A stretch of 64,000 nt of DNA from a virus. Under the pieces are notes generated by a model. That model did not search any database and had not been told where the DNA came from. It saw only the letters and a program-made list of their open reading frames with translations. Positions 1-64,000 of the stretch are shown here, piece after piece. The DNA lies in IMG/VR virus record IMGVR_UViG_3300032046_005540, positions 96,001-160,000 of that record; one strand, 5' to 3'. A program made the position numbers and the translations under genes. How positions within the stretch are numbered: position 1 is the first letter of the stretch; the number at the start of each line of letters is the position of its first letter.

Positions 1-180
1 CAAAAATAAACCATAACCAAGAGGAGGCTCTACAACAATTCCAATACTAACTTCTCTCCAACTATGGGCAGGAATAATTACTTCCTCCACAGAATATAAA
101 TCAAAGCAGCTATCAGATTCATAAGTCTTTGTAGGTAATTTTGCATTTGGATGAATTAATTTACATTTAACAACTATCAT
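1..180 (-). CDS. dut: dUTPase (trimeric type), N-terminal part, truncated by the window edge
   Basis: Manual translation MIVVKCKLIHPNAKLPTKTYESDSCFDLYSVEEVIIPAHSWREVSIGIVVEPPLGYGLFL matches the dUTPase N-terminus (A.LP...xxxDL motif 1, G+..+.P.GY). ATGA overlap with the upstream gene. Confidence 0.85.
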   Translation of the reverse strand, partial: MIVVKCKLIHPNAKLPTKTYESDSCFDLYSVEEVIIPAHSWREVSIGIVVEPPLGYGLFL

Positions 181-542
181 CTTCCCTCCATCAATAAATT
201 TACTATTCTAACTATTTCTTCCCAATTGTTTTCAAATCTAACTGCTCGATCATCAATATAAACATCGGCAAATACTTTGCCTTGAGAACCATCATCAACT
301 TCATCAAAAGGTATATTATTTCTTTCTAAAAAATCTTTTATTATTCTTACTTGAGTAAGTCTTTCTGCTAAATTTGGATGTAATTTCGTATTGGCTCTGC
401 AAGAAGTTATAATAATATAACATCCTATTTCTTTCAATAGTCTAATACAACGAATAGCATTTTCTTTCAAAGGACCTATATCTGGATATTCATTTTCAAC
501 TATTGTTCCATCAAAATCTATAGCAACTACAAAAGGTCTCAT
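177..542 (-). CDS. HAD-superfamily phosphatase / nucleotidase-like protein
   Basis: Motif I IDFDGT, motif II TSCR, C-terminal GKVFADVYIDD. Confidence 0.75.
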   Translation of the reverse strand: MRPFVVAIDFDGTIVENEYPDIGPLKENAIRCIRLLKEIGCYIIITSCRANTKLHPNLAERLTQVRIIKDFLERNNIPFDEVDDGSQGKVFADVYIDDRAVRFENNWEEIVRIVNLLMEGR

Positions 543-1108
543 TGGACTCCTTTCACCTTATAGCAAGCTTCTTGAATATCTCGAAATTCTTTTGTAAATC
601 TATCCATTAAAATAATAGCAAAAGATTTTACATCATATCCTAAATCAGGAAGATCTTCTAAACCAATAGCTAATACAGGACAATTTTTTCCAACTTTAAT
701 ATTTAAACCTACATGGATAAGACCTGAAACTGGAGACGAAGTAGCAATAGAAACAGAAAGTTTTTTACAATCAACAAAAATATCATCTCCTTCACGACGA
801 AGTTTATAAGATTCTGGTATTGTTAAACTTCTTAAAAAATCAATAGTTTGTGTAATAAAAAGTCTTTGCCAAACAACCATTTCTCTTAAAGAAATATCAA
901 AAATCTCAATTATGAAATGAAGCATACTCTCACTACTAATAAAATCATTCTTTAATCTATCCTCACAATCTACCAAATGTTCTTTAACTTCCGCAGGGCC
1001 TATAAAACTTACAATACTATTTCCTTTTACTCCATGTGCGTAGGCAAAGTGAGAGTGTAATTGAGAACCATCATATTTTATTTCTCCATTTAAAGATCTA
1101 AACTTCAT
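539..1108 (-). CDS. DUF366 family protein (biotin/lipoate ligase-like fold; often neighbours que genes)
   Basis: YDGSQL...AY...G.KGNSIVSFIGP, VD.ED, I.S..MLHFIIE, REGDDI...KKLSVSIAT, IHVGLNI. Confidence 0.75.
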   Translation of the reverse strand: MKFRSLNGEIKYDGSQLHSHFAYAHGVKGNSIVSFIGPAEVKEHLVDCEDRLKNDFISSESMLHFIIEIFDISLREMVVWQRLFITQTIDFLRSLTIPESYKLRREGDDIFVDCKKLSVSIATSSPVSGLIHVGLNIKVGKNCPVLAIGLEDLPDLGYDVKSFAIILMDRFTKEFRDIQEACYKVKGVQ

Positions 1109-1119
1109 AATTTTATCTC

Positions 1120-1434
1120 CTATTTTAATGTAGAAATATATTCAATAGCAAGTTTAAGTTCATCAACAATCTTCTTAGCAAACTCTACCTCAATTCCACC
1201 AACAACAGAACTATCTTCATCTTCATAAAAATTTCCTTTACCAGTTTTTACTATACTTACAAAGTTAATATAAGGCTTACCCGATCGAATATTAATTTTA
1301 GCAACATAAGTTAATCCATCTTCACCTTTAATTTGCTTTTTTTCTTCAGTAAGATTCCAACATACACCAACGGAATCACCAACCATATGCACTTCTTTTT
1401 CATTAACGAAATAAATTCTAGGTTCTATTTCCAT
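1120..1434 (-). CDS. hypothetical protein
   Basis: 104-aa ORF with AGGAG RBS, in operon context. Confidence 0.6.
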   Translation of the reverse strand: MEIEPRIYFVNEKEVHMVGDSVGVCWNLTEEKKQIKGEDGLTYVAKINIRSGKPYINFVSIVKTGKGNFYEDEDSSVVGGIEVEFAKKIVDELKLAIEYISTLK

Positions 1435-1446
1435 AACATCTCCTTT

Positions 1447-2133
1447 TTAAGATATTAAATATTCCAAAGGATCTATTAAACCATTTGCCCTAAATGCTTC
1501 TAATCTCTCAACACAAGCAGAACATTTACCACAAGCTGGTCTTAAACCTTTATAACAAGAATGAGTTAGTTTATAAGGAACACAAAGTTTTATTCCTAAA
1601 GCAACTATTTCTTTTTTAGTCATATCAATAAATGGAGTTTTTATTTCAACTTGAACTCCATGGGTAGAACCTAAACTCAAAGTCTTTTCCAAGGCATCAT
1701 AAAAATCTCTTCTGCAATCTCTATAAACCTCAAAATCTTCTTTCACTGGGGTCATAAAAATTGTTATAGGATTCAAATCTAAAGATTCTCCATATGCTGC
1801 TGCAAGAGTAGCTAACATAGTATTTCTAAAAGGAACTACTGTTTGAATTTGATCTTTCATTTCTTCTGGAACTTTCCAATCCTTATCAGTTAATGCGCTA
1901 TGGCCTATTTGAGCTAAATCAAAATTTAAAATCTTTAAGTCTCCCACTCTTTTTTCTCCATATTTATTTTGATACCTTGCCCAAATAAGCGTTGCTGAAG
2001 TTATTTCAGCAACAGAATGTTTTTGTCCATAGTTAATACTTAAAGGATAAAGCGTCCATCCTTCTTTTAACATATGAGCAAATAATGTAGTAGAATCTAA
2101 ACCACCACTTAAAAGAAATATTCCTTCCTTCAT
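1447..2133 (-). CDS. queC: 7-cyano-7-deazaguanine synthase QueC
   Basis: SGGLDS PP-loop, YGQKH, VPFRN, Y.DCR, SCY...CG.C..C.ER Zn site. Confidence 0.95.
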   Translation of the reverse strand: MKEGIFLLSGGLDSTTLFAHMLKEGWTLYPLSINYGQKHSVAEITSATLIWARYQNKYGEKRVGDLKILNFDLAQIGHSALTDKDWKVPEEMKDQIQTVVPFRNTMLATLAAAYGESLDLNPITIFMTPVKEDFEVYRDCRRDFYDALEKTLSLGSTHGVQVEIKTPFIDMTKKEIVALGIKLCVPYKLTHSCYKGLRPACGKCSACVERLEAFRANGLIDPLEYLIS

Positions 2134-2135
2134 TT

Positions 2136-2603
2136 TTAGTTCTCCTTCTCATATGGAAATTTAATCCAAACATCTTTATCTTCACTTGCAGCAAAATAAT
2201 CAGGATCAAATTTTGAATTCTTTTTATAAAATAATACAGAAGTCCGAATGTTTTTGAACCCTTTTTTTCTATATAAATCCACAACGGCTTTCATCGTTTC
2301 TCCTGAATCTACTAATTCATCTACAATCAAAATTCTGCTTTCTTTTATAACATCAGGGAAACACAAATAAGACGGAGATCCTATTTTTAATTTAGATTGT
2401 TTATTTTCTTTAGTATAAGAACTTGTAACAACAATATCTAAAGGAATATTCCAACTATGAGACATAAAAAGTGCTGGAATAATACCCCCGCGAGAAATTC
2501 CCACAACAAGATCAAACTTTTCCTGAGCTTTGTTAGATATAATATCTATAAGGCGGTCAACTAACTGAAAGTAATATTCCCAAGAAATTTCTTCTTTTTT
2601 CAC
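2136..2603 (-). CDS. type I phosphoribosyltransferase (xanthine/guanine PRTase-like)
   Basis: VGISRGG, PRPP-binding ILIVDELVDSGETM, C-terminal WIKFPYE. Confidence 0.9.
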   Translation of the reverse strand: MKKEEISWEYYFQLVDRLIDIISNKAQEKFDLVVGISRGGIIPALFMSHSWNIPLDIVVTSSYTKENKQSKLKIGSPSYLCFPDVIKESRILIVDELVDSGETMKAVVDLYRKKGFKNIRTSVLFYKKNSKFDPDYFAASEDKDVWIKFPYEKEN

Positions 2604-3274
2604 TAAACACCTCTTTTATCTTTATCCCAAATTATTTTATGCATTTGAAGACTATACCGAACGTCTAATTGATCCTTCAAAATCCATTCTGCTAATGTTT
2701 TTGGATCCATCTTTCCCCAAACAGGAGAAAATACATATTGTTCTTGTTTTATTGTTTGAGAATTATATTTTAATATAACCATTTTCGCATAGTCATAATC
2801 TTCCCTGTCCCCAATAATAAACTTTATTTCATCACACGGACGAAGATAATAAAAATTTGTCCAACACATTCCTTTTTCCATTCCAGAAAAAGGACATTTT
2901 ACATCCATACAAACAACACTAATATAAGGAATATATTTATAAATAGAAAGACTACCATTAGTTTCAAGAATAATATCTTTATCTAATTCTTTATTTATAA
3001 ACTTAACAAGATCAAAACAATTTGGAGACTGGAGAGGCTCCCCACCGGATAATAAAACTCTTTTACAATAACGATATTTACTTATTTCTGATGCTATTTT
3101 ATTGAACGTCATTATCTTTCCTTCTTTATAAGCCCATTTGCTGTCACAAAAAGAACAACGTAGATTACAGCCTGTTAACCTAACAATAACAACAGGCAAT
3201 CCTTTAGTTTTACCTTCTCCAGAAAATGTATAATATATTTCATTAACTTTTATCCTTTTTGTTCCTTCTTTCAT
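2603..3274 (-). CDS. queE: 7-carboxy-7-deazaguanine synthase QueE (radical SAM)
   Basis: EIYYTFSGEG...G.P...VRLTGCNLRCSFCDS, SGGEPL, ETNG, LQMHKIIW. Confidence 0.93.
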   Translation of the reverse strand: MKEGTKRIKVNEIYYTFSGEGKTKGLPVVIVRLTGCNLRCSFCDSKWAYKEGKIMTFNKIASEISKYRYCKRVLLSGGEPLQSPNCFDLVKFINKELDKDIILETNGSLSIYKYIPYISVVCMDVKCPFSGMEKGMCWTNFYYLRPCDEIKFIIGDREDYDYAKMVILKYNSQTIKQEQYVFSPVWGKMDPKTLAEWILKDQLDVRYSLQMHKIIWDKDKRGV

Positions 3275-3906
3275 TTAATTATTCCCTCCTCCAACCAAGT
3301 TTTAATAGGATCAAACGTTTTTCTATGAAATGGAGTAATACCATATTTTCTAATTGCTTCAATATGTTTCTTAGTTCCATATCCAACATTTGTTTTCCAA
3401 CCATACTTTTCATATTCAGGAAACTGATCAACTAAACTTTTTATATACCTATCTCTTAATACCTTAGCAATAACAGAAGCAGCCATAATAGAAGGTTCTT
3501 TTTCATCTCCTTTTATTATCCATATTTGATGTTCAAAAGGAATATTTAAAAGTTGTTTTTGATTATATAATTTACCGTCTATCAAAACAGTATCAGAAAT
3601 TGTTTTACCTGCTGTTTGTAGTTTTGGAAGAACTTCAAAAATTGCTCTTTGCATAGCTAACCTTGTTACATTAAGAATATTTTTTTCATCTATTTCTTGT
3701 ATGTTTGCAGAACCAGTTGCAAAAACAAGACCAAAATCTTTAAACTTTTGAAAAAGGTCTTCTCGTTGTTTCAAAGTTAATTTTTTAGAATCATTTAATC
3801 CATCAAAAGAAGGGTAAGATTCCCACAAAACAGCACCAGCAACTACGGGCCCTGCCAAGCACCCTCTTCCAACTTCATCACACCCAATTACAGAATTTAA
3901 TTTCAC
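3271..3906 (-). CDS. rnhB: ribonuclease HII
   Basis: GCDEVGRGCLAGPVVA, DSKKL, KGD, AASVIAKVLRD, GYGT..H, HRKTF. Likely GTG start at 3906 after GGAGG; the ORF track extends to 3972. Confidence 0.93.
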   Translation of the reverse strand: MKLNSVIGCDEVGRGCLAGPVVAGAVLWESYPSFDGLNDSKKLTLKQREDLFQKFKDFGLVFATGSANIQEIDEKNILNVTRLAMQRAIFEVLPKLQTAGKTISDTVLIDGKLYNQKQLLNIPFEHQIWIIKGDEKEPSIMAASVIAKVLRDRYIKSLVDQFPEYEKYGWKTNVGYGTKKHIEAIRKYGITPFHRKTFDPIKTWLEEGIIK

Positions 3907-3907
3907 T

Positions 3908-4231
3908 TTACTTCCTCCTAAATTTTTTAAATTCTGAAGCTCGATATCTTCCAATCTCTTTATCAAGAGCAATTTCTAATGTTTTTTCTTTCGAAATAAC
4001 TTCAACCGGAGAAGTATCTATACTATATCCATCCCACGTTGTAAGAATTTCTTTTTCTTTACACCTATCACAACACATCGCAAATTCTAATTGCAATGGT
4101 TTTTTTCCTTCCTTTCTAAACTTTTCCTCTTCTTCTTCAGTTAAAGGGCTTAAACATACTTGATCCATTTCACAAAACTTTTTACGTTTCCTACAAAACT
4201 CACAAGTTATTAAAACATCATTATAACTCAT
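3908..4231 (-). CDS. hypothetical Cys-rich (possible Zn-binding) protein
   Basis: CEFC...C...C and CCDRC motifs. Confidence 0.55.
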   Translation of the reverse strand: MSYNDVLITCEFCRKRKKFCEMDQVCLSPLTEEEEEKFRKEGKKPLQLEFAMCCDRCKEKEILTTWDGYSIDTSPVEVISKEKTLEIALDKEIGRYRASEFKKFRRK

Positions 4232-4232
4232 T

Positions 4233-5033
4233 TTAGAAATCCCAATTCTTTTTAAAATATGCTACTGCATTATGTTCATGGATGCTTTCATATGACATTA
4301 CTTTAATACTATATCCCTCAATGCCAGATATTTTATTTAAAGCAATAGCAACATCTCTTGCTACATCCTCTACAAATTTTGGATTTTTAAATGCCTTTTC
4401 CGTAACCCATTTTTCATCTGGGCGTTTTAAAACAGGATAAATATCGCAACTTCCCATTGACTCAATCAAAGAAACAACATCTTCAATCCATAAAGGTTTA
4501 CCTAAAAACTTCAATCTTGCAGTTACTATTGCTCTCTGATTATGAGCACCATATTTACTTATTGCTTTACTACAAGGGCATAAAGTAGTTATTGGAACTG
4601 AAACTTCAAGGTAAAAATCATATTTATTAGATGTTAATCGACCTACAAAAGCACAAGAATACCCTTGGATCCCATTTACTCTTTTTACTGGAGATTCTTT
4701 AGGAATAAAATATTTAAACCTAAAAACAGCATAAGCGTCCTTTGTTTTAAGTTTTCTTTTTAACTCTTCTAAAAATACTCTTAACTTTCTTGAATTTATT
4801 GTTTTATAACGATATTGCATTAAAACCTCAGAAAACCTTGACATATTAATCCCTCTAATCTCTTTCTCAAGGTCTCCATACATTGAAACAATCGCTTGAG
4901 TTGTTTGATATTGTCTCTTTTGTTTTTTAGCAACTAATATAGGAAAACTAACATCTTCAATACCTACTCTATAAAGAGGCACTCCTCGTTTATCTTTTAA
5001 CGCTTGAATATCCGGTAATTGTTCTTCAACCAT
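4233..5033 (-). CDS. folE2: GTP cyclohydrolase I, type IB (FolE2)
   Basis: LPDIQ, RVGI, RGINMSRF, TTLCPCSK.IS.YGAHNQR, LKRPDEK.VTE, NPKFVED, ESIH.HNA. Start at 5033 after AGGAG; the track gives 5102. Confidence 0.93.
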   Translation of the reverse strand: MVEEQLPDIQALKDKRGVPLYRVGIEDVSFPILVAKKQKRQYQTTQAIVSMYGDLEKEIRGINMSRFSEVLMQYRYKTINSRKLRVFLEELKRKLKTKDAYAVFRFKYFIPKESPVKRVNGIQGYSCAFVGRLTSNKYDFYLEVSVPITTLCPCSKAISKYGAHNQRAIVTARLKFLGKPLWIEDVVSLIESMGSCDIYPVLKRPDEKWVTEKAFKNPKFVEDVARDVAIALNKISGIEGYSIKVMSYESIHEHNAVAYFKKNWDF

Positions 5034-5052
5034 AGCTTCTCCTTCCAATTTT

Positions 5053-5481
5053 TTATTCTCCATATATAGCACTCGATTTAGGACCTTCAAACACTTCAAC
5101 ACTTATAAGTTTAACAGGATAAAACTCAGATTGAAAATTGTAAAACAAAAATTGTGCCATATGTTCTGCCGTAGGATTTCCTTGCATAGGATAAATTTGT
5201 TGCCCTTGATCTTTTGAAATAACATTCTGACAATGTAAAATTTCTATAAGAGGATCAGCAAAATTCAATATAAGTCCATGATCCCAATGTTGATCAATCC
5301 ATCCTTGAATTACTTTTTTTACAACAGAAAAATCAACTACCATTCCATCTTTATTAAGATCTTCACTCTCAAATGTAAAAATAGCACGCCAAGAATGGCC
5401 ATGGATACGCCCGCAAGGTCCTTCATAATTTAATAACCTGTGAGCCGCATCCCATTTAACTTCCTTAGCAATCTTAAACAT
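5053..5481 (-). CDS. queD: 6-carboxytetrahydropterin synthase QueD
   Basis: AAHRL..Y.G.C..IHGHSW, GMVVDF, WDH, NPTAE, FE. Confidence 0.93.
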   Translation of the reverse strand: MFKIAKEVKWDAAHRLLNYEGPCGRIHGHSWRAIFTFESEDLNKDGMVVDFSVVKKVIQGWIDQHWDHGLILNFADPLIEILHCQNVISKDQGQQIYPMQGNPTAEHMAQFLFYNFQSEFYPVKLISVEVFEGPKSSAIYGE

Positions 5482-6082
5482 ATTTTTCCTCCATCAATTT
5501 TTTTAATACAGGTCTACATTTTTTTATTCTATTACGAACTGCCATTCCAGTAATACTTAACTCTCTTCCTATTTGTTCATAATTTGTAATACCTTTCAAC
5601 ATTACCTCAATAACTGCTTTTGTTTTGTTGTCTACATTCTTTGTTAATTTTTCAACTAAATCTTTTGTTTCAAGTTTTTTAACAAAACCACAATCATTTA
5701 TAAGTAAATGTTCTTGAACTTGATCAATATCAACCAAAGGTGCTTTTAAACTTTTAATAAAATTACAAGAAAAATTATAAAGTTGTTTTTTCATTAAATA
5801 ATTAAAACACATTCCTTTTTTTGGCTTCCATCCTCGAAGCAATCTCAACAAATCAATTTTAAGTTCTTGACTTAACTCCTTTGCATTTTCTGTATTTTTG
5901 CAAAAAGAATTTGCAACTTTTTGTATATACTTAGAAACAATTTGAATTAAAGTATTTATATACTTTTCATCTCTTGTCTCATAAAACCTTTCAGCAAGCC
6001 AATCAGCTTTCGTCATAGAAGAATCTTGAGAAGAATTTTCTGGAATTGTAAAAATATTATTATCAACCTTTATATGTATCAT
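5474..6082 (-). CDS. sigma-70 family (ECF-like) RNA polymerase sigma factor
   Basis: Region-2-like AKELSQEL.IDLL...W.PKKG..FNY and region-4 HTH YEQIGRELSITGMAVRNRI. Confidence 0.75.
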   Translation of the reverse strand: MIHIKVDNNIFTIPENSSQDSSMTKADWLAERFYETRDEKYINTLIQIVSKYIQKVANSFCKNTENAKELSQELKIDLLRLLRGWKPKKGMCFNYLMKKQLYNFSCNFIKSLKAPLVDIDQVQEHLLINDCGFVKKLETKDLVEKLTKNVDNKTKAVIEVMLKGITNYEQIGRELSITGMAVRNRIKKCRPVLKKLMEEKYV

Positions 6083-6533
6083 TATGTTCCTTTGATAAAA
6101 GGGTTAAATACTTTGCTAACTTTTTGTCAACTTTCAAAGAGTCAATACTAAAAAATGCTAGACTTTCCTTTTCAGAAGCTTCTAAAAAATTAATTGGTGT
6201 TCTCATATCTTGTTTTATTTTTGTAATATAAGCATTTGAAGCATTTCTAAAAGCTTCAACTTTTTTTGGAAGTTTATTATCACTATTCACATATTGTAAA
6301 ATCTTTTTAGGTCCACAAACAGTAAAAAAATTAATTTCTTTAAAAAAAGAAGGATTCTGCGTCATAAATTCAAATAACAAAAGAAGAGACATAAAATCTA
6401 ATAATACTAAATCTTTATCAAAAACTATTGAACGATGTAACAACCCCCACTCAGGTATTACAAAACTACATATTCCTAAACCTTCTTTATCACCTTTTAT
6501 TTTTTTATGAGAACCTTTGAAATAAAATTTCAT
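6063..6533 (-). CDS. hypothetical protein, possibly a degenerate RNase H-like fold
   Basis: N-terminus FYFKGS...GLGICSFVI resembles RNase HI YxDGS..GxG with the Asp lost. Start probably 6533 (track 6557). Confidence 0.4.
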   Translation of the reverse strand: MKFYFKGSHKKIKGDKEGLGICSFVIPEWGLLHRSIVFDKDLVLLDFMSLLLLFEFMTQNPSFFKEINFFTVCGPKKILQYVNSDNKLPKKVEAFRNASNAYITKIKQDMRTPINFLEASEKESLAFFSIDSLKVDKKLAKYLTLLSKEHNDTYKG

Positions 6534-6556
6534 AAATACCTCTACTTTATAATACA

Positions 6557-7216
6557 CTAAACGGAAAGAAGATTATCAAACTTTTCTAAAAATTTCAAAT
6601 AAAAAGAGTGTAATTTCTTAATCAAAGACTCAAGATCAATATTCTTTTCTGCTTTATAGTAACAAAGATATAGATCAAACCAATATTGACTTTCGTCATA
6701 CCATTGCCATAAATCTTTCAATCTTTTATAACACACCTCATATTCTTTAGAAGACAATTTATACAAAAGAACATTTTCTAATATATAATGCTTTTCTTTA
6801 ACTTTATTAAATATTTGACTTTCAATACTCTCACGAACTTCTCGAAATTTCATAATAGTTGTATCATCAGTTTTTGATTCAAGATTTTCCAACTTTCTTT
6901 TTAAAGTATCTAACGAAAAATTATTTTCATATCCAACCTTTTCAGCTAAAAAATGAACTGTTTCTTGAAACGATTTATGTTCTATTTCCATTACAAAATC
7001 AAAAACACTTGAACCTTTCTTACAACCAAAGCAATACCAAGTATTAGTTAAAGGAAATACAAAAAAACTCTTTGTTCTATTATCTGGGTGAAAAGGACAT
7101 AAAGATACATAATTATCTCCTGATTCTTCCAAAGGAATATTATATTCCTCAACTAAAGAAACAATATCAACTTTTTCTATGAGTTCACTTAAATCTATTT
7201 TTTTAAAATTAATCAT
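6557..7216 (-). CDS. DNA primase CHC2 zinc-binding domain protein (no TOPRIM domain)
   Basis: VDIVSLVE.Y..L...G..Y..LCPFHPD...SF.V......WYCFGC..G..VFDFVM.IE..SF.E.V..LA. Confidence 0.85.
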   Translation of the reverse strand: MINFKKIDLSELIEKVDIVSLVEEYNIPLEESGDNYVSLCPFHPDNRTKSFFVFPLTNTWYCFGCKKGSSVFDFVMEIEHKSFQETVHFLAEKVGYENNFSLDTLKRKLENLESKTDDTTIMKFREVRESIESQIFNKVKEKHYILENVLLYKLSSKEYEVCYKRLKDLWQWYDESQYWFDLYLCYYKAEKNIDLESLIKKLHSFYLKFLEKFDNLLSV

Positions 7217-7220
7217 TCAA

Positions 7221-7481
7221 CTATTTCTCGTTTTTTAATTTAGATTCCATCAATAAGTCATCAATTACTTTTCGACTTCTCTCAAAAGTTAATCCAACTT
7301 TCAATCCAGTAGAATATGTATTTTGACAAACATCTTTTTCAAAAAAGTCAAGAATTTCCTTACTTGGTAAAGAAACATTTCTATCAGTTTGAACAAATCT
7401 AATCTCTACCGATGGGATAAGACTATTAATTTCTAAAGTAAATAAATATAGTTTCCCATCCTCTGATTCAAAATATAACAT
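7221..7481 (-). CDS. hypothetical protein
   Basis: 86-aa ORF with AGGAGG RBS. Confidence 0.55.
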   Translation of the reverse strand: MLYFESEDGKLYLFTLEINSLIPSVEIRFVQTDRNVSLPSKEILDFFEKDVCQNTYSTGLKVGLTFERSRKVIDDLLMESKLKNEK

Positions 7482-7496
7482 TTTTATTTCCTCCTT

Positions 7497-8888
7497 TTAG
7501 AAGTCTTGTTCATCTCTTTTTGCTTTCTTCCAAATTTCTTGTAATTTATCTAAATCACCTATAAAATTTACACCAAAATCAGCAAATAATTCAATAGCTT
7601 TTGATTCACTATATCTACTCGCTACAATCTTTAAATAAACTTTTTTAGCGTGTTGAGTTGCCATTTCTTGTGCATTATTAATTCCATGCCAAATATTAAG
7701 GATTAAATCACAATGGGCTGCAGCCATATCTGAAAGAGCTACGTGTTCAGTATCCACTTCTTCCCTTTGAACATCTAAAGACCTTCTATTTTGTTGTGCC
7801 GCGGTCAATATAGATACCTTATAAGCTCTCGCAATCTCTTTTAATTCTCGAAATACATTATCATATTTTTCTGACCTATCTCTAAACTTTTCATCAGGTC
7901 TCATTAAATTAGCATAATCAATTAAAATATTATCAGGCTTAACTCCAAACACTTTTTTATGTAATTCTATTTCATAACCAACCCTCGAAGGTGTTATTCC
8001 TCGAGAAATATCAACTACATAAAAAGGACATTTTCTTTCTTTAAGATGCTCTAAAGTGTTCCTATAAATCTTTTCCTCTTCCTCAGTTAATTTAGCATCT
8101 CTTAAATCATTAAAAGAAATGCCGGTATATCTACTTTCCCACATTAATTGAAGCATTGCTAATTCCATTTCAATAGTAATATACATAACTTTATAACCTA
8201 AATCCGCGTCATTACATCCTACATTAAATAGAAAACGGCTTTTGCCTCTTTTCATTCTTCCAAAGACCATTGCAAGTTTTGAAGGAAATTGACCTCCAGT
8301 TGTTTGATCTAATTCAGTCATTCCATAAGGAATTCCTTTGTATTTTTCTGGATGTTCTTTTTTATCTAAATATTCTTTCCATCTTATCTCAGGATCTTCA
8401 TCAAGAAGAAGTCTACGAGTAACTTCATTTGAAGAATCGAATGTTTTAATATTTAAAATCTTTCCAGTAATATCTGACAAAGAATTAGAAATATTTCGGT
8501 CATTTGCTAAATCTTCTACCATATCAAAAGCAGTATTGTATAGTTCTCTTTTAATTTCTAATTCTTTCAACTCATCCAAATAAAACCTGAACCCAGAATC
8601 ATCTACAAATGTTTTTGATAACTCTCCATGTAAAGTTAATAAAGTAAATTGAAGATCAGTAGAAAACTCTTTTTCATTTCTTTTCAAAAACTTCTCTAAA
8701 ATATCGTAAGATAAAGTTTTATGATATTTTTCAAAATATCTACTTATTAAGTCAAATAACTTTTTATGATTTTCATCACAAAATGTTGAAACTTTAATTT
8801 TAGAAAGAGTTTCCTCTATATAACTAACATCTTTAAGTAGATATGAAAGAATAGTTTTTTCAACTACATTATCATTAAATTTTACCAT
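7497..8888 (-). CDS. dnaB: replicative DNA helicase, DnaB family
   Basis: GIPYG..ELD..TGG, Walker A GRMKRGKS, ITIEM, ILIDYANLM, LKEIAR, TAAQQNR. Confidence 0.92.
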   Translation of the reverse strand: MVKFNDNVVEKTILSYLLKDVSYIEETLSKIKVSTFCDENHKKLFDLISRYFEKYHKTLSYDILEKFLKRNEKEFSTDLQFTLLTLHGELSKTFVDDSGFRFYLDELKELEIKRELYNTAFDMVEDLANDRNISNSLSDITGKILNIKTFDSSNEVTRRLLLDEDPEIRWKEYLDKKEHPEKYKGIPYGMTELDQTTGGQFPSKLAMVFGRMKRGKSRFLFNVGCNDADLGYKVMYITIEMELAMLQLMWESRYTGISFNDLRDAKLTEEEEKIYRNTLEHLKERKCPFYVVDISRGITPSRVGYEIELHKKVFGVKPDNILIDYANLMRPDEKFRDRSEKYDNVFRELKEIARAYKVSILTAAQQNRRSLDVQREEVDTEHVALSDMAAAHCDLILNIWHGINNAQEMATQHAKKVYLKIVASRYSESKAIELFADFGVNFIGDLDKLQEIWKKAKRDEQDF

Positions 8889-8890
8889 AT

Positions 8891-9628
8891 TTATTCACTT
8901 TTTTTAGACTTTGGAAAGTTTACAAAAAATGGCATCGCAACATCAAAAGTAAGTCTTGGATCTTTAAAACTTTTAACTACTTCATAATAAGATTTCAAAG
9001 GCATTCCATTCCACTTTTTTTCATTCCACAACTTATTTAACTTTGTACCCTTTGCAGGCCTACAATACATTGCGTGAACTTGAATAATATTAGGAAGAGA
9101 CAAAGATTGTTCTAATGATTCTCTAAACTCCTTTATAGCAGTTTCATTATCTGTTACATAAGGTTTTGCTAATATATAAATAATATACTCAAAATTTCTA
9201 TTTTCACTAACTAACTTTTTTACATCTTCAAAATCAAAACCCTTTCCAATCTCTTTACTTCTATTAGGAAATACCGTCTCTAAACCAATACAAACTTCCA
9301 TTTCAATTTCAGGTTTTTCATTTGGAATAAATTCAGGTCTTGATTCTACTCTTAATTTTTTAACGCCATTTTCTTTTAAATACTTGATAACATCTCTCCA
9401 AGAAACTTGCATTTGTTCTAAATCAAAAAAGGATCCAGAATTAAAAATTCTAAAGTATTCAGGATACCCTCCATATGTTTCTTTACATGTTTTGAATTGG
9501 TCCCAAATATCTTCAGGAGTTGTTTCTGGATCCGTATCTTTTTTGAATCCACAGAAAATGCATCTACCCCATCTACAAGGCTTTACTCTTAAGCAAATTG
9601 TATTTTTATCCATCCAAACACATTTCAT
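8891..9628 (-). CDS. archaeosine biosynthesis radical SAM protein, RaSEA-like (TIGR01210-type)
   Basis: LRVKPCRWGRCIFCGF, IFNSGSFFD, VESRPEFI, EVCIGLET, IGKG, YILAKP correspond to RaSEA motifs (LRT.GC.W..C.MCGY, IFTSGSFLD, ESRPEF, IGLET, INKG, YLLLKP). Confidence 0.82.
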   Translation of the reverse strand: MKCVWMDKNTICLRVKPCRWGRCIFCGFKKDTDPETTPEDIWDQFKTCKETYGGYPEYFRIFNSGSFFDLEQMQVSWRDVIKYLKENGVKKLRVESRPEFIPNEKPEIEMEVCIGLETVFPNRSKEIGKGFDFEDVKKLVSENRNFEYIIYILAKPYVTDNETAIKEFRESLEQSLSLPNIIQVHAMYCRPAKGTKLNKLWNEKKWNGMPLKSYYEVVKSFKDPRLTFDVAMPFFVNFPKSKKSE

Positions 9629-9773
9629 TCATATCCTCCCTCTCTTCTAATCTCCTCAACTCAATATCTATCTCTTTAAGTTTTTTACTTTTTTTATCAA
9701 GTTCTTTTTCCAAATGAACAATTTGAAGTTCTAATTGACCTTTCTTTCTTTTCAAACAATTGTAGTCTTTCAT
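9606..9773 (-). CDS. small coiled-coil hypothetical protein (55 aa)
   Basis: Manual translation MKDYNCLKRKKGQLELQIVHLEKELDKK...; ATGA overlap with the arcS-like stop. Confidence 0.5.
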   Translation of the reverse strand: MKDYNCLKRKKGQLELQIVHLEKELDKKSKKLKEIDIELRRLEEREDMNEMCLDG

Positions 9774-10561
9774 ATTATCCCCTTTATTTTTTCAGCTTCG
9801 GTAGGAGTATCAATCCCACACAATTTAATAATTTCTAAAAATGGTTCATACCTATGAAAATTCCTATATTCGTCAAATTTATTAATTGAAAAATACTTTT
9901 TACATCTTAAATAAACTTGCCACAAATCCGGATACGAATTATTATATTTAAGAACAAACGGATGTTCCCAAAATTCTTCAGGAACTACTCCAATAGTAGT
10001 AATTACTACTTTATAATATTCGTCTAAATTTTCTATTTTCGCATATATCTCCTTATGAGTTTTTGAAGTGTTATAAGGTCTTTCAGCAGAACAAGACAAA
10101 AGTAAACATTTCTTTTTATCAGTTTTAAAACTACTCATTTGATCTAACAATTCACGAATATACAACCTATTATAAGAATGGAAACTTGATACCATTATCT
10201 TTTTATCTTCAGGTAAAATATCTTTAGTAACCCCTTTCAAATCAACTTGCATTAGAATATCAGAACAAATAGGAGTAAAAGAAGCAAACATTTCTATTAA
10301 ATCACGAAGACAACCTTTTTCTTTTGCCCTCTCTATCCAATTCAAAATTTCTTCAATAGAATAAATAGACCATAATCCATAATTAATATCTTTGTGAACA
10401 CTTTCTTTTTCAACCTCATGACCAAAATAAATCAAAAACGGAACTTGACTTAATGGTGCGTTCTTTACAAACCACTTCTCTTTCAACCCACGAGAAGCAA
10501 AAGATTTGAGTGCGGTTCCATTATAAACAAAAGGATATTTTTTAAAATCAACGGTTTTCAT
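9770..10561 (-). CDS. arcS: archaeosine synthase ArcS-like protein (TGT remnant + DUF5591, no PUA domain)
   Basis: LLLSCSAERPYNTSKTH matches ArcS LPCS..KPYS.S.SH; ITTIGVVPEE; KGCLRDLIE matches the G.LRELVE TGT remnant. Confidence 0.78.
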   Translation of the reverse strand: MKTVDFKKYPFVYNGTALKSFASRGLKEKWFVKNAPLSQVPFLIYFGHEVEKESVHKDINYGLWSIYSIEEILNWIERAKEKGCLRDLIEMFASFTPICSDILMQVDLKGVTKDILPEDKKIMVSSFHSYNRLYIRELLDQMSSFKTDKKKCLLLSCSAERPYNTSKTHKEIYAKIENLDEYYKVVITTIGVVPEEFWEHPFVLKYNNSYPDLWQVYLRCKKYFSINKFDEYRNFHRYEPFLEIIKLCGIDTPTEAEKIKGII

Positions 10562-10728
10562 ATTGCCTTAATAAAAGTTTTTATTGCTTTACAAATTTCA
10601 CAATGAGTAACAAAAGACTTTGCAGGTTTATTCTTTCTTTTAAATCCTAAAAATTTTCCTCTCCATTCCGCCACTATATCGATTTTTACATTACCACATT
10701 GCTCACATTTGTATGAAATAGCTTTCAT
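10558..10728 (-). CDS. small zinc-ribbon protein (56 aa)
   Basis: Manual translation MKAISYKCEQCGNV...HCEICKAIKTF; overlaps the arcS start (ATGA). Confidence 0.55.
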   Translation of the reverse strand: MKAISYKCEQCGNVKIDIVAEWRGKFLGFKRKNKPAKSFVTHCEICKAIKTFIKAI

Positions 10729-10729
10729 T

Positions 10730-11044
10730 TTATTTACCTCCTAAATTTTCAAATTCCTCGCAAGCTTTTTTAAAAACTTCTTTTTTTGTTTTTCTATTAT
10801 AAATAAAACTTTTACTGCCTAAACATTCTTCTACTTCATTCTCTTCGATTTTTTTAAATATTATAAATTCAGGTTCATAATATTTTGAATCTCCTCTACC
10901 ACACCAAGCAGTTTTTCCACCTACCTTACATAACATACCAATTTCTGTTTCTTTTATAATTTCTACATTCGCTCCGAAATCTACCCCAGGCACTTCTATA
11001 CAATTTTTTCCTTTTTCGTTAGTATATCTTTTTATAGTAGCCAT
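10730..11044 (-). CDS. hypothetical protein
   Basis: 104-aa ORF, RBS AGGAG. Confidence 0.55.
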   Translation of the reverse strand: MATIKRYTNEKGKNCIEVPGVDFGANVEIIKETEIGMLCKVGGKTAWCGRGDSKYYEPEFIIFKKIEENEVEECLGSKSFIYNRKTKKEVFKKACEEFENLGGK

Positions 11045-11787
11045 TATTTTTCTCCTAACAATTCTTTTTTAATATCTTTTAAAATCTCAGGACGAAAACT
11101 TTCACCAACTAAAGGAACATTGATCAATCTCTCTGAAAAAATTTCATAAATAGTTTTACCAAAGCCTTCTAAAACTTTTGAAGGTTCCTTATTAGAAGTT
11201 ACAATAAATGGTTTTCCCGAATAATACCTTTTCTTAAACAACTCATCTAACAAAGTATCAATCAATTCTGTTTTATATTTTTTGTCTATTTCATCTACGA
11301 GTAAAAAATCCACATCTTCTATAATATAGAAAAGAAATTCTTTTGTTCTCATATCTCTTAATGCGGTATGAGCTAAATTTATCAATTCCGAAAGAAGAAT
11401 AAAATGAGCTTTATATTTTTGAGTCAAAGCCTTTTTCAAAATTGAACATCCAATAAAACTTTTACCAACACCATAAGAACCATGAATAAACAAACCAGAA
11501 CCTGTTTCGACAACTTTAGATAAATTTTCCGAATACTTACCAATAATTTCTAATGAACCGCTATTTTTATCTAAAAATGGTGAAGTAAAGTATTTAAAAT
11601 CAAGTTCCAAATCCCAATAACTTCTAGGAATATTTGCATTAAGCATATCTACATAACGCCGAAACTCATCAATACAACTACACAATTTAAAACCTTCAGG
11701 AGTTAAATAACGACCTTTACCTTCACATTTAGAACAATTGTCTAAAATCTTTATTTTTAATTTTTCTACATCTTGAACGGAATACAT
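11044..11787 (-). CDS. DnaC/IstB-like AAA+ helicase loader
   Basis: N-terminal CxxC.G.G...C.C, Walker A GSYGVGKS, Walker B FLLVDEI, IVTSN, GESFR. Confidence 0.88.
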   Translation of the reverse strand: MYSVQDVEKLKIKILDNCSKCEGKGRYLTPEGFKLCSCIDEFRRYVDMLNANIPRSYWDLELDFKYFTSPFLDKNSGSLEIIGKYSENLSKVVETGSGLFIHGSYGVGKSFIGCSILKKALTQKYKAHFILLSELINLAHTALRDMRTKEFLFYIIEDVDFLLVDEIDKKYKTELIDTLLDELFKKRYYSGKPFIVTSNKEPSKVLEGFGKTIYEIFSERLINVPLVGESFRPEILKDIKKELLGEK

Positions 11788-11816
11788 TTATTCCTCTTTA
11801 CTTTTATCAAAACAGA

Positions 11817-11972
11817 TTAATTACCTTCTTTAATTCCCAGTTCCTTCCATTCTCTTTTTTTCAATATATCACAAGCTTCACCTAAACATAAGTTAAATTT
11901 TTCACATATTTGACATATATCCAACCCTTCTTTGAATGCTTTATAAACTTGATCTTCTAATGTCTGTTCCAT
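11817..11972 (-). CDS. small HTH-like hypothetical protein
   Basis: MEQTLEDQVYKAFKEGLDICQICEKFNL; RBS GGAG before ATG 11972. Confidence 0.45.
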   Translation of the reverse strand: MEQTLEDQVYKAFKEGLDICQICEKFNLCLGEACDILKKREWKELGIKEGN

Positions 11973-11983
11973 TTTTATCTCCT

Positions 11984-12526
11984 TTATCTTATAATAACCT
12001 TTGTTCCAACCATTACATTTCTCCATACTATTTCTAAATCTATATCCTCTAATCTAATACAACCATGCGAAACTCTTCCCTGAACTCTTGCTCCTCTAAT
12101 ACCATGAATTCCCACTTCACCTCCTAAATCTAACTTATACTTTCCTAAATGATTCCTTATAATTCTACTTGGATCATTAGGTGGAGGAATTGGTTTTCCT
12201 TCTTCTATAAATGCCCAATCTGGTTTTCTCCAAATTGGATTTCGAATTTTAGCTACAACCTTTCTTTCTCCCGAAGGAGTTCCAAATTTCCAAACTTTGT
12301 TTCCATATTTAAGAATTTTCCCTGTTCCTATTCCACATTTAGCTTTCCAAATTGTATCAGCATCTATTATCAAATATAAAGTCTGAGAGGTCTTATCAAT
12401 TAATATATAAGTTTTAGTTGAGTCTATTGTTCGGTCATGGTAATCTACTATTCCAACTCCATAACTTTTTTGGAAGCTAAAAAGTAAACTAAAAATAATA
12501 AGACTTAAAAAAATAGTTTTAGACAT
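11984..12526 (-). CDS. L,D-transpeptidase (YkuD family) with signal peptide
   Basis: ILIDKTSQTLYL, GTPSG, NPIW..PDW, catalytic GIHG...SHGCIRL; hydrophobic N-terminus. Confidence 0.9.
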   Translation of the reverse strand: MSKTIFLSLIIFSLLFSFQKSYGVGIVDYHDRTIDSTKTYILIDKTSQTLYLIIDADTIWKAKCGIGTGKILKYGNKVWKFGTPSGERKVVAKIRNPIWRKPDWAFIEEGKPIPPPNDPSRIIRNHLGKYKLDLGGEVGIHGIRGARVQGRVSHGCIRLEDIDLEIVWRNVMVGTKVIIR

Positions 12527-12537
12527 AATTCATCTAT

Positions 12538-12645
12538 TCAAGAAAATAACCAATCTATAAATTTACTAACAAACCACCAAATACCAAAAACCATTAATAT
12601 ACCTATAATAGGAATAAACAAAAGTAATACACCTTTAAATATCAT
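12538..12645 (-). CDS. small membrane protein (35 aa)
   Basis: MIFKGVLLLFIPIIGILMVFGIWWFVSKFIDWLFS. Confidence 0.4.
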   Translation of the reverse strand: MIFKGVLLLFIPIIGILMVFGIWWFVSKFIDWLFS

Positions 12646-12796
12646 ATACTTTTCCTTTTCGTTGTTTTCTTCTTATCAAAAAATACACTAACAAAAATAC
12701 AATAACAACAGGATTTTGAATACATAACCAAAGAGTAGCTACACAAAGTATAATTGTTAAAAAGATATGTAAAAATTTTAAAAATATATTAATCAT
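12635..12796 (-). CDS. small membrane protein (53 aa)
   Basis: MINIFLKFLHIFLTIILCVATLWLCIQNPVVIVFLLVYFLIRRKQRK... Confidence 0.45.
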   Translation of the reverse strand: MINIFLKFLHIFLTIILCVATLWLCIQNPVVIVFLLVYFLIRRKQRKGKVYDI

Positions 12797-12996
12797 TACT
12801 TTTCTTCTTTTTTCTTAAGACGAACAAATTTCATTCCTTGGTTTTCATAAACTTCAGCAGAACCTTCCAACAACAATATTGGTAATTCATTAAGATCCAC
12901 AAATCCGTTTGAATATCTTCCATCAATCCAACGGATATCTTCTTTTTCTAAAATCTTCAAAATGTTCTTTTTTGTCATTAGTTCTCCTTTTACCAA
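12796..12996 (-). CDS. hypothetical protein
   Basis: Short ORF in operon context. Confidence 0.45.
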   Translation of the reverse strand: MVKGELMTKKNILKILEKEDIRWIDGRYSNGFVDLNELPILLLEGSAEVYENQGMKFVRLKKKEEK

Positions 12997-13220
12997 TTAA
13001 TGAAGTCATCTTTCTCTTTTGCAACCTCTTCGTTAAGAGAGTCTAAAGATATCTTTATACAATCTTTAAAACCATAAGCATACATTTTATCGTCTACAAC
13101 TTCTCCCTTTTCGTCAAAAGCGAAGAATGAACCTACAAAACAAACTTCTCCTTTGTATTTCTCTATAAAATCTTCAATTGCTTTTTCTATTGCTTGAAAG
13201 TTATTTTTTGCTTTTTTCAT
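12990..13220 (-). CDS. hypothetical protein
   Basis: 76-aa ORF, GGAGG RBS. Confidence 0.55.
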   Translation of the reverse strand: MKKAKNNFQAIEKAIEDFIEKYKGEVCFVGSFFAFDEKGEVVDDKMYAYGFKDCIKISLDSLNEEVAKEKDDFINW

Positions 13221-13773
13221 TTTTATTCACCTCCTCTTTTCCTAAAGATTTTTTCAACTTCTCTTTTAACTCTTCTCCAGATAATTGACTCTTCGGTAAA
13301 TTTTCAATTTTAGTATCCTCTATCCTATTATACACCCTTTCACTTCGCTTGGAGACAAAATTTTTATAATTTTTTAGTTGATCGTCACTTGTTATCAATC
13401 CCATCTTAATTTTGTAATTCTCGTTTGCAGTTTCAAATAAAAAATCAATAAAGTCCTTAAATTGTTCTTTGGATAAATTTTTGTTCCTTTTCCAAAAGTT
13501 AGTAATTTTGAACGCCTCCAACCTAAAGGAAGCTGAAGATTCCATAACATATGTTTCTCCATAAGCTTCTTTATACTTCTTTAGAAAATAACGGATAAAG
13601 TGTTGACAATTCCATTCTTCCACATGAATATTCAAATCCATATCTTTGTGGTTCTTTGTGGAAAACACTTTAGGTTCTTCAAAGTCAAGCTGGTTCTTTA
13701 GGCGTTTAAGCTCCTTTTGCTGCTTTTCTAAAGTATGTAGTAGTAGGTTATATTCGATAGGGTCAATTTGCAT
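13201..13773 (-). CDS. hypothetical helical protein (possibly replication-associated)
   Basis: 190-aa ORF containing WNCQHFIRYF...Y...YG. Confidence 0.55.
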   Translation of the reverse strand: MQIDPIEYNLLLHTLEKQQKELKRLKNQLDFEEPKVFSTKNHKDMDLNIHVEEWNCQHFIRYFLKKYKEAYGETYVMESSASFRLEAFKITNFWKRNKNLSKEQFKDFIDFLFETANENYKIKMGLITSDDQLKNYKNFVSKRSERVYNRIEDTKIENLPKSQLSGEELKEKLKKSLGKEEVNKNEKSKK

Positions 13774-13793
13774 TTAAGTTTCTTATTCCACTT

Positions 13794-14114
13794 TTAATTT
13801 TGAAGATATTTATCTATTACCTTTTTAAACTCTTCGTTCATTAAAACATTATTTTTTTCAAGTAACTTTTCCGCTAACTCTTTAAAAATATCTAAAGGTA
13901 ATCCCGTCCCTAAAAGCCCTTTTTTAAAAGGAACACTTTGTCCTTTTGCGTCTTTTACATTTTTCCAATCTAATACACTATATTTTAAAAAAGTCAAAAT
14001 TCGATTTATAGGGGAACCTTTTAATTTAAGCCAATTTATACCAGCTACAGGAGTAAGTTTTTGACAAATAAAAGTTGCACCCTCAATTTCAATAGTAAAT
14101 TTTTCATTAATCAT
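13794..14114 (-). CDS. hypothetical protein, tail-assembly-chaperone-like
   Basis: LKYSVLDWKNVKDAKGQSVPF resembles the W.GV.D..G..VPF motif of tail chaperones. Confidence 0.4.
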   Translation of the reverse strand: MINEKFTIEIEGATFICQKLTPVAGINWLKLKGSPINRILTFLKYSVLDWKNVKDAKGQSVPFKKGLLGTGLPLDIFKELAEKLLEKNNVLMNEEFKKVIDKYLQN

Positions 14115-14170
14115 AAAATTATATTCTCCTTTCTATTCTATAAATAGTTATGAATAATCCCCTTTATTTA

Positions 14171-14614
14171 TTATTTAATGATCTCTCGGTCTTCGGCAAC
14201 CCAATCTAACCAACTAACTCCTGTATGGGGGTTATTTCCAGCATCAACCAAAAAATGTTTGAAATATTTCTTCTCTGGATAGTTAAGGTTTGTTTGATTT
14301 AAGAATGCTTCTTTTGAATCAAATATCTCTATAAAAACCCATCCGTTACTCTCTGCCATATAGTTAGTTTTAAGATAAGAGGCAAGCGTTAGAACTTCTT
14401 CTTTAGTAGCTTTTTCAGATACTAAAATTACTTTTCGTGATCCAAGTCCATAGTCCCTAAATACTTCATATTTAATGAGAAGTTGTTCTACTTTTTCTTG
14501 CAATTGATATTGCCCAGATGGCAAGTTGTTATTTTTAGGATCATTTCCACAAGAAAGACTGAAAAGAAATATTCCTAACAAAAAAATACCCAAAACTTCT
14601 TCTATCCATTTCAT
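14171..14614 (-). CDS. putative lipoprotein
   Basis: MKWIEEVLGIFLLGIFLFSLS-C lipobox; GGAGG RBS before ATG 14614. Confidence 0.65.
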   Translation of the reverse strand: MKWIEEVLGIFLLGIFLFSLSCGNDPKNNNLPSGQYQLQEKVEQLLIKYEVFRDYGLGSRKVILVSEKATKEEVLTLASYLKTNYMAESNGWVFIEIFDSKEAFLNQTNLNYPEKKYFKHFLVDAGNNPHTGVSWLDWVAEDREIIK

Positions 14615-14640
14615 AACTTTTCCTCCTTTTTTTAATGCTT

Positions 14641-15348
14641 TTACATCCTTCCAATAGGTAGAACACAACCAATACCTATACCTACATCCCAATTACCATG
14701 ATTTTTAGAATACATATCATAACCAAAATTCAAATTTAAAGGGCCCATTCCAACAATACATCCAAAAGATATTCCTAATTTATTATTAGACTTCATTGAT
14801 TCTTCATCTGGATTATCTTTAAGAAGATAGTCATTTTGCCAAACCCTAAATGTATCATCATGATATTTTCGATAATTTGTCCAACCATACCATCTTAAAG
14901 CCACATACGGGATTACTATATTACCCCCATATTTTTTAAAAATTTCTGGAGTATAGTTATCTCCCAATAAAATAGAATGAGATACACCTATACCTACAGA
15001 ACGAGATTCTTTTTGAATTCCCATGAATTTACTTTTATAAAAATGTTCCACTCTATCTATAGAAAAATTATAAACTTTATTCTGATCAACAAATTTACTA
15101 ACTTTCCCATCAAAATATAAACCCCACTCATGAGGTCCTGTAACTACAAAATAAAATCCTAAAGGTTGCTCTGGAAATCCTCCCACATAACCTACACCTA
15201 TATAACTTGGGGTACTTTCCAACTCTGCTCCATGAGATTTTGAAACTCCTAACAAACATACACATCCTGCACATACACAGAATAACAAGAAAATCAATGC
15301 TAATACTACTCCTATTGTTGCTCCAAATCCTTTTCTTACACTACCCAT
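14641..15348 (-). CDS. secreted / outer-membrane beta-barrel-like protein
   Basis: Hydrophobic N-terminus; alternating G/aromatic strands (GVGY, LGFYF, WGLYFD, VGIGVS, LNFGYD, VGIGIG). Confidence 0.55.
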   Translation of the reverse strand: MGSVRKGFGATIGVVLALIFLLFCVCAGCVCLLGVSKSHGAELESTPSYIGVGYVGGFPEQPLGFYFVVTGPHEWGLYFDGKVSKFVDQNKVYNFSIDRVEHFYKSKFMGIQKESRSVGIGVSHSILLGDNYTPEIFKKYGGNIVIPYVALRWYGWTNYRKYHDDTFRVWQNDYLLKDNPDEESMKSNNKLGISFGCIVGMGPLNLNFGYDMYSKNHGNWDVGIGIGCVLPIGRM

Positions 15349-15371
15349 GACTTACCTCCTTATTTAATGTT

Positions 15372-15405
15372 AATATATTATACACAAAATCATAGGAGGG
15401 AGTGC
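15372..15405 (-). promoter_or_regulatory. sigma70-type promoter, conserved ATTTTGTGTATAAT motif
   Basis: Perfect TATAAT inside a motif found 4 times in the window, upstream of an RBS and ORF. Confidence 0.7.
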
Positions 15406-15429
15406 TATTTATTTACTTTTTTAAAGTCT

Positions 15430-15954
15430 CTATAATACAATTTTTAATACTTTCTTCTCCTTTAAATCTAATTCATTCTCCAATCTACTATTCAAATGTC
15501 TTTTCATATCAAAACATCCTTTTGCCCCTTTAAACCAAAACTCAAATCTGTCTTCATGCAATTCTGCTTTTTTCAAAATTCTTTTTGTATTATGATAAGG
15601 AGCCAAAACAACAACCCGATTATATTTTGAAAAATCAGGGTGACTTTGTTTTATTTTTTCACTCATTTCATTCATAGTTTTCTTATTAAATTCATCAATT
15701 CGTTGCCTTTCTTCTTTAGATATATCTCTCATATATCGGGGGTATTCTTGCCAAGTATCATTGTATGGTTCAATTAAAGTATCAGGATTTAAAAACCCAT
15801 ATTTAGAAGATAAAATTACAATATCTGCTTTCAATTGTTCTGCGATACTTTTACATAATCTAAATTGAGGAGATATAGAATAACATTCTATCGCTTTTGT
15901 GGGTGCTTTTGTTTTACTTTTAGAACAACCAATAATACATAAAATTTTATTCAT
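15430..15954 (-). CDS. DUF6884 family protein (YaaA/DUF5591-like fold)
   Basis: IIGCSKSK...A..CY..S..F, ILSSKYGFL.P...IEPYND. Confidence 0.75.
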   Translation of the reverse strand: MNKILCIIGCSKSKTKAPTKAIECYSISPQFRLCKSIAEQLKADIVILSSKYGFLNPDTLIEPYNDTWQEYPRYMRDISKEERQRIDEFNKKTMNEMSEKIKQSHPDFSKYNRVVVLAPYHNTKRILKKAELHEDRFEFWFKGAKGCFDMKRHLNSRLENELDLKEKKVLKIVL

Positions 15955-15961
15955 TTCTAAC

Positions 15962-16342
15962 CTAACCTCTATTAAGTGGGGGGTGTGTAAAATGATCTCC
16001 TTCGAATTTTTTCAACAACATATTTTCTAAATCTCTCGCTTCTTTTTTAGTATCAACAGAAATAATTAAAACATACTTTTTCCCTTTTACTCGTAAAAAT
16101 CTATTTATTCTTTTATTTGTTTCTTGAGATGGTCCAGGATTATAATATCCACTCCACCTTATTCTTACATCATCGTCTGCTTTTCCAAGATATAAAATAT
16201 CCGATCCTCCCACTGGATGATTAAGAACTTTATCCCAAAAAATAACATAAACCGCAGGGCATTTAGGAAATGTTCCAATGTTTTCCCTAGTAAGAAGAAA
16301 ACATTTACACTCATACATTTCCTGTAACTCTTTGCTGTTCAT
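15962..16342 (-). CDS. GIY-YIG nuclease family protein
   Basis: PAVYVI...ILYLGKA..VRIRW..Y, LE..LL, PPLN. Confidence 0.75.
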   Translation of the reverse strand: MNSKELQEMYECKCFLLTRENIGTFPKCPAVYVIFWDKVLNHPVGGSDILYLGKADDDVRIRWSGYYNPGPSQETNKRINRFLRVKGKKYVLIISVDTKKEARDLENMLLKKFEGDHFTHPPLNRG

Positions 16343-16372
16343 AATCTCCTCCTTTGTTTTTGTTCTTTAATC

Positions 16373-16402
16373 TATTATACACAAAATACAGGAGATAGAT
16401 GC
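16373..16402 (-). promoter_or_regulatory. sigma70-type promoter, ATTTTGTGTATAAT motif
   Basis: Same motif as at 15376, 59487 and 59871; upstream of the GIY-YIG gene. Confidence 0.7.
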
Positions 16403-16454
16403 CCCCTATTATAATAAAATACAATAAAATCCACTAAATTTAACACTTTTATTA

Positions 16455-17936
16455 TCAACGTTTTACCTCTTTTATTACCACCCTAAACAATGCCTCTGAT
16501 TTATAAAGTCTTTTCCGCTTATTACTATGAGTCTTTAAATACTTATAAGGATCAAGAAAGTCAACCACTATCGCTGAAGTCTTTTCTTCAGTTTCTGTTT
16601 TGTAAGGTGTTAAACACCTAAGACGCTGAAATACTTTGATAGCAGACTTCCCTCCAGCAGCAATTACTACAACATCTAAATTTTGAACGTCAATCCCCTC
16701 ATCGCCTAAAGTTGTAATCAAACATAACAACCTTTTATCTTTTAAATCCTGAAATGTTTTTATTCTAAAATCAGTTTCGTCATTACCTTGTAAAAATATA
16801 GAGCTAGGAATTAACTCTTGAAGAATTTCTCCATGCTTTATTTTACTAACTAATACCATTGAAGACTTTCCTCTTTCCATCAAATTCTTTACCACTCTAC
16901 TTATAATGTTATTACGAAGGGTATTCTCCACAATACATTCTTTATAAATCGTCGTATAAGCCTTACTTGAAGGTCCAATGTTTTTAGGAAGTTTAATTAA
17001 ATGTATAGTAGGAGCAACTAAAAACCCACCTTTGATCAAGTCAGAATAACTAATTTCATATATCAAAGGACCAACTAAACCTTCAATATATAAATCAGTA
17101 TTATCCTCTCTAAATAAAGTTCCACTTCCACCGATTATATATTCTGCTTCTTTAATTTGGGTTAAAACAAATCTGTAACTTGCTGCCGAACAATGATGTG
17201 ACTCGTCCACCCAAACAAATTTCATCTCCTTAATTAACTTTTTTACATTTTCTTTTTCAGCAACTTTTGTAAGAGAAACCTCTTTCTTTTCTTTAGGTTC
17301 TAATGTATACTTTTTATCATAAGCAGAAATTGCAGATTGAATTGTTATAATCGTAACTCCGTCAAATTTAATATCACATTGACCATCTCCAACTATTCCT
17401 ACAGGAACTTGAGGCAGAAACTTTTGAAACTTTTCTTTCGTTTGATATGCAATATCAATACTTTGACAAAAAATAACAAAAGGAAAGATATTCAATCGGG
17501 CACAAACCATAGTCATTAATACCGTCTTTCCACTTCTAATCCTTGCCCAAATTCTTCCTCTTTTATGTTTTAGGATAGCTTCAACTGCATCCTTTTGATA
17601 AGGCCTTTCTTCAACACCTACTAACTCAAGAAGCTCTCCTTTTGTATAAATAGGTCTAAAATCTTCTATTTCATATGGAATAGAACTAGATTTTAAAACT
17701 TCTAAAACAATTGGTAGATGACCAGTTAAAAACTTACCAGAAGCTTTTGAAAACAAATGTTGTTGCCCATCCCATTGTTCTCGAACATATTTATTTTTTG
17801 AGGTAGCTTTTATAAAGAAACTATGTTGCACTTCATAAGCAAGTAAATTGTAGAGATCTTCAAAAATTTCTTTGGAAGGACTGAGAGGAATAAGTTGGGA
17901 ATACACTACACCTATCTTTACTTTGTAATTTTCCAT
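16455..17936 (-). CDS. superfamily 2 DEAD/DEAH-box helicase (UvsW-like)
   Basis: RPYQ, RSGKT, VDESHH, SGT..R.D, EGIDV, QRLR.L. Confidence 0.88.
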   Translation of the reverse strand: MENYKVKIGVVYSQLIPLSPSKEIFEDLYNLLAYEVQHSFFIKATSKNKYVREQWDGQQHLFSKASGKFLTGHLPIVLEVLKSSSIPYEIEDFRPIYTKGELLELVGVEERPYQKDAVEAILKHKRGRIWARIRSGKTVLMTMVCARLNIFPFVIFCQSIDIAYQTKEKFQKFLPQVPVGIVGDGQCDIKFDGVTIITIQSAISAYDKKYTLEPKEKKEVSLTKVAEKENVKKLIKEMKFVWVDESHHCSAASYRFVLTQIKEAEYIIGGSGTLFREDNTDLYIEGLVGPLIYEISYSDLIKGGFLVAPTIHLIKLPKNIGPSSKAYTTIYKECIVENTLRNNIISRVVKNLMERGKSSMVLVSKIKHGEILQELIPSSIFLQGNDETDFRIKTFQDLKDKRLLCLITTLGDEGIDVQNLDVVVIAAGGKSAIKVFQRLRCLTPYKTETEEKTSAIVVDFLDPYKYLKTHSNKRKRLYKSEALFRVVIKEVKR

Positions 17937-17941
17937 TTTAC

Positions 17942-18163
17942 TTAGACTTTTTCTACACCTTCTATACTTTTAATAGAGTCTTTATAATACAAAACAGTTC
18001 TTTCTTTAATATAAGAATCCTTACTTGGTATAAACTTCATACCAATAGAATCTAAGTCATTCCAAACAAGAATTCCAAAAAATAACTCTCCATTTTCATT
18101 TTTAAAAGTAACTTTTACTTTACTATTTATAAGAGAATCCAAAAATTCTTTACTATTCATCAT
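17942..18163 (-). CDS. Hfq/Sm-like RNA-binding protein
   Basis: FLDSL...VKV...NG...G.L...D...I and YKDSIKSI parallel Hfq FLNAL..V..NG..L.G.I..FD..I and YKHAISTV. Confidence 0.6.
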   Translation of the reverse strand: MMNSKEFLDSLINSKVKVTFKNENGELFFGILVWNDLDSIGMKFIPSKDSYIKERTVLYYKDSIKSIEGVEKV

Positions 18164-18437
18164 ACACCGCCTTTCTCATAGTATCTATATCATTTTGTGG
18201 AAATTCTTCACTTGTAAGATAAATAACACCAATAGGTGTTTCTACTAATACTTTCAAAAGAAGCCCTCGATAACTTGTACAATTTGTAAAATCAACCAAA
18301 GAACATTTCTCTTTTAAAATTTTTTGTAATTCCTCTAATGTATCCGGATGTAAATAAAGGTATTTAGGCCTTTCTCCAGTCGCTTCAATAAACTTTTCTA
18401 TTGCTTCCTCTAATTTATCTAACATATAAGTATCCAT
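18153..18437 (-). CDS. hypothetical protein
   Basis: 94-aa ORF, GGAG RBS. Confidence 0.55.
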   Translation of the reverse strand: MDTYMLDKLEEAIEKFIEATGERPKYLYLHPDTLEELQKILKEKCSLVDFTNCTSYRGLLLKVLVETPIGVIYLTSEEFPQNDIDTMRKAVYDE

Positions 18438-18615
18438 TTTTCTCCTTTACTTAAAATACAATCGCTAAACAAAACATTAACTTTATTTCTTTTCTTCTTT
18501 TGGATATAATCCTTTTTCTCGAAGGCGCTGTAATAAGTTTTCAAATGGTCTATAAGTATGGCCTTGTAGTCTTTTTTCTTTCTTTTCAAACCTTTTATCT
18601 TTATTCATTTCTTAC

Positions 18616-19386
18616 TCACTTTATTTCTTTAAGATGATTAAACATAGATTGAGGAATCGATAAGTAAACACCATCTACAATATTTTTAACAACATCAATA
18701 ACCTTATTTGCTTGCAGTAAAGTATAAGTTGTAAAATCTTTATCCGAAATCTCTTTAAATGTATTTAAATAATCTTCAGGAATAACAACACCAGGAATTT
18801 TTGATAAATTATCTAAATGATTTTTAGATTTTGGAATCATTATACCTAATAACACAGGTAAATTATATGGTTCTATTTCTTTTAAAAATTTTAATGCTTG
18901 ACTTATAGTAAATACAGGTTGCGTTTGAAGGTAATCAGCACCAGCATCTATTTTACTTTGTAAATATTTGTGATCTATATTATTCGGATCTACGGCAACA
19001 CCAACCAAAATATTATAAGACTTTACTAACTTAATTACATCAACTATACACGCCCCACTCCAAAATCCTTTACTATGAGGATCCCCAGATAAAACAAGTA
19101 TTATATTTACACCAATTGATGCTGCCTGAAGCATATCAGATCTTATTATAACTTCAGATCTCCCAGAAAGAGGATAATGAACAATTACTTTAAAGCCTTC
19201 GGATATCAAATATTGTGCAGTATAAAGAGCTGGTAATTTAGGTTTTCCCATTGGATTAGAAACAACACTAATAGTATCAATACCTACTTCTTTAAGTATT
19301 TTAATATGTTGAGATAGTTCTTTTAAATTTCCACTACCCGGAGGAATAATTTCAACAACTTTTGTAAAATTTGAAAACAATTTCAT
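18616..19386 (-). CDS. metF: methylenetetrahydrofolate reductase (MetF/YitJ C-terminal type)
   Basis: VEIIPP, ILVLSGDP, KIDAGADYLQTQPVF, PVLLGIM, IPGVVIP. Confidence 0.85.
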   Translation of the reverse strand: MKLFSNFTKVVEIIPPGSGNLKELSQHIKILKEVGIDTISVVSNPMGKPKLPALYTAQYLISEGFKVIVHYPLSGRSEVIIRSDMLQAASIGVNIILVLSGDPHSKGFWSGACIVDVIKLVKSYNILVGVAVDPNNIDHKYLQSKIDAGADYLQTQPVFTISQALKFLKEIEPYNLPVLLGIMIPKSKNHLDNLSKIPGVVIPEDYLNTFKEISDKDFTTYTLLQANKVIDVVKNIVDGVYLSIPQSMFNHLKEIK

Positions 19387-20372
19387 ATTTGCCTCATTAC
19401 TTCTAAATATTGGTTAACTCTAGTGGTAATTGTATGATTTTTCATTACTTCTTCCTGACCACATTTTGCTATTTGTTCTCTTTCATCGTCATGTTCTAAA
19501 TAATATATAACTTTAAATTTTAAATCTTCAATTGTTCCATCATAAGTTACTAAATGTTTCCCAGGAATAAAAAACTTTTCAAGATTATCCATAGGAGGAC
19601 AAATGAAAAAACATCCACAACCCATTGCTTTAAAAATTCTATCCGAAATTTTCCAACCCATATTATCTTTTATTACATGAAGAGTATCAAATGTTATTTT
19701 AGATTGCCTATAAACATTAGTCATTTCAGAACCATAAAGACATTGGTCGGAAGAATTTTCAGATATATTTCCAATAACCTTAACTTTACAAAAATCTTTT
19801 AAAGTATTAATACATTCCTCTCTCCTAAAAATGTTACGGCCTCTTTGCGAATTGCCTATAAAACAAATGTCATAAATTTCATAATTAGTATCTAACCTTT
19901 CAATTAAAGGTTTATAATATGTTTGATCATAATATTGGGGCAAAAACACTGCATTTTTTGCATAATCTTTTAATATTTCTGCCATTCCTTCAACTGATGT
20001 TATAATTAAATCAAATACTCCTTTATATCTACCCCAATATCCTAAATCATTTTTTGGTTTATAAGCATCAGCATTCCATAAAACTAACTTAAATCCCAAT
20101 TGTGATATTTTTTCAAAAAACTCTCTTGGTTCAACTCCTGCTCCAGTTACAAATACATAATCTGGATTAAATAATTTTACTGATTCAACCATATGAGTTT
20201 CATAGTTATATTTGGCAGTACCAGGAGGCAAAGGATGTTCATAGGGTAAACATCTTTCTGGCTCAATTAAACATTTAACTAAAACTTCATAGCCCAAATC
20301 TTTCATTTCCCGAGCAATCAAAAGACCATTTTGATAAGGCAAATTACAATAAACAAATGTTACTATTTTCAA
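19383..20372 (-). CDS. glycosyltransferase, CgeB/Glyco_trans_1_2 type
   Basis: DICFIGN, Y.QSKI, SDRIFKAMGCG, YYLEHDDEREQIA..GQ..V...HT...R. Confidence 0.85.
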   Translation of the reverse strand: MKIVTFVYCNLPYQNGLLIAREMKDLGYEVLVKCLIEPERCLPYEHPLPPGTAKYNYETHMVESVKLFNPDYVFVTGAGVEPREFFEKISQLGFKLVLWNADAYKPKNDLGYWGRYKGVFDLIITSVEGMAEILKDYAKNAVFLPQYYDQTYYKPLIERLDTNYEIYDICFIGNSQRGRNIFRREECINTLKDFCKVKVIGNISENSSDQCLYGSEMTNVYRQSKITFDTLHVIKDNMGWKISDRIFKAMGCGCFFICPPMDNLEKFFIPGKHLVTYDGTIEDLKFKVIYYLEHDDEREQIAKCGQEEVMKNHTITTRVNQYLEVMRQI

Positions 20373-21394
20373 AAATCACCCCCATCAATCACTTTTTGAA
20401 AAACATCTAAATACTGGGATTTTAAAACATTCCAAGAAAATTTATTCTCAATAATTTCTCTATTCCTTTTAGATACTTCTTTTAAATCAATGTTCATTAC
20501 AAAATTTATCTTAAAAACGAAATCATCTAAATCTGGTTCATAAACAACCTTTTCTTCACCAAAATGTGAATTATTTTTAACTTTTATAAGAAATTTTTTA
20601 TCTTCAACAACTTCATTCATTGGAGGAGCATCAGTTGTTATAACAGGAAAACCACAAGCCATTGCTTCATATATAGGAAGGCCATTTCCTTCAAAATGTG
20701 ATGGTGCTAAATAAATATCTCCTTCTTTATAAAGATCCATTATTTCAGGTTTTTCACCTACTCTTAAATCAACACCCTCAAGGCAGCCATATTTTTCAAG
20801 AGGAACTTGAGAATTTATAATTAACTTCACCTTCTCTTTATCTAACTTTTGAAAAGCTCTTAAAACTAAATCAGTACCTTTTCTTTTAAAATCTACATAA
20901 CCAGCATTATGTAATAATACTTTGTTTTCCCCTCTTTGAATAAATTTAAAATAATCTGTATCAATAGGATAAGGTAAATAATAACATTTCCATCCTTTAG
21001 ATTTTATTATATTATAACTCCACTTATTAACACAAAGCCACAAATCTACAAAATCTTTATACTTTTCAAGAATAGGTGTTCTTACACTATCTAACATAGG
21101 AATATAAACAATTTTAATTCCTTTTTCTTTTAAAATTTTTAAATAATCCCAACAAAAAGGATATTCTATTATCAAAACAACATCTAAACCAAAATTTATA
21201 AATTTTTCTAAAGCTTCTTTACTCAGATTTTCTTTTGAAGTTATTACAAAACTACATCTTAAATCATTTAAATTAGTGCCTTTTGCTTCCCATCTTATAA
21301 CAAGTTGACTATTAATTTCAAGATGTTTCCTAAAAAATTTTAACATTACTCCTAAACCAGAGTTATTAGCATATCCTATTGTGCCTATTCTCAT
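20369..21394 (-). CDS. GT4 glycosyltransferase
   Basis: RKGTD, PSHFEGNGLPIYEAMACGFPVITTD. Confidence 0.9.
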   Translation of the reverse strand: MRIGTIGYANNSGLGVMLKFFRKHLEINSQLVIRWEAKGTNLNDLRCSFVITSKENLSKEALEKFINFGLDVVLIIEYPFCWDYLKILKEKGIKIVYIPMLDSVRTPILEKYKDFVDLWLCVNKWSYNIIKSKGWKCYYLPYPIDTDYFKFIQRGENKVLLHNAGYVDFKRKGTDLVLRAFQKLDKEKVKLIINSQVPLEKYGCLEGVDLRVGEKPEIMDLYKEGDIYLAPSHFEGNGLPIYEAMACGFPVITTDAPPMNEVVEDKKFLIKVKNNSHFGEEKVVYEPDLDDFVFKINFVMNIDLKEVSKRNREIIENKFSWNVLKSQYLDVFQKVIDGGDF

Positions 21395-22347
21395 AATTTT
21401 AGTTTTTTCTTAATAATTGAAAGGTATCTACCAACACTTTTATCAATAGTATATTTATCAAAAATTTCTTTTTGCCCTTTTAATGCTATCTTTTCTCTCG
21501 CATCTTCGTGTTTTAAATAATAATCAATTTTCTCTAACATTTCTTCTTTAGTATGAAAAACATCAAGATGTTTTTTAAGAATAAAAAGCTCTTCAATTCC
21601 TGGAATATATTCAGTTAAAAGAAAACATCCACATCCCATAACCTGATACATTCTAACAGAAAATTGTAGGTTGTAATTTAATTCTCCTCCAGAAATCATA
21701 TTCAAACCTATTTTAGATTTCTTATAACAATCTGCTATAAATTTTCCATCATAATTAATAACACTTCCTAAAGAACTAAATCCCCATCCAACAATTATTG
21801 TTCTATATCCCTTTTTAACTATTTCTTTAAGGTATTCTTCTCTTTGTAGAGAACAAGGCGTTTTATTACCTACAAAAATAACATCATCTGCTTTTGCTAA
21901 AATATTATCTGATTTATAATAAGTATGATCAAAAAAATGAGGACTCCAAACAACTTTATCTGTATAAGGTTTTGCAATCTCAATATGCCCTTTCATTGTA
22001 GTTATAAATAAATCAATAATATCAAACGCTTCTAAAAATAAATGTTTTGAATTTTTTTGATTAAGCCAATAAGCATCTGGATGCCATATTACAATTTTTG
22101 CTCCCAAACTTTTTAAACATTTAATAATATCAAAGCCTCGATTTATTCCTCCAGTCTGAAATACAAAATCAGGTTTAAATTCTAAATAAAGAATTCTAAT
22201 TTGTTCTGCTGATTGATCAAAAAATCCAATAACAATTTCATGCCCTTGTCTTTTTAACTCTTCTACAATTCTAATACCATCCTGATATTCATTCAAACCA
22301 TTGCAAGTTTTAAAAGGAAACCTTTTTACAATCACTAATATCTTCAT
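21391..22347 (-). CDS. glycosyltransferase, CgeB type
   Basis: DVIFVG, SKIGLN, RMYQVMGCG.FLLTE, EKIDYYL.H...REKIA. Confidence 0.85.
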   Translation of the reverse strand: MKILVIVKRFPFKTCNGLNEYQDGIRIVEELKRQGHEIVIGFFDQSAEQIRILYLEFKPDFVFQTGGINRGFDIIKCLKSLGAKIVIWHPDAYWLNQKNSKHLFLEAFDIIDLFITTMKGHIEIAKPYTDKVVWSPHFFDHTYYKSDNILAKADDVIFVGNKTPCSLQREEYLKEIVKKGYRTIIVGWGFSSLGSVINYDGKFIADCYKKSKIGLNMISGGELNYNLQFSVRMYQVMGCGCFLLTEYIPGIEELFILKKHLDVFHTKEEMLEKIDYYLKHEDAREKIALKGQKEIFDKYTIDKSVGRYLSIIKKKLKL

Positions 22348-23285
22348 AAATATACTCTCTTTTTAATTACATCTAAATATTGATTTACACGGGCATCAAT
22401 GTCATGTTTTTCCATTACCTCTTGATATCCTTGTATAGCTATTTTTTCTCTAATCTTTGGATGTTCCAAATAATAATCAATTTTTTCTATCATTTCTTCT
22501 TTAGTATGGAAAACATCGAGGTGAACTCCAGGAATAAACATTGTTTCAATATTAGGAATGTATTCAGTTAAAAGGAAACATCCACTTCCCATAACTTGAT
22601 ACACTCTAACTGAAAATTGTAAATCACAATTAAATATACCTCCAGAAACTATATTTAATCCTATTTTAGAACTTTTATATGCTTTCGCAATATGCTCTCC
22701 ATTCCAATCTGCTTTAGTTTCTTCATCATTAATAGTAAAACCATGCCCGACAACTTTTAACTTATACTTTTTCTCAAGCTCTTTTAAATATTCTTCTCTT
22801 TGAGGAGATGCTTCAGTTTTTCCTCCAATAAAACAAATGCCATTTTCTTGCTTAATATTCTTATTTGTTTTAAAAAAAGTTGAATCAAAATAGTGAGGAG
22901 CCCAAACTACCTTATCAGTATAAGATTTTGAAACTTCAACATGACCTCTCATTGTAACTAAAAACAAATCAAACACGTTAAAAGCATCTAAAAAATAAGA
23001 TCTGGAAGGTTCTCTAAATAACCAATAAGCATCAGGATACCACATTACTAATTTTGCACCTAAATCTTTTAAACTATTTTGAACTCCAAGGTTACCTTTT
23101 GAATGTCCCATTCCTGTTTGAAATACAAAATCAGGCTGAAATTTTCTATATCTTGATATATAATCTTCTATTGATTTTCCAAAAGAAGCAGTATGAGTTT
23201 CATGACCCAATCGAGATAACGACTCTTGTATTCGTATTCCATCAGAAAAAGAATTTTTAGTTTCTATGATTAACATTATTTTCAT
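22344..23285 (-). CDS. glycosyltransferase, CgeB type (paralogue of 21391..22347)
   Basis: Same motifs as its neighbour. Start probably 23285 (track 23345). Confidence 0.85.
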   Translation of the reverse strand: MKIMLIIETKNSFSDGIRIQESLSRLGHETHTASFGKSIEDYISRYRKFQPDFVFQTGMGHSKGNLGVQNSLKDLGAKLVMWYPDAYWLFREPSRSYFLDAFNVFDLFLVTMRGHVEVSKSYTDKVVWAPHYFDSTFFKTNKNIKQENGICFIGGKTEASPQREEYLKELEKKYKLKVVGHGFTINDEETKADWNGEHIAKAYKSSKIGLNIVSGGIFNCDLQFSVRVYQVMGSGCFLLTEYIPNIETMFIPGVHLDVFHTKEEMIEKIDYYLEHPKIREKIAIQGYQEVMEKHDIDARVNQYLDVIKKRVYL

Positions 23286-23287
23286 AT

Positions 23288-24034
23288 TTACATACCTTCT
23301 ACAAAAGGATCTACATCTCTCCATAAGAGTAAAATACATGGCCAATCTTTAGTTTTATTCATTAATTGTTTACTAGATCTTAAATCAATTATACCATCCT
23401 TACATATTCTACCATATGAAAAACCTAATTTTTCAACTAAATTAAAAAATTGTAATTCAGTAAAACCAGCTAATTCGTAATGACGATTACTGAGTTCACA
23501 CACCATTACTAATTTAGAACTGCGATTAATAAGATTTTGAAGTCCTTCAATTACCCCAACCTCAGCACCATCTACAACAATTTTAATAAAATCTGCTTTC
23601 TCAACATTTTGTAAAATATCATCTCCAACAGCTACTTCTAAATCTAATTCTTTTTTATTTTTATAATAAGAAACTCCAGTCTTATTATGTAATCCAAAAT
23701 TAAAAGGTTTAATATTTTTATATAATTCTGAATTCTTTACAAGAACCTCATAAGTACCGAAAAATGGTTCAAAAGCATAAATAATTCCTGTTTCTCCTAT
23801 TTTTTGAGAAGCCATTACAGAATATATTCCTACATTTGCACCAACATCAATACAAGTCATTCCTGGTTTTAAATATTTACCTACAACATCAAGTTTTTCA
23901 TTTTCATAAGTACCTAACTTAATACATTTGCTAACAAAATAATCACTACCCACTCTAACTTTTTCATCTTTTTTGGCTTCATCATCTTTATCAAGAAGCC
24001 ACATTTTTCCTACAAAAGTATCAACTAATTCCAT
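23288..24034 (-). CDS. FkbM family methyltransferase
   Basis: GTYE, IDVGANVG.YS, YAFEP, FIKI.VDGAE..V..G. Start probably 24034. Confidence 0.88.
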   Translation of the reverse strand: MELVDTFVGKMWLLDKDDEAKKDEKVRVGSDYFVSKCIKLGTYENEKLDVVGKYLKPGMTCIDVGANVGIYSVMASQKIGETGIIYAFEPFFGTYEVLVKNSELYKNIKPFNFGLHNKTGVSYYKNKKELDLEVAVGDDILQNVEKADFIKIVVDGAEVGVIEGLQNLINRSSKLVMVCELSNRHYELAGFTELQFFNLVEKLGFSYGRICKDGIIDLRSSKQLMNKTKDWPCILLLWRDVDPFVEGM

Positions 24035-24045
24035 TATTATTCTCC

Positions 24046-24786
24046 TTACGGTTTTTGTAAAACTACTCCTACAGGCATGCATCTCGACACATACATTGGA
24101 TATGTTTTACAAAATTTTGAAAAAAGAGTATCAAAATTATCAAAATTATCTTTATCATTTAATAATTTTAAACCAGTATCTTCAATTAATTCTTTAATTT
24201 TGTCTGGAGTATAACATGTAATAATTGGATCCGCAGGACTTCCATACCATGTCTTAAACTCTTTGTAAGCTTCTAAAGTAAAAACAATTCTACCCCCAGG
24301 TTTTAAAATTCTATCTAATTCTTTAAATATAATTTTTGCATCTTCTATTGGATTATGCTCTAAAGAACTACAAGAAACAATATGATCAAAAAAATTACTT
24401 TCAAAATTTGTACATTTTAAATTTTGACAAGAAAATCTCAGGTCTACATCAAATTGTTTTTCTTTTTCTTTTGACCACTCTTCAATATGACTACCTCTTC
24501 TATCTACAGTATATAATTCATAACGTTTTGCTAAAAAAATTTGAAAAACTCCTCTACCACATCCAGCATCCAAAATTTTATCTTTTGGAAGAAATGCAGC
24601 CTCTGGTATTGCTTTTACTGGAAGATGCCAGTATATCCAAGGATAGTCTAACATATATTGGCTTATAGCAAGGCTTTCTTCAGCTTCTTTAATGCTATGG
24701 CTTGTTCTACATATTTCAATCAATTCCTCATTTACTCTTTGATATTCAAATGTATTTTTCAAATCAATATCTAATAATTCTATCAT
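24046..24786 (-). CDS. class I SAM-dependent methyltransferase
   Basis: ILDAGCGRG, FDHIVSCSSLEH, RILKPGG. Confidence 0.88.
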   Translation of the reverse strand: MIELLDIDLKNTFEYQRVNEELIEICRTSHSIKEAEESLAISQYMLDYPWIYWHLPVKAIPEAAFLPKDKILDAGCGRGVFQIFLAKRYELYTVDRRGSHIEEWSKEKEKQFDVDLRFSCQNLKCTNFESNFFDHIVSCSSLEHNPIEDAKIIFKELDRILKPGGRIVFTLEAYKEFKTWYGSPADPIITCYTPDKIKELIEDTGLKLLNDKDNFDNFDTLFSKFCKTYPMYVSRCMPVGVVLQKP

Positions 24787-24803
24787 TATTTTACTCCTCT
24801 TAT

Positions 24804-25526
24804 TTATTTTGTTTTTGAAAAAATTACTCCTAAAGGAATAAATTCCCTACTTTTACATACCGAATATTCATTAAATATATCTACAATAATTTCTTCAATT
24901 TGATTAAAATTATTACCAGAATTAAACAAATATAAATTTGTATTTTCAATTAATTCTTTTATTTCTTTTTCAGTATAACAAGTTATAATAGGATCTCTAA
25001 CAGATGGATAAATAACTTTAAATTTTTTCCAAGCAACCAAAGTAAAAATAATTAATCCCCCAGGCTTCAAAATTCTATCCATTTCTTTAAATATTAATTT
25101 AACATCCTCAAAAGAATTATGTTCTAATGAACTACATGAAACTATATAATCAAAAAAATTATCTTCATAATTAGTATTTTTTAAATTTTCTTCTTTAAAA
25201 TTAATTTTTATATTAAATTGTTTTTCTCTTTTTACTATCCAAGAATTATAGATTTCTTTTCTCTTATCACAATTATAAACTTCTGCTCCTTCCAAAGCTA
25301 AATATAATTGAAGCGTTCCTATTCCTCCTCCAGCATCCAAAATTCTCTTTCCTGAAATTTCTGGTAAATGAATTATAATCCAAGGATAATCAAGCATATA
25401 TGATGATATTGCTAATCCTTTTTTACCTTGCAATTTAGTTACTTGTGTATAAATATTAAGTAATTTTTTACTTATTTCTTGATATTCTTTTCTATTTTTA
25501 ATGTTAGAGTTTAATAACTCAATCAT
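24804..25526 (-). CDS. class I SAM-dependent methyltransferase (paralogue of 24046..24786)
   Basis: ILDAGGGIG, FDYIVSCSSLEH, RILKPGG; shares YMLDYPW. Confidence 0.88.
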   Translation of the reverse strand: MIELLNSNIKNRKEYQEISKKLLNIYTQVTKLQGKKGLAISSYMLDYPWIIIHLPEISGKRILDAGGGIGTLQLYLALEGAEVYNCDKRKEIYNSWIVKREKQFNIKINFKEENLKNTNYEDNFFDYIVSCSSLEHNSFEDVKLIFKEMDRILKPGGLIIFTLVAWKKFKVIYPSVRDPIITCYTEKEIKELIENTNLYLFNSGNNFNQIEEIIVDIFNEYSVCKSREFIPLGVIFSKTK

Positions 25527-26770
25527 TATTCTCCTCCATATACTTTATTTACAATTTCAATCAAATTTTCCGAAACATAATCAATTTCAGACATTGTTAT
25601 TTCTGTTGCAGTAGGGATATAAAATCCTGTTTCCATATATTCTTCAGCTTTTGGATATCTTTGTCCTTTAAATTTTTCATAATAAACTGGCTGAAGATGC
25701 ATTGGAACAAAAAAAGGTCTTGTTTGAATTCCTTTATCCGCTAACATCTTTCTTACTAAATTTTTCTTTCTACCATCTCTAGGAGATAAAATCACCTCAA
25801 ACATCCAACAAACTGGACATACATCTGACTCTGGAGGATAGTTTGGTATTACTATGTGCTTTTCTCCTTGAAAATTTCTAATATATGAATTCCTTGTTAT
25901 CTTCCTTCTCTCTATTATTTCATCTAATCTTACTAATTGAGCCCTTCCCAAAGCTGCCTGAAGAGCAGTTAATCTATAATTAAATCCAACAAGTCTATGA
26001 TAATAATGTCTTTCAGAACCAAAAGCATGATTTATTAAAGTTCTAACACGATTAGCAACATCAGCATCATTTGTTGTAATCATTCCTCCTTCCCCGCATG
26101 AGACTAATTTCGATGCGTGTAAAGAATATGCAGCAATATCTCCTATTCCTCCAACTATCTTACCTTTATAAGATGCGCAATGACCTTCAGCAGCATCTTC
26201 AACTACAAGGAGATTATAGTTATTTGCAATTTCTAAGATTTTTTCCATCTTACAAGGATACCCAGAAATATGAACTGGAATAATTGCTTTTGTTTTTTTA
26301 GTAACTTTATTTTCAATTTTATTCACATCAATATTTAAATGTTCATCAGCATCTACTAAAACTGGAGTAGCTCCACAATAAATTACTGTTGCAATAGTAG
26401 CTATAAAAGTATAAGCTGGAATAATAACTTCATCTCCAAGTCCTATACCAAAAGTTGTTAATGCTAAATGTAAAGCGCTAGTTCCATTAGAACAAGCTAC
26501 TGCATAATTAACGTCCATCTTATCAGCAAATTCTTTTTCAAACTTTTTCACTTCTGGCCCTATGGAAGAAATCCATCCAGACTCTACTACATCATAAATG
26601 TATTTCTTTTCCAAACTACCAATAAAAGGTTCACAAACATAAATTTTAGCTTTCCCCATTGGTCTTTTATCTTTCAAAATTTCTTTAACTTCAGGTTCAA
26701 TATCTGGAAAAACTAATCCAAGTTCTTTTTCAAATTCCATAGAAGCTTTTTCAGGCAATTTTAAAAGCAT
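25526..26770 (-). CDS. DegT/DnrJ/EryC1/StrS sugar aminotransferase (perosamine synthase-like)
   Basis: SGWISS.G, SNGTSALHLAL, EDAAE, SLHASKLVSCGEGGM (PLP lysine), GFNYR. Confidence 0.92.
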   Translation of the reverse strand: MLLKLPEKASMEFEKELGLVFPDIEPEVKEILKDKRPMGKAKIYVCEPFIGSLEKKYIYDVVESGWISSIGPEVKKFEKEFADKMDVNYAVACSNGTSALHLALTTFGIGLGDEVIIPAYTFIATIATVIYCGATPVLVDADEHLNIDVNKIENKVTKKTKAIIPVHISGYPCKMEKILEIANNYNLLVVEDAAEGHCASYKGKIVGGIGDIAAYSLHASKLVSCGEGGMITTNDADVANRVRTLINHAFGSERHYYHRLVGFNYRLTALQAALGRAQLVRLDEIIERRKITRNSYIRNFQGEKHIVIPNYPPESDVCPVCWMFEVILSPRDGRKKNLVRKMLADKGIQTRPFFVPMHLQPVYYEKFKGQRYPKAEEYMETGFYIPTATEITMSEIDYVSENLIEIVNKVYGGE

Positions 26771-26783
26771 TTTTTCTTTCCTT

Positions 26784-27287
26784 TTATTTAATAGCCACAA
26801 CACAAATATTAGTTTGAGAACAATGCCGACTATAAGGGGGTTTATTAATTTGTTTTATATTTTTAAATCCCGCTTCTGTCATAAACATAGAAAGATATTC
26901 AAAATCAAATGCTATGTATTTACGCATTCCTTCTTCATCCTTTCCAAAGAACCCCTGAACTAATCTTCCCATTGGAAGTATTCCATCAATAACTGGAATT
27001 TTTCCAGCAAGATATTGTTGCATAATAGGAACCATATTATCTACTTCTATAATAATTTGACTTCCAGGTTTTAAAACACGATACCAATTTTTTAAAGCAA
27101 TTGACACATTACTTCTTGAAAAAGTATGTAAACAATGAGATGCATAAATAAAATCCACAGAATTATTTTCAAAAGATTTCAAATAAATAATATCTTCAAT
27201 CTGAACACCTTCAAAAGGGACAAGGTCAATGTTTATAAACCCAGGAAGAATTGTTTTATGACAACCAAGATTTAGTTTTATTTCCAT
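26784..27287 (-). CDS. SAM-dependent methyltransferase (type 11-like)
   Basis: KLNLGC...GFINID, SVDFIYASH, WYRVLKPG. Confidence 0.82.
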   Translation of the reverse strand: MEIKLNLGCHKTILPGFINIDLVPFEGVQIEDIIYLKSFENNSVDFIYASHCLHTFSRSNVSIALKNWYRVLKPGSQIIIEVDNMVPIMQQYLAGKIPVIDGILPMGRLVQGFFGKDEEGMRKYIAFDFEYLSMFMTEAGFKNIKQINKPPYSRHCSQTNICVVAIK

Positions 27288-27299
27288 TCTTTTTTTTCT

Positions 27300-27884
27300 T
27301 TAAATATTAATTTCAATCAAAAAAGCACGTTTTCCAGTTGGAATATCTATTTTCTTTGCTATTATACGTTTAATTTTATAAGGCTTATTAATAAATTCAA
27401 AATCTTTTTCTAAGAAAAAGTGTTTATGATCTGGGCTCCAAAAACTGCCCAAAACTAGAGTAGTTAAAACAACTTTATGTTTAGCTAATTTTATCATATT
27501 AAAAATAGCCTTTTTATAATCCACAATATGTTCAACAACCTCAAGGGCAACCACAACATCATACGATTTTGATAAATTAACATTAAGTATATCTTGAAGA
27601 TAAAAAGTATAATCATAATTTTTCTCTTTACAAACTTCCTTCATTGTTACTAAATCATCTTCTTTAATATCCAACATTTCAACTTTTTTCCCTCGACTTA
27701 ATAAATATAAAGAAAAATCTCAAAGTCCTGGGCCAACCTCTAAAAAAGTATCAAATGGATTTATAATTTCAAGAACTCTTTGATGTAATTCACTTAAAGG
27801 GGCTTGTCCATATTCATCCCACCCTTCTTCAAAAGGTTTTTCTAACATTGCATATAAACAATCTTTAGTAGAATATTTTATCAT
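27300..27884 (-). pseudogene. class I SAM methyltransferase interrupted by an in-frame TGA at codon 55 (27720-27722)
   Basis: ATG 27884 overlaps the upstream stop and reads ...FLEVGPGL-TGA-DFSLYLLSRGKKVEMLDI, in frame with the 27300..27677 ORF (YDVVVALEVVEH). Confidence 0.75.
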
Positions 27885-28939
27885 TTTATAATCTTTTCTA
27901 AAATAGTAAGAATTTGTTGAGCTACTACATTAGGGGCAGCATTATTTTTTATCCATTCGTGTCCTTCTGTAGCAAAGGCTACCGCCTCTTCGTAGTTACT
28001 ATAAATCCACTTTATCTTATCCCCCATTGCTTGCCAATATCCTGGTTCTATATAATATGAATATGATCCTTCAGTAACTCTTTGAACAGGATAATCAAAT
28101 ATAATTGAAGGTTTCTTACAATATAATGCTTCTGTCGAAGGAGTACCAGCAGCAGTGTCCCACATTTGAGTAAAAATATGAAGTTTACATTTCTTCATCA
28201 ATTCTGCTTTTTTCTTATCCTGAATATATCCTAAAAACTCCACATCTGCTCCTAAATCTTTTGTAAGTTTTTCTAATTCTCCTCTTAAACCCCCATCAGA
28301 AGCAATTACTAACTTCTTACCCGCGTAATGGCAAGCTCTAATTGCAAGATCAACTCTTTTCATAGGAGCTAATCTACTAACCATAAAAATAAAATTTTCT
28401 GTTTCTTGCCCAGGAATTAAATCAAAAAGTTCTATATCCGTTGGATAAAAATTACAAAAACAATCCTTTCTTCCAATTAATTTTTTAACCTGTTCTGGAA
28501 TAACTGGATTTATTCCAGTTAAATAATTAATTTTTTTATAAGCTTCTAAAAAAGGTCTTTGAATTATACAAAGGCGTTGATATTCTTGAGGAGAAATATA
28601 TTCTAAATTTGAGCCTTCAGCAATATCAAGAATTTGTTGTAAAGCAGGAATTTTATATCTTTCTTGGTATTTAAAAGTTTCTATAGAACTTCCTTGCTGA
28701 GTTCCAAAAATTACATTAAACTTTTCGCTTTGCCAAATATTTTCAAATTCACTCCAAGTATAAAAACGAATATTATTTTTAGTAAATTCATCATCATTAG
28801 TTCTATCCGAAACAGCATTGCTATACTGCGGATTAATGAAAACAACATTATGCCCTTGTTTTGAAAAATAAATTGAATACTTGTTTAACTGTACAATATT
28901 CCCTGATGAAATTACTAATATTTTCATTTTATTTTCCAT
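27881..28939 (-). CDS. GT4 glycosyltransferase
   Basis: VSRLAPMKRVDLAI.A, GG.R.ELE, VEFLGYI, EAL...KP.I. Confidence 0.85.
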   Translation of the reverse strand: MENKMKILVISSGNIVQLNKYSIYFSKQGHNVVFINPQYSNAVSDRTNDDEFTKNNIRFYTWSEFENIWQSEKFNVIFGTQQGSSIETFKYQERYKIPALQQILDIAEGSNLEYISPQEYQRLCIIQRPFLEAYKKINYLTGINPVIPEQVKKLIGRKDCFCNFYPTDIELFDLIPGQETENFIFMVSRLAPMKRVDLAIRACHYAGKKLVIASDGGLRGELEKLTKDLGADVEFLGYIQDKKKAELMKKCKLHIFTQMWDTAAGTPSTEALYCKKPSIIFDYPVQRVTEGSYSYYIEPGYWQAMGDKIKWIYSNYEEAVAFATEGHEWIKNNAAPNVVAQQILTILEKIIK

Positions 28940-29915
28940 TCAACACCTCTTCATAAACTTTAGAATATTGTCTACCAATTGTTTCATATGAAAAATATTT
29001 TTCAATCCATTTTCTAGCTCTATTTTCAAGATCATATGAAAAATCATAATCTTTAATAATTTTTATAAGATCATTTCCAAGAGTTTCCTCAGATGAACTT
29101 AATACAGGAATATGTTCCCCAATTTTTCCATCAGAAAGTTCCATACACCTTTTTTCACTAACATAAGTAACTACAGGAATTCTCATAGCCATTGCCTCAA
29201 GACTAGACCTGCCAATATAACCAACAATCTTACTAATCTTAATTCCATGATAATAACAACTTGAAGTGCTAAGACGCTCCAAAAATTCCTTATGAGAAAT
29301 TGCTTTAGATGCATTATCCCAACATATTTCTTTTTTTCCTAAAATATGTTTTTCAAATAACTCTCTATCTTCTTGGGAAGTTCTAAATGCAAATCCAAAA
29401 TAAGTCGTAATTTTACCAGTCATTTTTATATAGCTTGGAATCAAAGATTTTGTATCTACAGCATGAGGAATAAATGTAGAATCTATTCCATCTTTAAATC
29501 TTAACATAGGATTTTGAACAACCAATTTCCATCCTTTAGATTTCATAATTGGATTTAATACTTTATGATCGTTTCTATATTCTGTTCCAGTCATTGTAAC
29601 TACAATTGGTTTGTCTAAAGGAATTTCAATTCCTGACCAATCAGAATTTGTAGGAATATTATTCCACACATTAATAATATCAGCACTTCTTATTAAATCC
29701 ATAACCAAATCATAATTTTCAAGTTTATTAGCAACTGCTCCAGGATGAGAATAACAATGGCATGGAATTATAATATCATGAGGAAAATCCCAAGGATGCT
29801 TACTAAGAGAGATATGCCTTGTATAGAACTCCTCAGAAACTGAATTTACTGCTTTTGAAACTTGACAACCAGATCCCGCATAATCACTTTGACATAAAAT
29901 TACAACATTTTTCAT
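28929..29915 (-). CDS. GT-B fold glycosyltransferase
   Basis: IPHAVD, GRSSLEAMAMRIPVV, RKWIEKYFSYE.IG. Confidence 0.78.
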   Translation of the reverse strand: MKNVVILCQSDYAGSGCQVSKAVNSVSEEFYTRHISLSKHPWDFPHDIIIPCHCYSHPGAVANKLENYDLVMDLIRSADIINVWNNIPTNSDWSGIEIPLDKPIVVTMTGTEYRNDHKVLNPIMKSKGWKLVVQNPMLRFKDGIDSTFIPHAVDTKSLIPSYIKMTGKITTYFGFAFRTSQEDRELFEKHILGKKEICWDNASKAISHKEFLERLSTSSCYYHGIKISKIVGYIGRSSLEAMAMRIPVVTYVSEKRCMELSDGKIGEHIPVLSSSEETLGNDLIKIIKDYDFSYDLENRARKWIEKYFSYETIGRQYSKVYEEVLNGK

Positions 29916-30844
29916 TTCACCAATTCCTCTAAAATACCTTTAGCTATATTAAAATTTATTTTTAATACTTTTTGAGAAACATTATAACTTGCCTCACAAA
30001 GATCAGTATAAAGATCTGGAGAACTCAAAATTAAATCTATTCTCTTTTTTATTTCAACAGAATTATTTGGATTTTTAACTTTACATATTTCACTTAACAT
30101 ATACTCATAAGAATACCAATATACAGAAGGACTAACAATTACTGGTATTTTAAGTAACCCCAATTCTAATACAAAATAGCAAAAGCTTTCTGATAAAGAT
30201 ACTTGAAGACCTAATTTCATTCCTCGAAGTATATTATAATATTTTTCATTAGATACCCAATCAGACCAAATCCAATCTTGTTTAAAAAGAGATTTACTTA
30301 ATTCAAACAATTCTGGTTTAGAACCAAAAGTATATAACCCTTCATCTTTATATTTTGAAGTTGCTACCGCTAAAGCCTGATTATAAAAATTTTTGTTTCC
30401 TCTATTTATTCCTCCACAGCATATTCCTCTTCTACTTTCAAATTGAGGTTCAGGTAATTTTTTATTAAACAATGGGGGAAGCCATTTAATTTTATCTCCC
30501 CAAATAGAACTTAAAGCATCTGCATCTGGTTTATGAAGTAAAAACAAATAATCTAAAATACCTTTGTTTACTTCTTGGATTTTTCCATTCAACAAATTCA
30601 ATTCATTTGAAAATTCACACTGAAGAATTGGCGAGCAAAAAAGGAAACTTGTTTTATAATTAAAATCTTCTTTTCTTAAAGGGCTATAACCGAAACCGAT
30701 AACTAATTTTGTATCAGGAGTTGGATTAAAGGTTTCAAATGTTTGAAGTTCAACTTCTGGAATTAAACTCAACCCCTCAAAACACGAAAAAGCTCCCCCA
30801 AAACCAAGACATTGTTTTGGTATAACTGCAATAATTTTAGGCAT
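29912..30844 (-). CDS. GT-B fold glycosyltransferase
   Basis: KNFYNQ, LGLQVSLSESFCY..LE...KIPVIVS. Confidence 0.72.
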   Translation of the reverse strand: MPKIIAVIPKQCLGFGGAFSCFEGLSLIPEVELQTFETFNPTPDTKLVIGFGYSPLRKEDFNYKTSFLFCSPILQCEFSNELNLLNGKIQEVNKGILDYLFLLHKPDADALSSIWGDKIKWLPPLFNKKLPEPQFESRRGICCGGINRGNKNFYNQALAVATSKYKDEGLYTFGSKPELFELSKSLFKQDWIWSDWVSNEKYYNILRGMKLGLQVSLSESFCYFVLELGLLKIPVIVSPSVYWYSYEYMLSEICKVKNPNNSVEIKKRIDLILSSPDLYTDLCEASYNVSQKVLKINFNIAKGILEELVK

Positions 30845-31618
30845 CTATTTTCCTATATAAGGTTTTAAATATTGAACAATTCTTTCTGTATTATTTAAAA
30901 TATCGTTTTCCCAAAATCTTAATAAAATAAAATTACTTTCTTTTGCTATTTGCTTATGTTTCTCTTCTCTTTGTTTATTTTTTATTTGAACAAAATTTAA
31001 TTTTTCAAATTTTTTAGGATTCCCATGCCAATAGTCTCCATCAACTTCAATGAGAATGTTAGTATTTGAAAGATGAAAGTCAAAAAGATGATTTCCTAAT
31101 CGAAATTGATGTTCAAAAGGAATACCTAAAGAATTTAATATTTCTTTCATTTTTAATTCAGGTTTAGTATCTTTATAAGGGCCTTTATAATTTTTCATTT
31201 TAAATAAAACTGATTCTCGCATTTTTTGTTTTGCCTCTTCAGAATTAATAAAACCCAAAGTTTCTTTTCTTTTTAAACGAGCTTTACTTAACTTTTGTTT
31301 TGTTTCATCAGAACGAAGTTTACTATATTTAGCTACTCTTTCATCTGTTTCTTTTGTTAGATCTTTATTCCAAGCCTGCTTACCATACATAGGATTATTT
31401 TTACCAGATTGATTTCTTCCATACATAGGATTCTTATCACCTTTATTAGCACAACTATAACATCTAATAGATTTTCTATCAATTTCTTTCCCGCAATCAA
31501 TACAATATAAAGGATATTTTCCAGACCAAAGAGGATTTAATTCTCCTTTTTTTGCACAAGAAGAACAACGTTTTCCAAATCCTTTAATTTCTTTTTCACA
31601 ATCTATACACTTATTCAT
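30845..31618 (-). CDS. free-standing endonuclease: Zn-ribbon/NUMOD3 + DUF559/Vsr-like nuclease domain
   Basis: CIDC repeats, NPMYG, TKPELKM, FDF...IEVDGDYWH, LLRFWE. Confidence 0.82.
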   Translation of the reverse strand: MNKCIDCEKEIKGFGKRCSSCAKKGELNPLWSGKYPLYCIDCGKEIDRKSIRCYSCANKGDKNPMYGRNQSGKNNPMYGKQAWNKDLTKETDERVAKYSKLRSDETKQKLSKARLKRKETLGFINSEEAKQKMRESVLFKMKNYKGPYKDTKPELKMKEILNSLGIPFEHQFRLGNHLFDFHLSNTNILIEVDGDYWHGNPKKFEKLNFVQIKNKQREEKHKQIAKESNFILLRFWENDILNNTERIVQYLKPYIGK

Positions 31619-32547
31619 TATAATACCTTCTCAATTTCCTTTAAATATTCCCGAACTCTAATATTAATTGTATGGTCTTCTAAAACTCTCTGTTGACCAC
31701 TTCTTGCTATTTGTTCTCTTTCATCTTCATGCTCCAAGTAGTAATCAATCTTATCATATAAATCTTTTTCACCATCAAATACTACTAAATGTTTTCCATT
31801 ATCAAATAATTGATTTAAATCTATAATATTTTGAGTTAAACAAAACGATCCACAGCCTAAAATCTTATATATACGATCAGACATTTGAAGAGAACAAGGA
31901 TTTAGCACTGTAATAAAATTCAAAGCAATTTTTGAATTCCTATATATATTTGCAATTTCTTTAGTTTCCACAGCAATACTTGGAACATTAAATCCTCTTC
32001 CAACAACTTTTATTTTATATTTTTCATACAACTTAGGAATACACTCATTCCGATCTGGAGAAATACCCCCGTTATTATTTCCGATAAAACATATATTATA
32101 TATTTCACATTTTGGATCCAATCTTTCAATATTTGGTTTATAATAAGTTTGATCATAATATTGAGGTCCCCAAACAACTTTTTTAGCAAAACCTTCAAGT
32201 TGAGGAACAATTCCTTTTACTGCAACTAAAATTAAATCAAACTTTCCTTTTACCTGTTTAAAAAACTCAGTATCTGGAGAAAAGGTAGGCCCATACGCAT
32301 CTGGATACCATAAAACTAATTTATGTCCTAATTGTTTTAAAGGCAATAAATGTTGAGGAGAAGCAGTTCGTCCACCACATTGTAAAACGAAATTAGGTTT
32401 ATATTGTTCTACACTTTTAACAATTTCAGAAGAAGGAGCACCGACTGGGAAAGTAAAAACTTCATGTCCTTCTTCTCTAAAAACTCTCGCCATAAGCAAA
32501 CCATTCTGATTTGTCGAGTGTAAAGGAGCTAAAATAAATATTTTCAT
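31618..32547 (-). CDS. glycosyltransferase, CgeB type (paralogue of 19383..20372)
   Basis: PQYYDQTYYKP.IERLD, ICFIGN, SDRIYKILGCG, YYLEHEDEREQIA. Confidence 0.85.
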   Translation of the reverse strand: MKIFILAPLHSTNQNGLLMARVFREEGHEVFTFPVGAPSSEIVKSVEQYKPNFVLQCGGRTASPQHLLPLKQLGHKLVLWYPDAYGPTFSPDTEFFKQVKGKFDLILVAVKGIVPQLEGFAKKVVWGPQYYDQTYYKPNIERLDPKCEIYNICFIGNNNGGISPDRNECIPKLYEKYKIKVVGRGFNVPSIAVETKEIANIYRNSKIALNFITVLNPCSLQMSDRIYKILGCGSFCLTQNIIDLNQLFDNGKHLVVFDGEKDLYDKIDYYLEHEDEREQIARSGQQRVLEDHTINIRVREYLKEIEKVL

Positions 32548-32555
32548 TTTAATCC

Positions 32556-33074
32556 TCAATAAGGATAAATTTTCGAAATCTTTTTTGCTTGAACACCTAA
32601 ATCATAAAAATATGCATTAGATCTTGGATCTCTTCCACCAATTTCAAAACCAGCACTTTCAACCAGGTCATCTAATCTTTTTCTGTCAAATGTTAATCGA
32701 TGAACATTCTCTCCATACTCTTGATTTCCAAATAGTAATCTACTAAATTCTGCACAAGGTATTTTACCTTCTATATAATCTTTAGCAATTTTTTCAGCAT
32801 CAGGACAATAAATTCTCAATACCCCTTCTGATTTCAAAATTCTATACCACTCTGCTAATGTTTTTATTATTTTATTTGGATGAATATGCTCTATTGTATG
32901 AGATATTCTAATTTCATCTACTGAGTCATCTTTAAACATTGGTAAGTCTGTAATATCATGTATAATATCAACTCCCGGAAGATTCCTTATATCAATATTA
33001 GTAAAACCTATTAATATAGGAGATCCAGGACCTCCTTCATACTTTTCTGCTCCTCCTAAATTTAATTTCAACAT
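32556..33074 (-). CDS. SAM-dependent methyltransferase (type 11-like)
   Basis: KLNLGG...GFTNID, SVDEI..SH.IEH, EWYRILK..G.L.I..PD. Confidence 0.82.
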   Translation of the reverse strand: MLKLNLGGAEKYEGGPGSPILIGFTNIDIRNLPGVDIIHDITDLPMFKDDSVDEIRISHTIEHIHPNKIIKTLAEWYRILKSEGVLRIYCPDAEKIAKDYIEGKIPCAEFSRLLFGNQEYGENVHRLTFDRKRLDDLVESAGFEIGGRDPRSNAYFYDLGVQAKKISKIYPY

Positions 33075-33772
33075 ATTTTTCCCAAAACTTCAATTTCTTT
33101 TAAATCTTTTATAACAATCAATTTTAAATCTTTATATCCATATTCATTTAACAATTTTCTTCTTTTTGTATAATACTGTTTATCAGTTAATTTAAAATCA
33201 AATGAATGAAATTCAACTACAATTTTATCATTTATTAAAAAATCAAACCTATTTAAAAAATTATGTTTAACTTTAAAACCTAATTCTTTTAGTTTTATAT
33301 AACAATCTTTTTCTGATAAAGAAGGGAAAAATTCATTGTCATAATAACATTTCTTACCATGACTATTTCTTAATGAGCGTTGGATAGCTTCTGGAGTACT
33401 ATATATAAAATTTTCTCTTTTTTTCAATGTATCACTAATTTTCTTTTTTGTTTTTTCAGAATGGGGAATATCTTTATTCCAAGAAGATATGCCTATATGA
33501 GATTTGCTCATATTTCTTTTCCATTCTTTAGAAAAAGGAGGACGTTTTTTACCTTTTCTTGACTTACTTATTTTTTCTCTAACTTCTGGTCTTTTTGCCG
33601 GATTATTTTCACCAACAAGTTTTCCTTTATTCTTTTTACTTATTTTCATTTTTGTTTTATTAGAATGATGTTCCCCATAAAAAGGATTTCTTACACCTTT
33701 GTGAGAACAAACAGCACATCTCTTAGCTAATCTACTAATTTCTTTTTCACAATCAATACAATAATTTTTCAT
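33068..33772 (-). CDS. free-standing NUMOD3-domain putative homing endonuclease
   Basis: CIDC, NPFYG.HHS..TK.KIS, HSEKTKKKIS; C-terminal S..E...FDF.....VEFH nuclease-like domain. Confidence 0.75.
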   Translation of the reverse strand: MKNYCIDCEKEISRLAKRCAVCSHKGVRNPFYGEHHSNKTKMKISKKNKGKLVGENNPAKRPEVREKISKSRKGKKRPPFSKEWKRNMSKSHIGISSWNKDIPHSEKTKKKISDTLKKRENFIYSTPEAIQRSLRNSHGKKCYYDNEFFPSLSEKDCYIKLKELGFKVKHNFLNRFDFLINDKIVVEFHSFDFKLTDKQYYTKRRKLLNEYGYKDLKLIVIKDLKEIEVLGKIC

Positions 33773-33773
33773 A

Positions 33774-34715
33774 TTATATTTTTTCTAAAAGCTTTACAAC
33801 TTTATTATTATTATTTTCCATCACTGAAACTGCTATATTCTTTGATAAGATACACAAATCTTTATACAAAATAGAATCAAAATAAATTTTTTTGATCTTC
33901 TCTCCTATTAAAATAGGGTTATCAAGATTTTCAATAAAACAAAACTTTTTTAAAGTAGAATCTTCAACATACCAAGATATACTAGGACTAACAACTGAAG
34001 GAATACTCAACATTGCAAGTTCCCAAGTCGAATAATTAAAACTTTCGCTAAACGAAATCTGTATTCCCAATCTTACAGTATTCATTAAATCTAAAAGTTG
34101 TTGCCTTTGTAATCTTGGGTATAACGTAATATTCTTCATATCAAATAAATTTGCAAAAAATTGGCACATTTGAACTTTTTCTTGTCCTGTTATAACAAAA
34201 GGATCTTCAACGCTTGAATATTTTATTGCTCCAAACATTGTTGCTAAATTTTTATGTTTATCTGAAGTCCCAAAAAAACAAATACTTTTCCTATCTTCTA
34301 CATTAAAACTATTTTTTGGTTGCAAATCCCATTGTAAAGCAGGAGGTAAATAAATAATTTTTTCATTTTTAAAAAGATAAGTTAGCCTTTCTGAAAGTAA
34401 AAATATATAATCAATATCTCCACTTTTTAACATATTCTTATATCTTAACAAAGCATCCAAATCCCCATTCAAACTTGAAGGAACCACATGAGCCTGAGCT
34501 AAAGGAGAACAAAAAAGAACTCCTATTTTCCTTCCTTTCTTCCTTAATCTCAATAAATCAATTTCTCCAATACCACAAGAAATAATCAAATCTCCATCTT
34601 GATCTTGGAGTTGTTCCCAAGGAATATGTTTAGTTTTCCCAGTAACTTCTAAATGTTTTAAGGCCCAATAAGCACCAGTATCTTGCCATGCTTGAGGGCA
34701 GGTTGTAATTATCAT
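33774..34715 (-). CDS. GT-B fold glycosyltransferase (paralogue of 29912..30844)
   Basis: LFCSP, HKNL, LGIQISFSESFNY..WE...IPSVVSPS..WY. Confidence 0.72.
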   Translation of the reverse strand: MIITTCPQAWQDTGAYWALKHLEVTGKTKHIPWEQLQDQDGDLIISCGIGEIDLLRLRKKGRKIGVLFCSPLAQAHVVPSSLNGDLDALLRYKNMLKSGDIDYIFLLSERLTYLFKNEKIIYLPPALQWDLQPKNSFNVEDRKSICFFGTSDKHKNLATMFGAIKYSSVEDPFVITGQEKVQMCQFFANLFDMKNITLYPRLQRQQLLDLMNTVRLGIQISFSESFNYSTWELAMLSIPSVVSPSISWYVEDSTLKKFCFIENLDNPILIGEKIKKIYFDSILYKDLCILSKNIAVSVMENNNNKVVKLLEKI

Positions 34716-34898
34716 ATTTTTTTACTATTTTAACTGCTCAAAGCAATTAGTTCACAAAGTTCGTCTATGTTTTCTCTTATTTTTCTAATTTCTTCTTTAA
34801 TCAATCCCCTTATATCTGGTTCTTTATAGGGTAATCCTTCTGTATACAACTCAATTTCTTGAATATTAAGTTGCAATTTTGTTATTAACATCCCAAAT

Positions 34899-35246
34899 TT
34901 AGATATCATTATTATCTCCTTTTGGTCCTTTATAATATGTCCCTATCTTTTTTCTATATGCTTTTACTCTCCTATATAAAACTTTTGAAAGTTCTTCTGC
35001 CTGTTCAGCATTTAACAAAATTTCATCGAAACTAAGTTCAGGTGTTTTCCATCCTTTAATATATTGCCAACATCTTTTTACCCTTTGCCACAAATTAGCA
35101 GGATCACTATATTGAATTTCAAAATAAAATACATCATCATTTTCATAAAATTTTTTATCTACACGAACAACCATTTTATCTTCACATCCGGCACACGAAC
35201 AGTATAATTCAAGTAGATCATCATAATAAGGTTTTATGGTTTTCAT
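34899..35246 (-). CDS. hypothetical protein
   Basis: 115-aa ORF containing LWQRVK..W.YI.G. Confidence 0.55.
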   Translation of the reverse strand: MKTIKPYYDDLLELYCSCAGCEDKMVVRVDKKFYENDDVFYFEIQYSDPANLWQRVKRCWQYIKGWKTPELSFDEILLNAEQAEELSKVLYRRVKAYRKKIGTYYKGPKGDNNDI

Positions 35247-35259
35247 AAAGTCTCCTAAT

Positions 35260-36204
35260 TCAATTTATAACTTTTTCAAAAATTTGTTTCCATTTATAAA
35301 TAAATCGTTCAGGGGGAAATACTTCTTTAACAAGTTGTTTTCCTCTTTGCCCAATTTTTTTTGCTCTCTCTGGATTTTCTAGTAACTCAATTATCTTTTT
35401 TCTTAAATCAGTAGCATTATTTGAAGTTAAAGCATTTATTCCATCTTTTAACAACAAATGCATTTCGCAACAATCTGTTGAAACTACGGGTGCACCAACT
35501 GCCATTGCCTCTAGCAAACTCATAGGAATGGGGGAGGCTGTGGCGGAATTAAAGTAAGCCCCAGCTTTTACTAATAGCTTTTTTATTTCATCATTGGGCA
35601 TTAATCCTTTACAAGCCTCCCCTATATTTTCATTACTATAACCATAAACTCTAACATCTTTTAATCCCCAAGTTGAATTAACCCAAAGTAAATAACCACA
35701 ACACCAATCTCTGTTTGGAAATTCGTTGCAAACAGTTATTATTGACTTTTCTCCTCCTTCATAATTTGGAAATTCATTTACATCTATTGCATGATAAATT
35801 ACAGAATTTTTATCATCCTCTTTCATTCCCCAAGCTTGCATACTTGATTTTGTTATAAAAATAGTATGATCAATAAATTTCTCTCTGTTTTCTTTCCAAG
35901 TATTCACATTCCAATCGTTATATGGCCAAGTATGCTCTGTAAAAACTCTTGGAATTAATTGAAAACCTTCCTCATAAGAAGAAATAATAGTTGGATGACG
36001 ATGAATAAGCATTAAATCAAAATCTTTTTGTTTATCTAAAGCTTCTTCTTTAGAAATCTCAAAAACATTATTGGGTTTTGATACTTGTTCATCCCAACAA
36101 ACTTTATTATTCTCATCTATAATATGATAAAATTCAACTTCTAGAATAGAAGCTAAATTCTTCTGATATGTAGAATGGGCGAAATGGGATAAAATTTTTA
36201 ACAT
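35260..36204 (-). CDS. GT4 glycosyltransferase
   Basis: IYHAID, SPIPMSLLEAMAVGAPVVST, G.RG...V...F. Confidence 0.88.
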   Translation of the reverse strand: MLKILSHFAHSTYQKNLASILEVEFYHIIDENNKVCWDEQVSKPNNVFEISKEEALDKQKDFDLMLIHRHPTIISSYEEGFQLIPRVFTEHTWPYNDWNVNTWKENREKFIDHTIFITKSSMQAWGMKEDDKNSVIYHAIDVNEFPNYEGGEKSIITVCNEFPNRDWCCGYLLWVNSTWGLKDVRVYGYSNENIGEACKGLMPNDEIKKLLVKAGAYFNSATASPIPMSLLEAMAVGAPVVSTDCCEMHLLLKDGINALTSNNATDLRKKIIELLENPERAKKIGQRGKQLVKEVFPPERFIYKWKQIFEKVIN

Positions 36205-36207
36205 TAT

Positions 36208-37362
36208 TTATATATTCTCCAAAAACAAATTTAATCTCTCAGCACTTTCTGTCCAAGTCAATTTTCTATCTATAAGTTCTTGTCTTTGCTCCAATGCTTT
36301 TTCTTTAGCCATTTCATTCTTTTCAAATGAACGAACCATTACTCTCTCAAACTCTTGCCAGTCAGGAATTGTAATTTGTTGTGGCGGCTCGTAGACGTGT
36401 TGCCAGAAAAGTTCTCTACGTAATTGTTCCCATTTATAGTTTAAAATAACAGTTTTCTCTGGATTTAAATATGTATCAGGAGCAGTTCCTCCAGTTGTAA
36501 TTATAGGTAACCCACTTGCTATTGCTTCTATAATAGGCATTCCAAAAGCTTCTCCTGAACTTGGCAAAATAAACACATCAGCATTATGATACAATTTACT
36601 CATATCTTCTGGTGTTAATGCCCCATGAACTAAATAAACTTTAGGCCCCTCCCCCAAACCTAATCCAGCGTGATTTCTTACAGCATTTATTTTTTCAATA
36701 CATTGAATTTTATCAATAGTCCCAGCACCTTTTCCATATACTTTTAAAATTAAACCAACATCTTTATTAGTTCTAAATGTTTTAAGAAAAGATAAAATCA
36801 TTTGAGATATATTTTTACGATCTCCAGGAGTCCATTGACCAATACTTAAAAAATTAAATTTTGTAGAAATTTCTTCTTTTGGAAGTAAAGGTTGTTTATC
36901 TAAAGTATACATATCAAAATCAACTCCAAATGGAATTGTAGTAATAGGAACCTTAACACCACTTTCCATAAATGTCTTTACATTAAAAGGTGTAGGAACT
37001 ATACATCCATCTAAACGATTTAAAATATAAGCCCAAGTTGGAGTAATTTTATCAGTTTCCAGCATAGTAAATCCAAAATATTTTTTATAATTATGAGGCC
37101 ATTGAAATTCAATAGGAATAGACATATGAATAAGAATACTTTCTTCAGGAGGGTATTCTTTTCTTCGTAGGAGATCAAGAATTTCACGATCTTCAGGAGA
37201 TAATTCAATATCTCCAGCAGTTAACCATTGAAGATTTTGTAAAGCAATATCGTAGGAATCTTTGTATTTTTTATAAAAAGCTAAAATCAAACTTCTACTT
37301 ACTGAACCATACCCTGAAAAATTATCTACAGTGGCTCTAAACACTACTTTCTTTTTATTCAT
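36208..37362 (-). CDS. GT4 glycosyltransferase
   Basis: SGYG, ETD, DRKN, PSSGEAFGMPIIEAIASGLP. Confidence 0.9.
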   Translation of the reverse strand: MNKKKVVFRATVDNFSGYGSVSRSLILAFYKKYKDSYDIALQNLQWLTAGDIELSPEDREILDLLRRKEYPPEESILIHMSIPIEFQWPHNYKKYFGFTMLETDKITPTWAYILNRLDGCIVPTPFNVKTFMESGVKVPITTIPFGVDFDMYTLDKQPLLPKEEISTKFNFLSIGQWTPGDRKNISQMILSFLKTFRTNKDVGLILKVYGKGAGTIDKIQCIEKINAVRNHAGLGLGEGPKVYLVHGALTPEDMSKLYHNADVFILPSSGEAFGMPIIEAIASGLPIITTGGTAPDTYLNPEKTVILNYKWEQLRRELFWQHVYEPPQQITIPDWQEFERVMVRSFEKNEMAKEKALEQRQELIDRKLTWTESAERLNLFLENI

Positions 37363-37537
37363 CTATACTCTCCTTCTTCTATTTCTTTTCTAAAGACAAT
37401 GAACATATCTAACTACAATTTTCTTTGGGCTAATTTTTATTAGTCCCTTTTTGTTTAATATTAATGTATTTCTAATTTCTATTCTACCCAAATCACGGTC
37501 AATTATTATATTAGATCTCATTTTAATTCCTTTCTTT

Positions 37538-38755
37538 TTATTTTGTTTCTGGAATTGTGGTAATTGTGTATTGAGGATATTTTTTCCAACTTACTACAGT
37601 TTCTTTCAAAACATTTTCAATATTTTCAACCATCTTCTCTGAAGAATAATTATCAACAATATGTTGTCTACATTTAGATGCCTTATCTTTTAACAATTCC
37701 TTATTAGAATAAGCTTCCTCTAAAGCTTCTAATACATCTTCATCCGATACAAATCTTTGATCAATATAAGGAACTTGTTGACTACCAAATTGACTAATAA
37801 CTTTAGGTTTAACTAACCAACCATTTTCTTCTGTAATTATTCCACCAGATCCAGCGGTCTCTGCGGCTATACATGGCGTTCCACAAGCCATAGATTCAGC
37901 TAAAGGTAATCCAAAACCTTCTGCATATGCAATGTTTATACTTATATCAAACATATTATATAAATGAGTTAAAAAAGTATCATCCTGACCTCTTGGTTCA
38001 CTCACCGCAACTGGAAGATCTGGATATAATGTATTTCGAAGATATAACAAATTAGTTCCTTCAGGATCAAAAGGACTTGAATGCAAAAACAATAAAACAT
38101 CTTTTTTATCTTTTGCAAATTTTGAAAATATTCTATAAAGATCTAATATTCTTTTACGTAAAATATTTCTTCCTACATATCCAACTATAAATTTAAAATC
38201 TACAAGTTGAGGTTGATTTTTAAAAATCTCTTTTTTAAAATTAGAAACTGTTTCCTCTGGAAGAATTTTAAACACTTCAGTATTTACTCCCATAGGAGCA
38301 TAAAAAATAGGGGTATCTTTATAATTATTGATTAGTAATTCATAAATAAATTTAGATCCGGCGGCAATTGCATCTGTAGAACGGTAAAATATAGTATTAA
38401 ATTTAGGAAAAGGTTGATCATCCCATAAATGATAGAAAACTAAAGGGCAAGCATTACGAATTTCATTATCAATTTCAAAAACATGAGTTAAATGTCTTGG
38501 ATCCGAATTTATAATCATTACATCTGGTTTATGTTCTTTTAAAACAAAACGGATATCATTAATGTTCGCATAATTATAAACAGAGTAAAGCACCATCCCA
38601 TTCCAAGGATATGCTTTAAAAGGTCCTGGATTTATAGAACCTGCAAGTATAATAATTTGATGACCTTTTGCTCTTAAACCTGTTAACAAATCTTTTCCTA
38701 CTTTACCATAACCAGTTGGAATTGTAGGGGAATCAGAAAGGTATAAAATCTTCAC
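37538..38755 (-). CDS. GT4 glycosyltransferase
   Basis: SDSP..PTGYG, GRN..RKR, EGFGLPLAESMACGTP; GTG start after GGAGG. Confidence 0.9.
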   Translation of the reverse strand: MKILYLSDSPTIPTGYGKVGKDLLTGLRAKGHQIIILAGSINPGPFKAYPWNGMVLYSVYNYANINDIRFVLKEHKPDVMIINSDPRHLTHVFEIDNEIRNACPLVFYHLWDDQPFPKFNTIFYRSTDAIAAGSKFIYELLINNYKDTPIFYAPMGVNTEVFKILPEETVSNFKKEIFKNQPQLVDFKFIVGYVGRNILRKRILDLYRIFSKFAKDKKDVLLFLHSSPFDPEGTNLLYLRNTLYPDLPVAVSEPRGQDDTFLTHLYNMFDISINIAYAEGFGLPLAESMACGTPCIAAETAGSGGIITEENGWLVKPKVISQFGSQQVPYIDQRFVSDEDVLEALEEAYSNKELLKDKASKCRQHIVDNYSSEKMVENIENVLKETVVSWKKYPQYTITTIPETK

Positions 38756-38843
38756 TAAAGCCTCCTTTGACTTTAATTAACTTTATTTTAAAAATACTCC
38801 ATCACTATTAAATACAATTCAAAACCTCTATTTTAACAAAATT

Positions 38844-39773
38844 TTATGTTACATGAATGATAACACCACCAACAGAAGTAGAACCTCCTACAATTGTATA
38901 AATTCTAATAAAATACAAAGAAGTAACGGATAATGTAGATATAGGAAGAAGTAAATCATAAAAACCACTACCTGCTGGAAAACTTGTAGAAGTTGTAAGA
39001 ACTACACTTTCTGTTAATGAATTAAGAATATCAACTTGAAGAGTTCCCGGAGCAACAGCAGTCAAAACATAAAATCTTACAGTCATAAGAGTACTATCTG
39101 CTGAATGTTTATATGCTATTTCAGCTTTCTTTCGTGTTCCACTATTATCAACCCAATACATAGGCCAAGCCATATTATTTAAAACAGTGCCTGCTTGACG
39201 ATCTTTATTCCAAGCTTCATCAACTATTGGAATCGCAACTAATTGAGATCTTAATAACAAAAGAGGACGTTGATCTGCGCCTAAATAAGATAAACATATT
39301 CCTCCACTTTCATCACTAGGAGCAGAACCTTCTCTAAGAATTCTATAACTATCATATGCTCTAGTATAATGAAAGGCTCCACTATCATCATTTTCAGAAA
39401 TACTATATTGCACATCATAATAAATATTTACATAATCTCCAGAACCACTTGCTGTTTTTGAAGGCCAAGCTGGATGATAGTAAGGATCAGTAGCAATACT
39501 ACCACTTGCAGTTATACTATCTGGAACATATATTATTCTCCCATATTTATCAATAGCAATTCCTGAATTAACAACACTTCCACTAACTTGTAAATCATTA
39601 TAGGATAAAGAAGGTATTGCAACTCCAGGCTGTTCTATAAGAGCAGCTAAAGTATCCCTAAATAATCTAATTTTTGAATATTCTATATTATTAAGATCCT
39701 GTTCAAAAACATTTTGATCTTCAAAAAATATACTTTTAAAACCATTGTAAGACATTATACCCTCCACAATCAA
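38844..39773 (-). CDS. putative tail fibre / baseplate appendage protein (paralogue 3)
   Basis: Shares an N-terminal module with the two upstream ORFs; lies after the baseplate wedge. Confidence 0.6.
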   Translation of the reverse strand: MIVEGIMSYNGFKSIFFEDQNVFEQDLNNIEYSKIRLFRDTLAALIEQPGVAIPSLSYNDLQVSGSVVNSGIAIDKYGRIIYVPDSITASGSIATDPYYHPAWPSKTASGSGDYVNIYYDVQYSISENDDSGAFHYTRAYDSYRILREGSAPSDESGGICLSYLGADQRPLLLLRSQLVAIPIVDEAWNKDRQAGTVLNNMAWPMYWVDNSGTRKKAEIAYKHSADSTLMTVRFYVLTAVAPGTLQVDILNSLTESVVLTTSTSFPAGSGFYDLLLPISTLSVTSLYFIRIYTIVGGSTSVGGVIIHVT

Positions 39774-40777
39774 ATAACATCAATAACCATCTCTGAAATC
39801 ATAGCAACATCTGTTGGATTAACATTTGCTAAAGATACGGTAACATCATATAATACATTAGATAGTAAAGTTGTAGGTAAATTAATAGAAAAAGAATAAC
39901 TTCCAGCACCCGCAAAATTATAAGTATCAAAAACAGTAGCAATTATAACCTTAACACTTCCGGGATCAGAAGCTGCAGAAGCCGTAAAATGAATATTCAC
40001 TTGTGCTTCTCCATAATATCTAAAAGATGTTCTTGCTTTTAAAATAAGAACTCCCGTGTCTGGTCCTAAATCTCCAGATTGCCATGCAATAGCAGCAAAA
40101 GAATTATTAGCAACATCTGTTGCAACAATTGATTTTCTAAAAATTTCCCTTGCTGGTGTAGTAAATGTTTGTATAGCACATAATAAAAGAGGTCGAATAT
40201 CATTAATACTTCCACTACTTGGTATATCTCCATCAGTATTAATAGGAAAACTTGCTAAACATAAACCACCACTATTTTCACTAGGTAAAACATTCTCAAC
40301 AGAAATCCTATAACTATCATATTCCCTAGTATAAAAAGAGGTCCCTTCATCATTTGTTCCTGAAATACCCTGTTGAGTTGTATAATAAATATTTACATAA
40401 TATGTAGTAAGTTCTTCCGGTAATTGATTATGAGCAATATTTTGCCTATCTGGCCATGCTGGATGGTAATAAGGATCAGTATAAATACTACCACTTGCAG
40501 CAGTAGAACTAGGAACATAAATTAATCTACCAAATTTATCAACAGCATATCCAGGATTAATAGTAAAATGTTTTGCATCAACATATTCTACTTTCAACGC
40601 AGACTCACTAAGAGAATGTATTGCTACTCCAGGTTGTATTATCATTGACTTAATAGAATTTCTAATAGTTTCAAGTTTTGTATATTCTATATTATTAAGA
40701 TCTTGAGAATACATTAGTTGATCGTCAAAGAATTTACTTCCAGCACCTCTATAAAGATCAGTAATAGTTAATACCAT
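39770..40777 (-). CDS. putative tail fibre / baseplate appendage protein (paralogue 2)
   Basis: FF.DQ...DL.NIEY.K, QPGVAI, PG.A.DK.GR.IYVP, YHP..P. Confidence 0.6.
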   Translation of the reverse strand: MVLTITDLYRGAGSKFFDDQLMYSQDLNNIEYTKLETIRNSIKSMIIQPGVAIHSLSESALKVEYVDAKHFTINPGYAVDKFGRLIYVPSSTAASGSIYTDPYYHPAWPDRQNIAHNQLPEELTTYYVNIYYTTQQGISGTNDEGTSFYTREYDSYRISVENVLPSENSGGLCLASFPINTDGDIPSSGSINDIRPLLLCAIQTFTTPAREIFRKSIVATDVANNSFAAIAWQSGDLGPDTGVLILKARTSFRYYGEAQVNIHFTASAASDPGSVKVIIATVFDTYNFAGAGSYSFSINLPTTLLSNVLYDVTVSLANVNPTDVAMISEMVIDVI

Positions 40778-40786
40778 TTTTCCTCC

Positions 40787-41833
40787 TCAATCTACATCAA
40801 TAACAAGATCTCTTACATAAAAAGTTCCCGCATACGTAAAAGTTCGCATCCAAATTTCTACAGAATACAAAGTACTTGGAGTTAATCCAGAAACATCTAA
40901 AGAAAAATCACATATCTGAGAATTAACAATAACATTATAAGAACCCGAAGTCATTAAAATATGTCCTGGACTAGTATAAATATAAGCATAAACATATGCA
41001 TTAGTTGAAGGTTGAGAATAACTTGGAACACAAAATCTAACATTCATTGCTGTTGATCCCGAACGATGTTGATAACTAATATCAGCTTTTGTTTGATTAT
41101 ATGCAGTTGCAGTTGCTGCCCAATAATTATTACTAGCCAACGCATTTGCTAAATTAGTAGCTATTCGGGACAATGCAAAAACTCTTCGAGAACTTGGAAC
41201 AGAACCACTCGCAGCTACATTTGAATATACTTCCAAAAGAGGTCTCATATCAGTAATTTCGCTAAATCTAATATTACCACTATTATTTACTTCAAAACTA
41301 CCTAAACATACTCCTAAACTTCCTGACCCAAAACTACTTGAAGTTCCAGCTTGAAAATCTTCACAAGCAATATAATAACTATCATAATCACGAGTATAAT
41401 AAGATTCTCCTTCATCATCCGATTCAGTAATATCTTGTTGAGTGTTATAATAAATATTTACATAATATCTTGTAGAAACACTTGGCACTTTGCTATGAGG
41501 TAAATTTTCTCTATCAGGATATTTTGGATGATACTCTGGATCGTCAATAGTATTTCCATATTGAGAAACATCATTTGGAACATAAATTAATCTACCAAAT
41601 TTATCTATTGCAAATCCTGGATTAACAGTAAAATGTTTAGAATCAACATATTCTACTTTCAAAGAGGAATCAGAAAGAGACTCGATAGCTACTCCAGGCT
41701 GTTTTATACAAGCAGCTAATGAATCTCGAATAGTTTTAAGTTTTGTATACTCAATGTTATCGAGATCTCTATGAATATAATTAACATATTGATCATTAAA
41801 AAATATACTTCCAGCACCTTCATATGATACCAT
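40787..41833 (-). CDS. putative tail fibre / baseplate appendage protein (paralogue 1)
   Basis: Same conserved N-terminus with a divergent beta-rich C-terminus. Confidence 0.6.
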   Translation of the reverse strand: MVSYEGAGSIFFNDQYVNYIHRDLDNIEYTKLKTIRDSLAACIKQPGVAIESLSDSSLKVEYVDSKHFTVNPGFAIDKFGRLIYVPNDVSQYGNTIDDPEYHPKYPDRENLPHSKVPSVSTRYYVNIYYNTQQDITESDDEGESYYTRDYDSYYIACEDFQAGTSSSFGSGSLGVCLGSFEVNNSGNIRFSEITDMRPLLEVYSNVAASGSVPSSRRVFALSRIATNLANALASNNYWAATATAYNQTKADISYQHRSGSTAMNVRFCVPSYSQPSTNAYVYAYIYTSPGHILMTSGSYNVIVNSQICDFSLDVSGLTPSTLYSVEIWMRTFTYAGTFYVRDLVIDVD

Positions 41834-41845
41834 TTTTTAACTCCT

Positions 41846-43255
41846 TTACAAAATAATAGATGTATAATATGGATCTGCAGAACCACTTTCATATGCTTTT
41901 ACTGAAAACTGGTGTAATTTAAAACTATCAACAAACCAAGTAAATACATGCACTCTATATTGATAATATCTTTCAACGCTTCCTTTATAAATAACTTGCC
42001 CTGAATATACTTCTGACCAAGCACCAGCTGGAGGTAAAGCGTTAAATGATCTTGCTTCAACTCTAATTTGGCAATCATACCCTAAATCTGGAACCCAATC
42101 ATAAGCCCAATCATAATCACTATAAATTAAATTAGATTCTGTAAGATCAATTATAGGACTTGTATAAATATTATTAACAATAGCCCCACTTGATTTTACA
42201 AAACCCCCAGTTCCAGGAACAGTCATTGTAGTTGAACCACTAAAAGCAGAATCAATAGTTGGAACTAAATTACCAACTGCTCCACAACTAACTTCAAATA
42301 CACTTGGATCATAAAAAGAACCACTCGAACCAGAACTAAGTTGAGCTGTTGTTGTTACTGCAGAATAATAATTTTCATAATAAACTCTTAAATCAGTATG
42401 AGCAGGCTTTACATCTCTCAATGCCTTTTCAATAGCAGTTTGCCTATCTTTTTGAGGTTCAGGTAACCAAACAATAATATCTGCTGCAAACTTTCCTTCT
42501 AACTTATCATATAATCTTGTATTTTTCCCAAGCTTACTAAAAGTAACTACATAATTACTTCCTGAAGAAAAACTATGTGGAGGTGCAGTAATTGGATAAT
42601 AAACTAATAAATAATCCCACCAAGAACCTCCGTAATAATTAGTAAGAATTTGAGTTAAATCAGCAGAACCTGATTCTAAAAGTAAAGCACCACTCCATTC
42701 ATTTTTAAACCAATTTTTACCAGCATCTATAATATAATACGGACTAGTACTAGCAACAGAAACAACTCCTATCTCTGTTTTCAATTTCCAACGTGGTATT
42801 TGATAATATTCTTTTGTATCTGGAGTTATTAAAGTAAAAGCGTGCCCTACTCTTTTCATTGCATTAATAGTTCCTCCAGTCATTGCTGCTTGCATTAAAA
42901 AGTTTATTTCCTTTCGATAACTTGGAATAGATCCAGATCCATAATAACCAATTATATAAGAACCAGACGCATAAGAACCTGAAAGAGGAGTATATAAATC
43001 TTCATTAGCATTTTGGTAGAAAAACTTTCGTTGCCCAAAATATGTTCCAAAATTATCATAAAGCTTTTGAGTAGAAGCAGTATCAATACTTAAATCCTCA
43101 TACACTTCTTCAAGATCAATACTTCCTGAAGCAAATTCATTCGCATACGTTCTGATAACTTTGTATAGATGAGTATCATCAGAAAAATATGCTGCATAGT
43201 ATTTAGTTATTAAACCACGTAATTTTTTTATAAAAGAATTTAACGAGGTAGCCAT
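41846..43255 (-). CDS. baseplate wedge protein (P2 gpI / T4 gp7-like)
   Basis: DLSIDTA...LYDNFG, YR...L...GGT...MK, L..VKPAH; follows baseplate J. Confidence 0.7.
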   Translation of the reverse strand: MATSLNSFIKKLRGLITKYYAAYFSDDTHLYKVIRTYANEFASGSIDLEEVYEDLSIDTASTQKLYDNFGTYFGQRKFFYQNANEDLYTPLSGSYASGSYIIGYYGSGSIPSYRKEINFLMQAAMTGGTINAMKRVGHAFTLITPDTKEYYQIPRWKLKTEIGVVSVASTSPYYIIDAGKNWFKNEWSGALLLESGSADLTQILTNYYGGSWWDYLLVYYPITAPPHSFSSGSNYVVTFSKLGKNTRLYDKLEGKFAADIIVWLPEPQKDRQTAIEKALRDVKPAHTDLRVYYENYYSAVTTTAQLSSGSSGSFYDPSVFEVSCGAVGNLVPTIDSAFSGSTTMTVPGTGGFVKSSGAIVNNIYTSPIIDLTESNLIYSDYDWAYDWVPDLGYDCQIRVEARSFNALPPAGAWSEVYSGQVIYKGSVERYYQYRVHVFTWFVDSFKLHQFSVKAYESGSADPYYTSIIL

Positions 43256-43264
43256 TATTACTCC

Positions 43265-44677
43265 TTAACTTTTTACAGAAACAGTAACTACTCCAGCTTG
43301 GGCATAAGAATCCCAAGGAATTACTAAATTCCCATCTGCATCTTGTGTAATATTTCCAGTTGCTATATTTTCTTGAAACTTTGTAAGAGGAACTAAAACA
43401 TCATCTACTCCTTCAACTGCAGCAATTATTGCTATAATATCTGACTGCTGAACTTCCTGGCCAATTAAATAACTATTTAGTTTTTCTGTTATTGCAGTTT
43501 GAACGCTTGTAGCTAAAGTTGAAGCATCATACCCAGCAAATAATTCAACAGTAGCAGTAACATCTATCCAGCGAACTTTTGCTTCCTTAACTAAAACATC
43601 TGCACCAACAATCTTTGCACTATCTCCATCAACTGCTGCCTGTAAAGTAGAAATTAATGCATTATATACATAAGTTATTATAATAGTTTCACCATCAGCA
43701 AGAATTGGTAAAAAGTAAAATTCATCATTACCACGAACCGACCCAGCATAAACACTAGAATCTTTTACAATAGTATAATGAGTACCTTCAGTTAAATTTC
43801 CAGTAACACTTCCAACAGCAGAAAAACTTCCACTTACTGTATAAAGATGAACTGGTTGTGAATTAAAAGTATGATAGTCTGCTCCAGAATAATAAATAAA
43901 AGTATCAATTGATTGATTAGAAACTCCACCTCTTACATAAATATCGACAGCACCAAAAGATGATCTTAATGTATATGCTTCCCCAGGACCTACAACTAAA
44001 GCATCTGTAACATTTTCATCTTTCATTACTTGTTCATAATAACCTGCCTTTGTTCCTACATTATTTCCTAATAAAACACTTTTTACTCGTAATGTTAAAG
44101 CTGAAATAGATTCTTCATCTTCTCCTGTAGTTATTGTAGCTTCATTAAAACATCCAGAAACATCTGCAACAGCAGTAACTAAAACACAAATAGCACCAGC
44201 ATCAACATTAGCTTGGGATCCTCCAGCAACTGCTCTTATTGGAGCTTCTGCTTCCCACTGACCAGTATCAGGATTAAAACTTCCAGGATTTGATATAGTA
44301 ACAGTTTGTAATGTAACAAATTGTTGAGCACCAACTTCTGCTCCAGGTTTAGTACTTATTGTAGTTCCTGCTGGAATAGTTGCAGTAGTTCCAGATCTAT
44401 TATAAAAAGTTACTGTTCCTGTTGCCCGAACTGCGGCTTTTCTTTCCAGTTGTAAATTCTCTGCTAATTTTACTAAATCATCTGTAGAAGCTAAATCTGG
44501 AGATTGAGCTTTCGAAATTACATCCAATTCAGCATAAAAATTATCTAATTCATTTGCAACCGGATTAATTATAACATCTCTTGTAAAAGTTCCTTCTTTC
44601 GTGTCCACACTTGGATGTAGCCTTTTCAAAAAGTTAATCATACTTTGAACAATATTTGAAAAACTCTTTCTCGCCAT
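43265..44677 (-). CDS. baseplate J-like protein
   Basis: L..LA....L.RK.A..ATG.VTF, IPAGT, G...NV.AG.I, N.....GEDEES...L..R, G.VDIYV. Confidence 0.9.
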   Translation of the reverse strand: MARKSFSNIVQSMINFLKRLHPSVDTKEGTFTRDVIINPVANELDNFYAELDVISKAQSPDLASTDDLVKLAENLQLERKAAVRATGTVTFYNRSGTTATIPAGTTISTKPGAEVGAQQFVTLQTVTISNPGSFNPDTGQWEAEAPIRAVAGGSQANVDAGAICVLVTAVADVSGCFNEATITTGEDEESISALTLRVKSVLLGNNVGTKAGYYEQVMKDENVTDALVVGPGEAYTLRSSFGAVDIYVRGGVSNQSIDTFIYYSGADYHTFNSQPVHLYTVSGSFSAVGSVTGNLTEGTHYTIVKDSSVYAGSVRGNDEFYFLPILADGETIIITYVYNALISTLQAAVDGDSAKIVGADVLVKEAKVRWIDVTATVELFAGYDASTLATSVQTAITEKLNSYLIGQEVQQSDIIAIIAAVEGVDDVLVPLTKFQENIATGNITQDADGNLVIPWDSYAQAGVVTVSVKS

Positions 44678-44689
44678 AAATTTCTCCTT

Positions 44690-45601
44690 TTATAAAGAAA
44701 CACTGCCTTGTAATATTGCCATAGATCCTTCAACATTTGTTATTCTTACTTTAAAACCTAATTGCCTTGGATCTCCTTCAATTTCATAAATTTCAATATT
44801 TTCTATTTTATCAATTAATTCTTTTAAAGAAAATTTATATCCTCTCTCAATACCATCACGTTGTAAATAACGTAATCTTAAAACAGCATCCATAATAGAC
44901 TGTTTTAATTTAGTCTCTCGAAATCCTTCAGTTTGTAATGCTCCTACACTATTAATAACATAAGATCCATAATCTGCATAAAATGGATTATCACCTTTAG
45001 AAGTTATTGTAATTTTTACTAATTCTTGCAAAAGTTTTTCTACTTCACTAACAGTAAGAACATCGCCCAAAGGACTAAATTTTATATCATAATAAAAACC
45101 TTTTCCTAAACATCTTGGACAAGTATTTAAAGTAAATTTTCCGCTTGGTAAATTGTGATCACAAATATGCTCTAATTTAACATCATACAATACTAATTTT
45201 GTTTCATCTTTAGTTTTTAAACTAAAATTTGAAACAACTTTTGAAATTTTTGCAAACGAAAAAGAATCTGGCGATGTTGCTGGAATAATTTTTGCATCTG
45301 ATAAAATAATCTGTTGTCTTATATAAAAAACAGAGGCATCAGATATAATCGTTTGTTGCAAGGTACTTATAATATTAGCATTTGATATAATTAATTGTTG
45401 AACTCCTGTTTTAATATTAGCATCAGATAAAATAATTTGCTGAATATTTTCAACTAAAATATTAGTATCAGATATAATTAATTGTTGAATCGTTACTTTT
45501 ATATTTGCATCTGAAGTAATTAATTCTTGCCGTGTTTGAGGAACAAATTCATATGCACCTATATCATATCCACATATTTGTATTGGTCTAACATGAATCA
45601 T
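44690..45601 (-). CDS. gp25-like baseplate protein with N-terminal 14-aa repeats and CxH/CxxC motif
   Basis: EKLLQELVKITIT.KG.NPF...YGS gp25-like core; CDH...CPRCLG.G; six QQxIxSDANI repeats. Confidence 0.65.
   Translation of the reverse strand: MIHVRPIQICGYDIGAYEFVPQTRQELITSDANIKVTIQQLIISDTNILVENIQQIILSDANIKTGVQQLIISNANIISTLQQTIISDASVFYIRQQIILSDAKIIPATSPDSFSFAKISKVVSNFSLKTKDETKLVLYDVKLEHICDHNLPSGKFTLNTCPRCLGKGFYYDIKFSPLGDVLTVSEVEKLLQELVKITITSKGDNPFYADYGSYVINSVGALQTEGFRETKLKQSIMDAVLRLRYLQRDGIERGYKFSLKELIDKIENIEIYEIEGDPRQLGFKVRITNVEGSMAILQGSVSL
45285..45540 (-). repeat. six tandem ~42-bp coding repeats (QQLIISDANIxxxx)
   Basis: QELITSDANI, QQLIISDTNI, QQIILSDANI, QQLIISNANI, QQTIISDASV, QQIILSDAKI. 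Confidence 0.8.
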
Positions 45602-45612
45602 ATTATATCCTC

Positions 45613-46611
45613 TTACAAAGGTCGTGTATTACCATCATGATCGGTGTATATTCCAACATCTGTAGCAGTGCTTATACAAGGAGAAGATCCTAATAAATAA
45701 TAATCTGAATTCGAAACGTCAAAAAATTTTGGATCTCCTTCTTTTCCATTAGCTTCCTTCCCATTTAAAGAACCCGAGCCCGCCTGAAATACTGTTAAAT
45801 TATCAAATTCACAATCTCCTGCTTCAACCCAAACATCCACATAAACAAATTGCCCATTAGTATATTGATAAAAATTATAATCTATATGAAATTTATTATT
45901 CCAATCAGATACATGTTGGGGGTAATACTTAATCAAATAATAACTCAAAGAACTTAAAACTCCAGCAAAAATATTATTTTTAATATATATATCAAATAAT
46001 GCATTATTTGGAGAATATATCACTAAACATTGAGTATTATAGCTTGCATCCTTATCTGTTCCGAAGACAGTATTATAATAAAAATGCCCTGTTTCACCAT
46101 TAACAAAATAAAATGCTACAGCAGGTACAGAATGAATTTTGCCTTCTGCAAAAATATTATTATAAACCTGAACCTGATTACATCCATAACCCCCGCCCCC
46201 AAATTGAGAGGAATATTTTGTTCTACAATTTCTAACTATTGTATATATACCTACAATACTCACATCATTAATAGCACTACTCCCATTATCAACATAAAAC
46301 CCATCCATAGTAATATAATCTCTTTGAAAATTTGCTCTTTTAATTTTGATTTCTCCTGAATCTCCTGTATAAATTCCAAATCTATCAGCAATATATTCTA
46401 TTCTACTTCCAGAACTACCATTATTTACAGGTTGAATTCCTCTTTCTATATCAGTTGACTCAAGATAATAAGAACCTGATCCAACATATACAGTATCTCC
46501 AGCAACCATATTCATATTAGCATTTCTTAGAGTCTTCCAGGCTCCACTTCCACTCAGCCCATTATTGTAATCACTTCCACACCATCGTCTAATATAATAA
46601 GTGTAAGTCAT
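45613..46611 (-). CDS. right-handed beta-helix (pectin lyase-like) virion protein
   Basis: YY...G.D.N.G.S...AWKT, AGDTVYV..G.Y, NNIF, DP.F......Y.L...SPCI, D.DG..RP. Confidence 0.75.
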   Translation of the reverse strand: MTYTYYIRRWCGSDYNNGLSGSGAWKTLRNANMNMVAGDTVYVGSGSYYLESTDIERGIQPVNNGSSGSRIEYIADRFGIYTGDSGEIKIKRANFQRDYITMDGFYVDNGSSAINDVSIVGIYTIVRNCRTKYSSQFGGGGYGCNQVQVYNNIFAEGKIHSVPAVAFYFVNGETGHFYYNTVFGTDKDASYNTQCLVIYSPNNALFDIYIKNNIFAGVLSSLSYYLIKYYPQHVSDWNNKFHIDYNFYQYTNGQFVYVDVWVEAGDCEFDNLTVFQAGSGSLNGKEANGKEGDPKFFDVSNSDYYLLGSSPCISTATDVGIYTDHDGNTRPL

Positions 46612-49319
46612 ACTAACACCTTCCCAGTAATTTCTAACTCTTTTCCTTCTACTGTCAAAATATATATTGTGAATTCTAACTCCGTAGTAGAAATTTCTGT
46701 GATTTCAACTTTTTTAACACTGTCAATCAATTCTCTCGGCGAAAAATAACCGTCTCCAACACCTTTGTTTGCTTCTCTTTTTTGATATTTCATTAAATTA
46801 AAAATAGAATTTAGTAAATCTGATTTTATTATTGGTTTTAAATCATCTATTGGAACTTGTCCTACCCTCTTTTTAAGATTTGCTCCATATTCAGGGTGAA
46901 AAGGATTAAAATCTGTTATTGTAATCTTTTCTAATTCTTGAGCCAATTTTGTTTCATCCCATACTTGAGGAACTAATCCTCCAGCATCAAATTGAATATC
47001 ATAATAAAAACCAGTTCCTAAACATCTAGGACAAGTATTTAAAGTAAATTGACCTCTATTTGGTAAATAATGAGTACAAGGCCATTTTAATTGAGGTTCT
47101 CTATAAGGAGTTCTACGTATTAAAATAGGCCCTATTTTAGGAATACTCCAAGCAAATGGAGGTTCTATAGGTTTTATAAAAACTTCATCACATCCAATAT
47201 CAAATCCAAGTCCCATCGGGCGATTTTGTAAATCATAATCAATATAAACACCTACATTATAAGAAGACCCATCCCAATCTGTCCATTGTATAAGTGCATT
47301 ATCAACACAAGGAGAAAGCACTTTTATATGAAATCCATCTCCTTCAAACAAAGGATTTCCTTCATAAGAATTTAAATCTTGAGATGATCCTGATTGCCAT
47401 AAAGTTAAAGTATCCCAATAGTTTGCTCCTTCATATGCAAATACTTGTCCCACATCTCCATATTGATAAAAGTTACCATCAAAAATACATTCATCAATAG
47501 AACCTGCTGGTATTGAAATAACGGGGTCTGATCCAACGGAAGGAGCACTACTTTCTTTTACACATTTCATTATATTATTTATAACTATATCATACCTACT
47601 ACCATTAAAACAATAACCTCCTACAACTGCTCTTCCATGGGGATGAATAAAAGTATTATGAAAATAAAAATTAGCACAACCATTTGCAGTATACATTGCA
47701 TATCTAGCATAATTTATTGCTCCAAAAAATGGACTCGCCCACGCTACGTTATTAATAAATTTACATCCCCAAACCCCACCACAAAAAAATCCATGATCCA
47801 CTCTACATTGTTCAAATTCTAACCCATGTCCTCCCCAAGATACTACTCCTGCATGTACAGTATCAATATATGTAAAAAAATCATAAAAATAAATATTAGA
47901 AACTCTAATATGGTGTCTTGGCATCGTAAGATAATAAGGGTATTGGGCAGACATATTTAAAAAGAATTTTATTTTTATATCTCCAGGAAGATCTCCAGTA
48001 TAAATTCCTTTTTTATCTCCTACCCACGTGGTATATGATCCTGAAATTGATGCATAAAAGCCTTCATCATATGTTCCAGAACCTATATATACAATATCAT
48101 AAGGGCTAACAGTATCTGTAGCTTTCCTAATAGTTTTCCAAGCATTACTTGGACTTAAACCATCATTTGCATTATCTCCACTTGTTCTTACATAATAAGT
48201 TTTAGTATAAAGTTCTGGAATATCTTGAAATTCATAACATCCTTTACAAACTGAAGATCCAGATCTTAAATTATATTCTATATCAAAATATGGAACAAGA
48301 CCAAATGATCCAGTTGGAGCACCTGTGTTTACACAAGGAGATAAATTAAATAACTTGTACCCAGATGCATTTTGATAAAATCCTCTTAAATATGTCCATC
48401 CTTCTGTAGCATTTCCATCTAATCCTGTATCTGCTTGCCACTGTGTTAAATTTTTTATACCATAACCAAAATTTCCTTCATAATATTCATAATGATTATA
48501 ATCACAATATTGCCAAATTACATTTCCTCCACAGTAATAATTATATACTCCACCACATTTATTACTAAAATTAATGAAAATATTATTAATGCTTGAAACA
48601 TATATTGGATCAGTTGCAGTCATAGCAACCACTCCAGTCACCCCGACCACAGCAGACATTTGCAAAGTGCAATTAATTATTTTTAAATCAATAGCTACAT
48701 GAAAAGAATTGTTATTATTTGAGGAAACACACCCAATAATTTTTTCTGCATAACCCAATAAACAATTTGTAAATTGACCATTGGCATTACCAATACCACT
48801 ACTTTCTGCAATTTTACATTTATCTAAATATCCTATACAATTTCCAGGATTTTTACCAACAGAACTTTCTATATTTACCGAACCTCCATAATAATAAATC
48901 CCTCCAGACCATACACCATAATGTGAAAAAATATCAAAACCCTCAACATTTATAACAGCATCTTGAATTATAACAAAATCAACTTGCACAGGTCCAGGAG
49001 TATCATCTGTAAGCCATTGACAATTTGGATCTGCTAAAAAATAAACAGGAATTGTTGAAAGCCCTCCTTGTTTTGCCCAGATATGGTTTCCTGTAGAACT
49101 ATAAGGATCTTCTCCAGATGTATAAGTTCCAGGACCTACATGAATAGTATCTCCTTCTCTTATAATTCCTGAATAAATTGCTGCATTACACGGAGCAAAT
49201 GTCTGCCAAGCATCGTCTTTACTAGTTCCACTATTTGAATCATTTCCATTTTGTTTAGAAATATACCAATCGGCAGCTATTTCAGCGTTAGAAGTAATAA
49301 TTTGTTGTTTAATAACCAA
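46608..49319 (-). CDS. tandem beta-helix protein fused to a C-terminal gp25-like domain
   Basis: Two G.D.N.G.S...AW.T beta-helix units, each ending SPC...D....R....(D/K)GC.E; then CTH..CPRCLG.G and KLAQELEKITIT..NPFHPEYG. Confidence 0.7.
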   Translation of the reverse strand: MVIKQQIITSNAEIAADWYISKQNGNDSNSGTSKDDAWQTFAPCNAAIYSGIIREGDTIHVGPGTYTSGEDPYSSTGNHIWAKQGGLSTIPVYFLADPNCQWLTDDTPGPVQVDFVIIQDAVINVEGFDIFSHYGVWSGGIYYYGGSVNIESSVGKNPGNCIGYLDKCKIAESSGIGNANGQFTNCLLGYAEKIIGCVSSNNNNSFHVAIDLKIINCTLQMSAVVGVTGVVAMTATDPIYVSSINNIFINFSNKCGGVYNYYCGGNVIWQYCDYNHYEYYEGNFGYGIKNLTQWQADTGLDGNATEGWTYLRGFYQNASGYKLFNLSPCVNTGAPTGSFGLVPYFDIEYNLRSGSSVCKGCYEFQDIPELYTKTYYVRTSGDNANDGLSPSNAWKTIRKATDTVSPYDIVYIGSGTYDEGFYASISGSYTTWVGDKKGIYTGDLPGDIKIKFFLNMSAQYPYYLTMPRHHIRVSNIYFYDFFTYIDTVHAGVVSWGGHGLEFEQCRVDHGFFCGGVWGCKFINNVAWASPFFGAINYARYAMYTANGCANFYFHNTFIHPHGRAVVGGYCFNGSRYDIVINNIMKCVKESSAPSVGSDPVISIPAGSIDECIFDGNFYQYGDVGQVFAYEGANYWDTLTLWQSGSSQDLNSYEGNPLFEGDGFHIKVLSPCVDNALIQWTDWDGSSYNVGVYIDYDLQNRPMGLGFDIGCDEVFIKPIEPPFAWSIPKIGPILIRRTPYREPQLKWPCTHYLPNRGQFTLNTCPRCLGTGFYYDIQFDAGGLVPQVWDETKLAQELEKITITDFNPFHPEYGANLKKRVGQVPIDDLKPIIKSDLLNSIFNLMKYQKREANKGVGDGYFSPRELIDSVKKVEITEISTTELEFTIYILTVEGKELEITGKVLV

Positions 49320-49328
49320 AGTATCTCC

Positions 49329-49847
49329 TTACATCACATTTAAAAGTTCAATCCAGCGATCTATTAAAGCTAATCGAGCCGTTAATTGTTGTTGTGCCCT
49401 TGTTGATAAATTTAAAGCCGCATTCGCACTGTTCAGGCGATAGTGTATTTCTGATAAAATATCCTCCACATCTGAGAATCCTTCTATCCTTAATCCAGAA
49501 ACTCCTGCTCCTTTAATCATACTTCGTAACAATTCTTGTAGTTGTGGGCAGTTTTGTACTACATCTCCGAAATGAGTTACATTAATTATATTTTTCACTG
49601 CTCCTAATTTATTGCCAACTGCAACAAACAAATTGTTAAATTTTTCCGAAAGCATATTATTTCTCTGAATTTGAAAAGCCAATTTGTTTACTTTTAGTTC
49701 TAACAAACTTCTTTGCTGTTGCAAAAATAGTTTCAAAGCATTTCGAACAGGATAAGATAAAGATAAAAGGGCAACAAGGAAACAAGTAGAAAATCCTGTT
49801 TTTTTATGAAGTTCATCGACTAATTCCTGTGTTATAGTATCAATCAT
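49329..49847 (-). CDS. hypothetical helical protein in the baseplate cluster
   Basis: 172-aa ORF with coiled-coil character. Confidence 0.55.
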   Translation of the reverse strand: MIDTITQELVDELHKKTGFSTCFLVALLSLSYPVRNALKLFLQQQRSLLELKVNKLAFQIQRNNMLSEKFNNLFVAVGNKLGAVKNIINVTHFGDVVQNCPQLQELLRSMIKGAGVSGLRIEGFSDVEDILSEIHYRLNSANAALNLSTRAQQQLTARLALIDRWIELLNVM

Positions 49848-49877
49848 TTTTTTCCTAAATTTTTTATTTGTTTATTT

Positions 49878-50984
49878 TTATATTACAATTCTTAACTCAT
49901 TTTTTACTTCTTCTGCATTATTCAAAATATCATCTTCCCAAAACCTTAATAAAACAAATCCACTATCTTTTGCTACCTTATTTTTAATAAAATCTCTTTG
50001 TTTTATTTCTTTTTGCCTTTCATTTAATTTACTAAACTTTTTAGGATTCCCATGCCAGTAGTCTCCATCTACTTCTACCAAAATGTTTGAATTACTAATA
50101 TAAAAATCAAATGAATATCCTTTCAAACGATATTGATGTTCAAAGGGAATGTTTAATTCATTAAGAATCTCTTTCATTTTAAGTTCTGGTTTAGTATCTT
50201 TAAAAGGACCTTTATACTTTTTTATATTTTGTGCTCCTATTTCTTTATACGTCCTTAAAACATACCCATTTCTTTTAACAACACTTGTTATCGTAGCATT
50301 ACCACAACTCCACTTTTGTGCTAAAGTAGTAGTGCTTGGCTTCTCTTCTGAAAAATATTCATTACAAATTTCTACTTCTTGTTCTTTTGAAAATTTATGT
50401 TTCTTTTGTTTTGTTTCCTCAGAAAATTTTCTACCTGTTAATGTTTTACTTATTTTTTCTTTTGTAACATTGAGCATAGGGTTATGTTTTTTACCTTTAG
50501 TTGAATTACTTACTTTTTTTACTCTTTCATCAGTTTCTTTAGTAAGGTCTTTATTCCAAGCTTTACGTCCCATACAAGATATACTTAAATTATTTCTTTG
50601 TTCTTCAGAACGTTTTTGTCCTTTAAGTTTATCACTTCCTCTTCTTACTCTTTCATCTGTTTCTTTTGTTAATCCAATATTCCAAGCTTTTTGACCTTTG
50701 TGACATTCACTACTATTTCTTAATTTATATCCATTCTTTTTAATGATATTACTTATAGTTACATTACTACAATTCCATTTTTTAGCTAAAACATATGTGT
50801 TTACTTTTTTATCAGAAAAATATTCAGCACAAATTTGCAATTCTTGCTCTTTTGTAAATGTACAAAGGTTTCTTTTATGTTCTTCAGAAAGAGGAATATT
50901 CTTATTCCAGGCTTTTTGACCTTTATGTGATATACTTGATTTTCTTTTATGTTCTTCAGTTTGTTTATACCCTTTTATAAACAT
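49878..50984 (-). CDS. free-standing endonuclease: NUMOD3/HTH repeats + DUF559/Vsr-like domain
   Basis: EEHKRK, AWNKDLTKETDERV, GPFKDTKPELKM, VEVDGDYWH, LLRFWE. Confidence 0.82.
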   Translation of the reverse strand: MFIKGYKQTEEHKRKSSISHKGQKAWNKNIPLSEEHKRNLCTFTKEQELQICAEYFSDKKVNTYVLAKKWNCSNVTISNIIKKNGYKLRNSSECHKGQKAWNIGLTKETDERVRRGSDKLKGQKRSEEQRNNLSISCMGRKAWNKDLTKETDERVKKVSNSTKGKKHNPMLNVTKEKISKTLTGRKFSEETKQKKHKFSKEQEVEICNEYFSEEKPSTTTLAQKWSCGNATITSVVKRNGYVLRTYKEIGAQNIKKYKGPFKDTKPELKMKEILNELNIPFEHQYRLKGYSFDFYISNSNILVEVDGDYWHGNPKKFSKLNERQKEIKQRDFIKNKVAKDSGFVLLRFWEDDILNNAEEVKNELRIVI

Positions 50985-50996
50985 ATGTCTTTCCTA

Positions 50997-52094
50997 TCAT
51001 TCTAACTTAACTTTTGTAGATATTTCATTAATAGATTGTTGAACTGGAACACCAGTAAATCCTGAAGCTGGGTCAGGATGTGTATGCCCATTATAAGTAG
51101 TTATAAAATCTGAAAGAACCACAGCCTTTTCGTTTCCTGCTCCCCCCAACAATATATTATCACAAACTACTTTTAGTTTTTTATCATTTGCAAGTGACAT
51201 GGAAACATTCCCTTCCTTGTCTACTGTAAATTCAAATCCTATAGTGCTTTTGGTTCTTATTTGAATACATATTTCGTTTCCAGATTCTGCGTGGTTGTCA
51301 GTGGTTTCTTCCGGTGAATATACAGTATTTAACCCAGAACCAGTCCTTTTAATTTTCGTTCCTAGAATAACTTCAACAAATGGATTATCTACTTCAGGAG
51401 CTGTAGTAGGATCTACATCTGCTGTTTCCAAAACTCTTAATCTAAATTCTGTAAATGCTTTACCTCCATTTAAAATAGAAGTATTATTCCTTGTAACTAA
51501 AACCATTTCTGAATTCTGAGTAGGATCTGGATATGTAGGCATTTCCCGTTTCACTAAACCAAAATCAAGAACTCCAGCTTCAGTAGTACATTGATAAGTC
51601 ATACTATTTTGATGAATTACATTATCAGTAGGATCTAATTCCCACCAATCTCCAGTTCCGTCTCGAAAAACAATTTTCCCAGAGTTTGACATATAAATTT
51701 CAGATCCTGTAGGAATAGGAATAGGAAATTGTTGATTTTGATCCGTTTCAAAACCAGAATAACTTCTCCAAAGTTTTTCTCCTGGTTGTAATTGTTTAGC
51801 CTCTCCTGCTTGAACTTGTTTAGCATACCCTATAGGCATATATCTATCAATTTCAGGAATATCTCCTTCTCTCATCGCAACAAGTATAACTGCTCCTGGA
51901 ACTGGAAAATCAAAAGAACCAAATGCTGCTTGACTTATAACAATATTATCTCTTCCACTTGGATGATCTAACCATTTAATAGCAACAGTCCCTTTTTCAG
52001 CATTTACACTTGTTATAACTGCAAGACGATGATATGGAGTTCTAGATAGTAAATGTCCACCAAAAGGTCTCTCATTTGGAAAGTATCTCCTCAT
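50997..52094 (-). CDS. baseplate central spike (gpV/gp5-like)
   Basis: N-terminal OB-fold (A.ITSVN..KGTV.I...P.PG..V), C-terminal YNGHTH metal-binding tip motif. Confidence 0.75.
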   Translation of the reverse strand: MRRYFPNERPFGGHLLSRTPYHRLAVITSVNAEKGTVAIKWLDHPSGRDNIVISQAAFGSFDFPVPGAVILVAMREGDIPEIDRYMPIGYAKQVQAGEAKQLQPGEKLWRSYSGFETDQNQQFPIPIPTGSEIYMSNSGKIVFRDGTGDWWELDPTDNVIHQNSMTYQCTTEAGVLDFGLVKREMPTYPDPTQNSEMVLVTRNNTSILNGGKAFTEFRLRVLETADVDPTTAPEVDNPFVEVILGTKIKRTGSGLNTVYSPEETTDNHAESGNEICIQIRTKSTIGFEFTVDKEGNVSMSLANDKKLKVVCDNILLGGAGNEKAVVLSDFITTYNGHTHPDPASGFTGVPVQQSINEISTKVKLE

Positions 52095-54472
52095 GACTTA
52101 ACTCCTCCCCCTCTTATAGTTAACTTTGCTTTAGTATAAGGTTCTGGATCTACAAAACCTGTTTCTCCTCGAACCATACAATATCTCAAAGGGTCTTTTC
52201 CTTCTACATAACCTATAGGTTGATATTTAGAAATTTCATCTTCTACAGAAACATTAAGTGAGACCAATCCATAATAATGTGTTTCGTATTGACCACCTTT
52301 AGATTTTATTTTCACAAAATCTGCATCGCTTTCTATAACAATTCCATTATGAGTTGCATATACTTCAGCTTGTTTTACTTTTAAAGTCGGATTTGTTAAT
52401 TTTAAAGAGCTTAAATCTATTCCGTTAGGTAATTGTTCATTTTCTCCCGAACTATTAACTCTATATCTTGTTTGCCCTGGATAAGAAGTTTCAACCTTAT
52501 TATTATTGGAAGCACCAAAAGGCCAAATAAGAGGATCATCTTTACTACTTTTTGAAGTAACTGCTGCATGAACAGCTGTTGATTCCATAGTAACATTTCT
52601 TCTTCCAACTTCTCCATCAGTAGCAGAATATCGAGTATACGCTAAAGTTTCTGGAAGACGTTCCCAAGGCTTTCTTCCATAAGTTAATCCTAAAGTTGTA
52701 GTAAATGTTTCACCAAAAGCAAAATTATGAGTTATTGAATGAACATAATATATCATATTACGAAAAGGTATATATACTGGCATTGCCATTCTTATTTCAG
52801 GTCTTCCAACTATTGTAATAGTTCCAGTTCTTCTTTCCGCAAATGTTCTAAAAAGTAATGATTGTGCATAATAATAACAATCAGCAGCAGTTCTTACAAA
52901 TGGATGACTTACCGTAAGCATTCTTCTACCATATTTAAAAATAAGTCCAGAATCCTCATAAAAATTTACATAATTAAAAGGATATTGGACTCCTTCAATC
53001 ATATCCATCTGCCCTACAACTAAAATAGAAGTAATTAAAGATTCATCACTTTCGGTATTCCCCCAACTAAGAATATCTTCATTTCTCAAAATATAAACTT
53101 CCGGTATATCTTCAGTAAGTATATGTCTATTATCAAATCTTGGTTGATGATACCAAATATCTCCATTAGCATCAGCATAAAATTCAAAATTAGATGTTTT
53201 TGCTATTTCATAAATAATTTCTAAATGAGTTCTATATTCATTATCATAACTATCATAAGTAGTTCTAGCAAATCTTTTATAAGGAGTCTTTTGTAATTCT
53301 CCCATATCAGAATATTCTTGCTTTTCCATAGGAATTTGAATATGTATTCTTGATTTCTGAAACAACTTATCCAAATCAGATACATCTTCACTTACAACAA
53401 TTCCTTCTTTAGTATTTTCAAAAGTAAGAGGACTAAGAATAGGAGTTTTTCCTCTAACTGAAGTAAAAAGTAAAGAAGACTCAGGACTTAACATAGGATT
53501 AAATTCAAATTCGCCAACTCCCCTCACTTTTAAACCTTCTGCGTCAATTCCCCCTAAAACTAAAAGTTTAATAATCTGCCAAGGTTCCATACCAGTAAAA
53601 CGCTTCGACCACATTCTCATAGTATCAGCACCAGCATCTGGAAGACCTTCAGTAAGAGTTGAAGGATTTACATTAGCATAAGTCATTTTTAACCATTTAG
53701 TAACATCTTCTCCAGAAATTGTTATTTTTGAAAAATTTTCAGAGTATTCATCACTAATTGAATTTACAATTCCAGTAAAAGCAACAATATATTCATAAGG
53801 AATGCTTTCATTATAAAATCTTCGAGAAAATAAAACTACAACCCGATCCATAGGACTAAAAACACATCTTCCCTGATCCACCATTCCTTCATATTTTTCA
53901 TAAAAATCTAAATTTGGACGAGAGTCTTTAACAACAGAGTCAAGATCCGTTCCTGTTAACTCAACAAAAGTATCAACACTTTCTAATTGTTCTTTTGCAT
54001 GTTCTTCTAACCATTCTTTATTTTGAGCTTTTTTCCAATAACCAATAAGACCATCTTTTTTATTTTGATATCTTTCTAAAATACAAACATCTCCATTAGG
54101 TAAAAGAAAAAATCTCTTAAACTCTTCGTGATTTAACCACTCTAAAGCATTTTTATAAGGATAAGAAGATTTTAATGAAACTGATTTTTTTCCATATATA
54201 TCTAAAGGAGGATCATTTAAATTTTTAATTTCAAAATCAAGATCATCTTTTATAAAATATCTTTCGTTTTTGTTATTTAAAGTAATACTAAATGTTCCTG
54301 GTTGAGAAGTAATATTTAAAGTAGTATTAATACTAATAATATCACTTATATCCGGAGCGACAATTTTTTTAGCCTCTCTTAACTTTCCGGAGCCAGTCCA
54401 TTTTTCATCTAAAAAATAAACAAGAGCTTTTGGAAAATAATGATTAATTCTATGTTTAGTTTCATCTATCAT
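52091..54472 (-). CDS. baseplate hub protein (gp27/gpD-like) with C-terminal degenerate M23 domain
   Basis: PGTFSITL.N, FTGIV..I, ISGED..K.L, FEFYAD.NG.I....P, G.ITI.GRPEIR..P, FTTTL.L.YGR; tail WP...GIDL...VYATHNG.V...IG.V. Confidence 0.75.
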   Translation of the reverse strand: MIDETKHRINHYFPKALVYFLDEKWTGSGKLREAKKIVAPDISDIISINTTLNITSQPGTFSITLNNKNERYFIKDDLDFEIKNLNDPPLDIYGKKSVSLKSSYPYKNALEWLNHEEFKRFFLLPNGDVCILERYQNKKDGLIGYWKKAQNKEWLEEHAKEQLESVDTFVELTGTDLDSVVKDSRPNLDFYEKYEGMVDQGRCVFSPMDRVVVLFSRRFYNESIPYEYIVAFTGIVNSISDEYSENFSKITISGEDVTKWLKMTYANVNPSTLTEGLPDAGADTMRMWSKRFTGMEPWQIIKLLVLGGIDAEGLKVRGVGEFEFNPMLSPESSLLFTSVRGKTPILSPLTFENTKEGIVVSEDVSDLDKLFQKSRIHIQIPMEKQEYSDMGELQKTPYKRFARTTYDSYDNEYRTHLEIIYEIAKTSNFEFYADANGDIWYHQPRFDNRHILTEDIPEVYILRNEDILSWGNTESDESLITSILVVGQMDMIEGVQYPFNYVNFYEDSGLIFKYGRRMLTVSHPFVRTAADCYYYAQSLLFRTFAERRTGTITIVGRPEIRMAMPVYIPFRNMIYYVHSITHNFAFGETFTTTLGLTYGRKPWERLPETLAYTRYSATDGEVGRRNVTMESTAVHAAVTSKSSKDDPLIWPFGASNNNKVETSYPGQTRYRVNSSGENEQLPNGIDLSSLKLTNPTLKVKQAEVYATHNGIVIESDADFVKIKSKGGQYETHYYGLVSLNVSVEDEISKYQPIGYVEGKDPLRYCMVRGETGFVDPEPYTKAKLTIRGGGVKS

Positions 54473-56029
54473 TTATAAATTTACCTCAAACTTTTGGCCT
54501 TTGTCATTATACATTATATATGATTTTTTTCTCATATTTAAACTACTAATTTTTAGATTACTTAATTCATCAAAAAAAGAAGCATCAAAATCTATTATCA
54601 AATAATCTCCATACTTACCCCCAAGTGAATGAGCGGTATTTATTACTTGATCTATTGCAATCATTTTCTCTTGAGGAGTTTTAGCTTGTTCTAACATATT
54701 TTTAAATTTTTTAAACAATTGAACTCTACTTCCTTTCCAGTAACCTAAAGTAGTCAAAAATCCAGAAATTACTCGATCAAGAAGTTCTTCGTCATAAATA
54801 CCTTTTGCTTCTTGAATATATAATCTTCTTACTTCTTGTTTTGTAACATAAACCCAAGAACCAAGGGGTGGAGAGTTAGGATCAATATTTTCTTCACCAT
54901 TTGCTTTTTTCCTCATATTTAAACTAAATGATATTCCTTCCAATTCTTTTACTCTTTCTTTAGCTTCTCTACGAACATTGGGATCTGGATCTTTTGTTAA
55001 TTCTTCTAATGTTATTGGAAAAGTTCCCCGGTTAGTAGCAACCCGATAACGAATTTCAGGATCTGGATTTTTAGCAAGTTCTGCTAAAGCTTCAGGAGGA
55101 GTAGAAGGATTATAGGCAATATTCATAAGGATATTTTCATTTTTATCTTTTGCAAGTTCTGCTAAAGCTTCAGGAGGAGTAGAAGGATTATAGGCAACAA
55201 ACCAACGAATATAATAATCTTTATTTTTTGATAATTCAGCTAAAATTTCTGGAGGTGTTGTAAGACTTTCTGCAACACTCCAACGAACATCTTCATCTTC
55301 ATCTTTTGCTAATTCTCTAAATACTTCAAGAAAAGCATTAGGACTTTTTACTAATTTTATTTTCTCAGATTCAGGTATAGTTAAATATTCTTCTGGGGCT
55401 ACAACTTCCTGACCTCTTATTTGTAAATCTTCTGTTACAAACTTTTGAATATCAGAAGAAAGATATGGAATTAGTTGTTCTGGAGTAGCTTGGGCTTTAA
55501 TATTTAAAGCATCTGAAAACCATTTTTCAACTTTAGGAAAATCGTGAAAAATTAGCCCCTTACTATGTTCAATGTCATTAATGTGATCTATTATAATTAT
55601 AAGTTGTTTAGTATCAGCCGTATTAATTAGTTGAATTAAAGATTCAGTAATATCTTCCCAAGCAAAACCCCAAAATCCTTTTTTCCATCTTCCCGTTTTA
55701 TATATATAAGCAATTTGCTCTAAAGTTAAATCTTTAATTTTTATATTTCGATGTATAAGATCCTTCAATTCAAATCCAAGTTCTTTTTTCCAATTTTTTT
55801 GACCACCAACTAAATAAGTTTCAAACCACTTTTCTAATTCAGCATAAACCATTTTTGTAATTAAAGGAACATATTCTTCTTTTACTTGCTGAACAATCAT
55901 ATCTTTATATTCTTTAGCATAAGGATTTTGTTCTAAATATTGAGCAGAAAGAAGGCTAACACCATAAAAATCAAAAAATAGTTGTTTATCAAGTTGAGAG
56001 GTTTTACGAAAACTTAATGAATATAACAT
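54473..56029 (-). CDS. HEAT/LRV-repeat modular protein
   Basis: About five 26-aa repeats VAxNPSTPPExLxELAKD. Confidence 0.7.
   Translation of the reverse strand: MLYSLSFRKTSQLDKQLFFDFYGVSLLSAQYLEQNPYAKEYKDMIVQQVKEEYVPLITKMVYAELEKWFETYLVGGQKNWKKELGFELKDLIHRNIKIKDLTLEQIAYIYKTGRWKKGFWGFAWEDITESLIQLINTADTKQLIIIIDHINDIEHSKGLIFHDFPKVEKWFSDALNIKAQATPEQLIPYLSSDIQKFVTEDLQIRGQEVVAPEEYLTIPESEKIKLVKSPNAFLEVFRELAKDEDEDVRWSVAESLTTPPEILAELSKNKDYYIRWFVAYNPSTPPEALAELAKDKNENILMNIAYNPSTPPEALAELAKNPDPEIRYRVATNRGTFPITLEELTKDPDPNVRREAKERVKELEGISFSLNMRKKANGEENIDPNSPPLGSWVYVTKQEVRRLYIQEAKGIYDEELLDRVISGFLTTLGYWKGSRVQLFKKFKNMLEQAKTPQEKMIAIDQVINTAHSLGGKYGDYLIIDFDASFFDELSNLKISSLNMRKKSYIMYNDKGQKFEVNL
55074..55197 (-). 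repeat. exact 46-bp direct repeat (55074-55119 / 55152-55197), 78-bp period
   Basis: gcaagttctgctaaagcttcaggaggagtagaaggattataggcaa occurs twice (AYNPSTPPEALAELA). Confidence 0.9.
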
Positions 56030-56038
56030 TTTATCCTC

Positions 56039-56875
56039 CTAATCACTTTTTCTTTCTCCTTCAGCAAGTTGACGTAAATATTTCAAAGTATCCGCATTAC
56101 GAACAAGAGTTTGCTGTATTTCTTGTTGAGCTCTACTAACAGAAGTTGCTTCATATTCTACTGCAAATTCTACTCTATATTCAAACTGAAAAGGTTTTTC
56201 TCCAACTTCTTCATATCCAAAACTTCTTAAGTGCCCTACAAAAATATTTCCTCTATATTCTAACCCTAACATTTGCATAAAACCAAGTTCTTGTTGAGTT
56301 TGATCTTCTTCATATAATATTTCAAAATCTTTAAATATCCTATAAGCTTCAGAATTATCTTCTGTTGGACTTGGAATATCGGTTATTGATTGAACATTTT
56401 CTGGAGGAGTCGGAGTTACATTTCCAGTCGTTCCTCCAAACGCAATAGTAGATATATCTGGTCCCCAATGTTGAAATTCAAAACCACCTCTAGTTCTTAT
56501 TTTAGTAATTAATTTATTTTTTGCAATGCTAATATTTCGAGGATTTATGTGAAAAGTAAAATATGCCTTGGCCCCAACATTTTCTTCTTTCTCTTTTCCC
56601 ATTACATCAAATCTTTCACTATTTCTTATAATAAAAGGAGTATTTTTTTCATCAACATCTCTATAAACTCTATAAACCATACCAGCATCTACTTTTTTAG
56701 TTAAATCAGTATCATCATTAATTTTTTCCATTGATCCTTCAATAATATATTCTGCTCCTCTTGGAAATAATGGATTACTTCGAGTGGCTACATTTATATA
56801 TCCAGAAACCGTTGCTCCTTTTTCTTCCCTTACTTTATTTAATTTCCAAATTCTTATAATTTCTCTTTTTCCCAT
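56039..56875 (-). CDS. tail tube initiator / baseplate-tube junction protein (putative)
   Basis: F.INP.NI....K......TRGG...HWG.D...I.F.GTTG, F.G....F...E....PF.F.Y...F.V; follows the tape measure gene. Confidence 0.65.
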   Translation of the reverse strand: MGKREIIRIWKLNKVREEKGATVSGYINVATRSNPLFPRGAEYIIEGSMEKINDDTDLTKKVDAGMVYRVYRDVDEKNTPFIIRNSERFDVMGKEKEENVGAKAYFTFHINPRNISIAKNKLITKIRTRGGFEFQHWGPDISTIAFGGTTGNVTPTPPENVQSITDIPSPTEDNSEAYRIFKDFEILYEEDQTQQELGFMQMLGLEYRGNIFVGHLRSFGYEEVGEKPFQFEYRVEFAVEYEATSVSRAQQEIQQTLVRNADTLKYLRQLAEGERKSD

Positions 56876-56897
56876 AAATTACCTTTCATTTACTTTT

Positions 56898-58856
56898 TTA
56901 TGCCCCTCCATGTATTAAATCAGAAATACTTGGCTGTTTTCCTAAAGGAATTGCGATTATTGGAAATTTTATAATAATTTCTTCCTTACCTTTTGTTATC
57001 TCCGGAATCCCCGCTTCTATTGTTCTTATTCTTTCGAGGGGAAGAGCTCGTTCACCAACCCCTTTTCTATATTTTTCATAAGTATAAGCAATTTCCCTTT
57101 TTAAATCTTCAGGAGAAAGATATCCTCCTTTTACTTCTTCCATAGCTTTTCGTGCAAGTCTTTCTTCACCAGTTTCACGTAATCTTTGAGCTCCTAATAG
57201 TCCTGTTAATGCAGTATATTCTCCTGCTGCAGTTGTTTTTAACCATTCCTTTTTTTCTCTTTCTTCTGCTTTTGTTTTAGCCCATTCCTGAGCCGCTGTA
57301 ACAGCTTTCACAACTTGGTCAAGAGATATCATAGAAGTGGTAAGTAAAGCTAAATAGGGTATTAACCTTGCAAATCCCAAAGTAGTAGCTCCTAATCCAG
57401 CTCCAAGTCCTGCTGCTCCGACACCTAATCCTCCAGCACCTCCACCAAATCCTACTCCTCTTAAAGCTAAAGCAGTCATTATAGCTCCAGGGACAGCACC
57501 TAAAACAGCACCTCCAATACCTCCAGCAGCACCAGCAACCCCTCCTAACCCTTGGGATCTCAAATAATCCATAAATTGTAAGAAAGGATAATACCATTCT
57601 CGCATTCCTTTAGTACTTGTTTCCATCGTCTTTCTTAATTCATCAAGAGCATTAGTAAGTTCTTGTGTAGGAGTTTTCATTTCCTCAATAGACTTTGTAA
57701 AAACTTCACCACCTTTTTCTAATGTGGGGACTACTCGTTGAAATTGCATAAGTTCCATATCCATAAATTGTTTAAAACCTATAGATTGTATTGCTTTATT
57801 AGAAAACATTTTTAAGGTTTCTTTTCCAGCAATTGCGAAAACTTGCCCAAAAAGCTCTGGAGCGGCTGTTGTTTGAAAAACATCTGCCTGCTGCGCAACT
57901 CCTAAACCTCTGAAGGTAGAAGCCTCCCCATATCTTTTTTTAGCTGCCACATCTAATGCTTCTTTAGTTTCGGGAGAAACATCTTCCCAAGCTCTGCCCA
58001 ACATCATTGCCATTTTTACTCTAAGGTTGAACCCTCCTGCAGTCATTTGAGATTGAGCTAATGTTTGCATAACATTTTGTGCTTCTCTTGCGGTTATAGT
58101 TCCTTTCTTTAAATCATCAGTAAATAAATTCGTAAATGCCATTGCATCACGAATTGAAAAACCATATTGTTGTATTTGAGAAGTCAACCCAAAAACAGTA
58201 TTTTTATAAAGTTCTAAAGGAACTCCCGCGGCCGCTGCATTCAAAGCCATTGTTTCATAAGAATCAGCAATATTATCTATTGACATTCCTAGTTGTTCAT
58301 GCATAGTAACAAAATCTCTTGGAAAAGACTTACTTATGCCTAAAGAATATTTAACAAAAAGAGGAAGCATTTGATTAATTTCTTGTTCCGACCACATCCT
58401 CTGCTCAGTTAACGCTTTCATAATCTCTTCAGCCGCAGATCTTGCTGCTTTACCTCCCATCCCGGAAGCCGTAGAAAGTTGCTCATAATATTTAGTAATT
58501 GATACTACACCTATTCCAAGAGCTCTATTTAATTCAGACTGTTTCTTTTCAAGGTTGTCCATTTCTCGCAACATTACTGCCATACCACCAACTGCTAAAC
58601 CTAATCTTGTAGTAAATAAATGTAATTGTTGGGAATTCTCAAAGATAAGAGGTCCAAGTCTTGCACTCTCTTTATTCATGACCCCAAGCTGATTTAAAAA
58701 GGTATTAATATGCCCCCCAGCATAAGACCAGCCAAAGAGTCTAAATAAAGCTTCGAAAGAATTTGTTAAAGTAGTAACACCTACAGCAGCTTCTTTTCCA
58801 CCAGGCCCTAACTTACCTAATTGTTCTGACATTCCAGCTAATTCTTCACCAACCAT
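56898..58856 (-). CDS. tail tape measure protein
   Basis: Ala/Gly/Met-rich helical protein with a Gly-rich hydrophobic stretch, downstream of tube and chaperones. Confidence 0.75.
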   Translation of the reverse strand: MVGEELAGMSEQLGKLGPGGKEAAVGVTTLTNSFEALFRLFGWSYAGGHINTFLNQLGVMNKESARLGPLIFENSQQLHLFTTRLGLAVGGMAVMLREMDNLEKKQSELNRALGIGVVSITKYYEQLSTASGMGGKAARSAAEEIMKALTEQRMWSEQEINQMLPLFVKYSLGISKSFPRDFVTMHEQLGMSIDNIADSYETMALNAAAAGVPLELYKNTVFGLTSQIQQYGFSIRDAMAFTNLFTDDLKKGTITAREAQNVMQTLAQSQMTAGGFNLRVKMAMMLGRAWEDVSPETKEALDVAAKKRYGEASTFRGLGVAQQADVFQTTAAPELFGQVFAIAGKETLKMFSNKAIQSIGFKQFMDMELMQFQRVVPTLEKGGEVFTKSIEEMKTPTQELTNALDELRKTMETSTKGMREWYYPFLQFMDYLRSQGLGGVAGAAGGIGGAVLGAVPGAIMTALALRGVGFGGGAGGLGVGAAGLGAGLGATTLGFARLIPYLALLTTSMISLDQVVKAVTAAQEWAKTKAEEREKKEWLKTTAAGEYTALTGLLGAQRLRETGEERLARKAMEEVKGGYLSPEDLKREIAYTYEKYRKGVGERALPLERIRTIEAGIPEITKGKEEIIIKFPIIAIPLGKQPSISDLIHGGA

Positions 58857-58873
58857 AAAACTCCTTTATAAAT

Positions 58874-58912
58874 AAAAAAAAGCAGGTAACCTATAAAAGC
58901 ATTACCTGCTTT
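58874..58912 (-). terminator. Rho-independent terminator
   Basis: AAAGCAGGTAA-N12-TTACCTGCTTT followed by a T run on the minus strand. Confidence 0.75.
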
Positions 58913-58966
58913 GAGTTCTTCTCAAAAGCTTGGTTATTTATAAAATCTTCGTTCAAAAAACTTTGT

Positions 58967-59461
58967 TCAAAAAACCTCGTTCAACATCCCATTTGATAAT
59001 AAATTTTCATAAACCTCTTTAAAAGATTGCAAAAATTCTTTTTCAGAGTAACTATCTTCAAGGTCATCTTCACAGAGGATTTCATAATAACGGCGGGCTA
59101 ATTCATCCTTAGTAAATCCCGGATGGTTTTTAATTTGGCAAAGAACTGTCGAAGGACTTACTATTCCTTTATTTAACGGTAGTTTTTCAAAATATTTATG
59201 CCCTTTAGCAGTTATTACAGGAACTTTCTCCATTTCATTTTCCTTCACAATTTCATCAGAAGGGTCTAAACATTCTGGTTTAAAAAGAAGATGCCATGCC
59301 GAAGTATCACGAGTTCTATCTAACCTTACTTCAATTATAGAAGGAAAAATAGCTACTACTGTTCCTGTTTTTCCTACAGGATCAACAATACCATTATCTC
59401 CATTACGGGCTCTTTCATTAATCTTAACCTTCATTCTTCCCTTTACTTCACTTTGTTTCAT
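58967..59461 (-). CDS. hypothetical moron-like protein
   Basis: Has its own promoter, AGGAGG RBS and terminator; N-terminus SH3/KOW-like (G.TGTVV). Confidence 0.6.
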   Translation of the reverse strand: MKQSEVKGRMKVKINERARNGDNGIVDPVGKTGTVVAIFPSIIEVRLDRTRDTSAWHLLFKPECLDPSDEIVKENEMEKVPVITAKGHKYFEKLPLNKGIVSPSTVLCQIKNHPGFTKDELARRYYEILCEDDLEDSYSEKEFLQSFKEVYENLLSNGMLNEVF

Positions 59462-59484
59462 CTCTCCTCCTTATTTTATTGTTC

Positions 59485-59515
59485 AATATATTATACACAA
59501 AATTTAAAGAAAAGA
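59485..59515 (-). promoter_or_regulatory. sigma70-type promoter (31-bp element duplicated at 59869-59899)
   Basis: TTGTTC-N18-TATAAT; identical 31-mer upstream of the next ORF. Confidence 0.75.
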
Positions 59516-59578
59516 ACAATTTTCTTAGATATAATCCTTTTTGATTTTGGGGTATAATTAAAGACATTTTACTACCTC

Positions 59579-59848
59579 CTAAATAACTATTTCAAACTTA
59601 TATCCTCTATCATTATACATTGTAATTTTTTTAGATTGCTTTCTTTTAATAATGCTACTACAAGAAGACCAATAAATGTTATTTTGTAATTTTTCTTTAG
59701 GTTCATTCTTCTTATTTGAACACATCCCCCACAATATAAGAAAGGCTAATCCAACAGGAGTTACTGCAACTCCTACAATAAGTATAATAAAAAGAATTAC
59801 AAAAAATCCTTTGCATAATTTTTCTATTATATTTAAAAAGTTTAACAT
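59579..59848 (-). CDS. small membrane protein (moron-like)
   Basis: Long hydrophobic segment; own promoter and RBS. Confidence 0.55.
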   Translation of the reverse strand: MLNFLNIIEKLCKGFFVILFIILIVGVAVTPVGLAFLILWGMCSNKKNEPKEKLQNNIYWSSCSSIIKRKQSKKITMYNDRGYKFEIVI

Positions 59849-59868
59849 TTATTGCTCCTTTCTTATCT

Positions 59869-59899
59869 AATATATTATACACAAAATTTAAAGAAAAGA
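59869..59899 (-). promoter_or_regulatory. sigma70-type promoter (copy 2 of the 31-bp element)
   Basis: aatatattatacacaaaatttaaagaaaaga, identical to 59485-59515. Confidence 0.75.
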
Positions 59900-59907
59900 G
59901 TAACTTT

Positions 59908-60543
59908 TTACATATAATCCATCTCAACACTATCCCCTTCATCCTGACTTTCAAGATATTCTTGAGTTTTTTCATCAAACAAAACATTTTCTCGAGTGCT
60001 TTCTTCTGATTGTTTTACTCGATCATACAACTCTTTATCTAACCAAGGCTGCAACATTTCAAAAACATTTTTAATTAATTCAACTATGTATTTATTTTTA
60101 TCTTTATTACTTTTTACTGAATTATAAAAGATCCACAACAATTGAGCATTATTATATTTTGAAGAATTTAAAACTTTATCAATTCCAGAACTTTTAGATA
60201 CTTCCCATAAAAACTTAGATTGAACATCATTCTCTACAATATCCTCAACTATTTTATTTAAACCTTTAATCCATTCATTGTAAACTTTAGTATACTTTTC
60301 AAATATTTTATCAACTACAAAAAAGTTTAAAGATCTTAAAAAAGCTTCTTTTTCTTTCTCAGATTTATTTGGAATAATCAAAACAGAAGCTAAAAGTTTA
60401 ACACATTCCTCTAAAGTCTGAGGAAAAGGTTTTTCATCAATTTTTAAAGTTAAAGACCAATCAACTTTTTTAAAAGGTTTAATTGTTATTACAGGTAATA
60501 TATTTTCAAAAATAGCATTTTTTACTTGCTCTTTACTAAACAT
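59908..60543 (-). CDS. putative tail assembly chaperone 2
   Basis: Between tube and tape measure; weak similarity to the upstream chaperone (KPF...W, LLA, VV..I...Y.K). Confidence 0.55.
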   Translation of the reverse strand: MFSKEQVKNAIFENILPVITIKPFKKVDWSLTLKIDEKPFPQTLEECVKLLASVLIIPNKSEKEKEAFLRSLNFFVVDKIFEKYTKVYNEWIKGLNKIVEDIVENDVQSKFLWEVSKSSGIDKVLNSSKYNNAQLLWIFYNSVKSNKDKNKYIVELIKNVFEMLQPWLDKELYDRVKQSEESTRENVLFDEKTQEYLESQDEGDSVEMDYM

Positions 60544-60552
60544 AAATTCTCC

Positions 60553-60586
60553 AAAAAAAAGCGAGCAGTTTTCTATTTCTGCTCGC
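60553..60586 (-). terminator. Rho-independent terminator overlapping the chaperone-1 stop codon
   Basis: GCGAGCAG-N10-CTGCTCGC followed by T8 on the minus strand. Confidence 0.75.
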
Positions 60587-61136
60587 CTTTAGGTTCTACA
60601 TAAGCTCTAACTTGAACAGAAGGATCTTTAGATTCTTCATCAAGCTTTTTTACTTCTTCAACAACTTTTTGTGCTTCTACTTCTTTTTCTTTTGTTTCTT
60701 CCTTAGTCTCTTCTCCTTTTCCCAATAAAAAAGTTTGTTGTTCTTCTTGCAATTTATTATACTCAGCATCGATAACATTTACAACAACTGAATCCCACTT
60801 TTTAATAAGGATTTTTTTATAATCAAGAACCGAAATAGCAGTTTCCTTATCAAGATCGTGATCCTTATTATAAGCATCCACTTGTTCCTGAGTAATAAAA
60901 GGTTCTCCATTAATAGAAATTATACATCTTGCAAGCAATTCAACTTTAGCAAGCCAAGCAATTACACTAAAAGGAGTATCTGCAAGAGCTTTTGCTATCT
61001 CAATATTCTTTCCTACATCTAACAACTCAATTTCAACTTCCCAATCTTGAACTTTGGATCCTTTCCAAGTTCTAAAAGGTTTAACTTTTTTCTTTGCCAT
61101 ACGAGTTATGTATGTCAAAACTTCACCATAATTCAT
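60573..61136 (-). CDS. putative tail assembly chaperone 1
   Basis: Immediately after the tube gene; ELLARCIISING.P...W...VV..I...Y..L. Confidence 0.6.
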   Translation of the reverse strand: MNYGEVLTYITRMAKKKVKPFRTWKGSKVQDWEVEIELLDVGKNIEIAKALADTPFSVIAWLAKVELLARCIISINGEPFITQEQVDAYNKDHDLDKETAISVLDYKKILIKKWDSVVVNVIDAEYNKLQEEQQTFLLGKGEETKEETKEKEVEAQKVVEEVKKLDEESKDPSVQVRAYVEPKGEQK

Positions 61137-61164
61137 TTCTTCCTCCTTTACTTTAATAAACTAA

Positions 61165-61647
61165 TTATGCAACCCGAGTAGGTCTTACCGTCATTGTTTC
61201 AACATTAGTAATTGCTCCTGTAGAAATAGTTTTACCCCAATCAGTAATCCAACAATCCTCATAAGTTGTATAAACAATTCCTGCATTACCATCAGCCTTC
61301 CCCGGAGGACCAGTTACCGCATTATTAAAAAGATTTGTTTGCGGATGATGAATTGCTTCTTTAATATCTACAGATCTAATTTGATTTTGAATATCTTTAG
61401 TCACAATTCCGAAATGATCAAACAAAACTTTATTATATAATCGAACTTTCTCAAGTCTTATTGTATAATCAGTAACTCCAGGAACGATCTCTTTTATTTG
61501 GCCTCCGTTAGTTGCGATTTCTCTTACAACATCAACCGTCCTTGTTTGCGTTGGATTAAAACTTCGAAGAGTACCAACAGGAATATCATCGATAGATACA
61601 TCATAGGAAAACCATACTTCGCTAGCAGTGAATGGAAGTCTTGCCAT
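61165..61647 (-). CDS. tail tube protein
   Basis: VG.L.SF.P...R....VREI......EIVPG, Y.DCWI....; downstream of sheath; GGAGG before ATG 61647. Confidence 0.8.
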   Translation of the reverse strand: MARLPFTASEVWFSYDVSIDDIPVGTLRSFNPTQTRTVDVVREIATNGGQIKEIVPGVTDYTIRLEKVRLYNKVLFDHFGIVTKDIQNQIRSVDIKEAIHHPQTNLFNNAVTGPPGKADGNAGIVYTTYEDCWITDWGKTISTGAITNVETMTVRPTRVA

Positions 61648-62527
61648 AATTTTCACCTCCAATTAAATTTTTTAATTTCATTTTTACTTCTTCAGTATTA
61701 TTCAAAATATCATCTTCCCAAAATCTTAGAAGAATGAAGTTATTGCTTTTAGCTACTTCATTATGTTTAATATCTCTTTCTTTTACTTTTAATTGCATTT
61801 TATTTAACTTTTGAAACTTTAAAGGATTACTATGATAGTAATCTCCATCTACTTCTATAAGAACATTAGAATTGAGAATATGAAAATCAAATAAACAATG
61901 CTCAAGTCGATATTGATGTTCAAAAGAAATGTTTAAAGAAGTCAAAATCTCTTTCATTTTAAGTTCAGGTTTTGTATTTGTAAAAGGACCTGAATGATTT
62001 TGAATATGAAGTAATGCACTTTTACTCATTTTTTCTTTTGTTTTTTCAGAATGAGGCCCTAATTTTTTACCTTCACGAGATTTTGATTGTTTTCTTTTTA
62101 TTTCAGAAGCTTTCTCTTCCCCATAAAATTCTTCATAAGTTTTTTCTCTTCGAGGACCTCCTATTTTTTCACAAGATTCTTTAGGCCAATTCTTTTTATG
62201 AGGTCGCGGAGGTTTTCTATTTCTTTGTGCTTCTAAAAAATTAACCCGAAAAACAGGGTCAGACATTGTTTTTTTAACACTCTTACTTGTTTTTTCGTGC
62301 TCTTCTTTTCGAGACCATCTAACAAAAGAACTTGCTTTTAACTTTTTTTTATGTTCTTCAGATTTTGGCTTACCTTTATTTGCTTCACTTTTTGATCTTG
62401 TAGGAATATTATATTTTCGCATCCACCGTAACACAGTTGCATCTGAAATATCTAACAAATTTCCAATTTGTTTTAATGTTAATCGTTTTCGAATATAATA
62501 TTCTTCGAGTATTTCTTTACTTATCAT
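61622..62527 (-). CDS. free-standing endonuclease: HTH + NUMOD3 + DUF559/Vsr-like domain
   Basis: LTLKQIG..L.IS..TV..W, KSEEHKKKL, HSEKTKEKMS, TKPELKM, IEVDGDYYH, LLRFWE. Confidence 0.82.
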   Translation of the reverse strand: MISKEILEEYYIRKRLTLKQIGNLLDISDATVLRWMRKYNIPTRSKSEANKGKPKSEEHKKKLKASSFVRWSRKEEHEKTSKSVKKTMSDPVFRVNFLEAQRNRKPPRPHKKNWPKESCEKIGGPRREKTYEEFYGEEKASEIKRKQSKSREGKKLGPHSEKTKEKMSKSALLHIQNHSGPFTNTKPELKMKEILTSLNISFEHQYRLEHCLFDFHILNSNVLIEVDGDYYHSNPLKFQKLNKMQLKVKERDIKHNEVAKSNNFILLRFWEDDILNNTEEVKMKLKNLIGGENYGKTSIHC

Positions 62528-62550
62528 TTTAATCCTTATAATTATTAAAA

Positions 62551-63921
62551 TTACACATACAAATAAAAAGTCACGCGAATGTAGTCAAGTGGATAAAGGA
62601 ACTTTATTGCACCGGTCACGTCTACTTGTCTTGGATCTACTAAACTTTGAACCGCCTTAATTGGAACCTCTCCAGTTAGGGGATCTGTTTTTGTTCCATA
62701 AGCATAAATATATCCATTTCTAACCATTGCGTTCCAAATAGCCTTTAATGCTTCTTCAACCAATCCAGGAGTTTCTGGCCCTATCACAATTCCTTTACCA
62801 ATAAACCTTTCATCAAGTTTATTTCTTGTAATCCTGCGAACATAATCATCACTTGCTATAATAGAAACTTCAACCGTATCCGCAGAAGTTGGATCAGTAG
62901 TTAAAGCATGTCTAACTTTTACAACTCCAGACACACTATAACACACCAAAACTCCATTTGCTCCTAGCCGATTCATATCATATGGTTCATATTCCTCATC
63001 TAAAAGAGAGAAGCCTACAAGAGTTTTTCCTGTTACTGGATATACAACTTTCTCTTGACTCGTAATAGCACCAGCAACTGCGGCCGCTATATAAGAACCA
63101 TCTAAAGTCAAATCATTTCTATCCACATTATCTCCAGGAAATACTAAAATAGCACGACTACTTGCTAATGCGTTTGCTTTAGTAATATGATTATCAACAG
63201 TCGAAGAAGAGCTCATTCCCAAAATACATTCTCTTTCATGTCCAATTAAAGGTTGAGATTCTAACAAACAATGATTAACAAAATAAGCTTGTTGTGTAGA
63301 ATCAACGGTAATTGGAACTACATATGCAACATTCTTTTTCTTTCTTAACTTGTTTACTGCAGTTTGCCAATCAGAATCAGCAGAACCACTAACTTGAACA
63401 CACATAACAGCAGGAGCACCATTTTCTAATGCTAAATTTGCAGCCATTGTCATAGAACCATCAGCGGCTGCACTTTCCTCTCCATAAAAAGCAAGCACAT
63501 CATCTGAATCTACAAACGTTGTAGGATCAAACTGAGTTGCATCTACTGGATAGGTATAAGAAACATAATATGTTTCTCCTTCTCTTGGCTGACCATCTCC
63601 AGGAGTTCCACTATTCCATTCTATATATCCTAAATTATTCTCATCAGTTCCAGCACCATAAGTCCAATTTCCTATCCAATTTGAATAACTTCCAGAAACA
63701 CCAGGAATAGCAGCAACTTGACTAACAGTAACATTAAAATGTTGTAAAAAATCTTGATTTGAAGACCCAGAACCAGCTGCTCTGACCACAGCTTCATCTA
63801 TTACTGTTCTAATACTTGGACCAGTTGCTATAATTGCTGGAATTCTGACCTCCTCAGAAATATTAATTATTCTTTGATTAGCAATACTAACGACTTCCAC
63901 TCCAGGACTTTTATATACCAT
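62551..63921 (-). CDS. contractile tail sheath protein
   Basis: Y.SPGV.V, A.LA.ENGA, ER, G.Y.AAA.AG, MN.L...GV, V.VRH.LTT, DPR.V.V.....YPL.YI.V.F. Confidence 0.9.
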   Translation of the reverse strand: MVYKSPGVEVVSIANQRIINISEEVRIPAIIATGPSIRTVIDEAVVRAAGSGSSNQDFLQHFNVTVSQVAAIPGVSGSYSNWIGNWTYGAGTDENNLGYIEWNSGTPGDGQPREGETYYVSYTYPVDATQFDPTTFVDSDDVLAFYGEESAAADGSMTMAANLALENGAPAVMCVQVSGSADSDWQTAVNKLRKKKNVAYVVPITVDSTQQAYFVNHCLLESQPLIGHERECILGMSSSSTVDNHITKANALASSRAILVFPGDNVDRNDLTLDGSYIAAAVAGAITSQEKVVYPVTGKTLVGFSLLDEEYEPYDMNRLGANGVLVCYSVSGVVKVRHALTTDPTSADTVEVSIIASDDYVRRITRNKLDERFIGKGIVIGPETPGLVEEALKAIWNAMVRNGYIYAYGTKTDPLTGEVPIKAVQSLVDPRQVDVTGAIKFLYPLDYIRVTFYLYV

Positions 63922-64000
63922 TTGAAACCTCCTTTAATAAATTATTTTCGATTTCTTTTAAATTCTTTATAACAATCAATTTTAAATTTTTATATCCATA
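63911..64000 (-). CDS. C-terminus of another NUMOD3-type endonuclease (paralogue of 33068..33772), truncated by the window edge
   Basis: YGYKNLKLIVIKNLKEIENNLLKEVSNGI* vs YGYKDLKLIVIKDLKEIE. Confidence 0.7.
   Translation of the reverse strand, partial: YGYKNLKLIVIKNLKEIENNLLKEVSNGI

Follow-up and report, generated by a model that had tools for sequence, protein, structure and literature searches.

The phages that carry DpdA3 are the closest described counterparts of the virus analysed here. The phiST group and phage immuto encode this enzyme and have 100% of their guanine replaced, 100% replacement was also reported for CP220, and attempts to demonstrate DpdA3 activity in E. coli on plasmids were unsuccessful (Cui et al. 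2023, PMC10516641). Neither that study nor Hutinet et al. 2019 mentions a phosphoribosyltransferase (PRTase) or kinases. The mechanism of total guanine replacement by DpdA3 phages is unsolved, and the gene set that recurs at the present locus and in its relatives (PRTase, DpdA3, a kinase, and NDK or a pyrophosphatase) narrows the question to the base accepted by the PRTase and to the target of DpdA3, DNA or nucleotides. In either case a missing step of a widespread anti-restriction pathway would be supplied, and enzymes for 7-deazapurine nucleotide production might be gained. Our phage shares with the DpdA3 phages FolE, QueD, QueE (with or without QueC), a DpdA3 of ~260 amino acids and a P-loop kinase encoded beside it, and with phiST and immuto also a homologous small PRTase. 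It differs from them in having FolE2 and not FolE1, in the addition of ArcS2, RaSEA, DUF366 and HAD phosphatase proteins, and in the 10 kb that separate its base-synthesis genes from DpdA3; it is uncultivated.

A purine-type PRTase within a cluster leading from GTP to CDG/preQ0 is likewise found in the tubercidin and toyocamycin pathways of Streptomyces (TubE/ToyH), a likeness of gene setting, and TubE was shown to ribosylate CDG with PRPP (PMC6112128). Unlike the present locus, these secondary-metabolite clusters hold no nucleic-acid enzyme. Pre-replicative base replacement is exemplified by the PurZ/DatZ/MazZ enzymes of Z-genomes and by the T4 hmC pathway. The resemblance lies in the complete replacement of one base (putative in our phage) and in the phage kinases, NDK and phosphohydrolases encoded beside the modification genes. 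The differences are that no confident dGTP-destroying enzyme is found in our phage and that its putative bond-former has a TGT fold instead of being a nucleotide-acting synthase.

Organization of the deazaguanine gene run

The window (a 64-kb stretch of viral DNA, positions 96,001 to 160,000 of IMG/VR record IMGVR_UViG_3300032046_005540) carries on its minus strand the gene order queD-folE2-orf-rnhB-queE-PRTase-queC, with neighbours that overlap or lie 2 nt apart. Gene calls were checked against Pfam, PHROGs and NCBIfam. The run begins with queD, coding 6-carboxytetrahydropterin synthase (5053..5481; PF01242 (PTPS), 3.5e-30; phrog_2389; TIGR03367, 8e-23), and folE2, coding GTP cyclohydrolase IB (4233..5102; PF02649 (GCHY-1), 1.6e-80; NF010200, 252.7 bits for a cut-off of 215). 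The GTG start listed for folE2 creates a 50 nt overlap with queD, and the real start is probably found further downstream. They are followed by the lineage-specific orf107 (3908..4231; 107 amino acids), which is family-less, with no match in Pfam, PHROGs or NCBIfam and no homologue in the relatives L005-L007, and by the RNase HII gene rnhB (3271..3972; PF01351, 3.4e-31), whose position is kept in the same relatives. The 7-carboxy-7-deazaguanine synthase gene queE (2603..3274; a radical SAM enzyme; phrog_2076, 2.9e-35; TIGR04349, 1.5e-59) overlaps rnhB by 4 nt and the PRTase gene by 1 nt. The latter (2136..2603; PF00156, 4.5e-22), which codes a protein of 155 amino acids, is spaced by 2 nt from the preQ0 synthase gene queC (1447..2133; PF06508, 4e-53; TIGR00364, 150.3 bits, exactly the cut-off). 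The gene order is found again in relatives L005, L006/L007 and L102, whose PRTases are 64-75% identical to ours, a recurrence that indicates conserved synteny and not chance. Family matches, the 4-, 1- and 2-nt junctions and this recurrence uphold the description of the locus as a tightly coupled run made in an earlier, sequence-only reading.

The run continues past position 1447 with four minus-strand genes (window 1-1434). The first, orf104 (1120..1434), is another lineage-specific, family-less ORF with no match in Pfam, PHROGs or NCBIfam and no homologue in L005-L007. It is followed by a DUF366 gene (539..1108; PF04017, 3.3e-54; PDB 2ddz, 1.2e-25), found downstream of queC also in L005-L007 and L102. 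The DUF366 protein has a biotin/lipoate-ligase-like fold, its structural neighbours in the Atlas being BPL_LplA_LipB proteins (TM 0.64-0.70), and is a possible tailoring enzyme. A small HAD-type phosphatase (177..542; NF046079 (BT0820 family), 1.1e-15) is kept in L005-L007. The dUTPase gene, of which only the 5' part (1..180) lies in the window, crosses its left edge (genome 95758-96180; TIGR00576, 106 bits for a cut-off of 102.55); its translation shows the full set of five dUTPase motifs and looks canonical. At 8891-10561, also on the minus strand, is a pair composed of an ArcS2-like protein with the ArcS core domain only (9770..10561; PF17884 DUF5591, 1.3e-8; NF040592 ArcS, 2.3e-14) and a RaSEA-like radical SAM protein (8891..9628; TIGR01210, 4.4e-30, 105 bits, under its 212-bit cut-off).

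A DpdA3-type gene outside the window and the fate of guanine

The sequence-only reading was built on the lack of a DpdA/TGT in the window. This is literally true, PF01702 and the DpdA3 profile giving no match inside the 64 kb, but misleading for the genome, where a DpdA3-type protein of 264 amino acids is encoded at positions 86431-87225, 8.8 kb to the left of the window. It matches immuto DpdA3 (7e-11) and phiST CGPG_00065 (3e-9), its AF2 model has a pLDDT of 94, and the best 50 Foldseek matches listed for the model are all TGT or ArcTGT. The best PDB match of the DpdA3 family profile is the bacterial DpdA 7ui4, and the phage protein retains the conserved aspartates D52, D83 and D207. The genome combines a preQ0/CDG synthesis set with a DpdA3-family TGT-fold protein, as DpdA3-type systems do. 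That reading would have fallen with a canonical dpdA elsewhere and a PRTase that rejects 7-deazapurines; the gene found accounts for half of this, although it is not a canonical dpdA.

Adjoining the DpdA3-type gene are an AAA_28 (P-loop) kinase whose homologues include CP220 gp057 and the kinase of immuto (L004:11240-11773, L004 being a piece of the phage's own genome) and an NDK (L004:12054-12473); a dedicated NMP/dNMP kinase together with an NDK is what pre-replicative replacement would be expected to feature. Possible candidates for removal of the canonical dNTP (dGTP) would be an HD-domain protein (L004:4688-5314) and the HAD phosphatase. The kinases proposed earlier for search were recovered, and both ribonucleotide reductase (RNR) profiles, PF02867 and PF13597, were negative across the 168-kb record, which is rated 90% complete. 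A base entering through PRPP would therefore need the host RNR. Kinases or phosphohydrolases lie beside DpdA3, and not beside the PRTase, in our phage, CP220, phiST, MA9V-3, D479 and immuto, small-molecule kinases flanking DpdA3 in at least six lineages, and in 45 loci that lack DpdA3 within 10 kb, no such dedicated enzyme was found at that distance from the PRTase. Such a distribution fits a PRTase product that requires no special kinase, for example GMP.

Our preferred reading, to which we give a probability of about 0.4, is that the PRTase is an accessory of a DpdA3-type system that recycles the guanine displaced by DpdA3 to GMP and then to GTP for FolE2. FolE2, QueD, QueE and QueC would convert GTP to the base preQ0, which ArcS2 and RaSEA may carry on towards an archaeosine-type base. 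DpdA3 would make the new glycosidic bond while guanine is swapped out, with one guanine freed per swap and one GTP spent per new deazaguanine. The PRTase would join the freed guanine to PRPP, and the resulting GMP would be rephosphorylated to GTP, with participation of the phage-encoded NDK, and returned to FolE2. This would close the loop from guanine to deazaguanine and remove a product able to inhibit the exchange. Judged from its sequence and predicted structure, the DpdA3-like protein would be the guanine-releasing enzyme that such recycling calls for. An earlier fallback was that the PRTase salvages guanine set free by a DpdA whose gene lies elsewhere; with a DpdA3-type gene found, this is no less likely than the idea it was a fallback for.

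The same genes lend themselves to another reading, which we find less probable. DpdA3 would perhaps not be a DNA transglycosylase but exchange bases on nucleotides or nucleosides (for example, dGMP or dG and preQ0 giving a modified dNMP or nucleoside and guanine), with the kinase and NDK leading to the dNTP used by the polymerase and the PRTase turning guanine into GTP for FolE2; jumbo phages would then have a second, DpdA-free PRTase route. If true, this would be a pre-replicative total replacement of guanine for which no RNR is required.

Class and conserved residues of the phosphoribosyltransferase

The best PDB match of the PRTase is the P. horikoshii purine PRTase 1vdm (6.7e-18), with Sulfolobus GpT and E. 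coli XGPRT next in line. Its score against NF006613 (60 bits) misses the equivalog threshold (138), and it was placed in the tree outside the 99%-supported cellular XGPRT clade. The PRPP loop, defined as a hydrophobic stretch, two acidic residues and x-x-Asp-Ser/Thr-Gly-x-Thr, aligns with the loop of E. coli Gpt, with D95, D99, G101 and T103 conserved. The protein also has an Asp at the position of E. coli D92, together with a Lys and a C-terminal Trp; K127 and W146 are invariant in one alignment and match the E. coli residues in another. From the E. coli XGPRT structures, the Lys presumably contacts the 6-oxo group and the C-terminal aromatic residue stacks on the purine. The phage enzyme is similar to E. 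coli Gpt (XGPRT), P. horikoshii PH0095 (1vdm) and S. solfataricus GpT-1/GpT-2 in its size of ~150 amino acids, fold family, PRPP loop with an additional Asp, and the pair of Lys and Trp residues holding the 6-oxopurine, but is just 24% identical to E. coli Gpt. Its sequence assigns it to the Gpt/XGPRT class of 6-oxopurine enzymes.

Linkage of the phosphoribosyltransferase to deazaguanine genes

Deazaguanine genes are found within 10 kb of the PRTase in 64 of its 80 nearest viral relatives, being absent at this distance from the other 16, and in 1 of 80 cellular relatives, whose genes lack the deazaguanine operon context of the phage PRTase. The deazaguanine gene nearest to the viral PRTase is most often that of the GTP-consuming step (FolE 39, QueE 15, QueD 6). 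The linkage recurs across phage lineages that differ in their polymerases (PolA, PolIII alpha) and FolE types. It much exceeds what a generic purine-salvage auxiliary gene that boosts nucleotide supply during infection with no specific tie to modification could show, a role that we consider improbable even if phages frequently copy host genes of nucleotide metabolism, a dUTPase and an NDK are encoded close by, and the 16 unlinked viral relatives would suit it. The frequent vicinity of FolE, its commonest immediate neighbour, could also suggest that the PRTase fold serves as a guanine/PRPP sensor, or is otherwise non-catalytic (PyrR/PurR-like), tuning FolE or the operon, and some relatives, such as the 131-amino acid protein of immuto, miss the flexible loop region. 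The PRTase studied here has an intact PRPP-binding loop and base-binding residues and carries no DNA- or RNA-binding extension, which makes this role very improbable.

Among isolated phages, the phiST group and immuto have the closest PRTase homologues. No PF00156 match was found in the DpdA3 phages CP220, BSTP12, Youna2, MA9V-3 and D479. As these include CP220, which is reported as 100% replaced (PMC10516641) and has no PRTase, the PRTase is an accessory dispensable for total replacement. Some 50 of the 80 viral PRTase loci nearest to ours have FolE/QueD/QueE genes without DpdA3 within 10 kb. Nineteen of their contigs, searched whole, gave no DpdA3 match, including a 382-kb genome rated as 100% complete, with a profile that recovered 5/5 positive controls, and PF01702 was absent from 5/5 tested contigs of these loci. 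Guanine recycling cannot explain the linkage in DpdA3-less phages because no source of displaced guanine is known there. Nor is it obvious why a phage would require its own copy, most bacteria owning Gpt or Hpt, and the analogy with TubE, a PRTase within a CDG cluster that acts on the deazapurine itself (PMC6112128), argues against recycling.

The DpdA3-less loci and TubE favour the main idea of the sequence-only reading, that the PRTase joins preQ0 or CDG to PRPP, a tentative alternative that comes close to guanine recycling. The ribonucleotide would be phosphorylated, reduced by the host RNR and brought to the dNTP by NDK, for the phage PolA to incorporate; DpdA3 would mop up residual G only or have another role. 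The proven specificity of TubE for CDG within a FolE/QueD/QueE cluster (PMC6112128) speaks for it, together with the viral linkage, the loci devoid of DpdA3, the translational coupling of the PRTase gene between queE and queC, and the tree, in which PRTases of DpdA3-bearing and DpdA3-less phages are intermixed. On the other side, DpdA3 is found in our genome and in every examined lineage with a complete preQ0/preQ1-type pathway, where a second bond-former would be redundant; CP220 dispenses with the PRTase, the RNR profiles are negative, special kinases follow DpdA3, and, a weak test, both the fold class and the conserved residues match true purine enzymes. As formulated, the idea of a PRTase-made preQ0 nucleotide is partly supported: its premise, the lack of a DpdA/TGT in the window, does not extend to the rest of the genome, the PRTase is optional among DpdA3 phages, and kinases and pyrophosphatases accompany DpdA3. 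Its suspicion of a pre-replicative, nucleotide-pool route gains support because of the kinases flanking DpdA3, the nearby NDK and the ~50 PRTase loci without DpdA3. A helper role of the PRTase, probably the recycling of guanine, is more likely than one as the only route into DNA. Further gene neighbours that would suit action on a deazapurine are the dNMP kinase and RNR adjoining the phiST PRTase, and a GuaC-type GMP reductase present in the cluster of seven viral PRTase loci and directly adjoining the PRTase in two of them, an echo of TubD/TubE.

Organization and conservation of the deazaguanine operon

The window (~30% G+C) covers positions 96001-160000 of an IMG/VR virus record of 168,267 bp, which is rated 90% complete (CheckV). 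The minus strand carries every gene in the operon part of the window. Family searches identified queD (5053-5481), folE2 (4233-5102), the RNase HII gene rnhB (3271-3972), queE (2603-3274), a gene coding a 155-aa phosphoribosyltransferase (PRTase; 2136-2603) and queC (1447-2133), with a 107-aa ORF without family match (3908-4231) placed between folE2 and rnhB. The genes rnhB and queE overlap by 4 nt, queE and the PRTase gene by 1 nt, while 2 nt separate the latter from queC. These searches and junctions bear out the gene run queD-folE2-orf-rnhB-queE-PRTase-queC described in the sequence-only reading. The operon extends past position 1447 with a 104-aa ORF without family match (1120-1434), a gene for a DUF366 protein (539-1108), a small HAD phosphatase gene (177-542) and a dUTPase gene spanning the left edge of the window, all on the minus strand. 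The dUTPase is canonical: it passes the cut-off of the dut model and has all five motifs, and its assignment as a dGTPase was thus rejected.

The metagenomic relatives L005, L006/L007 and L102, the last a contig from the bin of a Cloacimonadota MAG, share this gene order and have PRTases with 64-75% identity; only the 107-aa and 104-aa ORFs have no counterpart there. The arrangement is therefore conserved and not accidental. No match among isolated phages was obtained when the locus was searched by megablast. The DUF366 protein, kept after queC, has a match in PDB 2ddz, and the catalytic domains of biotin/lipoate protein ligases are similar to its Atlas model (TM 0.64-0.70). One possible activity would be the adenylation of a carboxylate, for instance that of CDG, leading to a new amide-linked derivative.

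Genes for an ArcS core-domain protein and a RaSEA-like radical SAM protein are found between the helicase-loader and DnaB genes (8891-10561, minus strand). ArcS and RaSEA constitute the two-step archaeosine route of archaea. By analogy, the phage pair presumably acts on preQ0, and its presence implies that the final base may be archaeosine-like.

A DpdA3-type protein and its gene neighbourhood

The Pfam TGT model has no match in the whole 168,267-bp record. This result is misleading as evidence for the lack of DpdA because the published DpdA3 of Flavobacterium phage immuto_2-6A likewise has no Pfam match. When the latter protein was used as query, a single match was found in the record (genome positions 86431-87225; E = 7e-11). 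This ORF of 264 aa, separated from the left edge of the window by 8.8 kb and from queC by about 10 kb, also matches CGPG_00065 of Cellulophaga phage phiST (3e-9) and gp056 of phage CP220. Modelling with AlphaFold from 15 sequences gave a mean pLDDT of 94; each of the best 50 Foldseek matches listed is a tRNA-guanine transglycosylase of archaea or bacteria (E around 1e-7 to 1e-6). A profile of the 13-member DpdA3 family has bacterial DpdA (7ui4) as best PDB match, and three invariant Asp residues are retained in the family. The earlier statement that DpdA/TGT is missing, made for the window, thus does not extend to the genome. The CxCxxC...H zinc motif of TGTs is found in none of the 13 aligned family proteins. 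Acidic pI values (4.7-6.1) are shared by 12 of them, a weak hint from sequence against DNA binding.

The system belongs to the DpdA3 kind (Cui et al. 2023, PMC10516641) but differs from the set described there by combining FolE2, ArcS2, RaSEA, DUF366 and the HAD phosphatase, a variant that is new relative to that study. The accessory PRTase goes unmentioned both there and in Hutinet et al. 2019.

The DpdA3 ORF is the last of a tight run outside the window that comprises NDK, a 135-aa ORF, an AAA_28 P-loop kinase directly upstream of DpdA3, and DpdA3 itself (L004:10431-12473, L004 being the stretch left of the window; genome 86431-88473). PolA with a fused UDG-family domain and RecA are also found around DpdA3, and an HD-domain protein further on; neither this protein nor the kinase has an informative PDB sequence match. 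The UDG-superfamily domain (PF03167, 1.1e-32) is N-terminal in the family A DNA polymerase (L004:16615-19134, genome 92615-95134), a fusion kept in L005-L007. Ribonucleotide reductase was not detectable in the record, rated 90% complete.

Small-molecule P-loop kinases adjoin DpdA3 in lineage after lineage. In CP220 (gp055-gp057) DpdA3 lies between an HD::AAA_33 fusion and an AAA_28 kinase; the neighbour is an AAA_18 protein in phiST (CGPG_00066), an AAA_18/33 protein in MA9V-3 and a dNMP kinase in D479. The immuto genome has an AAA_28 kinase two genes from DpdA3 plus a MazG-like hydrolase, and in locus L008 a HAD/PNKP-type phosphatase follows DpdA3. CGPG_00066 (L020:5460-5939), directly upstream of DpdA3, has a homologue in the kinase next to DpdA3 of the Chryseobacterium phage MA9V-3 (4e-18), although other deazaguanine phages were stated to lack any homologue (Cui et al. 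2023, PMC10516641). Such kinases and hydrolases are those expected around an enzyme making a nucleotide or nucleoside, and the published DNA-transglycosylase model leaves them unexplained. Attempts to obtain plasmid modification by DpdA3 in E. coli did not succeed (Cui et al. 2023, PMC10516641). Whatever the role of the PRTase, DpdA3 itself may act on the nucleotide pool, a possible reading that we hold tentatively.

Family, distribution and role of the PRTase

Among solved structures, the PRTase best matches the P. horikoshii purine PRTase 1vdm (6.7e-18), followed by Sulfolobus GpT enzymes and E. coli XGPRT. Its top NCBIfam model is xanthine PRTase, with a score far below cut-off. Compared to E. 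coli Gpt, it keeps the PRPP loop, an additional Asp, a conserved Lys and the C-terminal Trp, as typical of 6-oxopurine enzymes. Guanine and 7-deazaguanines have the 6-oxo and 2-amino face in common, so these four features cannot separate the two substrates. The PRPP-loop Asp equivalent to E. coli D92 is uninformative on the purine used, since the pattern collecting the viral relatives required it. In a FastTree phylogeny of 159 rows, weak deep nodes and long branches leave the lineage without a firm placement between the jumbo-phage clade and cellular XGPRTs.

Among isolated phages the closest homologues are found in the Cellulophaga phiST and Flavobacterium immuto groups; phiST and immuto have all guanine replaced and both were assigned to DpdA3 (Cui et al. 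2023, PMC10516641). FolE, QueD, QueE, QueC or DpdA3 is encoded within 10 kb of the PRTase in 64 of the 80 nearest IMG/VR relatives and in one of the 80 nearest cellular relatives, this one being a phage-like MAG contig of the same lineage. The deazaguanine link is therefore very strong and virus-specific. Generic purine salvage appears improbable and a regulatory role of the PRTase very improbable. The link is not universal: the PRTase domain is absent from the DpdA3 carriers CP220, BSTP12, Youna2, MA9V-3 and D479, and complete modification (100%) is reported for CP220 (PMC10516641).

The reading we prefer, at a probability of roughly 0.4, is that the PRTase recycles the guanine displaced by DpdA3. 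Each modified base would free one guanine and cost one GTP, which would make recycling valuable. It is consistent with the guanine-releasing TGT-fold enzyme predicted from sequence and model in the same genome, and with the PRTase being optional for total replacement. The deazaguanine gene nearest to the PRTase in the viral loci is most often FolE (39 loci), the GTP-consuming step, followed by QueE (15) and QueD (6); no FolE-PRTase fusion occurs among the 80 loci. The product would be ordinary GMP, in which case special kinases are expected with DpdA3 and not with the PRTase, as observed.

PRTase loci without a nearby DpdA3

In about 50 of the 80 viral loci the PRTase is accompanied by FolE/QueD/QueE genes, with no DpdA3 within 10 kb and, save one weak exception, no QueC. 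They include the jumbo-phage-like contigs L094 (8346-13186), L079 (record G012, 382 kb), L058, L089 and L098, together with some 45 further loci from IMG/VR. The DpdA3 profile, which recovered five of five positive controls at about 1e-90, had no match in 19 longer contigs searched in full (the five largest even at E <= 10), one being a 382-kb record rated 100% complete; Pfam TGT was absent from the five DpdA3-less contigs tested. These contigs could hide a very divergent TGT-like gene. Homologues of kinases, MazG, HAD, HD or Nudix proteins were not found within 10 kb of the PRTase in 45 loci without a nearby DpdA3. A GuaC-type GMP reductase is encoded in the same cluster in seven of them (NF003470, 537 bits in L094) and directly adjoins the PRTase in two. 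By analogy with tubercidin biosynthesis, the DpdA3-less loci may represent a transglycosylase-free 7-deazapurine nucleotide pathway.

These loci bear on a possible, tentatively held alternative, in which the PRTase acts on deazaguanine in the manner of TubE, a proven precedent (PMC6112128). It is favoured by the tight linkage of the PRTase to deazaguanine genes even where DpdA3 is not found, by the pairing with GMP reductase that recalls TubD/TubE, and by the poorly resolved tree, where PRTases of DpdA3 carriers intermix with those of phages lacking it. The sequence-only proposal of a preQ0 nucleotide made for polymerase incorporation is partly supported: a TubE-like route stays a close contender, but the genome encodes DpdA3. 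A third configuration is found in the 24-kb metagenome contig L011 (880-14393), where DpdA3 is mixed with the GMP reductase/PRTase pair in one cluster that also comprises a dCTP deaminase/dUTPase, an RNase T-like exonuclease, a Nudix hydrolase, QueE and QueD; its GMP reductase is of the GuaC type.

Follow-up and report, generated by a model that had tools for sequence, protein, structure and literature searches.

The question raised by this locus is why a bacteriophage should carry, within its replication module, relatives of the two archaeal enzymes that make archaeosine, ArcS and RaSEA, and on which molecule these proteins would act. Modified 7-deazaguanines in phage DNA shield the genomes from restriction and are mined as tools. 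The role of the ArcS homologs found in phages has been called unclear (PMC6884629, PMC10516641), and RaSEA, lysine, and a radical SAM partner appear in neither of these two reports. The ArcS of T. kodakarensis shows activity only when complexed with RaSEA and makes preQ0-Lys (PMC11298593). The phage described here is uncultivated and has a genome of 168 kb. The window is the whole stretch of 64 kb that was analysed, and the coordinates below refer to it unless stated otherwise. The genome codes for a bacterial-type RecA, for DnaB, DnaC, and DnaG, PolA, a sigma-70 region 4 protein, and a YkuD L,D-transpeptidase. Judged by this gene content the host is bacterial, in agreement with the preliminary description of the locus as part of a bacteriophage.

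The two genes had been described as near-adjacent, separated by one ORF of 55 amino acids and located between DnaC and DnaB, and the ORFs were found exactly in this arrangement. All genes of the chain lie on the minus strand. Their order is a DnaC/IstB-like AAA+ helicase loader (11044–11787, a family match), orf104, a 56 aa ORF with four cysteines (CxxC...CxxC) resembling a zinc ribbon or a rubredoxin (10558–10728), ArcS2, which is a stand-alone ArcS catalytic core (DUF5591/C1 domain) of 263 aa (9770–10561), orf55, a candidate ORF rich in lysine and glutamate (9606–9773), the short RaSEA-like radical SAM enzyme of 245 aa (8891–9628), and a DnaB-family replicative helicase (7497–8888, TIGR00665, E 2e-32). 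Both replication genes at the flanks were matched by profile. Along the whole chain from the DnaC-like gene to DnaB, the stop of one gene overlaps or directly adjoins the start of the next: the zinc-ribbon ORF overlaps ArcS2 by 4 nt, and orf55 shares 4 nt with the end of ArcS2 and 23 nt with the beginning of the radical SAM gene. This organization suggests translational coupling of the chain. In addition, a GGGAGG Shine–Dalgarno sequence is found ahead of the ATG of the radical SAM gene. The ORF between the two genes is not conserved, and relatives have a 70-nt gap in its place. The radical SAM proteins of these relatives have a longer N-terminus with no similarity to orf55, and the idea that a frameshift has split orf55 off the radical SAM gene as its N-terminal extension was rejected for this reason. 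An ArcS2 homolog with 67% identity (P0013) carries, as judged by eye, an N-terminal extension with two cysteine pairs.

ArcS2 matches the DUF5591 profile (PF17884) with an E-value of 1.3e-8, the family named for it in the preliminary description. The NCBIfam ArcS model NF040592 is matched with an E-value of 2.3e-14 and 52.9 bits, residues 68–197 aligning with model positions 208–344 of 575. This is below the 440 bits set as cut-off for full ArcS, and the full architecture consisting of a TGT-like N domain, C1, C2, and PUA is absent. Compared to the ArcS of Euryarchaeota with about 575 residues, the phage protein is thus reduced to the C1 core. A Pfam search yielded neither a PUA nor a TGT domain match, as had been claimed for the RNA-binding PUA domain. 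Where ArcS has the signature PC-x3-KPY-x2-S-x2-H, the phage protein reads SC-SAE-RPY-NT-S-KT-H; it thus retains Cys, Pro-Tyr, Ser, and His but has S in place of P and R in place of K, and close relatives read PC...RPY. In the alignment of the ArcS2 homologs C157, P162, Y163, G191, and Y206 are invariant. The AF2 model (pLDDT 85) has its best PDB matches in the DUF5591 protein AF0587 (2q07) and in arcTGT. With the ArcS2-like genes that lie beside QueC in the Vibrio phages GR7B and GR11A, the similarity is weak but still significant. The protein agrees with the definition of phage ArcS2 (PMC10516641), being viral, comprising the DUF5591 core only, and being encoded together with DpdA and preQ0 genes.

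All ArcS–RaSEA systems characterised so far act on tRNA (PMC11298593), and by this precedent the phage module might modify host or phage tRNA and not DNA. We consider such a role extremely improbable, as ArcS2 contains neither a PUA nor any other domain for RNA binding, the genes are located in the replication module, and no tRNA genes were found within the 64-kb window. Moreover, a search with PF01702 detected no arcTGT or bacterial TGT in the genome, and the sole transglycosylase (see below) is of the DpdA3 type, known from phages with fully modified DNA (PMC10516641).

The preliminary description regarded the radical SAM protein as a RaSEA, which holds only in part. Its best family is indeed the RaSEA model TIGR01210 (E 4.4e-30, 105 bits, model positions 16–244 of 313), but the score lies under the curated whole-protein cut-off of this equivalog model (212 bits), which canonical members pass with 350–362 bits. 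The phage enzyme is about 90 aa shorter than canonical RaSEA and devoid of the C-terminal region (model positions 245–313), and its cluster motif is C18-x4-C23-x2-C26 (Cx4Cx2C), whereas most canonical RaSEA rows have Cx7-9Cx2C. Invariant in the alignment of its homologs are the Cys triad and, with residues of the SAM motifs among them, G65, E95, G115, E117, and K129. We calculated a tree with canonical RaSEA, forms fused to ArcS, and the phage clade; queuine lyases were not among its rows. Canonical RaSEA is found on one side of a 100/99 branch and the phage clade on the other, in agreement with a quick tree, and the phage clade (100/99) has its place between canonical RaSEA and the archaeal forms that are fused to ArcS. 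It had been stated beforehand that clustering outside RaSEA in a phylogeny with the archaeal homologs would refute the proposal; in the strict, formal sense the phage clade does lie outside canonical RaSEA. Judging from these comparisons the label RaSEA is too strong for the phage enzyme. Nevertheless, a RaSEA-like function is still likely, because the short group which it joins is linked to ArcS.

The only solved relative of the radical SAM enzyme is the queuine lyase (PDB 6p78; 42 bits, E 8e-10, residues 9–141). Both proteins are short with ~250 aa and have the Cx4Cx2C motif, and the queuine lyase cleaves a C–N bond on a 7-deazaguanine side chain, as is predicted for the phage enzyme. In a protein-language-model search the phage enzyme comes nearest to clusters of short radical SAM proteins from Bacillota, perhaps of the queuine-lyase family. 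These similarities could be taken to mean that the phage protein is a salvage enzyme of the queuine-lyase type, or another enzyme unrelated to ArcS2, and that ArcS2 acts without a partner, like its counterpart in Vibrio phage nt-1. Several observations make this highly improbable. The pairwise scores with canonical RaSEA sequences (78–90 bits) are about twice the score with the queuine lyase, which is itself as distant from canonical RaSEA (40 bits) as from the fused forms (33 bits). The queuine lyase, itself a radical SAM enzyme, serves the salvage of free-base queuine in bacteria, and the phage has nothing else of this pathway; no queuine-salvage genes were seen near the phage gene, and the phage should have no use for queuine or preQ1, because preQ0 is made de novo and QueF is missing. 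In addition, we found no report of a DUF5591 partner for queuine lyase, and adjacency or fusion to DUF5591 recurs across deep divergence.

This recurrence is evident from other genomes. DUF5591 and the short radical SAM protein are encoded next to each other as separate genes in four divergent phage-like lineages (G000/L003, to which the present genome belongs, L005, L009/L010, and L011/L012). The gene order varies, for example, DpdA3-rSAM-DUF5591-QueC in L005 and DpdA3-orf67-rSAM-DUF5591 in L009/L010, and in three of the four lineages the DpdA3 gene is located beside or near the pair. Furthermore, at least seven proteins of the short radical SAM group are naturally fused to DUF5591, and one of these fusions is found near arcTGT on an archaeal-type contig. 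Genetic association with ArcS, one of the marks of a RaSEA, is therefore present as adjacency in the four lineages and as fusion in related proteins. Since the two genes are adjacent in three further divergent lineages and fused in at least seven proteins, their pairing is far beyond chance.

The archaeal fusions (e.g., P0023 and P0069) combine the short Cx4Cx2C radical SAM type with a DUF5591 core as the phage pair does, and in the tree both are set apart from canonical RaSEA by the 100/99 branch as members of the "short" group. They differ in that the phage version consists of two genes with an order that varies between lineages and that ArcS2 has an additional N-terminal part of ~140 aa. 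Also the genetic context is different: arcTGT, and thus a tRNA context, in the case of the fusion, DpdA3 and replication genes in the case of the phage pair. A scan of IMG/VR returned a single related viral contig (L003/L014), and a megablast of the locus against isolate phage genomes gave no match. No RaSEA-like gene was detected in 50,697 isolate phage genomes, also when the radical SAM protein was used in a tblastn search, nor in PHROGs, and in the searchable literature we found no paper that links RaSEA to phages. The earlier statement that no phage with a dedicated RaSEA is known is borne out by these searches, and we found a pair-based route to archaeosine described for no phage.

The genes surrounding the pair indicate what it might act on. 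A complete preQ0 pathway starting from GTP is encoded on the minus strand in the same operon block: QueD (6-carboxytetrahydropterin synthase, 5053–5481; PF01242 E 4e-31, TIGR03367 E 8e-23), FolE2 (GTP cyclohydrolase IB, 4233–5102; PF02649 E 1.6e-80, NF010200 252.7 bits, above cut-off), the radical SAM enzyme QueE (7-carboxy-7-deazaguanine synthase, 2603–3274; TIGR04349 E 1.5e-59), and the preQ0 synthase QueC without a glutamine amidotransferase fusion (1447–2133; PF06508 E 4e-53, TIGR00364 at cut-off). As the genome contains neither QueF nor Gat-QueC, the tailoring of preQ0 is left to ArcS2 and the radical SAM enzyme alone. Three further genes of the minus strand belong to the cluster. A purine-type phosphoribosyltransferase (PRTase, 2136–2603; PF00156 E 4.5e-22) lies between QueE and QueC; among the NCBIfam models, those for xanthine and hypoxanthine-guanine PRTases come closest to it. 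A DUF366 protein (539–1108; PF04017 E 3e-54, PDB 2ddz E 1e-25) is encoded at the distal end of the cluster; it matches no PHROG or NCBIfam family, and a whole-word search for DUF366 found no literature. The third gene codes for a small HAD-type phosphatase (177–542; NF046079 E 1e-15, phrog_1238).

The putative enzyme for the introduction of preQ0 into DNA is encoded 9 kb upstream (G000:C1:86431-87225, minus strand, 264 aa). We assign it to the DpdA3-type transglycosylases on account of its homology to CGPG_00065 of the Cellulophaga phage phiST (phmmer E 3.5e-17; tblastn E 1.9e-13, residues 21–259) and of its TGT fold, as the top PDB matches of the AF2 model (pLDDT 87) are arcTGT and TGT with probability 1.0. 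Only the direct comparison with the phiST DpdA3 detected the protein; searches of the genome with PF01702 (TGT) and PF20314 (DpdA4) were empty even at E 10, which in the case of PF01702 is expected for a distant subfamily. DpdA3 activity has never been reconstituted (PMC10516641). A neighboring protein of 363 aa was rejected as a DpdA candidate, as it matches phrog_1362 and weakly gp205 of Mycobacterium phage Myrna. Directly upstream of DpdA3, a P-loop kinase-like protein and a nucleoside diphosphate kinase (NDK) are encoded, an arrangement that is kept in a relative.

The PRTase, the HAD phosphatase, the kinase-like protein, and NDK would also fit a chemistry at the level of nucleotides. The same reactions might then take place before replication and not on DNA: the PRTase would convert preQ0 to the ribonucleoside 5′-monophosphate, ArcS2 and the RaSEA-like enzyme would turn this into the nucleotide of G+, dG+TP would arise from it through kinases, NDK, and a reductase of the host, and PolA would incorporate the product. 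It is in favor of this route that T. kodakarensis ArcS converts the 5′P-preQ0 nucleoside almost completely and the free base not at all (PMC11298593), and that the PRTase is homologous to that of phiST and has its homologs among isolate phages mostly in DpdA3 phages with complete replacement of G. On the other hand, the phage has a DpdA3 with the TGT fold, whose gene is in tight linkage with the pair in three lineages, ArcS has a Km of 433 µM for the nucleotide, which is a very high value (PMC11298593), and a search of the ~90% complete record for the large subunit of a class I/II ribonucleotide reductase (PF02867) found none. An HD hydrolase was not found in the genome, either. An equally good reading of the PRTase, the kinase-like protein, and NDK is that they return the guanine set free by base exchange to GTP, from which preQ0 is made. 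Incorporation of a preformed nucleotide is in our opinion rather unlikely. If true, it would be the first pre-replicative pathway for a 7-deazaguanine and at odds with the current view, by which these DNA modifications are all post-replicative base exchanges, and the role of DpdA3 would have to be re-examined.

Thus, we suggest that the pair probably is a split, minimal archaeosine synthase which finishes a 7-deazaguanine modification of DNA, preQ0 in DNA being converted via an amine adduct to dG+. Because both archaeal enzyme halves, the preQ0 pathway, and a DNA base-swapping enzyme are encoded together, it is most likely that the phage equips its own DNA with archaeosine. In this model FolE2, QueD, QueE, and QueC would synthesize preQ0 from GTP, and DpdA3 would exchange guanine in the phage DNA for preQ0. 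By archaeal precedent, ArcS2 would use its conserved cysteine to attach an amine to the nitrile of the DNA-borne preQ0, most likely lysine through its epsilon-amino group, so that dPreQ0-Lys, an N-alkyl amidine, is formed. In the second step the radical SAM enzyme, which is probably in a complex with ArcS2, would cut the alkyl C–N bond and leave the free amidine of 2′-deoxyarchaeosine (dG+). The preQ0-Lys adduct is no substrate for the reverse exchange (PMC11298593), and conversion of preQ0 to the adduct or to G+ should block this exchange and push the replacement toward completion, a state observed with other phages that have DpdA3; DNA modified in this way would be protected from restriction by the host. 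The resemblance to the Euryarchaeota extends to the joint encoding of the same two families, to the Cys and Pro-Tyr residues of the DUF5591 core and its radical SAM partner, and to the predicted course from preQ0 through the amine adduct to the amidine; the difference is that the system belongs to a bacteriophage and that its likely substrate is DNA instead of G15 of tRNA. The two-step synthesis of dG+ for phage DNA put forward in the preliminary description is strengthened by the preQ0 pathway, DpdA3, the conservation of the pair, and the fusions, while lysine as amine donor, dG+ as product, and DNA as substrate are what we infer.

The closest known phage system is that of Vibrio phage nt-1, which likewise combines a stand-alone DUF5591 core with a DNA transglycosylase and preQ0 genes and for which dG+ is expected (PMC6884629, PMC10516641). 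In nt-1 the transglycosylase is DpdA2 instead of DpdA3, the type tied to complete replacement of G, and the identity between the ArcS2 proteins is only about 22%. No RaSEA-like gene was found in nt-1, where the search included a positive control, or in GR7B. The amounts of dG+ in nt-1 are only traces, 44 per 10^6 nt in virions and 4–7 per 10^6 in E. coli (PMC6884629, PMC10516641). When ArcS2 and DpdA2 of nt-1 are co-expressed in E. coli, dPreQ0 vanishes without a matching product, dropping from 926 to 0 per 10^6 with only 4 dG+ appearing (PMC10516641), so that most of the product must be outside the measured species.

This result also bears on the final base. The radical SAM enzyme might modify the adduct, or ArcS2 might take another amine, and a bulkier base of the preQ0-amino acid type or a new amidine would be the outcome. 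Besides the nt-1 data, the altered ArcS motif and the position of the radical SAM protein outside canonical RaSEA without its C-terminal region are compatible with such a base. We nevertheless judge it unlikely to a considerable degree, as both neighboring groups in the tree are linked to G+-making ArcS enzymes, the solved queuine lyase is likewise a C–N lyase, and profile searches revealed no methyl-donor or B12 domain in the enzyme.

With both enzyme halves and a high-efficiency DpdA3, the module joins the work on archaeal ArcS and RaSEA with that on dG+ in phages. If the proposed synthesis on DNA is correct, the radical SAM partner should be needed for efficient formation of dG+, a dPreQ0-Lys intermediate should occur in DNA, and phages having ArcS2 only may build up an adduct that has not been measured. 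In addition, the comparison sets apart a sister group of RaSEA that is short and linked to ArcS; this group would represent a compact archaeosine synthase, encoded by two genes in the phage and by one gene in archaea, for biochemical and structural studies.

The ArcS-like gene (ArcS2, 9770–10561, minus strand) codes for a protein of 263 amino acids which matches DUF5591 (PF17884, E 1.3e-8) and the ArcS model NF040592 (E 2.3e-14), the latter match being confined to model positions 208–344 of 575. Neither a TGT nor a PUA domain was found in this protein by family-profile searches, in agreement with the preliminary description, which had noted that the PUA domain is lacking. Structures matching its predicted model (pLDDT 85) are those of the DUF5591 protein AF0587 (2q07) and of arcTGT. 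The radical SAM enzyme of 245 amino acids is encoded at 8891–9628 (minus strand) behind the Shine–Dalgarno sequence GGGAGG, and its best family is RaSEA (TIGR01210, E 4.4e-30, 105 bits). We could confirm the coordinates reported before for both genes, the single 55-aa ORF between them (9606–9773, minus) and their location between a DnaC/IstB-like loader (11044–11787, minus) and the DnaB helicase (7497–8888, minus). From the DnaC-like gene to the DnaB gene stops and starts abut or overlap throughout. The start of ArcS2 is overlapped by orf56 (10558–10728, minus), which codes for a zinc-ribbon or rubredoxin-like protein of 56 amino acids with four cysteines; this protein could be a nucleic-acid binder substituting for the PUA domain or an electron carrier to the radical SAM enzyme. 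Two cysteine pairs are also present in the N-terminal extension of the ArcS2 homologue P0013, as judged by eye. In the respective alignments a cysteine and a Pro-Tyr of ArcS2 are invariant, as are the cysteine triad, G65, E95, G115, E117, and K129 of the radical SAM protein.

The IMG/VR virus record, of which the window is bases 96,001–160,000, comprises 168,267 bp (~90% complete, ~30% G+C) and carries nearly all genes on the minus strand. Judged by its gene content the genome is that of a bacteriophage, as it encodes a bacterial-type RecA, DnaB, DnaC and DnaG, a family A DNA polymerase, a sigma-70 region 4 protein, and a YkuD-type L,D-transpeptidase domain protein, the latter just upstream of the replication block (11984–12526, minus). 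The polymerase (G000:C1:92615–95134 on the phage contig, corresponding to L006:16616–19135) has an N-terminal UDG-superfamily domain and is only ~30% identical to the polymerases of SPO1-like Bacillus phages; therefore, no isolate is close. The GC skew of the plus strand is uniformly and strongly negative across the window (about −0.15 to −0.39), and with most genes on the minus strand the coding strand is markedly rich in G relative to C. This excess belongs to a genome which is predicted to replace its own G.

When 1.84 billion representatives were searched exhaustively with HMMER, only 257 relatives of the radical SAM enzyme were found. Beyond close phage-like sequences the best matches are canonical RaSEA proteins of ~340 amino acids, which reach 350–362 bits on TIGR01210. 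The phage enzyme itself scores under the curated cut-off, lacks the last ~70 model positions, and has the cluster motif C-x4-C-x2-C, whereas most canonical RaSEA rows have C-x7-9-C-x2-C. In an unrooted IQ-TREE analysis of 47 rows, from which queuine lyase was absent, a branch with 100/99 support separates all canonical RaSEA rows from the phage clade (itself 100/99), and a larger quick tree agrees with this split. Taken together, score, motif, missing C-terminal positions, and tree place the enzyme outside RaSEA in the strict sense; the former label "RaSEA" stands as to the best family and falls as to membership.

Less probably, the phage enzyme is of the queuine-lyase type: queuine lyase (6p78, E 8e-10) is its only solved relative and has the short motif in common with it, and a language-model search leads to clusters of short radical SAM proteins from Bacillota. 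Canonical RaSEA and the proteins in which a radical SAM domain is fused to DUF5591 are, however, equally far from queuine lyase, the pairwise scores of the phage enzyme with canonical RaSEA are about twice those with queuine lyase, and queuine salvage would be of no use to this phage. The unrooted tree places the phage clade between these fusions and canonical RaSEA (93/88), so that both neighbouring groups are linked to ArcS. In seven members of the short group, that is the non-canonical relatives of the enzyme, one polypeptide comprises the radical SAM domain and, after it, DUF5591; one such fusion has an arcTGT with a PUA domain in its neighbourhood, on a contig of archaeal type. Thus, the tie to ArcS is even closer in the short group than in canonical RaSEA.

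Four divergent lineages have the short radical SAM gene next to a DUF5591 gene that stands alone. Besides our phage and the related stretch L003, these are L005 (order DpdA3-like, radical SAM, DUF5591, QueC), L009/L010 (QueC, DpdA3, a 67-aa ORF, radical SAM, DUF5591, a UDG–PolA fusion, RecA, FolE2), and L011/L012 (dUTPase, DUF5591, radical SAM, with QueD further on), DpdA3 not being seen in the fetched part of the last. The UDG–PolA fusion adjoining the pair in the third lineage is located at L009:11405–13939. A 363-aa protein of phrog_1362 (function unknown), which is encoded near DpdA3 in our phage (G000:C1:90991–92082, L006:14992–16083) and also in L003, has homologues directly after the radical SAM gene at L011:2752–3816 and L012:4868–5932. 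As the gene order varies and identities drop to ~25%, adjacency is kept by selection and not by recent common descent; in addition, a close relative has the pair elsewhere than between DnaC and DnaB, so that it moves as a unit. The pair is a module conserved among phages.

The co-oriented block around the pair contains genes for five more enzymes; QueD (5053–5481), FolE2 (4233–5102), QueE (2603–3274), a purine-type phosphoribosyltransferase (PRTase, 2136–2603, between QueE and QueC), and QueC (1447–2133) are all on the minus strand, as are an RNase HII within the preQ0 operon (3271–3972, between FolE2/orf107 and QueE), a HAD phosphatase (177–542), and at the end of the cluster a DUF366 protein (539–1108; PF04017, E 3e-54; PDB 2ddz from Pyrococcus horikoshii). 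For the latter no PHROG, no NCBIfam family, and in a literature search no paper was found; it could be a further pathway component. Since QueC is devoid of an amidotransferase fusion and no QueF was found in the genome, preQ0 tailoring has no other candidates than the ArcS-like protein and the radical SAM enzyme. Searches of the genome with Pfam TGT and with DUF6610, the family of DpdA4, found no match even at E 10. By direct comparison with CGPG_00065, the DpdA3 of Cellulophaga phage phiST (phmmer E 3.5e-17), we found a homologue of 264 amino acids beside RecA, ~9 kb ahead of the window (G000:C1:86431–87225), and the best PDB matches of its AlphaFold model (pLDDT 87) are arcTGT and bacterial TGT (probability 1.0). 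DpdA3 is the subfamily of phages with complete guanine replacement (PMC10516641).

ArcS of Thermococcus kodakarensis couples lysine to the preQ0 nitrile, and the adduct is then split by RaSEA to give G+. This ArcS works only when complexed with RaSEA, accepts preQ0 in RNA, as nucleoside and efficiently as 5′-monophosphate but not as free base, and arcTGT is unable to exchange the lysine adduct back (PMC11298593). By analogy, we propose that DpdA3 would insert preQ0 into the phage DNA, that ArcS2 would add lysine or another amine to it, and that the short RaSEA-like enzyme would remove the alkyl group to give dG+, the tailoring making the base exchange irreversible. The donor, the product, the substrate, and the formation of a complex are inferred, and only gene content and homologies are observed directly.

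A more serious alternative than queuine lyase is a route at the nucleotide level, in which preQ0 would be converted to a nucleotide and then to the G+ nucleotide. The PRTase and the HAD phosphatase would fit such a route, and so would a P-loop kinase-like protein (AAA_28) and a nucleoside diphosphate kinase (NDK; both at G000:C1:87240–88473, L006:11241–12474) directly upstream of DpdA3 and RecA, ~7.5–8.8 kb before the window. This order recurs in a 106-kb relative and brings genes of nucleotide metabolism next to the putative DNA transglycosylase. PRTase homologues occur in only 13 of 50,697 isolate phage records, nine being DpdA3 phages in which all guanine is replaced (Cellulophaga phiST group, Flavobacterium vB_FspM_immuto) and four not; the 2023 paper on DpdA3 phages does not mention a phosphoribosyltransferase. 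The PRTase may recycle guanine released by the exchange to GTP or make 7-deazaguanine nucleotides. Against the nucleotide route, however, the TGT-fold DpdA3 is present, no ribonucleotide reductase was found in the ~90% complete genome, and a simpler reading is that PRTase, phosphatase, kinase-like protein, and NDK recycle the excised guanine to GTP. We thus favour tailoring of preQ0 in DNA.

Vibrio phage nt-1 likewise has ArcS2 as a DUF5591 core only. Its DNA contains mainly dPreQ0 and dG+ at only 0.02% of G (PMC6884629). When ArcS2 of nt-1 was added to DpdA2 in Escherichia coli, dPreQ0 fell from 926–1607 to 0–11 per 10^6 nucleotides and only 4–7 dG+ per 10^6 appeared (PMC10516641, Table 3). 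The modified base is mostly unaccounted for in that experiment, and a lysine-type adduct lies outside the species measured (PMC10516641). In both studies ArcS of phages is said to have an unclear role, and RaSEA, lysine, and a partner of the radical SAM type go unmentioned (PMC6884629; PMC10516641). The profile of the short group, which as a control detects the genome of our phage with E 4e-90, has no match in nt-1, GR7B, or phiST.

The preliminary description knew of no phage route with a dedicated RaSEA. A tblastn search with the radical SAM protein found no homologue in the 50,697 isolate phage records, PHROGs holds no family for it, and full-text searches (RaSEA with phage, ArcS2, preQ0-Lys) found no paper joining both fields. 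Known before were the class of modification and the two enzyme families; new are the combination of ArcS and a RaSEA-like enzyme in phages, its tie to DpdA3, and an ArcS-linked short sister group of RaSEA.

Follow-up and report, generated by a model that had tools for sequence, protein, structure and literature searches.

Candidate tail-protein glycosylation locus with twelve glycosyltransferases in an uncultured phage

Background

In 2023, Freeman et al. (Cell Host Microbe, as cited in PMC12619734 and PMC12801897) reportedly described mycobacteriophages (Che8, Corndog and Myrna) that glycosylate their virion proteins in the cytoplasm with soluble glycosyltransferases (GTs), sometimes together with a methyltransferase, encoded beside structural genes. 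Glycan machinery is also found in giant viruses, in the fibril clusters of Mimivirus and for the capsid glycans of chloroviruses (reviewed in PMC9614988). In Bacillus subtilis, CgeB, which gave Pfam family PF13524 its name, is a putative O-glycosyltransferase of the spore-crust protein CgeA (PMC13577073). GT clusters with which phages glycosylate 5hmC can adjoin structural genes and encode GTs similar to enzymes for LPS and teichoic acid (Pyle et al., bioRxiv 10.1101/2023.12.21.572611), and a published cyanophage with 13 GTs has been read as remodelling the host envelope (PMC12801897).

Here, we analysed a 20-kb locus lying directly after the tail-fibre genes of an uncultured phage, known from a 168-kb virus record that is about 90% complete. 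It encodes 12 GT-B glycosyltransferases, six SAM methyltransferases, a DegT aminotransferase and a methylenetetrahydrofolate reductase (MTHFR).

Results

Layout and enzyme content of the locus

The locus spans positions 18616–38755 of the window, the whole 64,000-nt stretch of the record under analysis. It is 98.8% coding, with every gene on the minus strand and 14 of its 22 junctions overlapping. Its first gene is on the strand of the fibre genes and starts 88 nt past the last of them, in keeping with the orientation and the place just after the tail module given in the original prediction, which had been made from the sequence alone. The genome's extended −10 promoter motif was not found between window positions 16455 and 59461. 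The locus closes the tail operon and is not placed among the early genes, and a replication and modification module adjoins it. The phage appears lytic, judged by the replication and virion genes identified.

GTs were called with the Pfam cut-offs for PF00534 (GT4) and PF13524 (CgeB-type). The predicted inventory of 12 GTs (five GT4, four CgeB-type and three other GT-B) with a DegT aminotransferase and a MetF was recovered gene for gene by Pfam, hhalign and AlphaFold2/Foldseek. HMM typing, the check proposed at the time, carried the first two groups over their cut-offs and gave weak results for the last three, which were settled by hhalign or a structure model. Among the five GT4 enzymes are the three core families nearest the fibres: GT1 (37538–38755; PF00534, PF13439 and PF20706 over cut-offs; invariant EX7E motif, E279/E287), with 277 family representatives at E≤1e-30; GT2 (36208–37362; PF00534 and PF20706 over cut-offs; invariant EX7E, E271/E279); and GT3 (35260–36204; PF00534, 52 bits). 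The other two lie at 27881–28939 (77 bits) and 20369–21394 (GT4c; 67 bits; EX7E at residues 235–243). The CgeB-type enzymes, at 81–97 bits, are paralogues with 30–52% mutual identity by BLASTP. They comprise 31618–32559 (92 bits), 19383–20372 (97 bits) and a tandem pair, 21391–22347 (81 bits) and 22344–23345 (93 bits), which are 52% identical; none matched a solved structure by sequence. The three divergent GT-B enzymes include a GT4-like protein (28929–29915) with 23 bits to PF00534, below the cut-off, and a 98% probability in hhalign against a GT4 profile. The remaining two (29912–30844 and 33774–34715) are paralogues, 29% identical, and 29912–30844 carries an invariant EX7E-like motif. An AlphaFold2 model of their family alignment (pLDDT 81) was GT-B, and its Foldseek matches were the GT-B/GT4 enzymes SenB, WaaG, TarM, ManT and SdgB (probability 1.0, TM 0.6–0.69). 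None of the locus GTs reached an NCBIfam equivalog cut-off. Since all are generic GT4 or GT-B enzymes, homology does not name their acceptor.

Six methyltransferase genes are present, as predicted, one of them broken. The intact five are an FkbM-family enzyme (23288–24082; PF05050; 61 bits to TIGR01444, above the cut-off), a tandem pair of class I SAM methyltransferases matching Methyltransf_11/25 (24046–24786 and 24804–25526; 49% identical), and two minimal class I enzymes of 167 aa (26784–27287) and 172 aa (32556–33074), both matching Methyltransf_11 with an N-terminal LNLGCG motif I in the alignment. The sixth, a class I methyltransferase (27300–27884), is interrupted by an in-frame TGA at 27722–27720 that replaces the motif-I glycine. 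Read through, it aligns end to end with a 194-aa orthologue in the related contig G001, with the stop opposite Gly. Of 158 ORFs, 34 end normally in TGA, and this gene is probably a pseudogene or a sequence variant.

The DegT/DnrJ/EryC1 NDP-ketosugar aminotransferase (25526–26803; PF01041, 371 bits) is perosamine-synthase/LegC-like. Among solved structures its best match is GDP-perosamine synthase (3BN1, E 4e-86), and its 309 bits to the LegC family lie below the equivalog cut-off. The last gene of the locus encodes a MetF-like MTHFR (18616–19386; PF02219, 66 bits) whose start overlaps the upstream GT stop by 4 nt; in NCBIfam it best matches the MTHFR half of a bifunctional homocysteine methyltransferase/MTHFR. 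An orthologue occupies the same place in G001, and because MetE-like genes lie within the G001 locus, MTHFR most likely feeds the methylases.

Three further ORFs, absent from the predicted inventory, lie between these genes. A free-standing homing endonuclease with NUMOD3 and Vsr/DUF559-type nuclease domains by Pfam (30845–31618) separates two GT genes that overlap at the matching G001 junction, where it is missing. Its N-terminal part is 29% identical to a second NUMOD3 homing-endonuclease-like ORF (33068–33772), in which Pfam recognised no nuclease domain and which is also absent in G001. A 115-aa ORF (34899–35246) had no Pfam or NCBIfam match.

Conserved order in relatives

The arrangement of fibres, GT1–GT2–GT3 and further GTs recurs in at least seven other uncultured contigs, with GT1 39–80% identical. 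The order baseplate J, gpI-like protein, fibres, GT1, GT2, GT3 was found in G001, L008, L016, L022, L025 and L026, and GT3 is kept after GT1–GT2 in G001, L008, L016 and L025–L027. In L027 the GT order continues; the CgeB-type enzyme at 31618–32559, part of the conserved core order, and GT4c are both kept in L025–L027. Accessory genes vary among relatives and include a formyltransferase, GT2s, LicD with a cytidylyltransferase, and MetE.

Ser-Gly-Ser is enriched in structural proteins

Ser-Gly-Ser (SGS) was the top dispersed tripeptide. It occurs 33 times in the phage's late structural proteins against 4.2 expected (P about 8e-19), and 13 times against 8.1 expected in the rest of the genome. The strongest candidate acceptor is a 469-aa gpI-like distal baseplate (wedge) protein (41846–43255, minus strand), with ten SGS against 0.41 expected, four of them invariant down to 42% identity. 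All 12 gpI-like homologues carry 7–11 SGS against 0.3–0.5 expected, and the gpI-like protein of L007 has nine against 0.28. In this family, 10 of 20 Ser residues inside SGS are invariant, compared with 3 of 31 outside it (Fisher P 0.001 with Ser and Gly combined). Three paralogous fibre-like proteins of 309, 335 and 348 aa (38844–41833, minus strand; 38–41% identity) are further candidates, with three, two and four SGS against 0.2–0.3 expected each.

Across relatives, structural ORFs of L022 hold 22 SGS against 3.0 expected, and L030, in which a GT1 homologue directly follows fibre-like genes, has a weak excess (7 against 3.6). The baseplate and fibre proteins of T4, the sole external negative control, showed no excess (5 against 5.1). 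The tripeptide could alternatively form a structural turn or be targeted by some other modification, and the gpI-like structure model is too poor to show SGS exposure. Among the identified structural proteins, which do not include the capsid protein, the signal was seen in baseplate, fibre, sheath and neck proteins.

Soluble enzymes and the envelope and free-glycan readings

In a hydropathy scan of every ORF of the 168-kb record, no protein showed more than three membrane-like segments, and none of the locus proteins had a convincing TM segment. The phage genome encodes no flippase, polymerase, polyprenyl-phosphate transferase, initiating transferase or ligase, which upholds the earlier observation that a flippase, Wzy and a polyprenyl-phosphate transferase are missing and that the GTs lack TM segments. 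Nor did we find a nucleotidyltransferase, a 4,6-dehydratase or other enzymes of nucleotide-sugar synthesis in the phage.

Solubility by itself would also suit host-envelope glycan synthesis or remodelling. ABC-transporter-dependent O-antigen synthesis typically uses GT4 enzymes without TM segments, which build lipid-linked O-antigens on host carriers. The locus GTs might act in the same way at the inner membrane face, on a host undecaprenyl-linked intermediate or teichoic-acid-like polymers, with export by host flippases or ABC transporters. The changed cell surface could, for example, block superinfection or keep progeny off debris. Weak best matches to WaaG/RfaG, PglH/PglJ and EpsE-type enzymes point this way, as does the pairing of LicD with a cytidylyltransferase in L022, common in teichoic-acid and LPS decoration, and the 13-GT cyanophage was interpreted accordingly (PMC12801897). 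We nevertheless consider this reading unlikely: the phage lacks an initiating transferase, flippase, polymerase and ligase of its own, the position at the tail operon end is not that of an early gene set, the conserved SGS excess is left unexplained, and twelve GTs, 12% of the genome, would be a large cost for surface remodelling by an apparently lytic phage.

The many methyltransferases, with methyl-cycle support encoded in the locus, would also fit a methylated oligosaccharide, free in the cytoplasm or released, or a small molecule bearing sugars, produced during infection and akin to the polymethylated polysaccharides of mycobacteria or to a natural product decorated with sugars. Sequence and fold matches include ManT (7QSG), the methylmannose-polysaccharide mannosyltransferase, and the best matches include the small-acceptor enzymes BshA, MshA and SenB. 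These matches are, however, generic to GT4; the locus has no PKS, NRPS, cyclase or other scaffold-forming enzyme, and this reading leaves both the fixed place behind the fibres and the excess of SGS unexplained, making such a product very improbable.

DNA hypermodification and phage immuto

The original prediction had named DNA hypermodification as its alternative. In that case an oligosaccharide assembled by the GTs on a modified base of the phage DNA would block restriction. The replication and modification module lies beside the locus, and 5hmC-type GT clusters with envelope-like GTs do occur near structural genes (bioRxiv 10.1101/2023.12.21.572611). Known routes to 5hmC, 5hmU and 5hoC need a ThyA homologue (Lee et al., PMC13326640). 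We found no ThyA homologue, TET or C5 DNA methylase in the 168-kb record, whose roughly 90% completeness leaves some room for one; ThyX matched at only 14 bits. The other route to DNA glycosylation combines a C5 methylase with TET. In addition, no locus GT matched the T4-type DNA GT family in Pfam, and QueD-, QueE- and DpdA-like ORFs, detected by tblastn, constitute a separate 7-deazaguanine module.

Flavobacterium phage immuto provides a comparison from an independent lineage. It has colinear GT1–GT2 homologues at 30% identity, a DegT-type aminotransferase and a methyltransferase in the cluster, and a 7-deazaguanine DNA system, yet LC-UV-MS of its DNA showed only dA, dC, dT and fdPreQ1, a 7-deazaguanine derivative, and no glycosylated base (bioRxiv 10.1101/2023.04.13.536721). 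Its baseplate and fibre proteins hold 34 SGS against 7.9 expected, compared with 1 against 3.7 in its other ORFs. The immuto cluster differs in being half the size, in lying away from the fibre genes (the GT1–GT2 pair adjoins no structural genes there or in L028), and in having GT2-family and epimerase genes but no CgeB-type GTs or MTHFR; a literature search found no study of its function. Together, these observations weaken the DNA alternative, which we regard as most improbable.

Discussion

We favour, at a probability of a little under 60%, a reading in which a methylated, amino-sugar glycan is O-linked to baseplate and fibre proteins in the cytoplasm. A late cytoplasmic pathway would decorate the phage's own outward-facing gpI-like wedge protein, its three fibre paralogues and other baseplate, sheath and neck proteins. 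We infer the enzymatic steps, the serine linkage and the acceptor from the observed gene content, enzyme solubility, synteny, and motif statistics and conservation. Nucleotide sugars would come from host metabolism, the phage having no nucleotidyltransferase or 4,6-dehydratase, and DegT would convert an NDP-4-keto-6-deoxyhexose to a 4-amino sugar of the perosamine type. GT1–GT2–GT3, conserved, predicted to be catalytically intact and encoded beside the fibre genes, may initiate the glycan on Ser of Ser-Gly-Ser, and the CgeB-type and other GT-B enzymes may extend and branch it. The five intact methyltransferases would then methylate the glycan, with MTHFR (plus MetE in a relative) feeding the methyl cycle that regenerates SAM.

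The enzyme set fits, by homology, the methylated amino-sugar glycan made in the cytoplasm that was originally proposed. For the proposed glycan coat on the virion, fibre–GT synteny, a conserved SGS excess limited to outward-facing late structural proteins and the CgeB precedent indirectly favour an acceptor among virion proteins. "Coat" may be too broad a word for a signal that comes from proteins of the baseplate, fibres, sheath and neck. A host acceptor, lipid-linked or otherwise, may take the place of a virion protein. If tail-protein glycosylation is the true reading, sugar-coating on this scale is without description for phages.

Compared with the mycobacteriophages, the present locus holds 12 GTs, six methyltransferases, an aminotransferase and an MTHFR in 20 kb where those phages reportedly use a few GTs. 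Their acceptors reportedly lie in the C-terminal portions of capsid and tail-tube subunits, whereas the candidate sites here are internal Ser-Gly-Ser in baseplate and fibre proteins. The host phylum also differs, and tblastn found no mycobacteriophage homologue of GT1. Phage DNA sugar clusters are likewise multi-GT, sometimes near structural genes and drawn from envelope-glycan families, but they require either a ThyA homologue or a C5 methylase together with TET, and neither was found in this phage's genome (bioRxiv 10.1101/2023.12.21.572611; PMC13326640). With B. subtilis CgeB the locus shares PF13524, in four copies, and the use of a soluble cytoplasmic GT-B, there acting on a protein from a surface layer that assembles itself; the evidence on CgeB is preliminary too, the phage enzymes have low identity to it, and the particle is a spore, not a virion. 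Giant viruses differ in being eukaryotic viruses that also encode nucleotide-sugar synthesis, none of which was found here, and the only GT orthology seen with their systems is a weak match to PBCV-1 B736L (E 6e-6). The Mimivirus DegT-type aminotransferase L136 distantly matches the locus DegT (7MFO, E 3e-15), and the predicted pathway would resemble those of Mimivirus and chloroviruses in being virus-encoded and cytoplasmic and in placing methylated amino-sugar glycans on virion surface proteins (PMC9614988).

Position and layout of the locus

Virion-protein glycosylation centred on the baseplate and fibres would best explain this locus, with a probability of about 0.57 on the genomic evidence assembled here. 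The phage belongs to an uncultured lineage, and its linear IMG/VR record of 168,267 bp (GC about 30%, about 90% complete by the CheckV estimate), of which the window covers bases 96001-160000, carries all genes of the window on the minus strand. In reading order the tail sheath (62551-63921) comes first, only about 30% identical to the sheaths of cluster C mycobacteriophages, followed by tail and baseplate proteins including baseplate J (43265-44677), a gpI-like distal baseplate protein of 469 aa (41846-43255) and three paralogous fibre-like proteins (38844-41833). The glycan locus then runs from 38755 down to 18616, and beyond it lie a small ORF, an SF2 helicase (16455-17936) and the replication genes. 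A gap of 88 nt separates the last fibre gene from the start of GT1 (37538-38755), the first of three core GT4-family genes, continued by GT2 (36208-37362) and GT3 (35260-36204). Coding density in the locus reaches 98.8%, stop and start codons overlap at 14 of 22 junctions, and a megablast search with the 20-kb locus returned zero matches in 50,697 phage records. Between the locus and the replication genes, at 11984-12526 and 15430-15954, are a YkuD-type L,D-transpeptidase and a DUF6884 protein. Outside the window (genome 165185-168055, L036 5185-8055), a 956-aa protein, presumably a beta-helical fibre, consists almost entirely of a 15-residue repeat (SDANV....NQQ.I.) in about 60 copies.

Three ORFs of the locus had escaped the original prediction: one of 115 aa that matches no known family (34899-35246) and two NUMOD3 homing-endonuclease-like ORFs (30845-31618 and 33068-33772) lying between glycosyltransferase genes. 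In G001, a related uncultured contig, the same glycosyltransferase genes overlap each other and carry no endonucleases. Free-standing homing endonucleases (NUMOD3, HNH and Vsr-like) are unusually abundant in this genome, with at least eight: besides the two in the locus, two fall in the tail module (49878-50984, 61622-62527) and others on further stretches of the record (L034 5949-6776, 10170-11207 and 14069-15064; L036 1565-2551). A PHROGs search of candidates for the capsid protein also gave mostly homing endonucleases.

One methyltransferase gene, previously placed at 27300-27677, starts at 27884. It is otherwise full length, and an in-frame TGA (27722-27720) replaces the third glycine of its SAM-binding motif I; the G001 orthologue is intact, with a glycine opposite the TGA. 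We considered recoding of TGA (code 4 or 25) and rejected it, as 34 of 158 long ORFs terminate in TGA and the genes are contiguous under table 11. Since TGA is a normal stop in this genome, the gene carries a nonsense change, whether as a pseudogene, as a variant in the population or through an assembly error.

A conserved core with a variable periphery

G001 spans 107 kb in IMG/VR, encodes proteins 55-80% identical to those studied here, and has the same block between its fibre paralogues and the genes for MTHFR and the helicase. It differs in having two FkbM genes, a single class I methyltransferase where the present locus has two, one more minimal methyltransferase and two additional ORFs resembling MetE. 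The order baseplate J, gpI-like protein, fibres, GT1, GT2, GT3 is kept in more distant contigs, and GT1 adjoins the fibre genes in at least six relatives. Two of these contigs (L025, L026) share the glycosyltransferase order GT1, GT2, GT3, CgeB, GT4, CgeB, to which a third (L027) adds DegT. Another contig of 168 kb (L007/L016), with a gpI-like protein 40% identical, encodes CgeB-type glycosyltransferases, GT2s and a sugar-type formyltransferase; in it an RNA-repair pair, RtcB and RNA ligase, is inserted among the glycosyltransferase genes (L016 10001-13412). In L022, LicD and a cytidylyltransferase stand just before GT1 (17126-18116), suggesting phosphocholine or polyol-phosphate decoration of the same glycan. 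The shared order and the differing accessories thus define a conserved core of about six glycosyltransferases with a variable periphery, an arrangement typical of surface-glycan loci. One relative, L008, 72% identical, is in a MAG labelled Candidatus Cloacimonetes, possibly through a binning effect. Distant GT1 homologues with a methyltransferase also occur in two cultured siphoviruses, Synechococcus phage S-CBS4 (between portal and head genes, L033 5049-7415) and Tetrasphaera phage TJE1 (beside sugar-nucleotide genes, immediately upstream of terminase, L032 908-6251).

Enzymes of the locus

Pfam bore out the gene content first read from the sequence at this locus. PF00534 cut-offs were exceeded by five proteins, as expected for the five GT4 enzymes proposed, and the four CgeB-type proteins scored 81-97 bits against PF13524 (cut-off 25). 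The three remaining GT-B candidates fell below Pfam cut-offs and were therefore examined by profile and structure comparison, which upheld them: 28929 (locus genes are named by their first window coordinate) matched a GT4 profile at 98% probability in hhalign, and the 29912/33774 family, at only 70% in the same comparison, gave an AlphaFold2 model (pLDDT 81) that Foldseek aligned to SenB, WaaG, TarM, ManT and SdgB with probability 1.0 and TM 0.6-0.69. The EX7E motif is invariant in GT1 and GT2 and present in 20369, 29912 and 33774; in 27881 and 28929 the second Glu alone is clear, and a pattern search of GT3 found none. The PF00534, hhalign and Foldseek matches, and EX7E where it is seen, place the non-CgeB glycosyltransferases of the locus with the GT4-type retaining enzymes (GT-B fold), a family marked by two Rossmann-like domains and by EX7E in the C-terminal one.

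None of them reached an NCBIfam equivalog cut-off, and their solved relatives, by PDB sequence matches, are generic GT4 proteins (BshA, sucrose-phosphate-synthase-like proteins and PBCV-1 B736L), so the acceptor is not readable from homology. That the product is a free glycan or small molecule is very unlikely. GT1 and GT2 each score above the cut-off of PF20706, a subgroup of GT4 that was described in work on biological-conflict systems (PMC8195603). A GtfA/GtfB-type pair, in which one GT4-like partner is catalytically dead, was rejected because EX7E is invariant in both; matches to GtfA and SdgA were weak (E 1e-4 to 7e-4). The GT1 family numbers 277 representatives (E<=1e-30) in a set of 1.84 billion clustered proteins. 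Its 780-910-aa homologues proved to be GT1 genes split by an intein, not GT1-GT2 fusions: in P0027, P0061 and about 15 others, the intein (Intein_splicing plus LAGLIDADG) sits at the catalytic EX7E motif. An intein in a glycosyltransferase is unusual and suggests strong conservation of GT1 in phage populations.

The predicted six methyltransferases, DegT and MTHFR were likewise recovered by Pfam, the methyltransferases as FkbM and five of class I. Two methyltransferase-like proteins of about 170 aa belong to one conserved family, whose motif I lies right at the N-terminus. DegT scored 371 bits against PF01041, and its closest solved relative is GDP-perosamine synthase 3BN1 (E 4e-86); it stayed below the NCBIfam equivalog cut-offs for LegC (309 against 420) and PseC (273 against 423), and is therefore classed as an NDP-4-ketosugar aminotransferase whose exact sugar homology does not name. 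Neither a sugar nucleotidyltransferase nor an SDR dehydratase/epimerase is encoded in the genome, so the host must supply nucleotide sugars and the keto-sugar.

MTHFR passed the PF02219 cut-off (66 bits, residues 11-238) and reached no NCBIfam equivalog cut-off. Inside the G001 glycan locus, two adjacent MetE-like ORFs (G001 contig 18825-20770, L003 15884-17829; Meth_synt_2, E 3e-88) encode the catalytic and N-terminal-type domains of cobalamin-independent methionine synthase. Acting in sequence, MTHFR and MetE convert methylene-THF to methionine, and these ORFs together with MTHFR are a phage-borne methyl-cycle segment. The most economical reading is that MTHFR supports SAM regeneration for the methylases, which would mean a phage funding its own methyl supply.

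Ser-Gly-Ser as a candidate acceptor site

The tripeptide Ser-Gly-Ser (SGS) is strongly over-represented in the structural proteins. With the composition of each single protein as the basis for expected counts, the ORFs that run from the fibres to the end of the contig upstream hold 33 SGS versus 4.2 expected (P ~8e-19), and the remaining 41,000 residues of the genome hold 13 versus 8.1. With the tripeptides of one tandem-repeat protein set aside, SGS is the most enriched tripeptide. Ten sites lie in the gpI-like protein, three, two and four in the fibres, four and three in two baseplate proteins, and three in the sheath. The excess recurs in four related contigs (G001, L008, L007 and L022). 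All 12 gpI-like homologues, down to 42% identity, have 7-11 SGS versus 0.3-0.5 expected; four sites are invariant and the others are gained or lost between relatives. Within these homologues, Ser or Gly is invariant at 14 of 30 positions inside SGS versus 7 of 56 elsewhere (Fisher P 0.001). The AlphaFold2 model of the gpI-like protein (pLDDT 39) is too poor to place the sites at the surface.

Control baseplate, fibre, sheath and capsid proteins of T4 showed no excess (5 versus 5.1). The cultured Flavobacterium phage immuto has an 11-kb glycan cluster with colinear GT1 and GT2 homologues, 30% identical, and its baseplate and fibre proteins contain 34 SGS versus 7.9 expected, its other ORFs 1 versus 3.7. 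SGS was rejected as a universal companion of GT1, as the contig L030, whose GT1 homologue directly follows fibre-like genes, shows a two-fold, non-significant excess (7 versus 3.6). The complex methylated amino-sugar glycan first proposed for the virion is supported in part: the SGS excess and the fibre-glycosyltransferase synteny add baseplate and fibre proteins as acceptor candidates, and homology leaves the exact sugar and acceptor unspecified.

DNA or host surface as a possible target

Glycosylation of DNA, the alternative raised at the outset, is the least probable explanation. In the systems known, phage DNA glycosylation begins with 5hmC, 5hmU or 5hoC made via ThyA homologues, or with TET-oxidised 5mC (bioRxiv 10.1101/2023.12.21.572611; PMC13326640), and the hydroxylated-base enzyme it needs has no match here: across the 168-kb record, about 90% complete, ThyA (PF00303), C5 methylase (PF00145) and TET (PF12851) profiles found nothing, and ThyX, at 14 bits, stayed under its cut-off. 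Little weight attaches to the TET result, as that model also failed to match any control genome. The genome does carry a 7-deazaguanine DNA-modification system, with QueD-, QueE- and DpdA-like ORFs (window 2136-5481 and genome 86431-87225) 23-33% identical to the immuto 7-deazaguanine genes; the PF01702 profile misses the DpdA-like ORF, which is 23% identical to immuto DpdA. Beyond dA, dC and dT, digestion of immuto DNA released one further nucleoside, fdPreQ1 (bioRxiv 10.1101/2023.04.13.536721). As immuto has the same glycosyltransferase pair and a similar cluster, this published profile shows such a phage without a glycosylated base and argues against DNA as the target.

A glycan made for the host surface is unlikely, if less so. 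Lipid-linked O-antigens are built by peripheral GT4 enzymes, and host carriers and exporters could be borrowed. The predicted lack of membrane machinery (flippase, polymerase, polyprenyl-phosphate transferase) held for the whole record, in which no ORF has more than three TM-like segments. The genome was found not to encode the lipid-linked pathway set of initiating transferase, flippase or ABC permease, and polymerase or ligase, for which host enzymes could substitute. Against a host-surface product stand this want of an initiating or export gene in the phage, the position of the locus at the end of the tail operon, and the SGS pattern, which it leaves unexplained.

Transcription

Consensus scans for sigma-70 promoters and terminators gave counts equal to those in shuffles and are silent on timing. 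A k-mer search found an extended -10 motif, TTTGTGTATAATATATT, at about 18 genome sites, usually about 38 nt before a start codon: window 15386, 16383, 59499 and 59883 and about 14 elsewhere, clustered at genome 27-41 kb. None falls in the 43 kb from the tail genes to the helicase (window 16455-59461), a stretch whose sole clear terminator follows gene 58967-59461. From the missing internal motif and the terminator placement we infer that the locus is probably read through from the tail genes, which weakly favours co-transcription and leaves late expression unproven.

Implications and comparison with known systems

Taken together, these data allow a more specific, still tentative reading: this lineage and Immutovirus may possess sequon-directed cytoplasmic O-glycosylation, in which a conserved, phage-specific pair of GT4 enzymes reads SGS on baseplate and fibre proteins and up to ten further glycosyltransferases, with methylases, an amino-sugar enzyme and methyl-cycle enzymes, build a long, strain-variable methylated heteroglycan. 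Such a phage 'glycocalyx' on the host-recognition apparatus would be comparable in complexity to giant-virus fibril glycans. If true, phage glycoproteins could be predicted from sequence by a recognisable acceptor tag and a conserved pair of initiating enzymes, and the many glycosyltransferases of large phages, now usually annotated as DNA- or LPS-modifying, would be accounted for. Tail fibres would gain a new variable layer bearing on host range, defence evasion and immune recognition of therapeutic phages. The idea is directly testable in the cultured immuto, which shares the core and grows on Flavobacterium sp. LMO8.

Virion glycosylation by the phage's own enzymes is well established in mycobacteriophages, as are complex methylated amino-sugar glycans in giant viruses; the present reading, if true, would extend virion glycosylation to environmental tailed phages. 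As in the mycobacteriophage type, the glycosyltransferase genes lie beside virion structural genes. For GT1, the one query used, homology to the mycobacteriophage enzymes was not seen: of 50,697 phage records searched by tblastn, 16 gave a match, and none of these was from a mycobacteriophage. A locus of 12 glycosyltransferases with methyl-cycle support, linked to a candidate sequon in environmental tailed phages, appears undescribed in the literature searched. There the largest published number of glycosyltransferases in a marine phage is 13; these are dispersed over its genome and were interpreted as modifying host or DNA (PMC12801897). Work on the CgeB family is confined to one member, CgeB, which has been proposed to add sugar to the spore-crust protein CgeA inside the cytoplasm of the mother cell (PMC13577073). 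Among bacterial systems, the spore crust comes nearest to the decoration of a particle that is put together in the cytoplasm.
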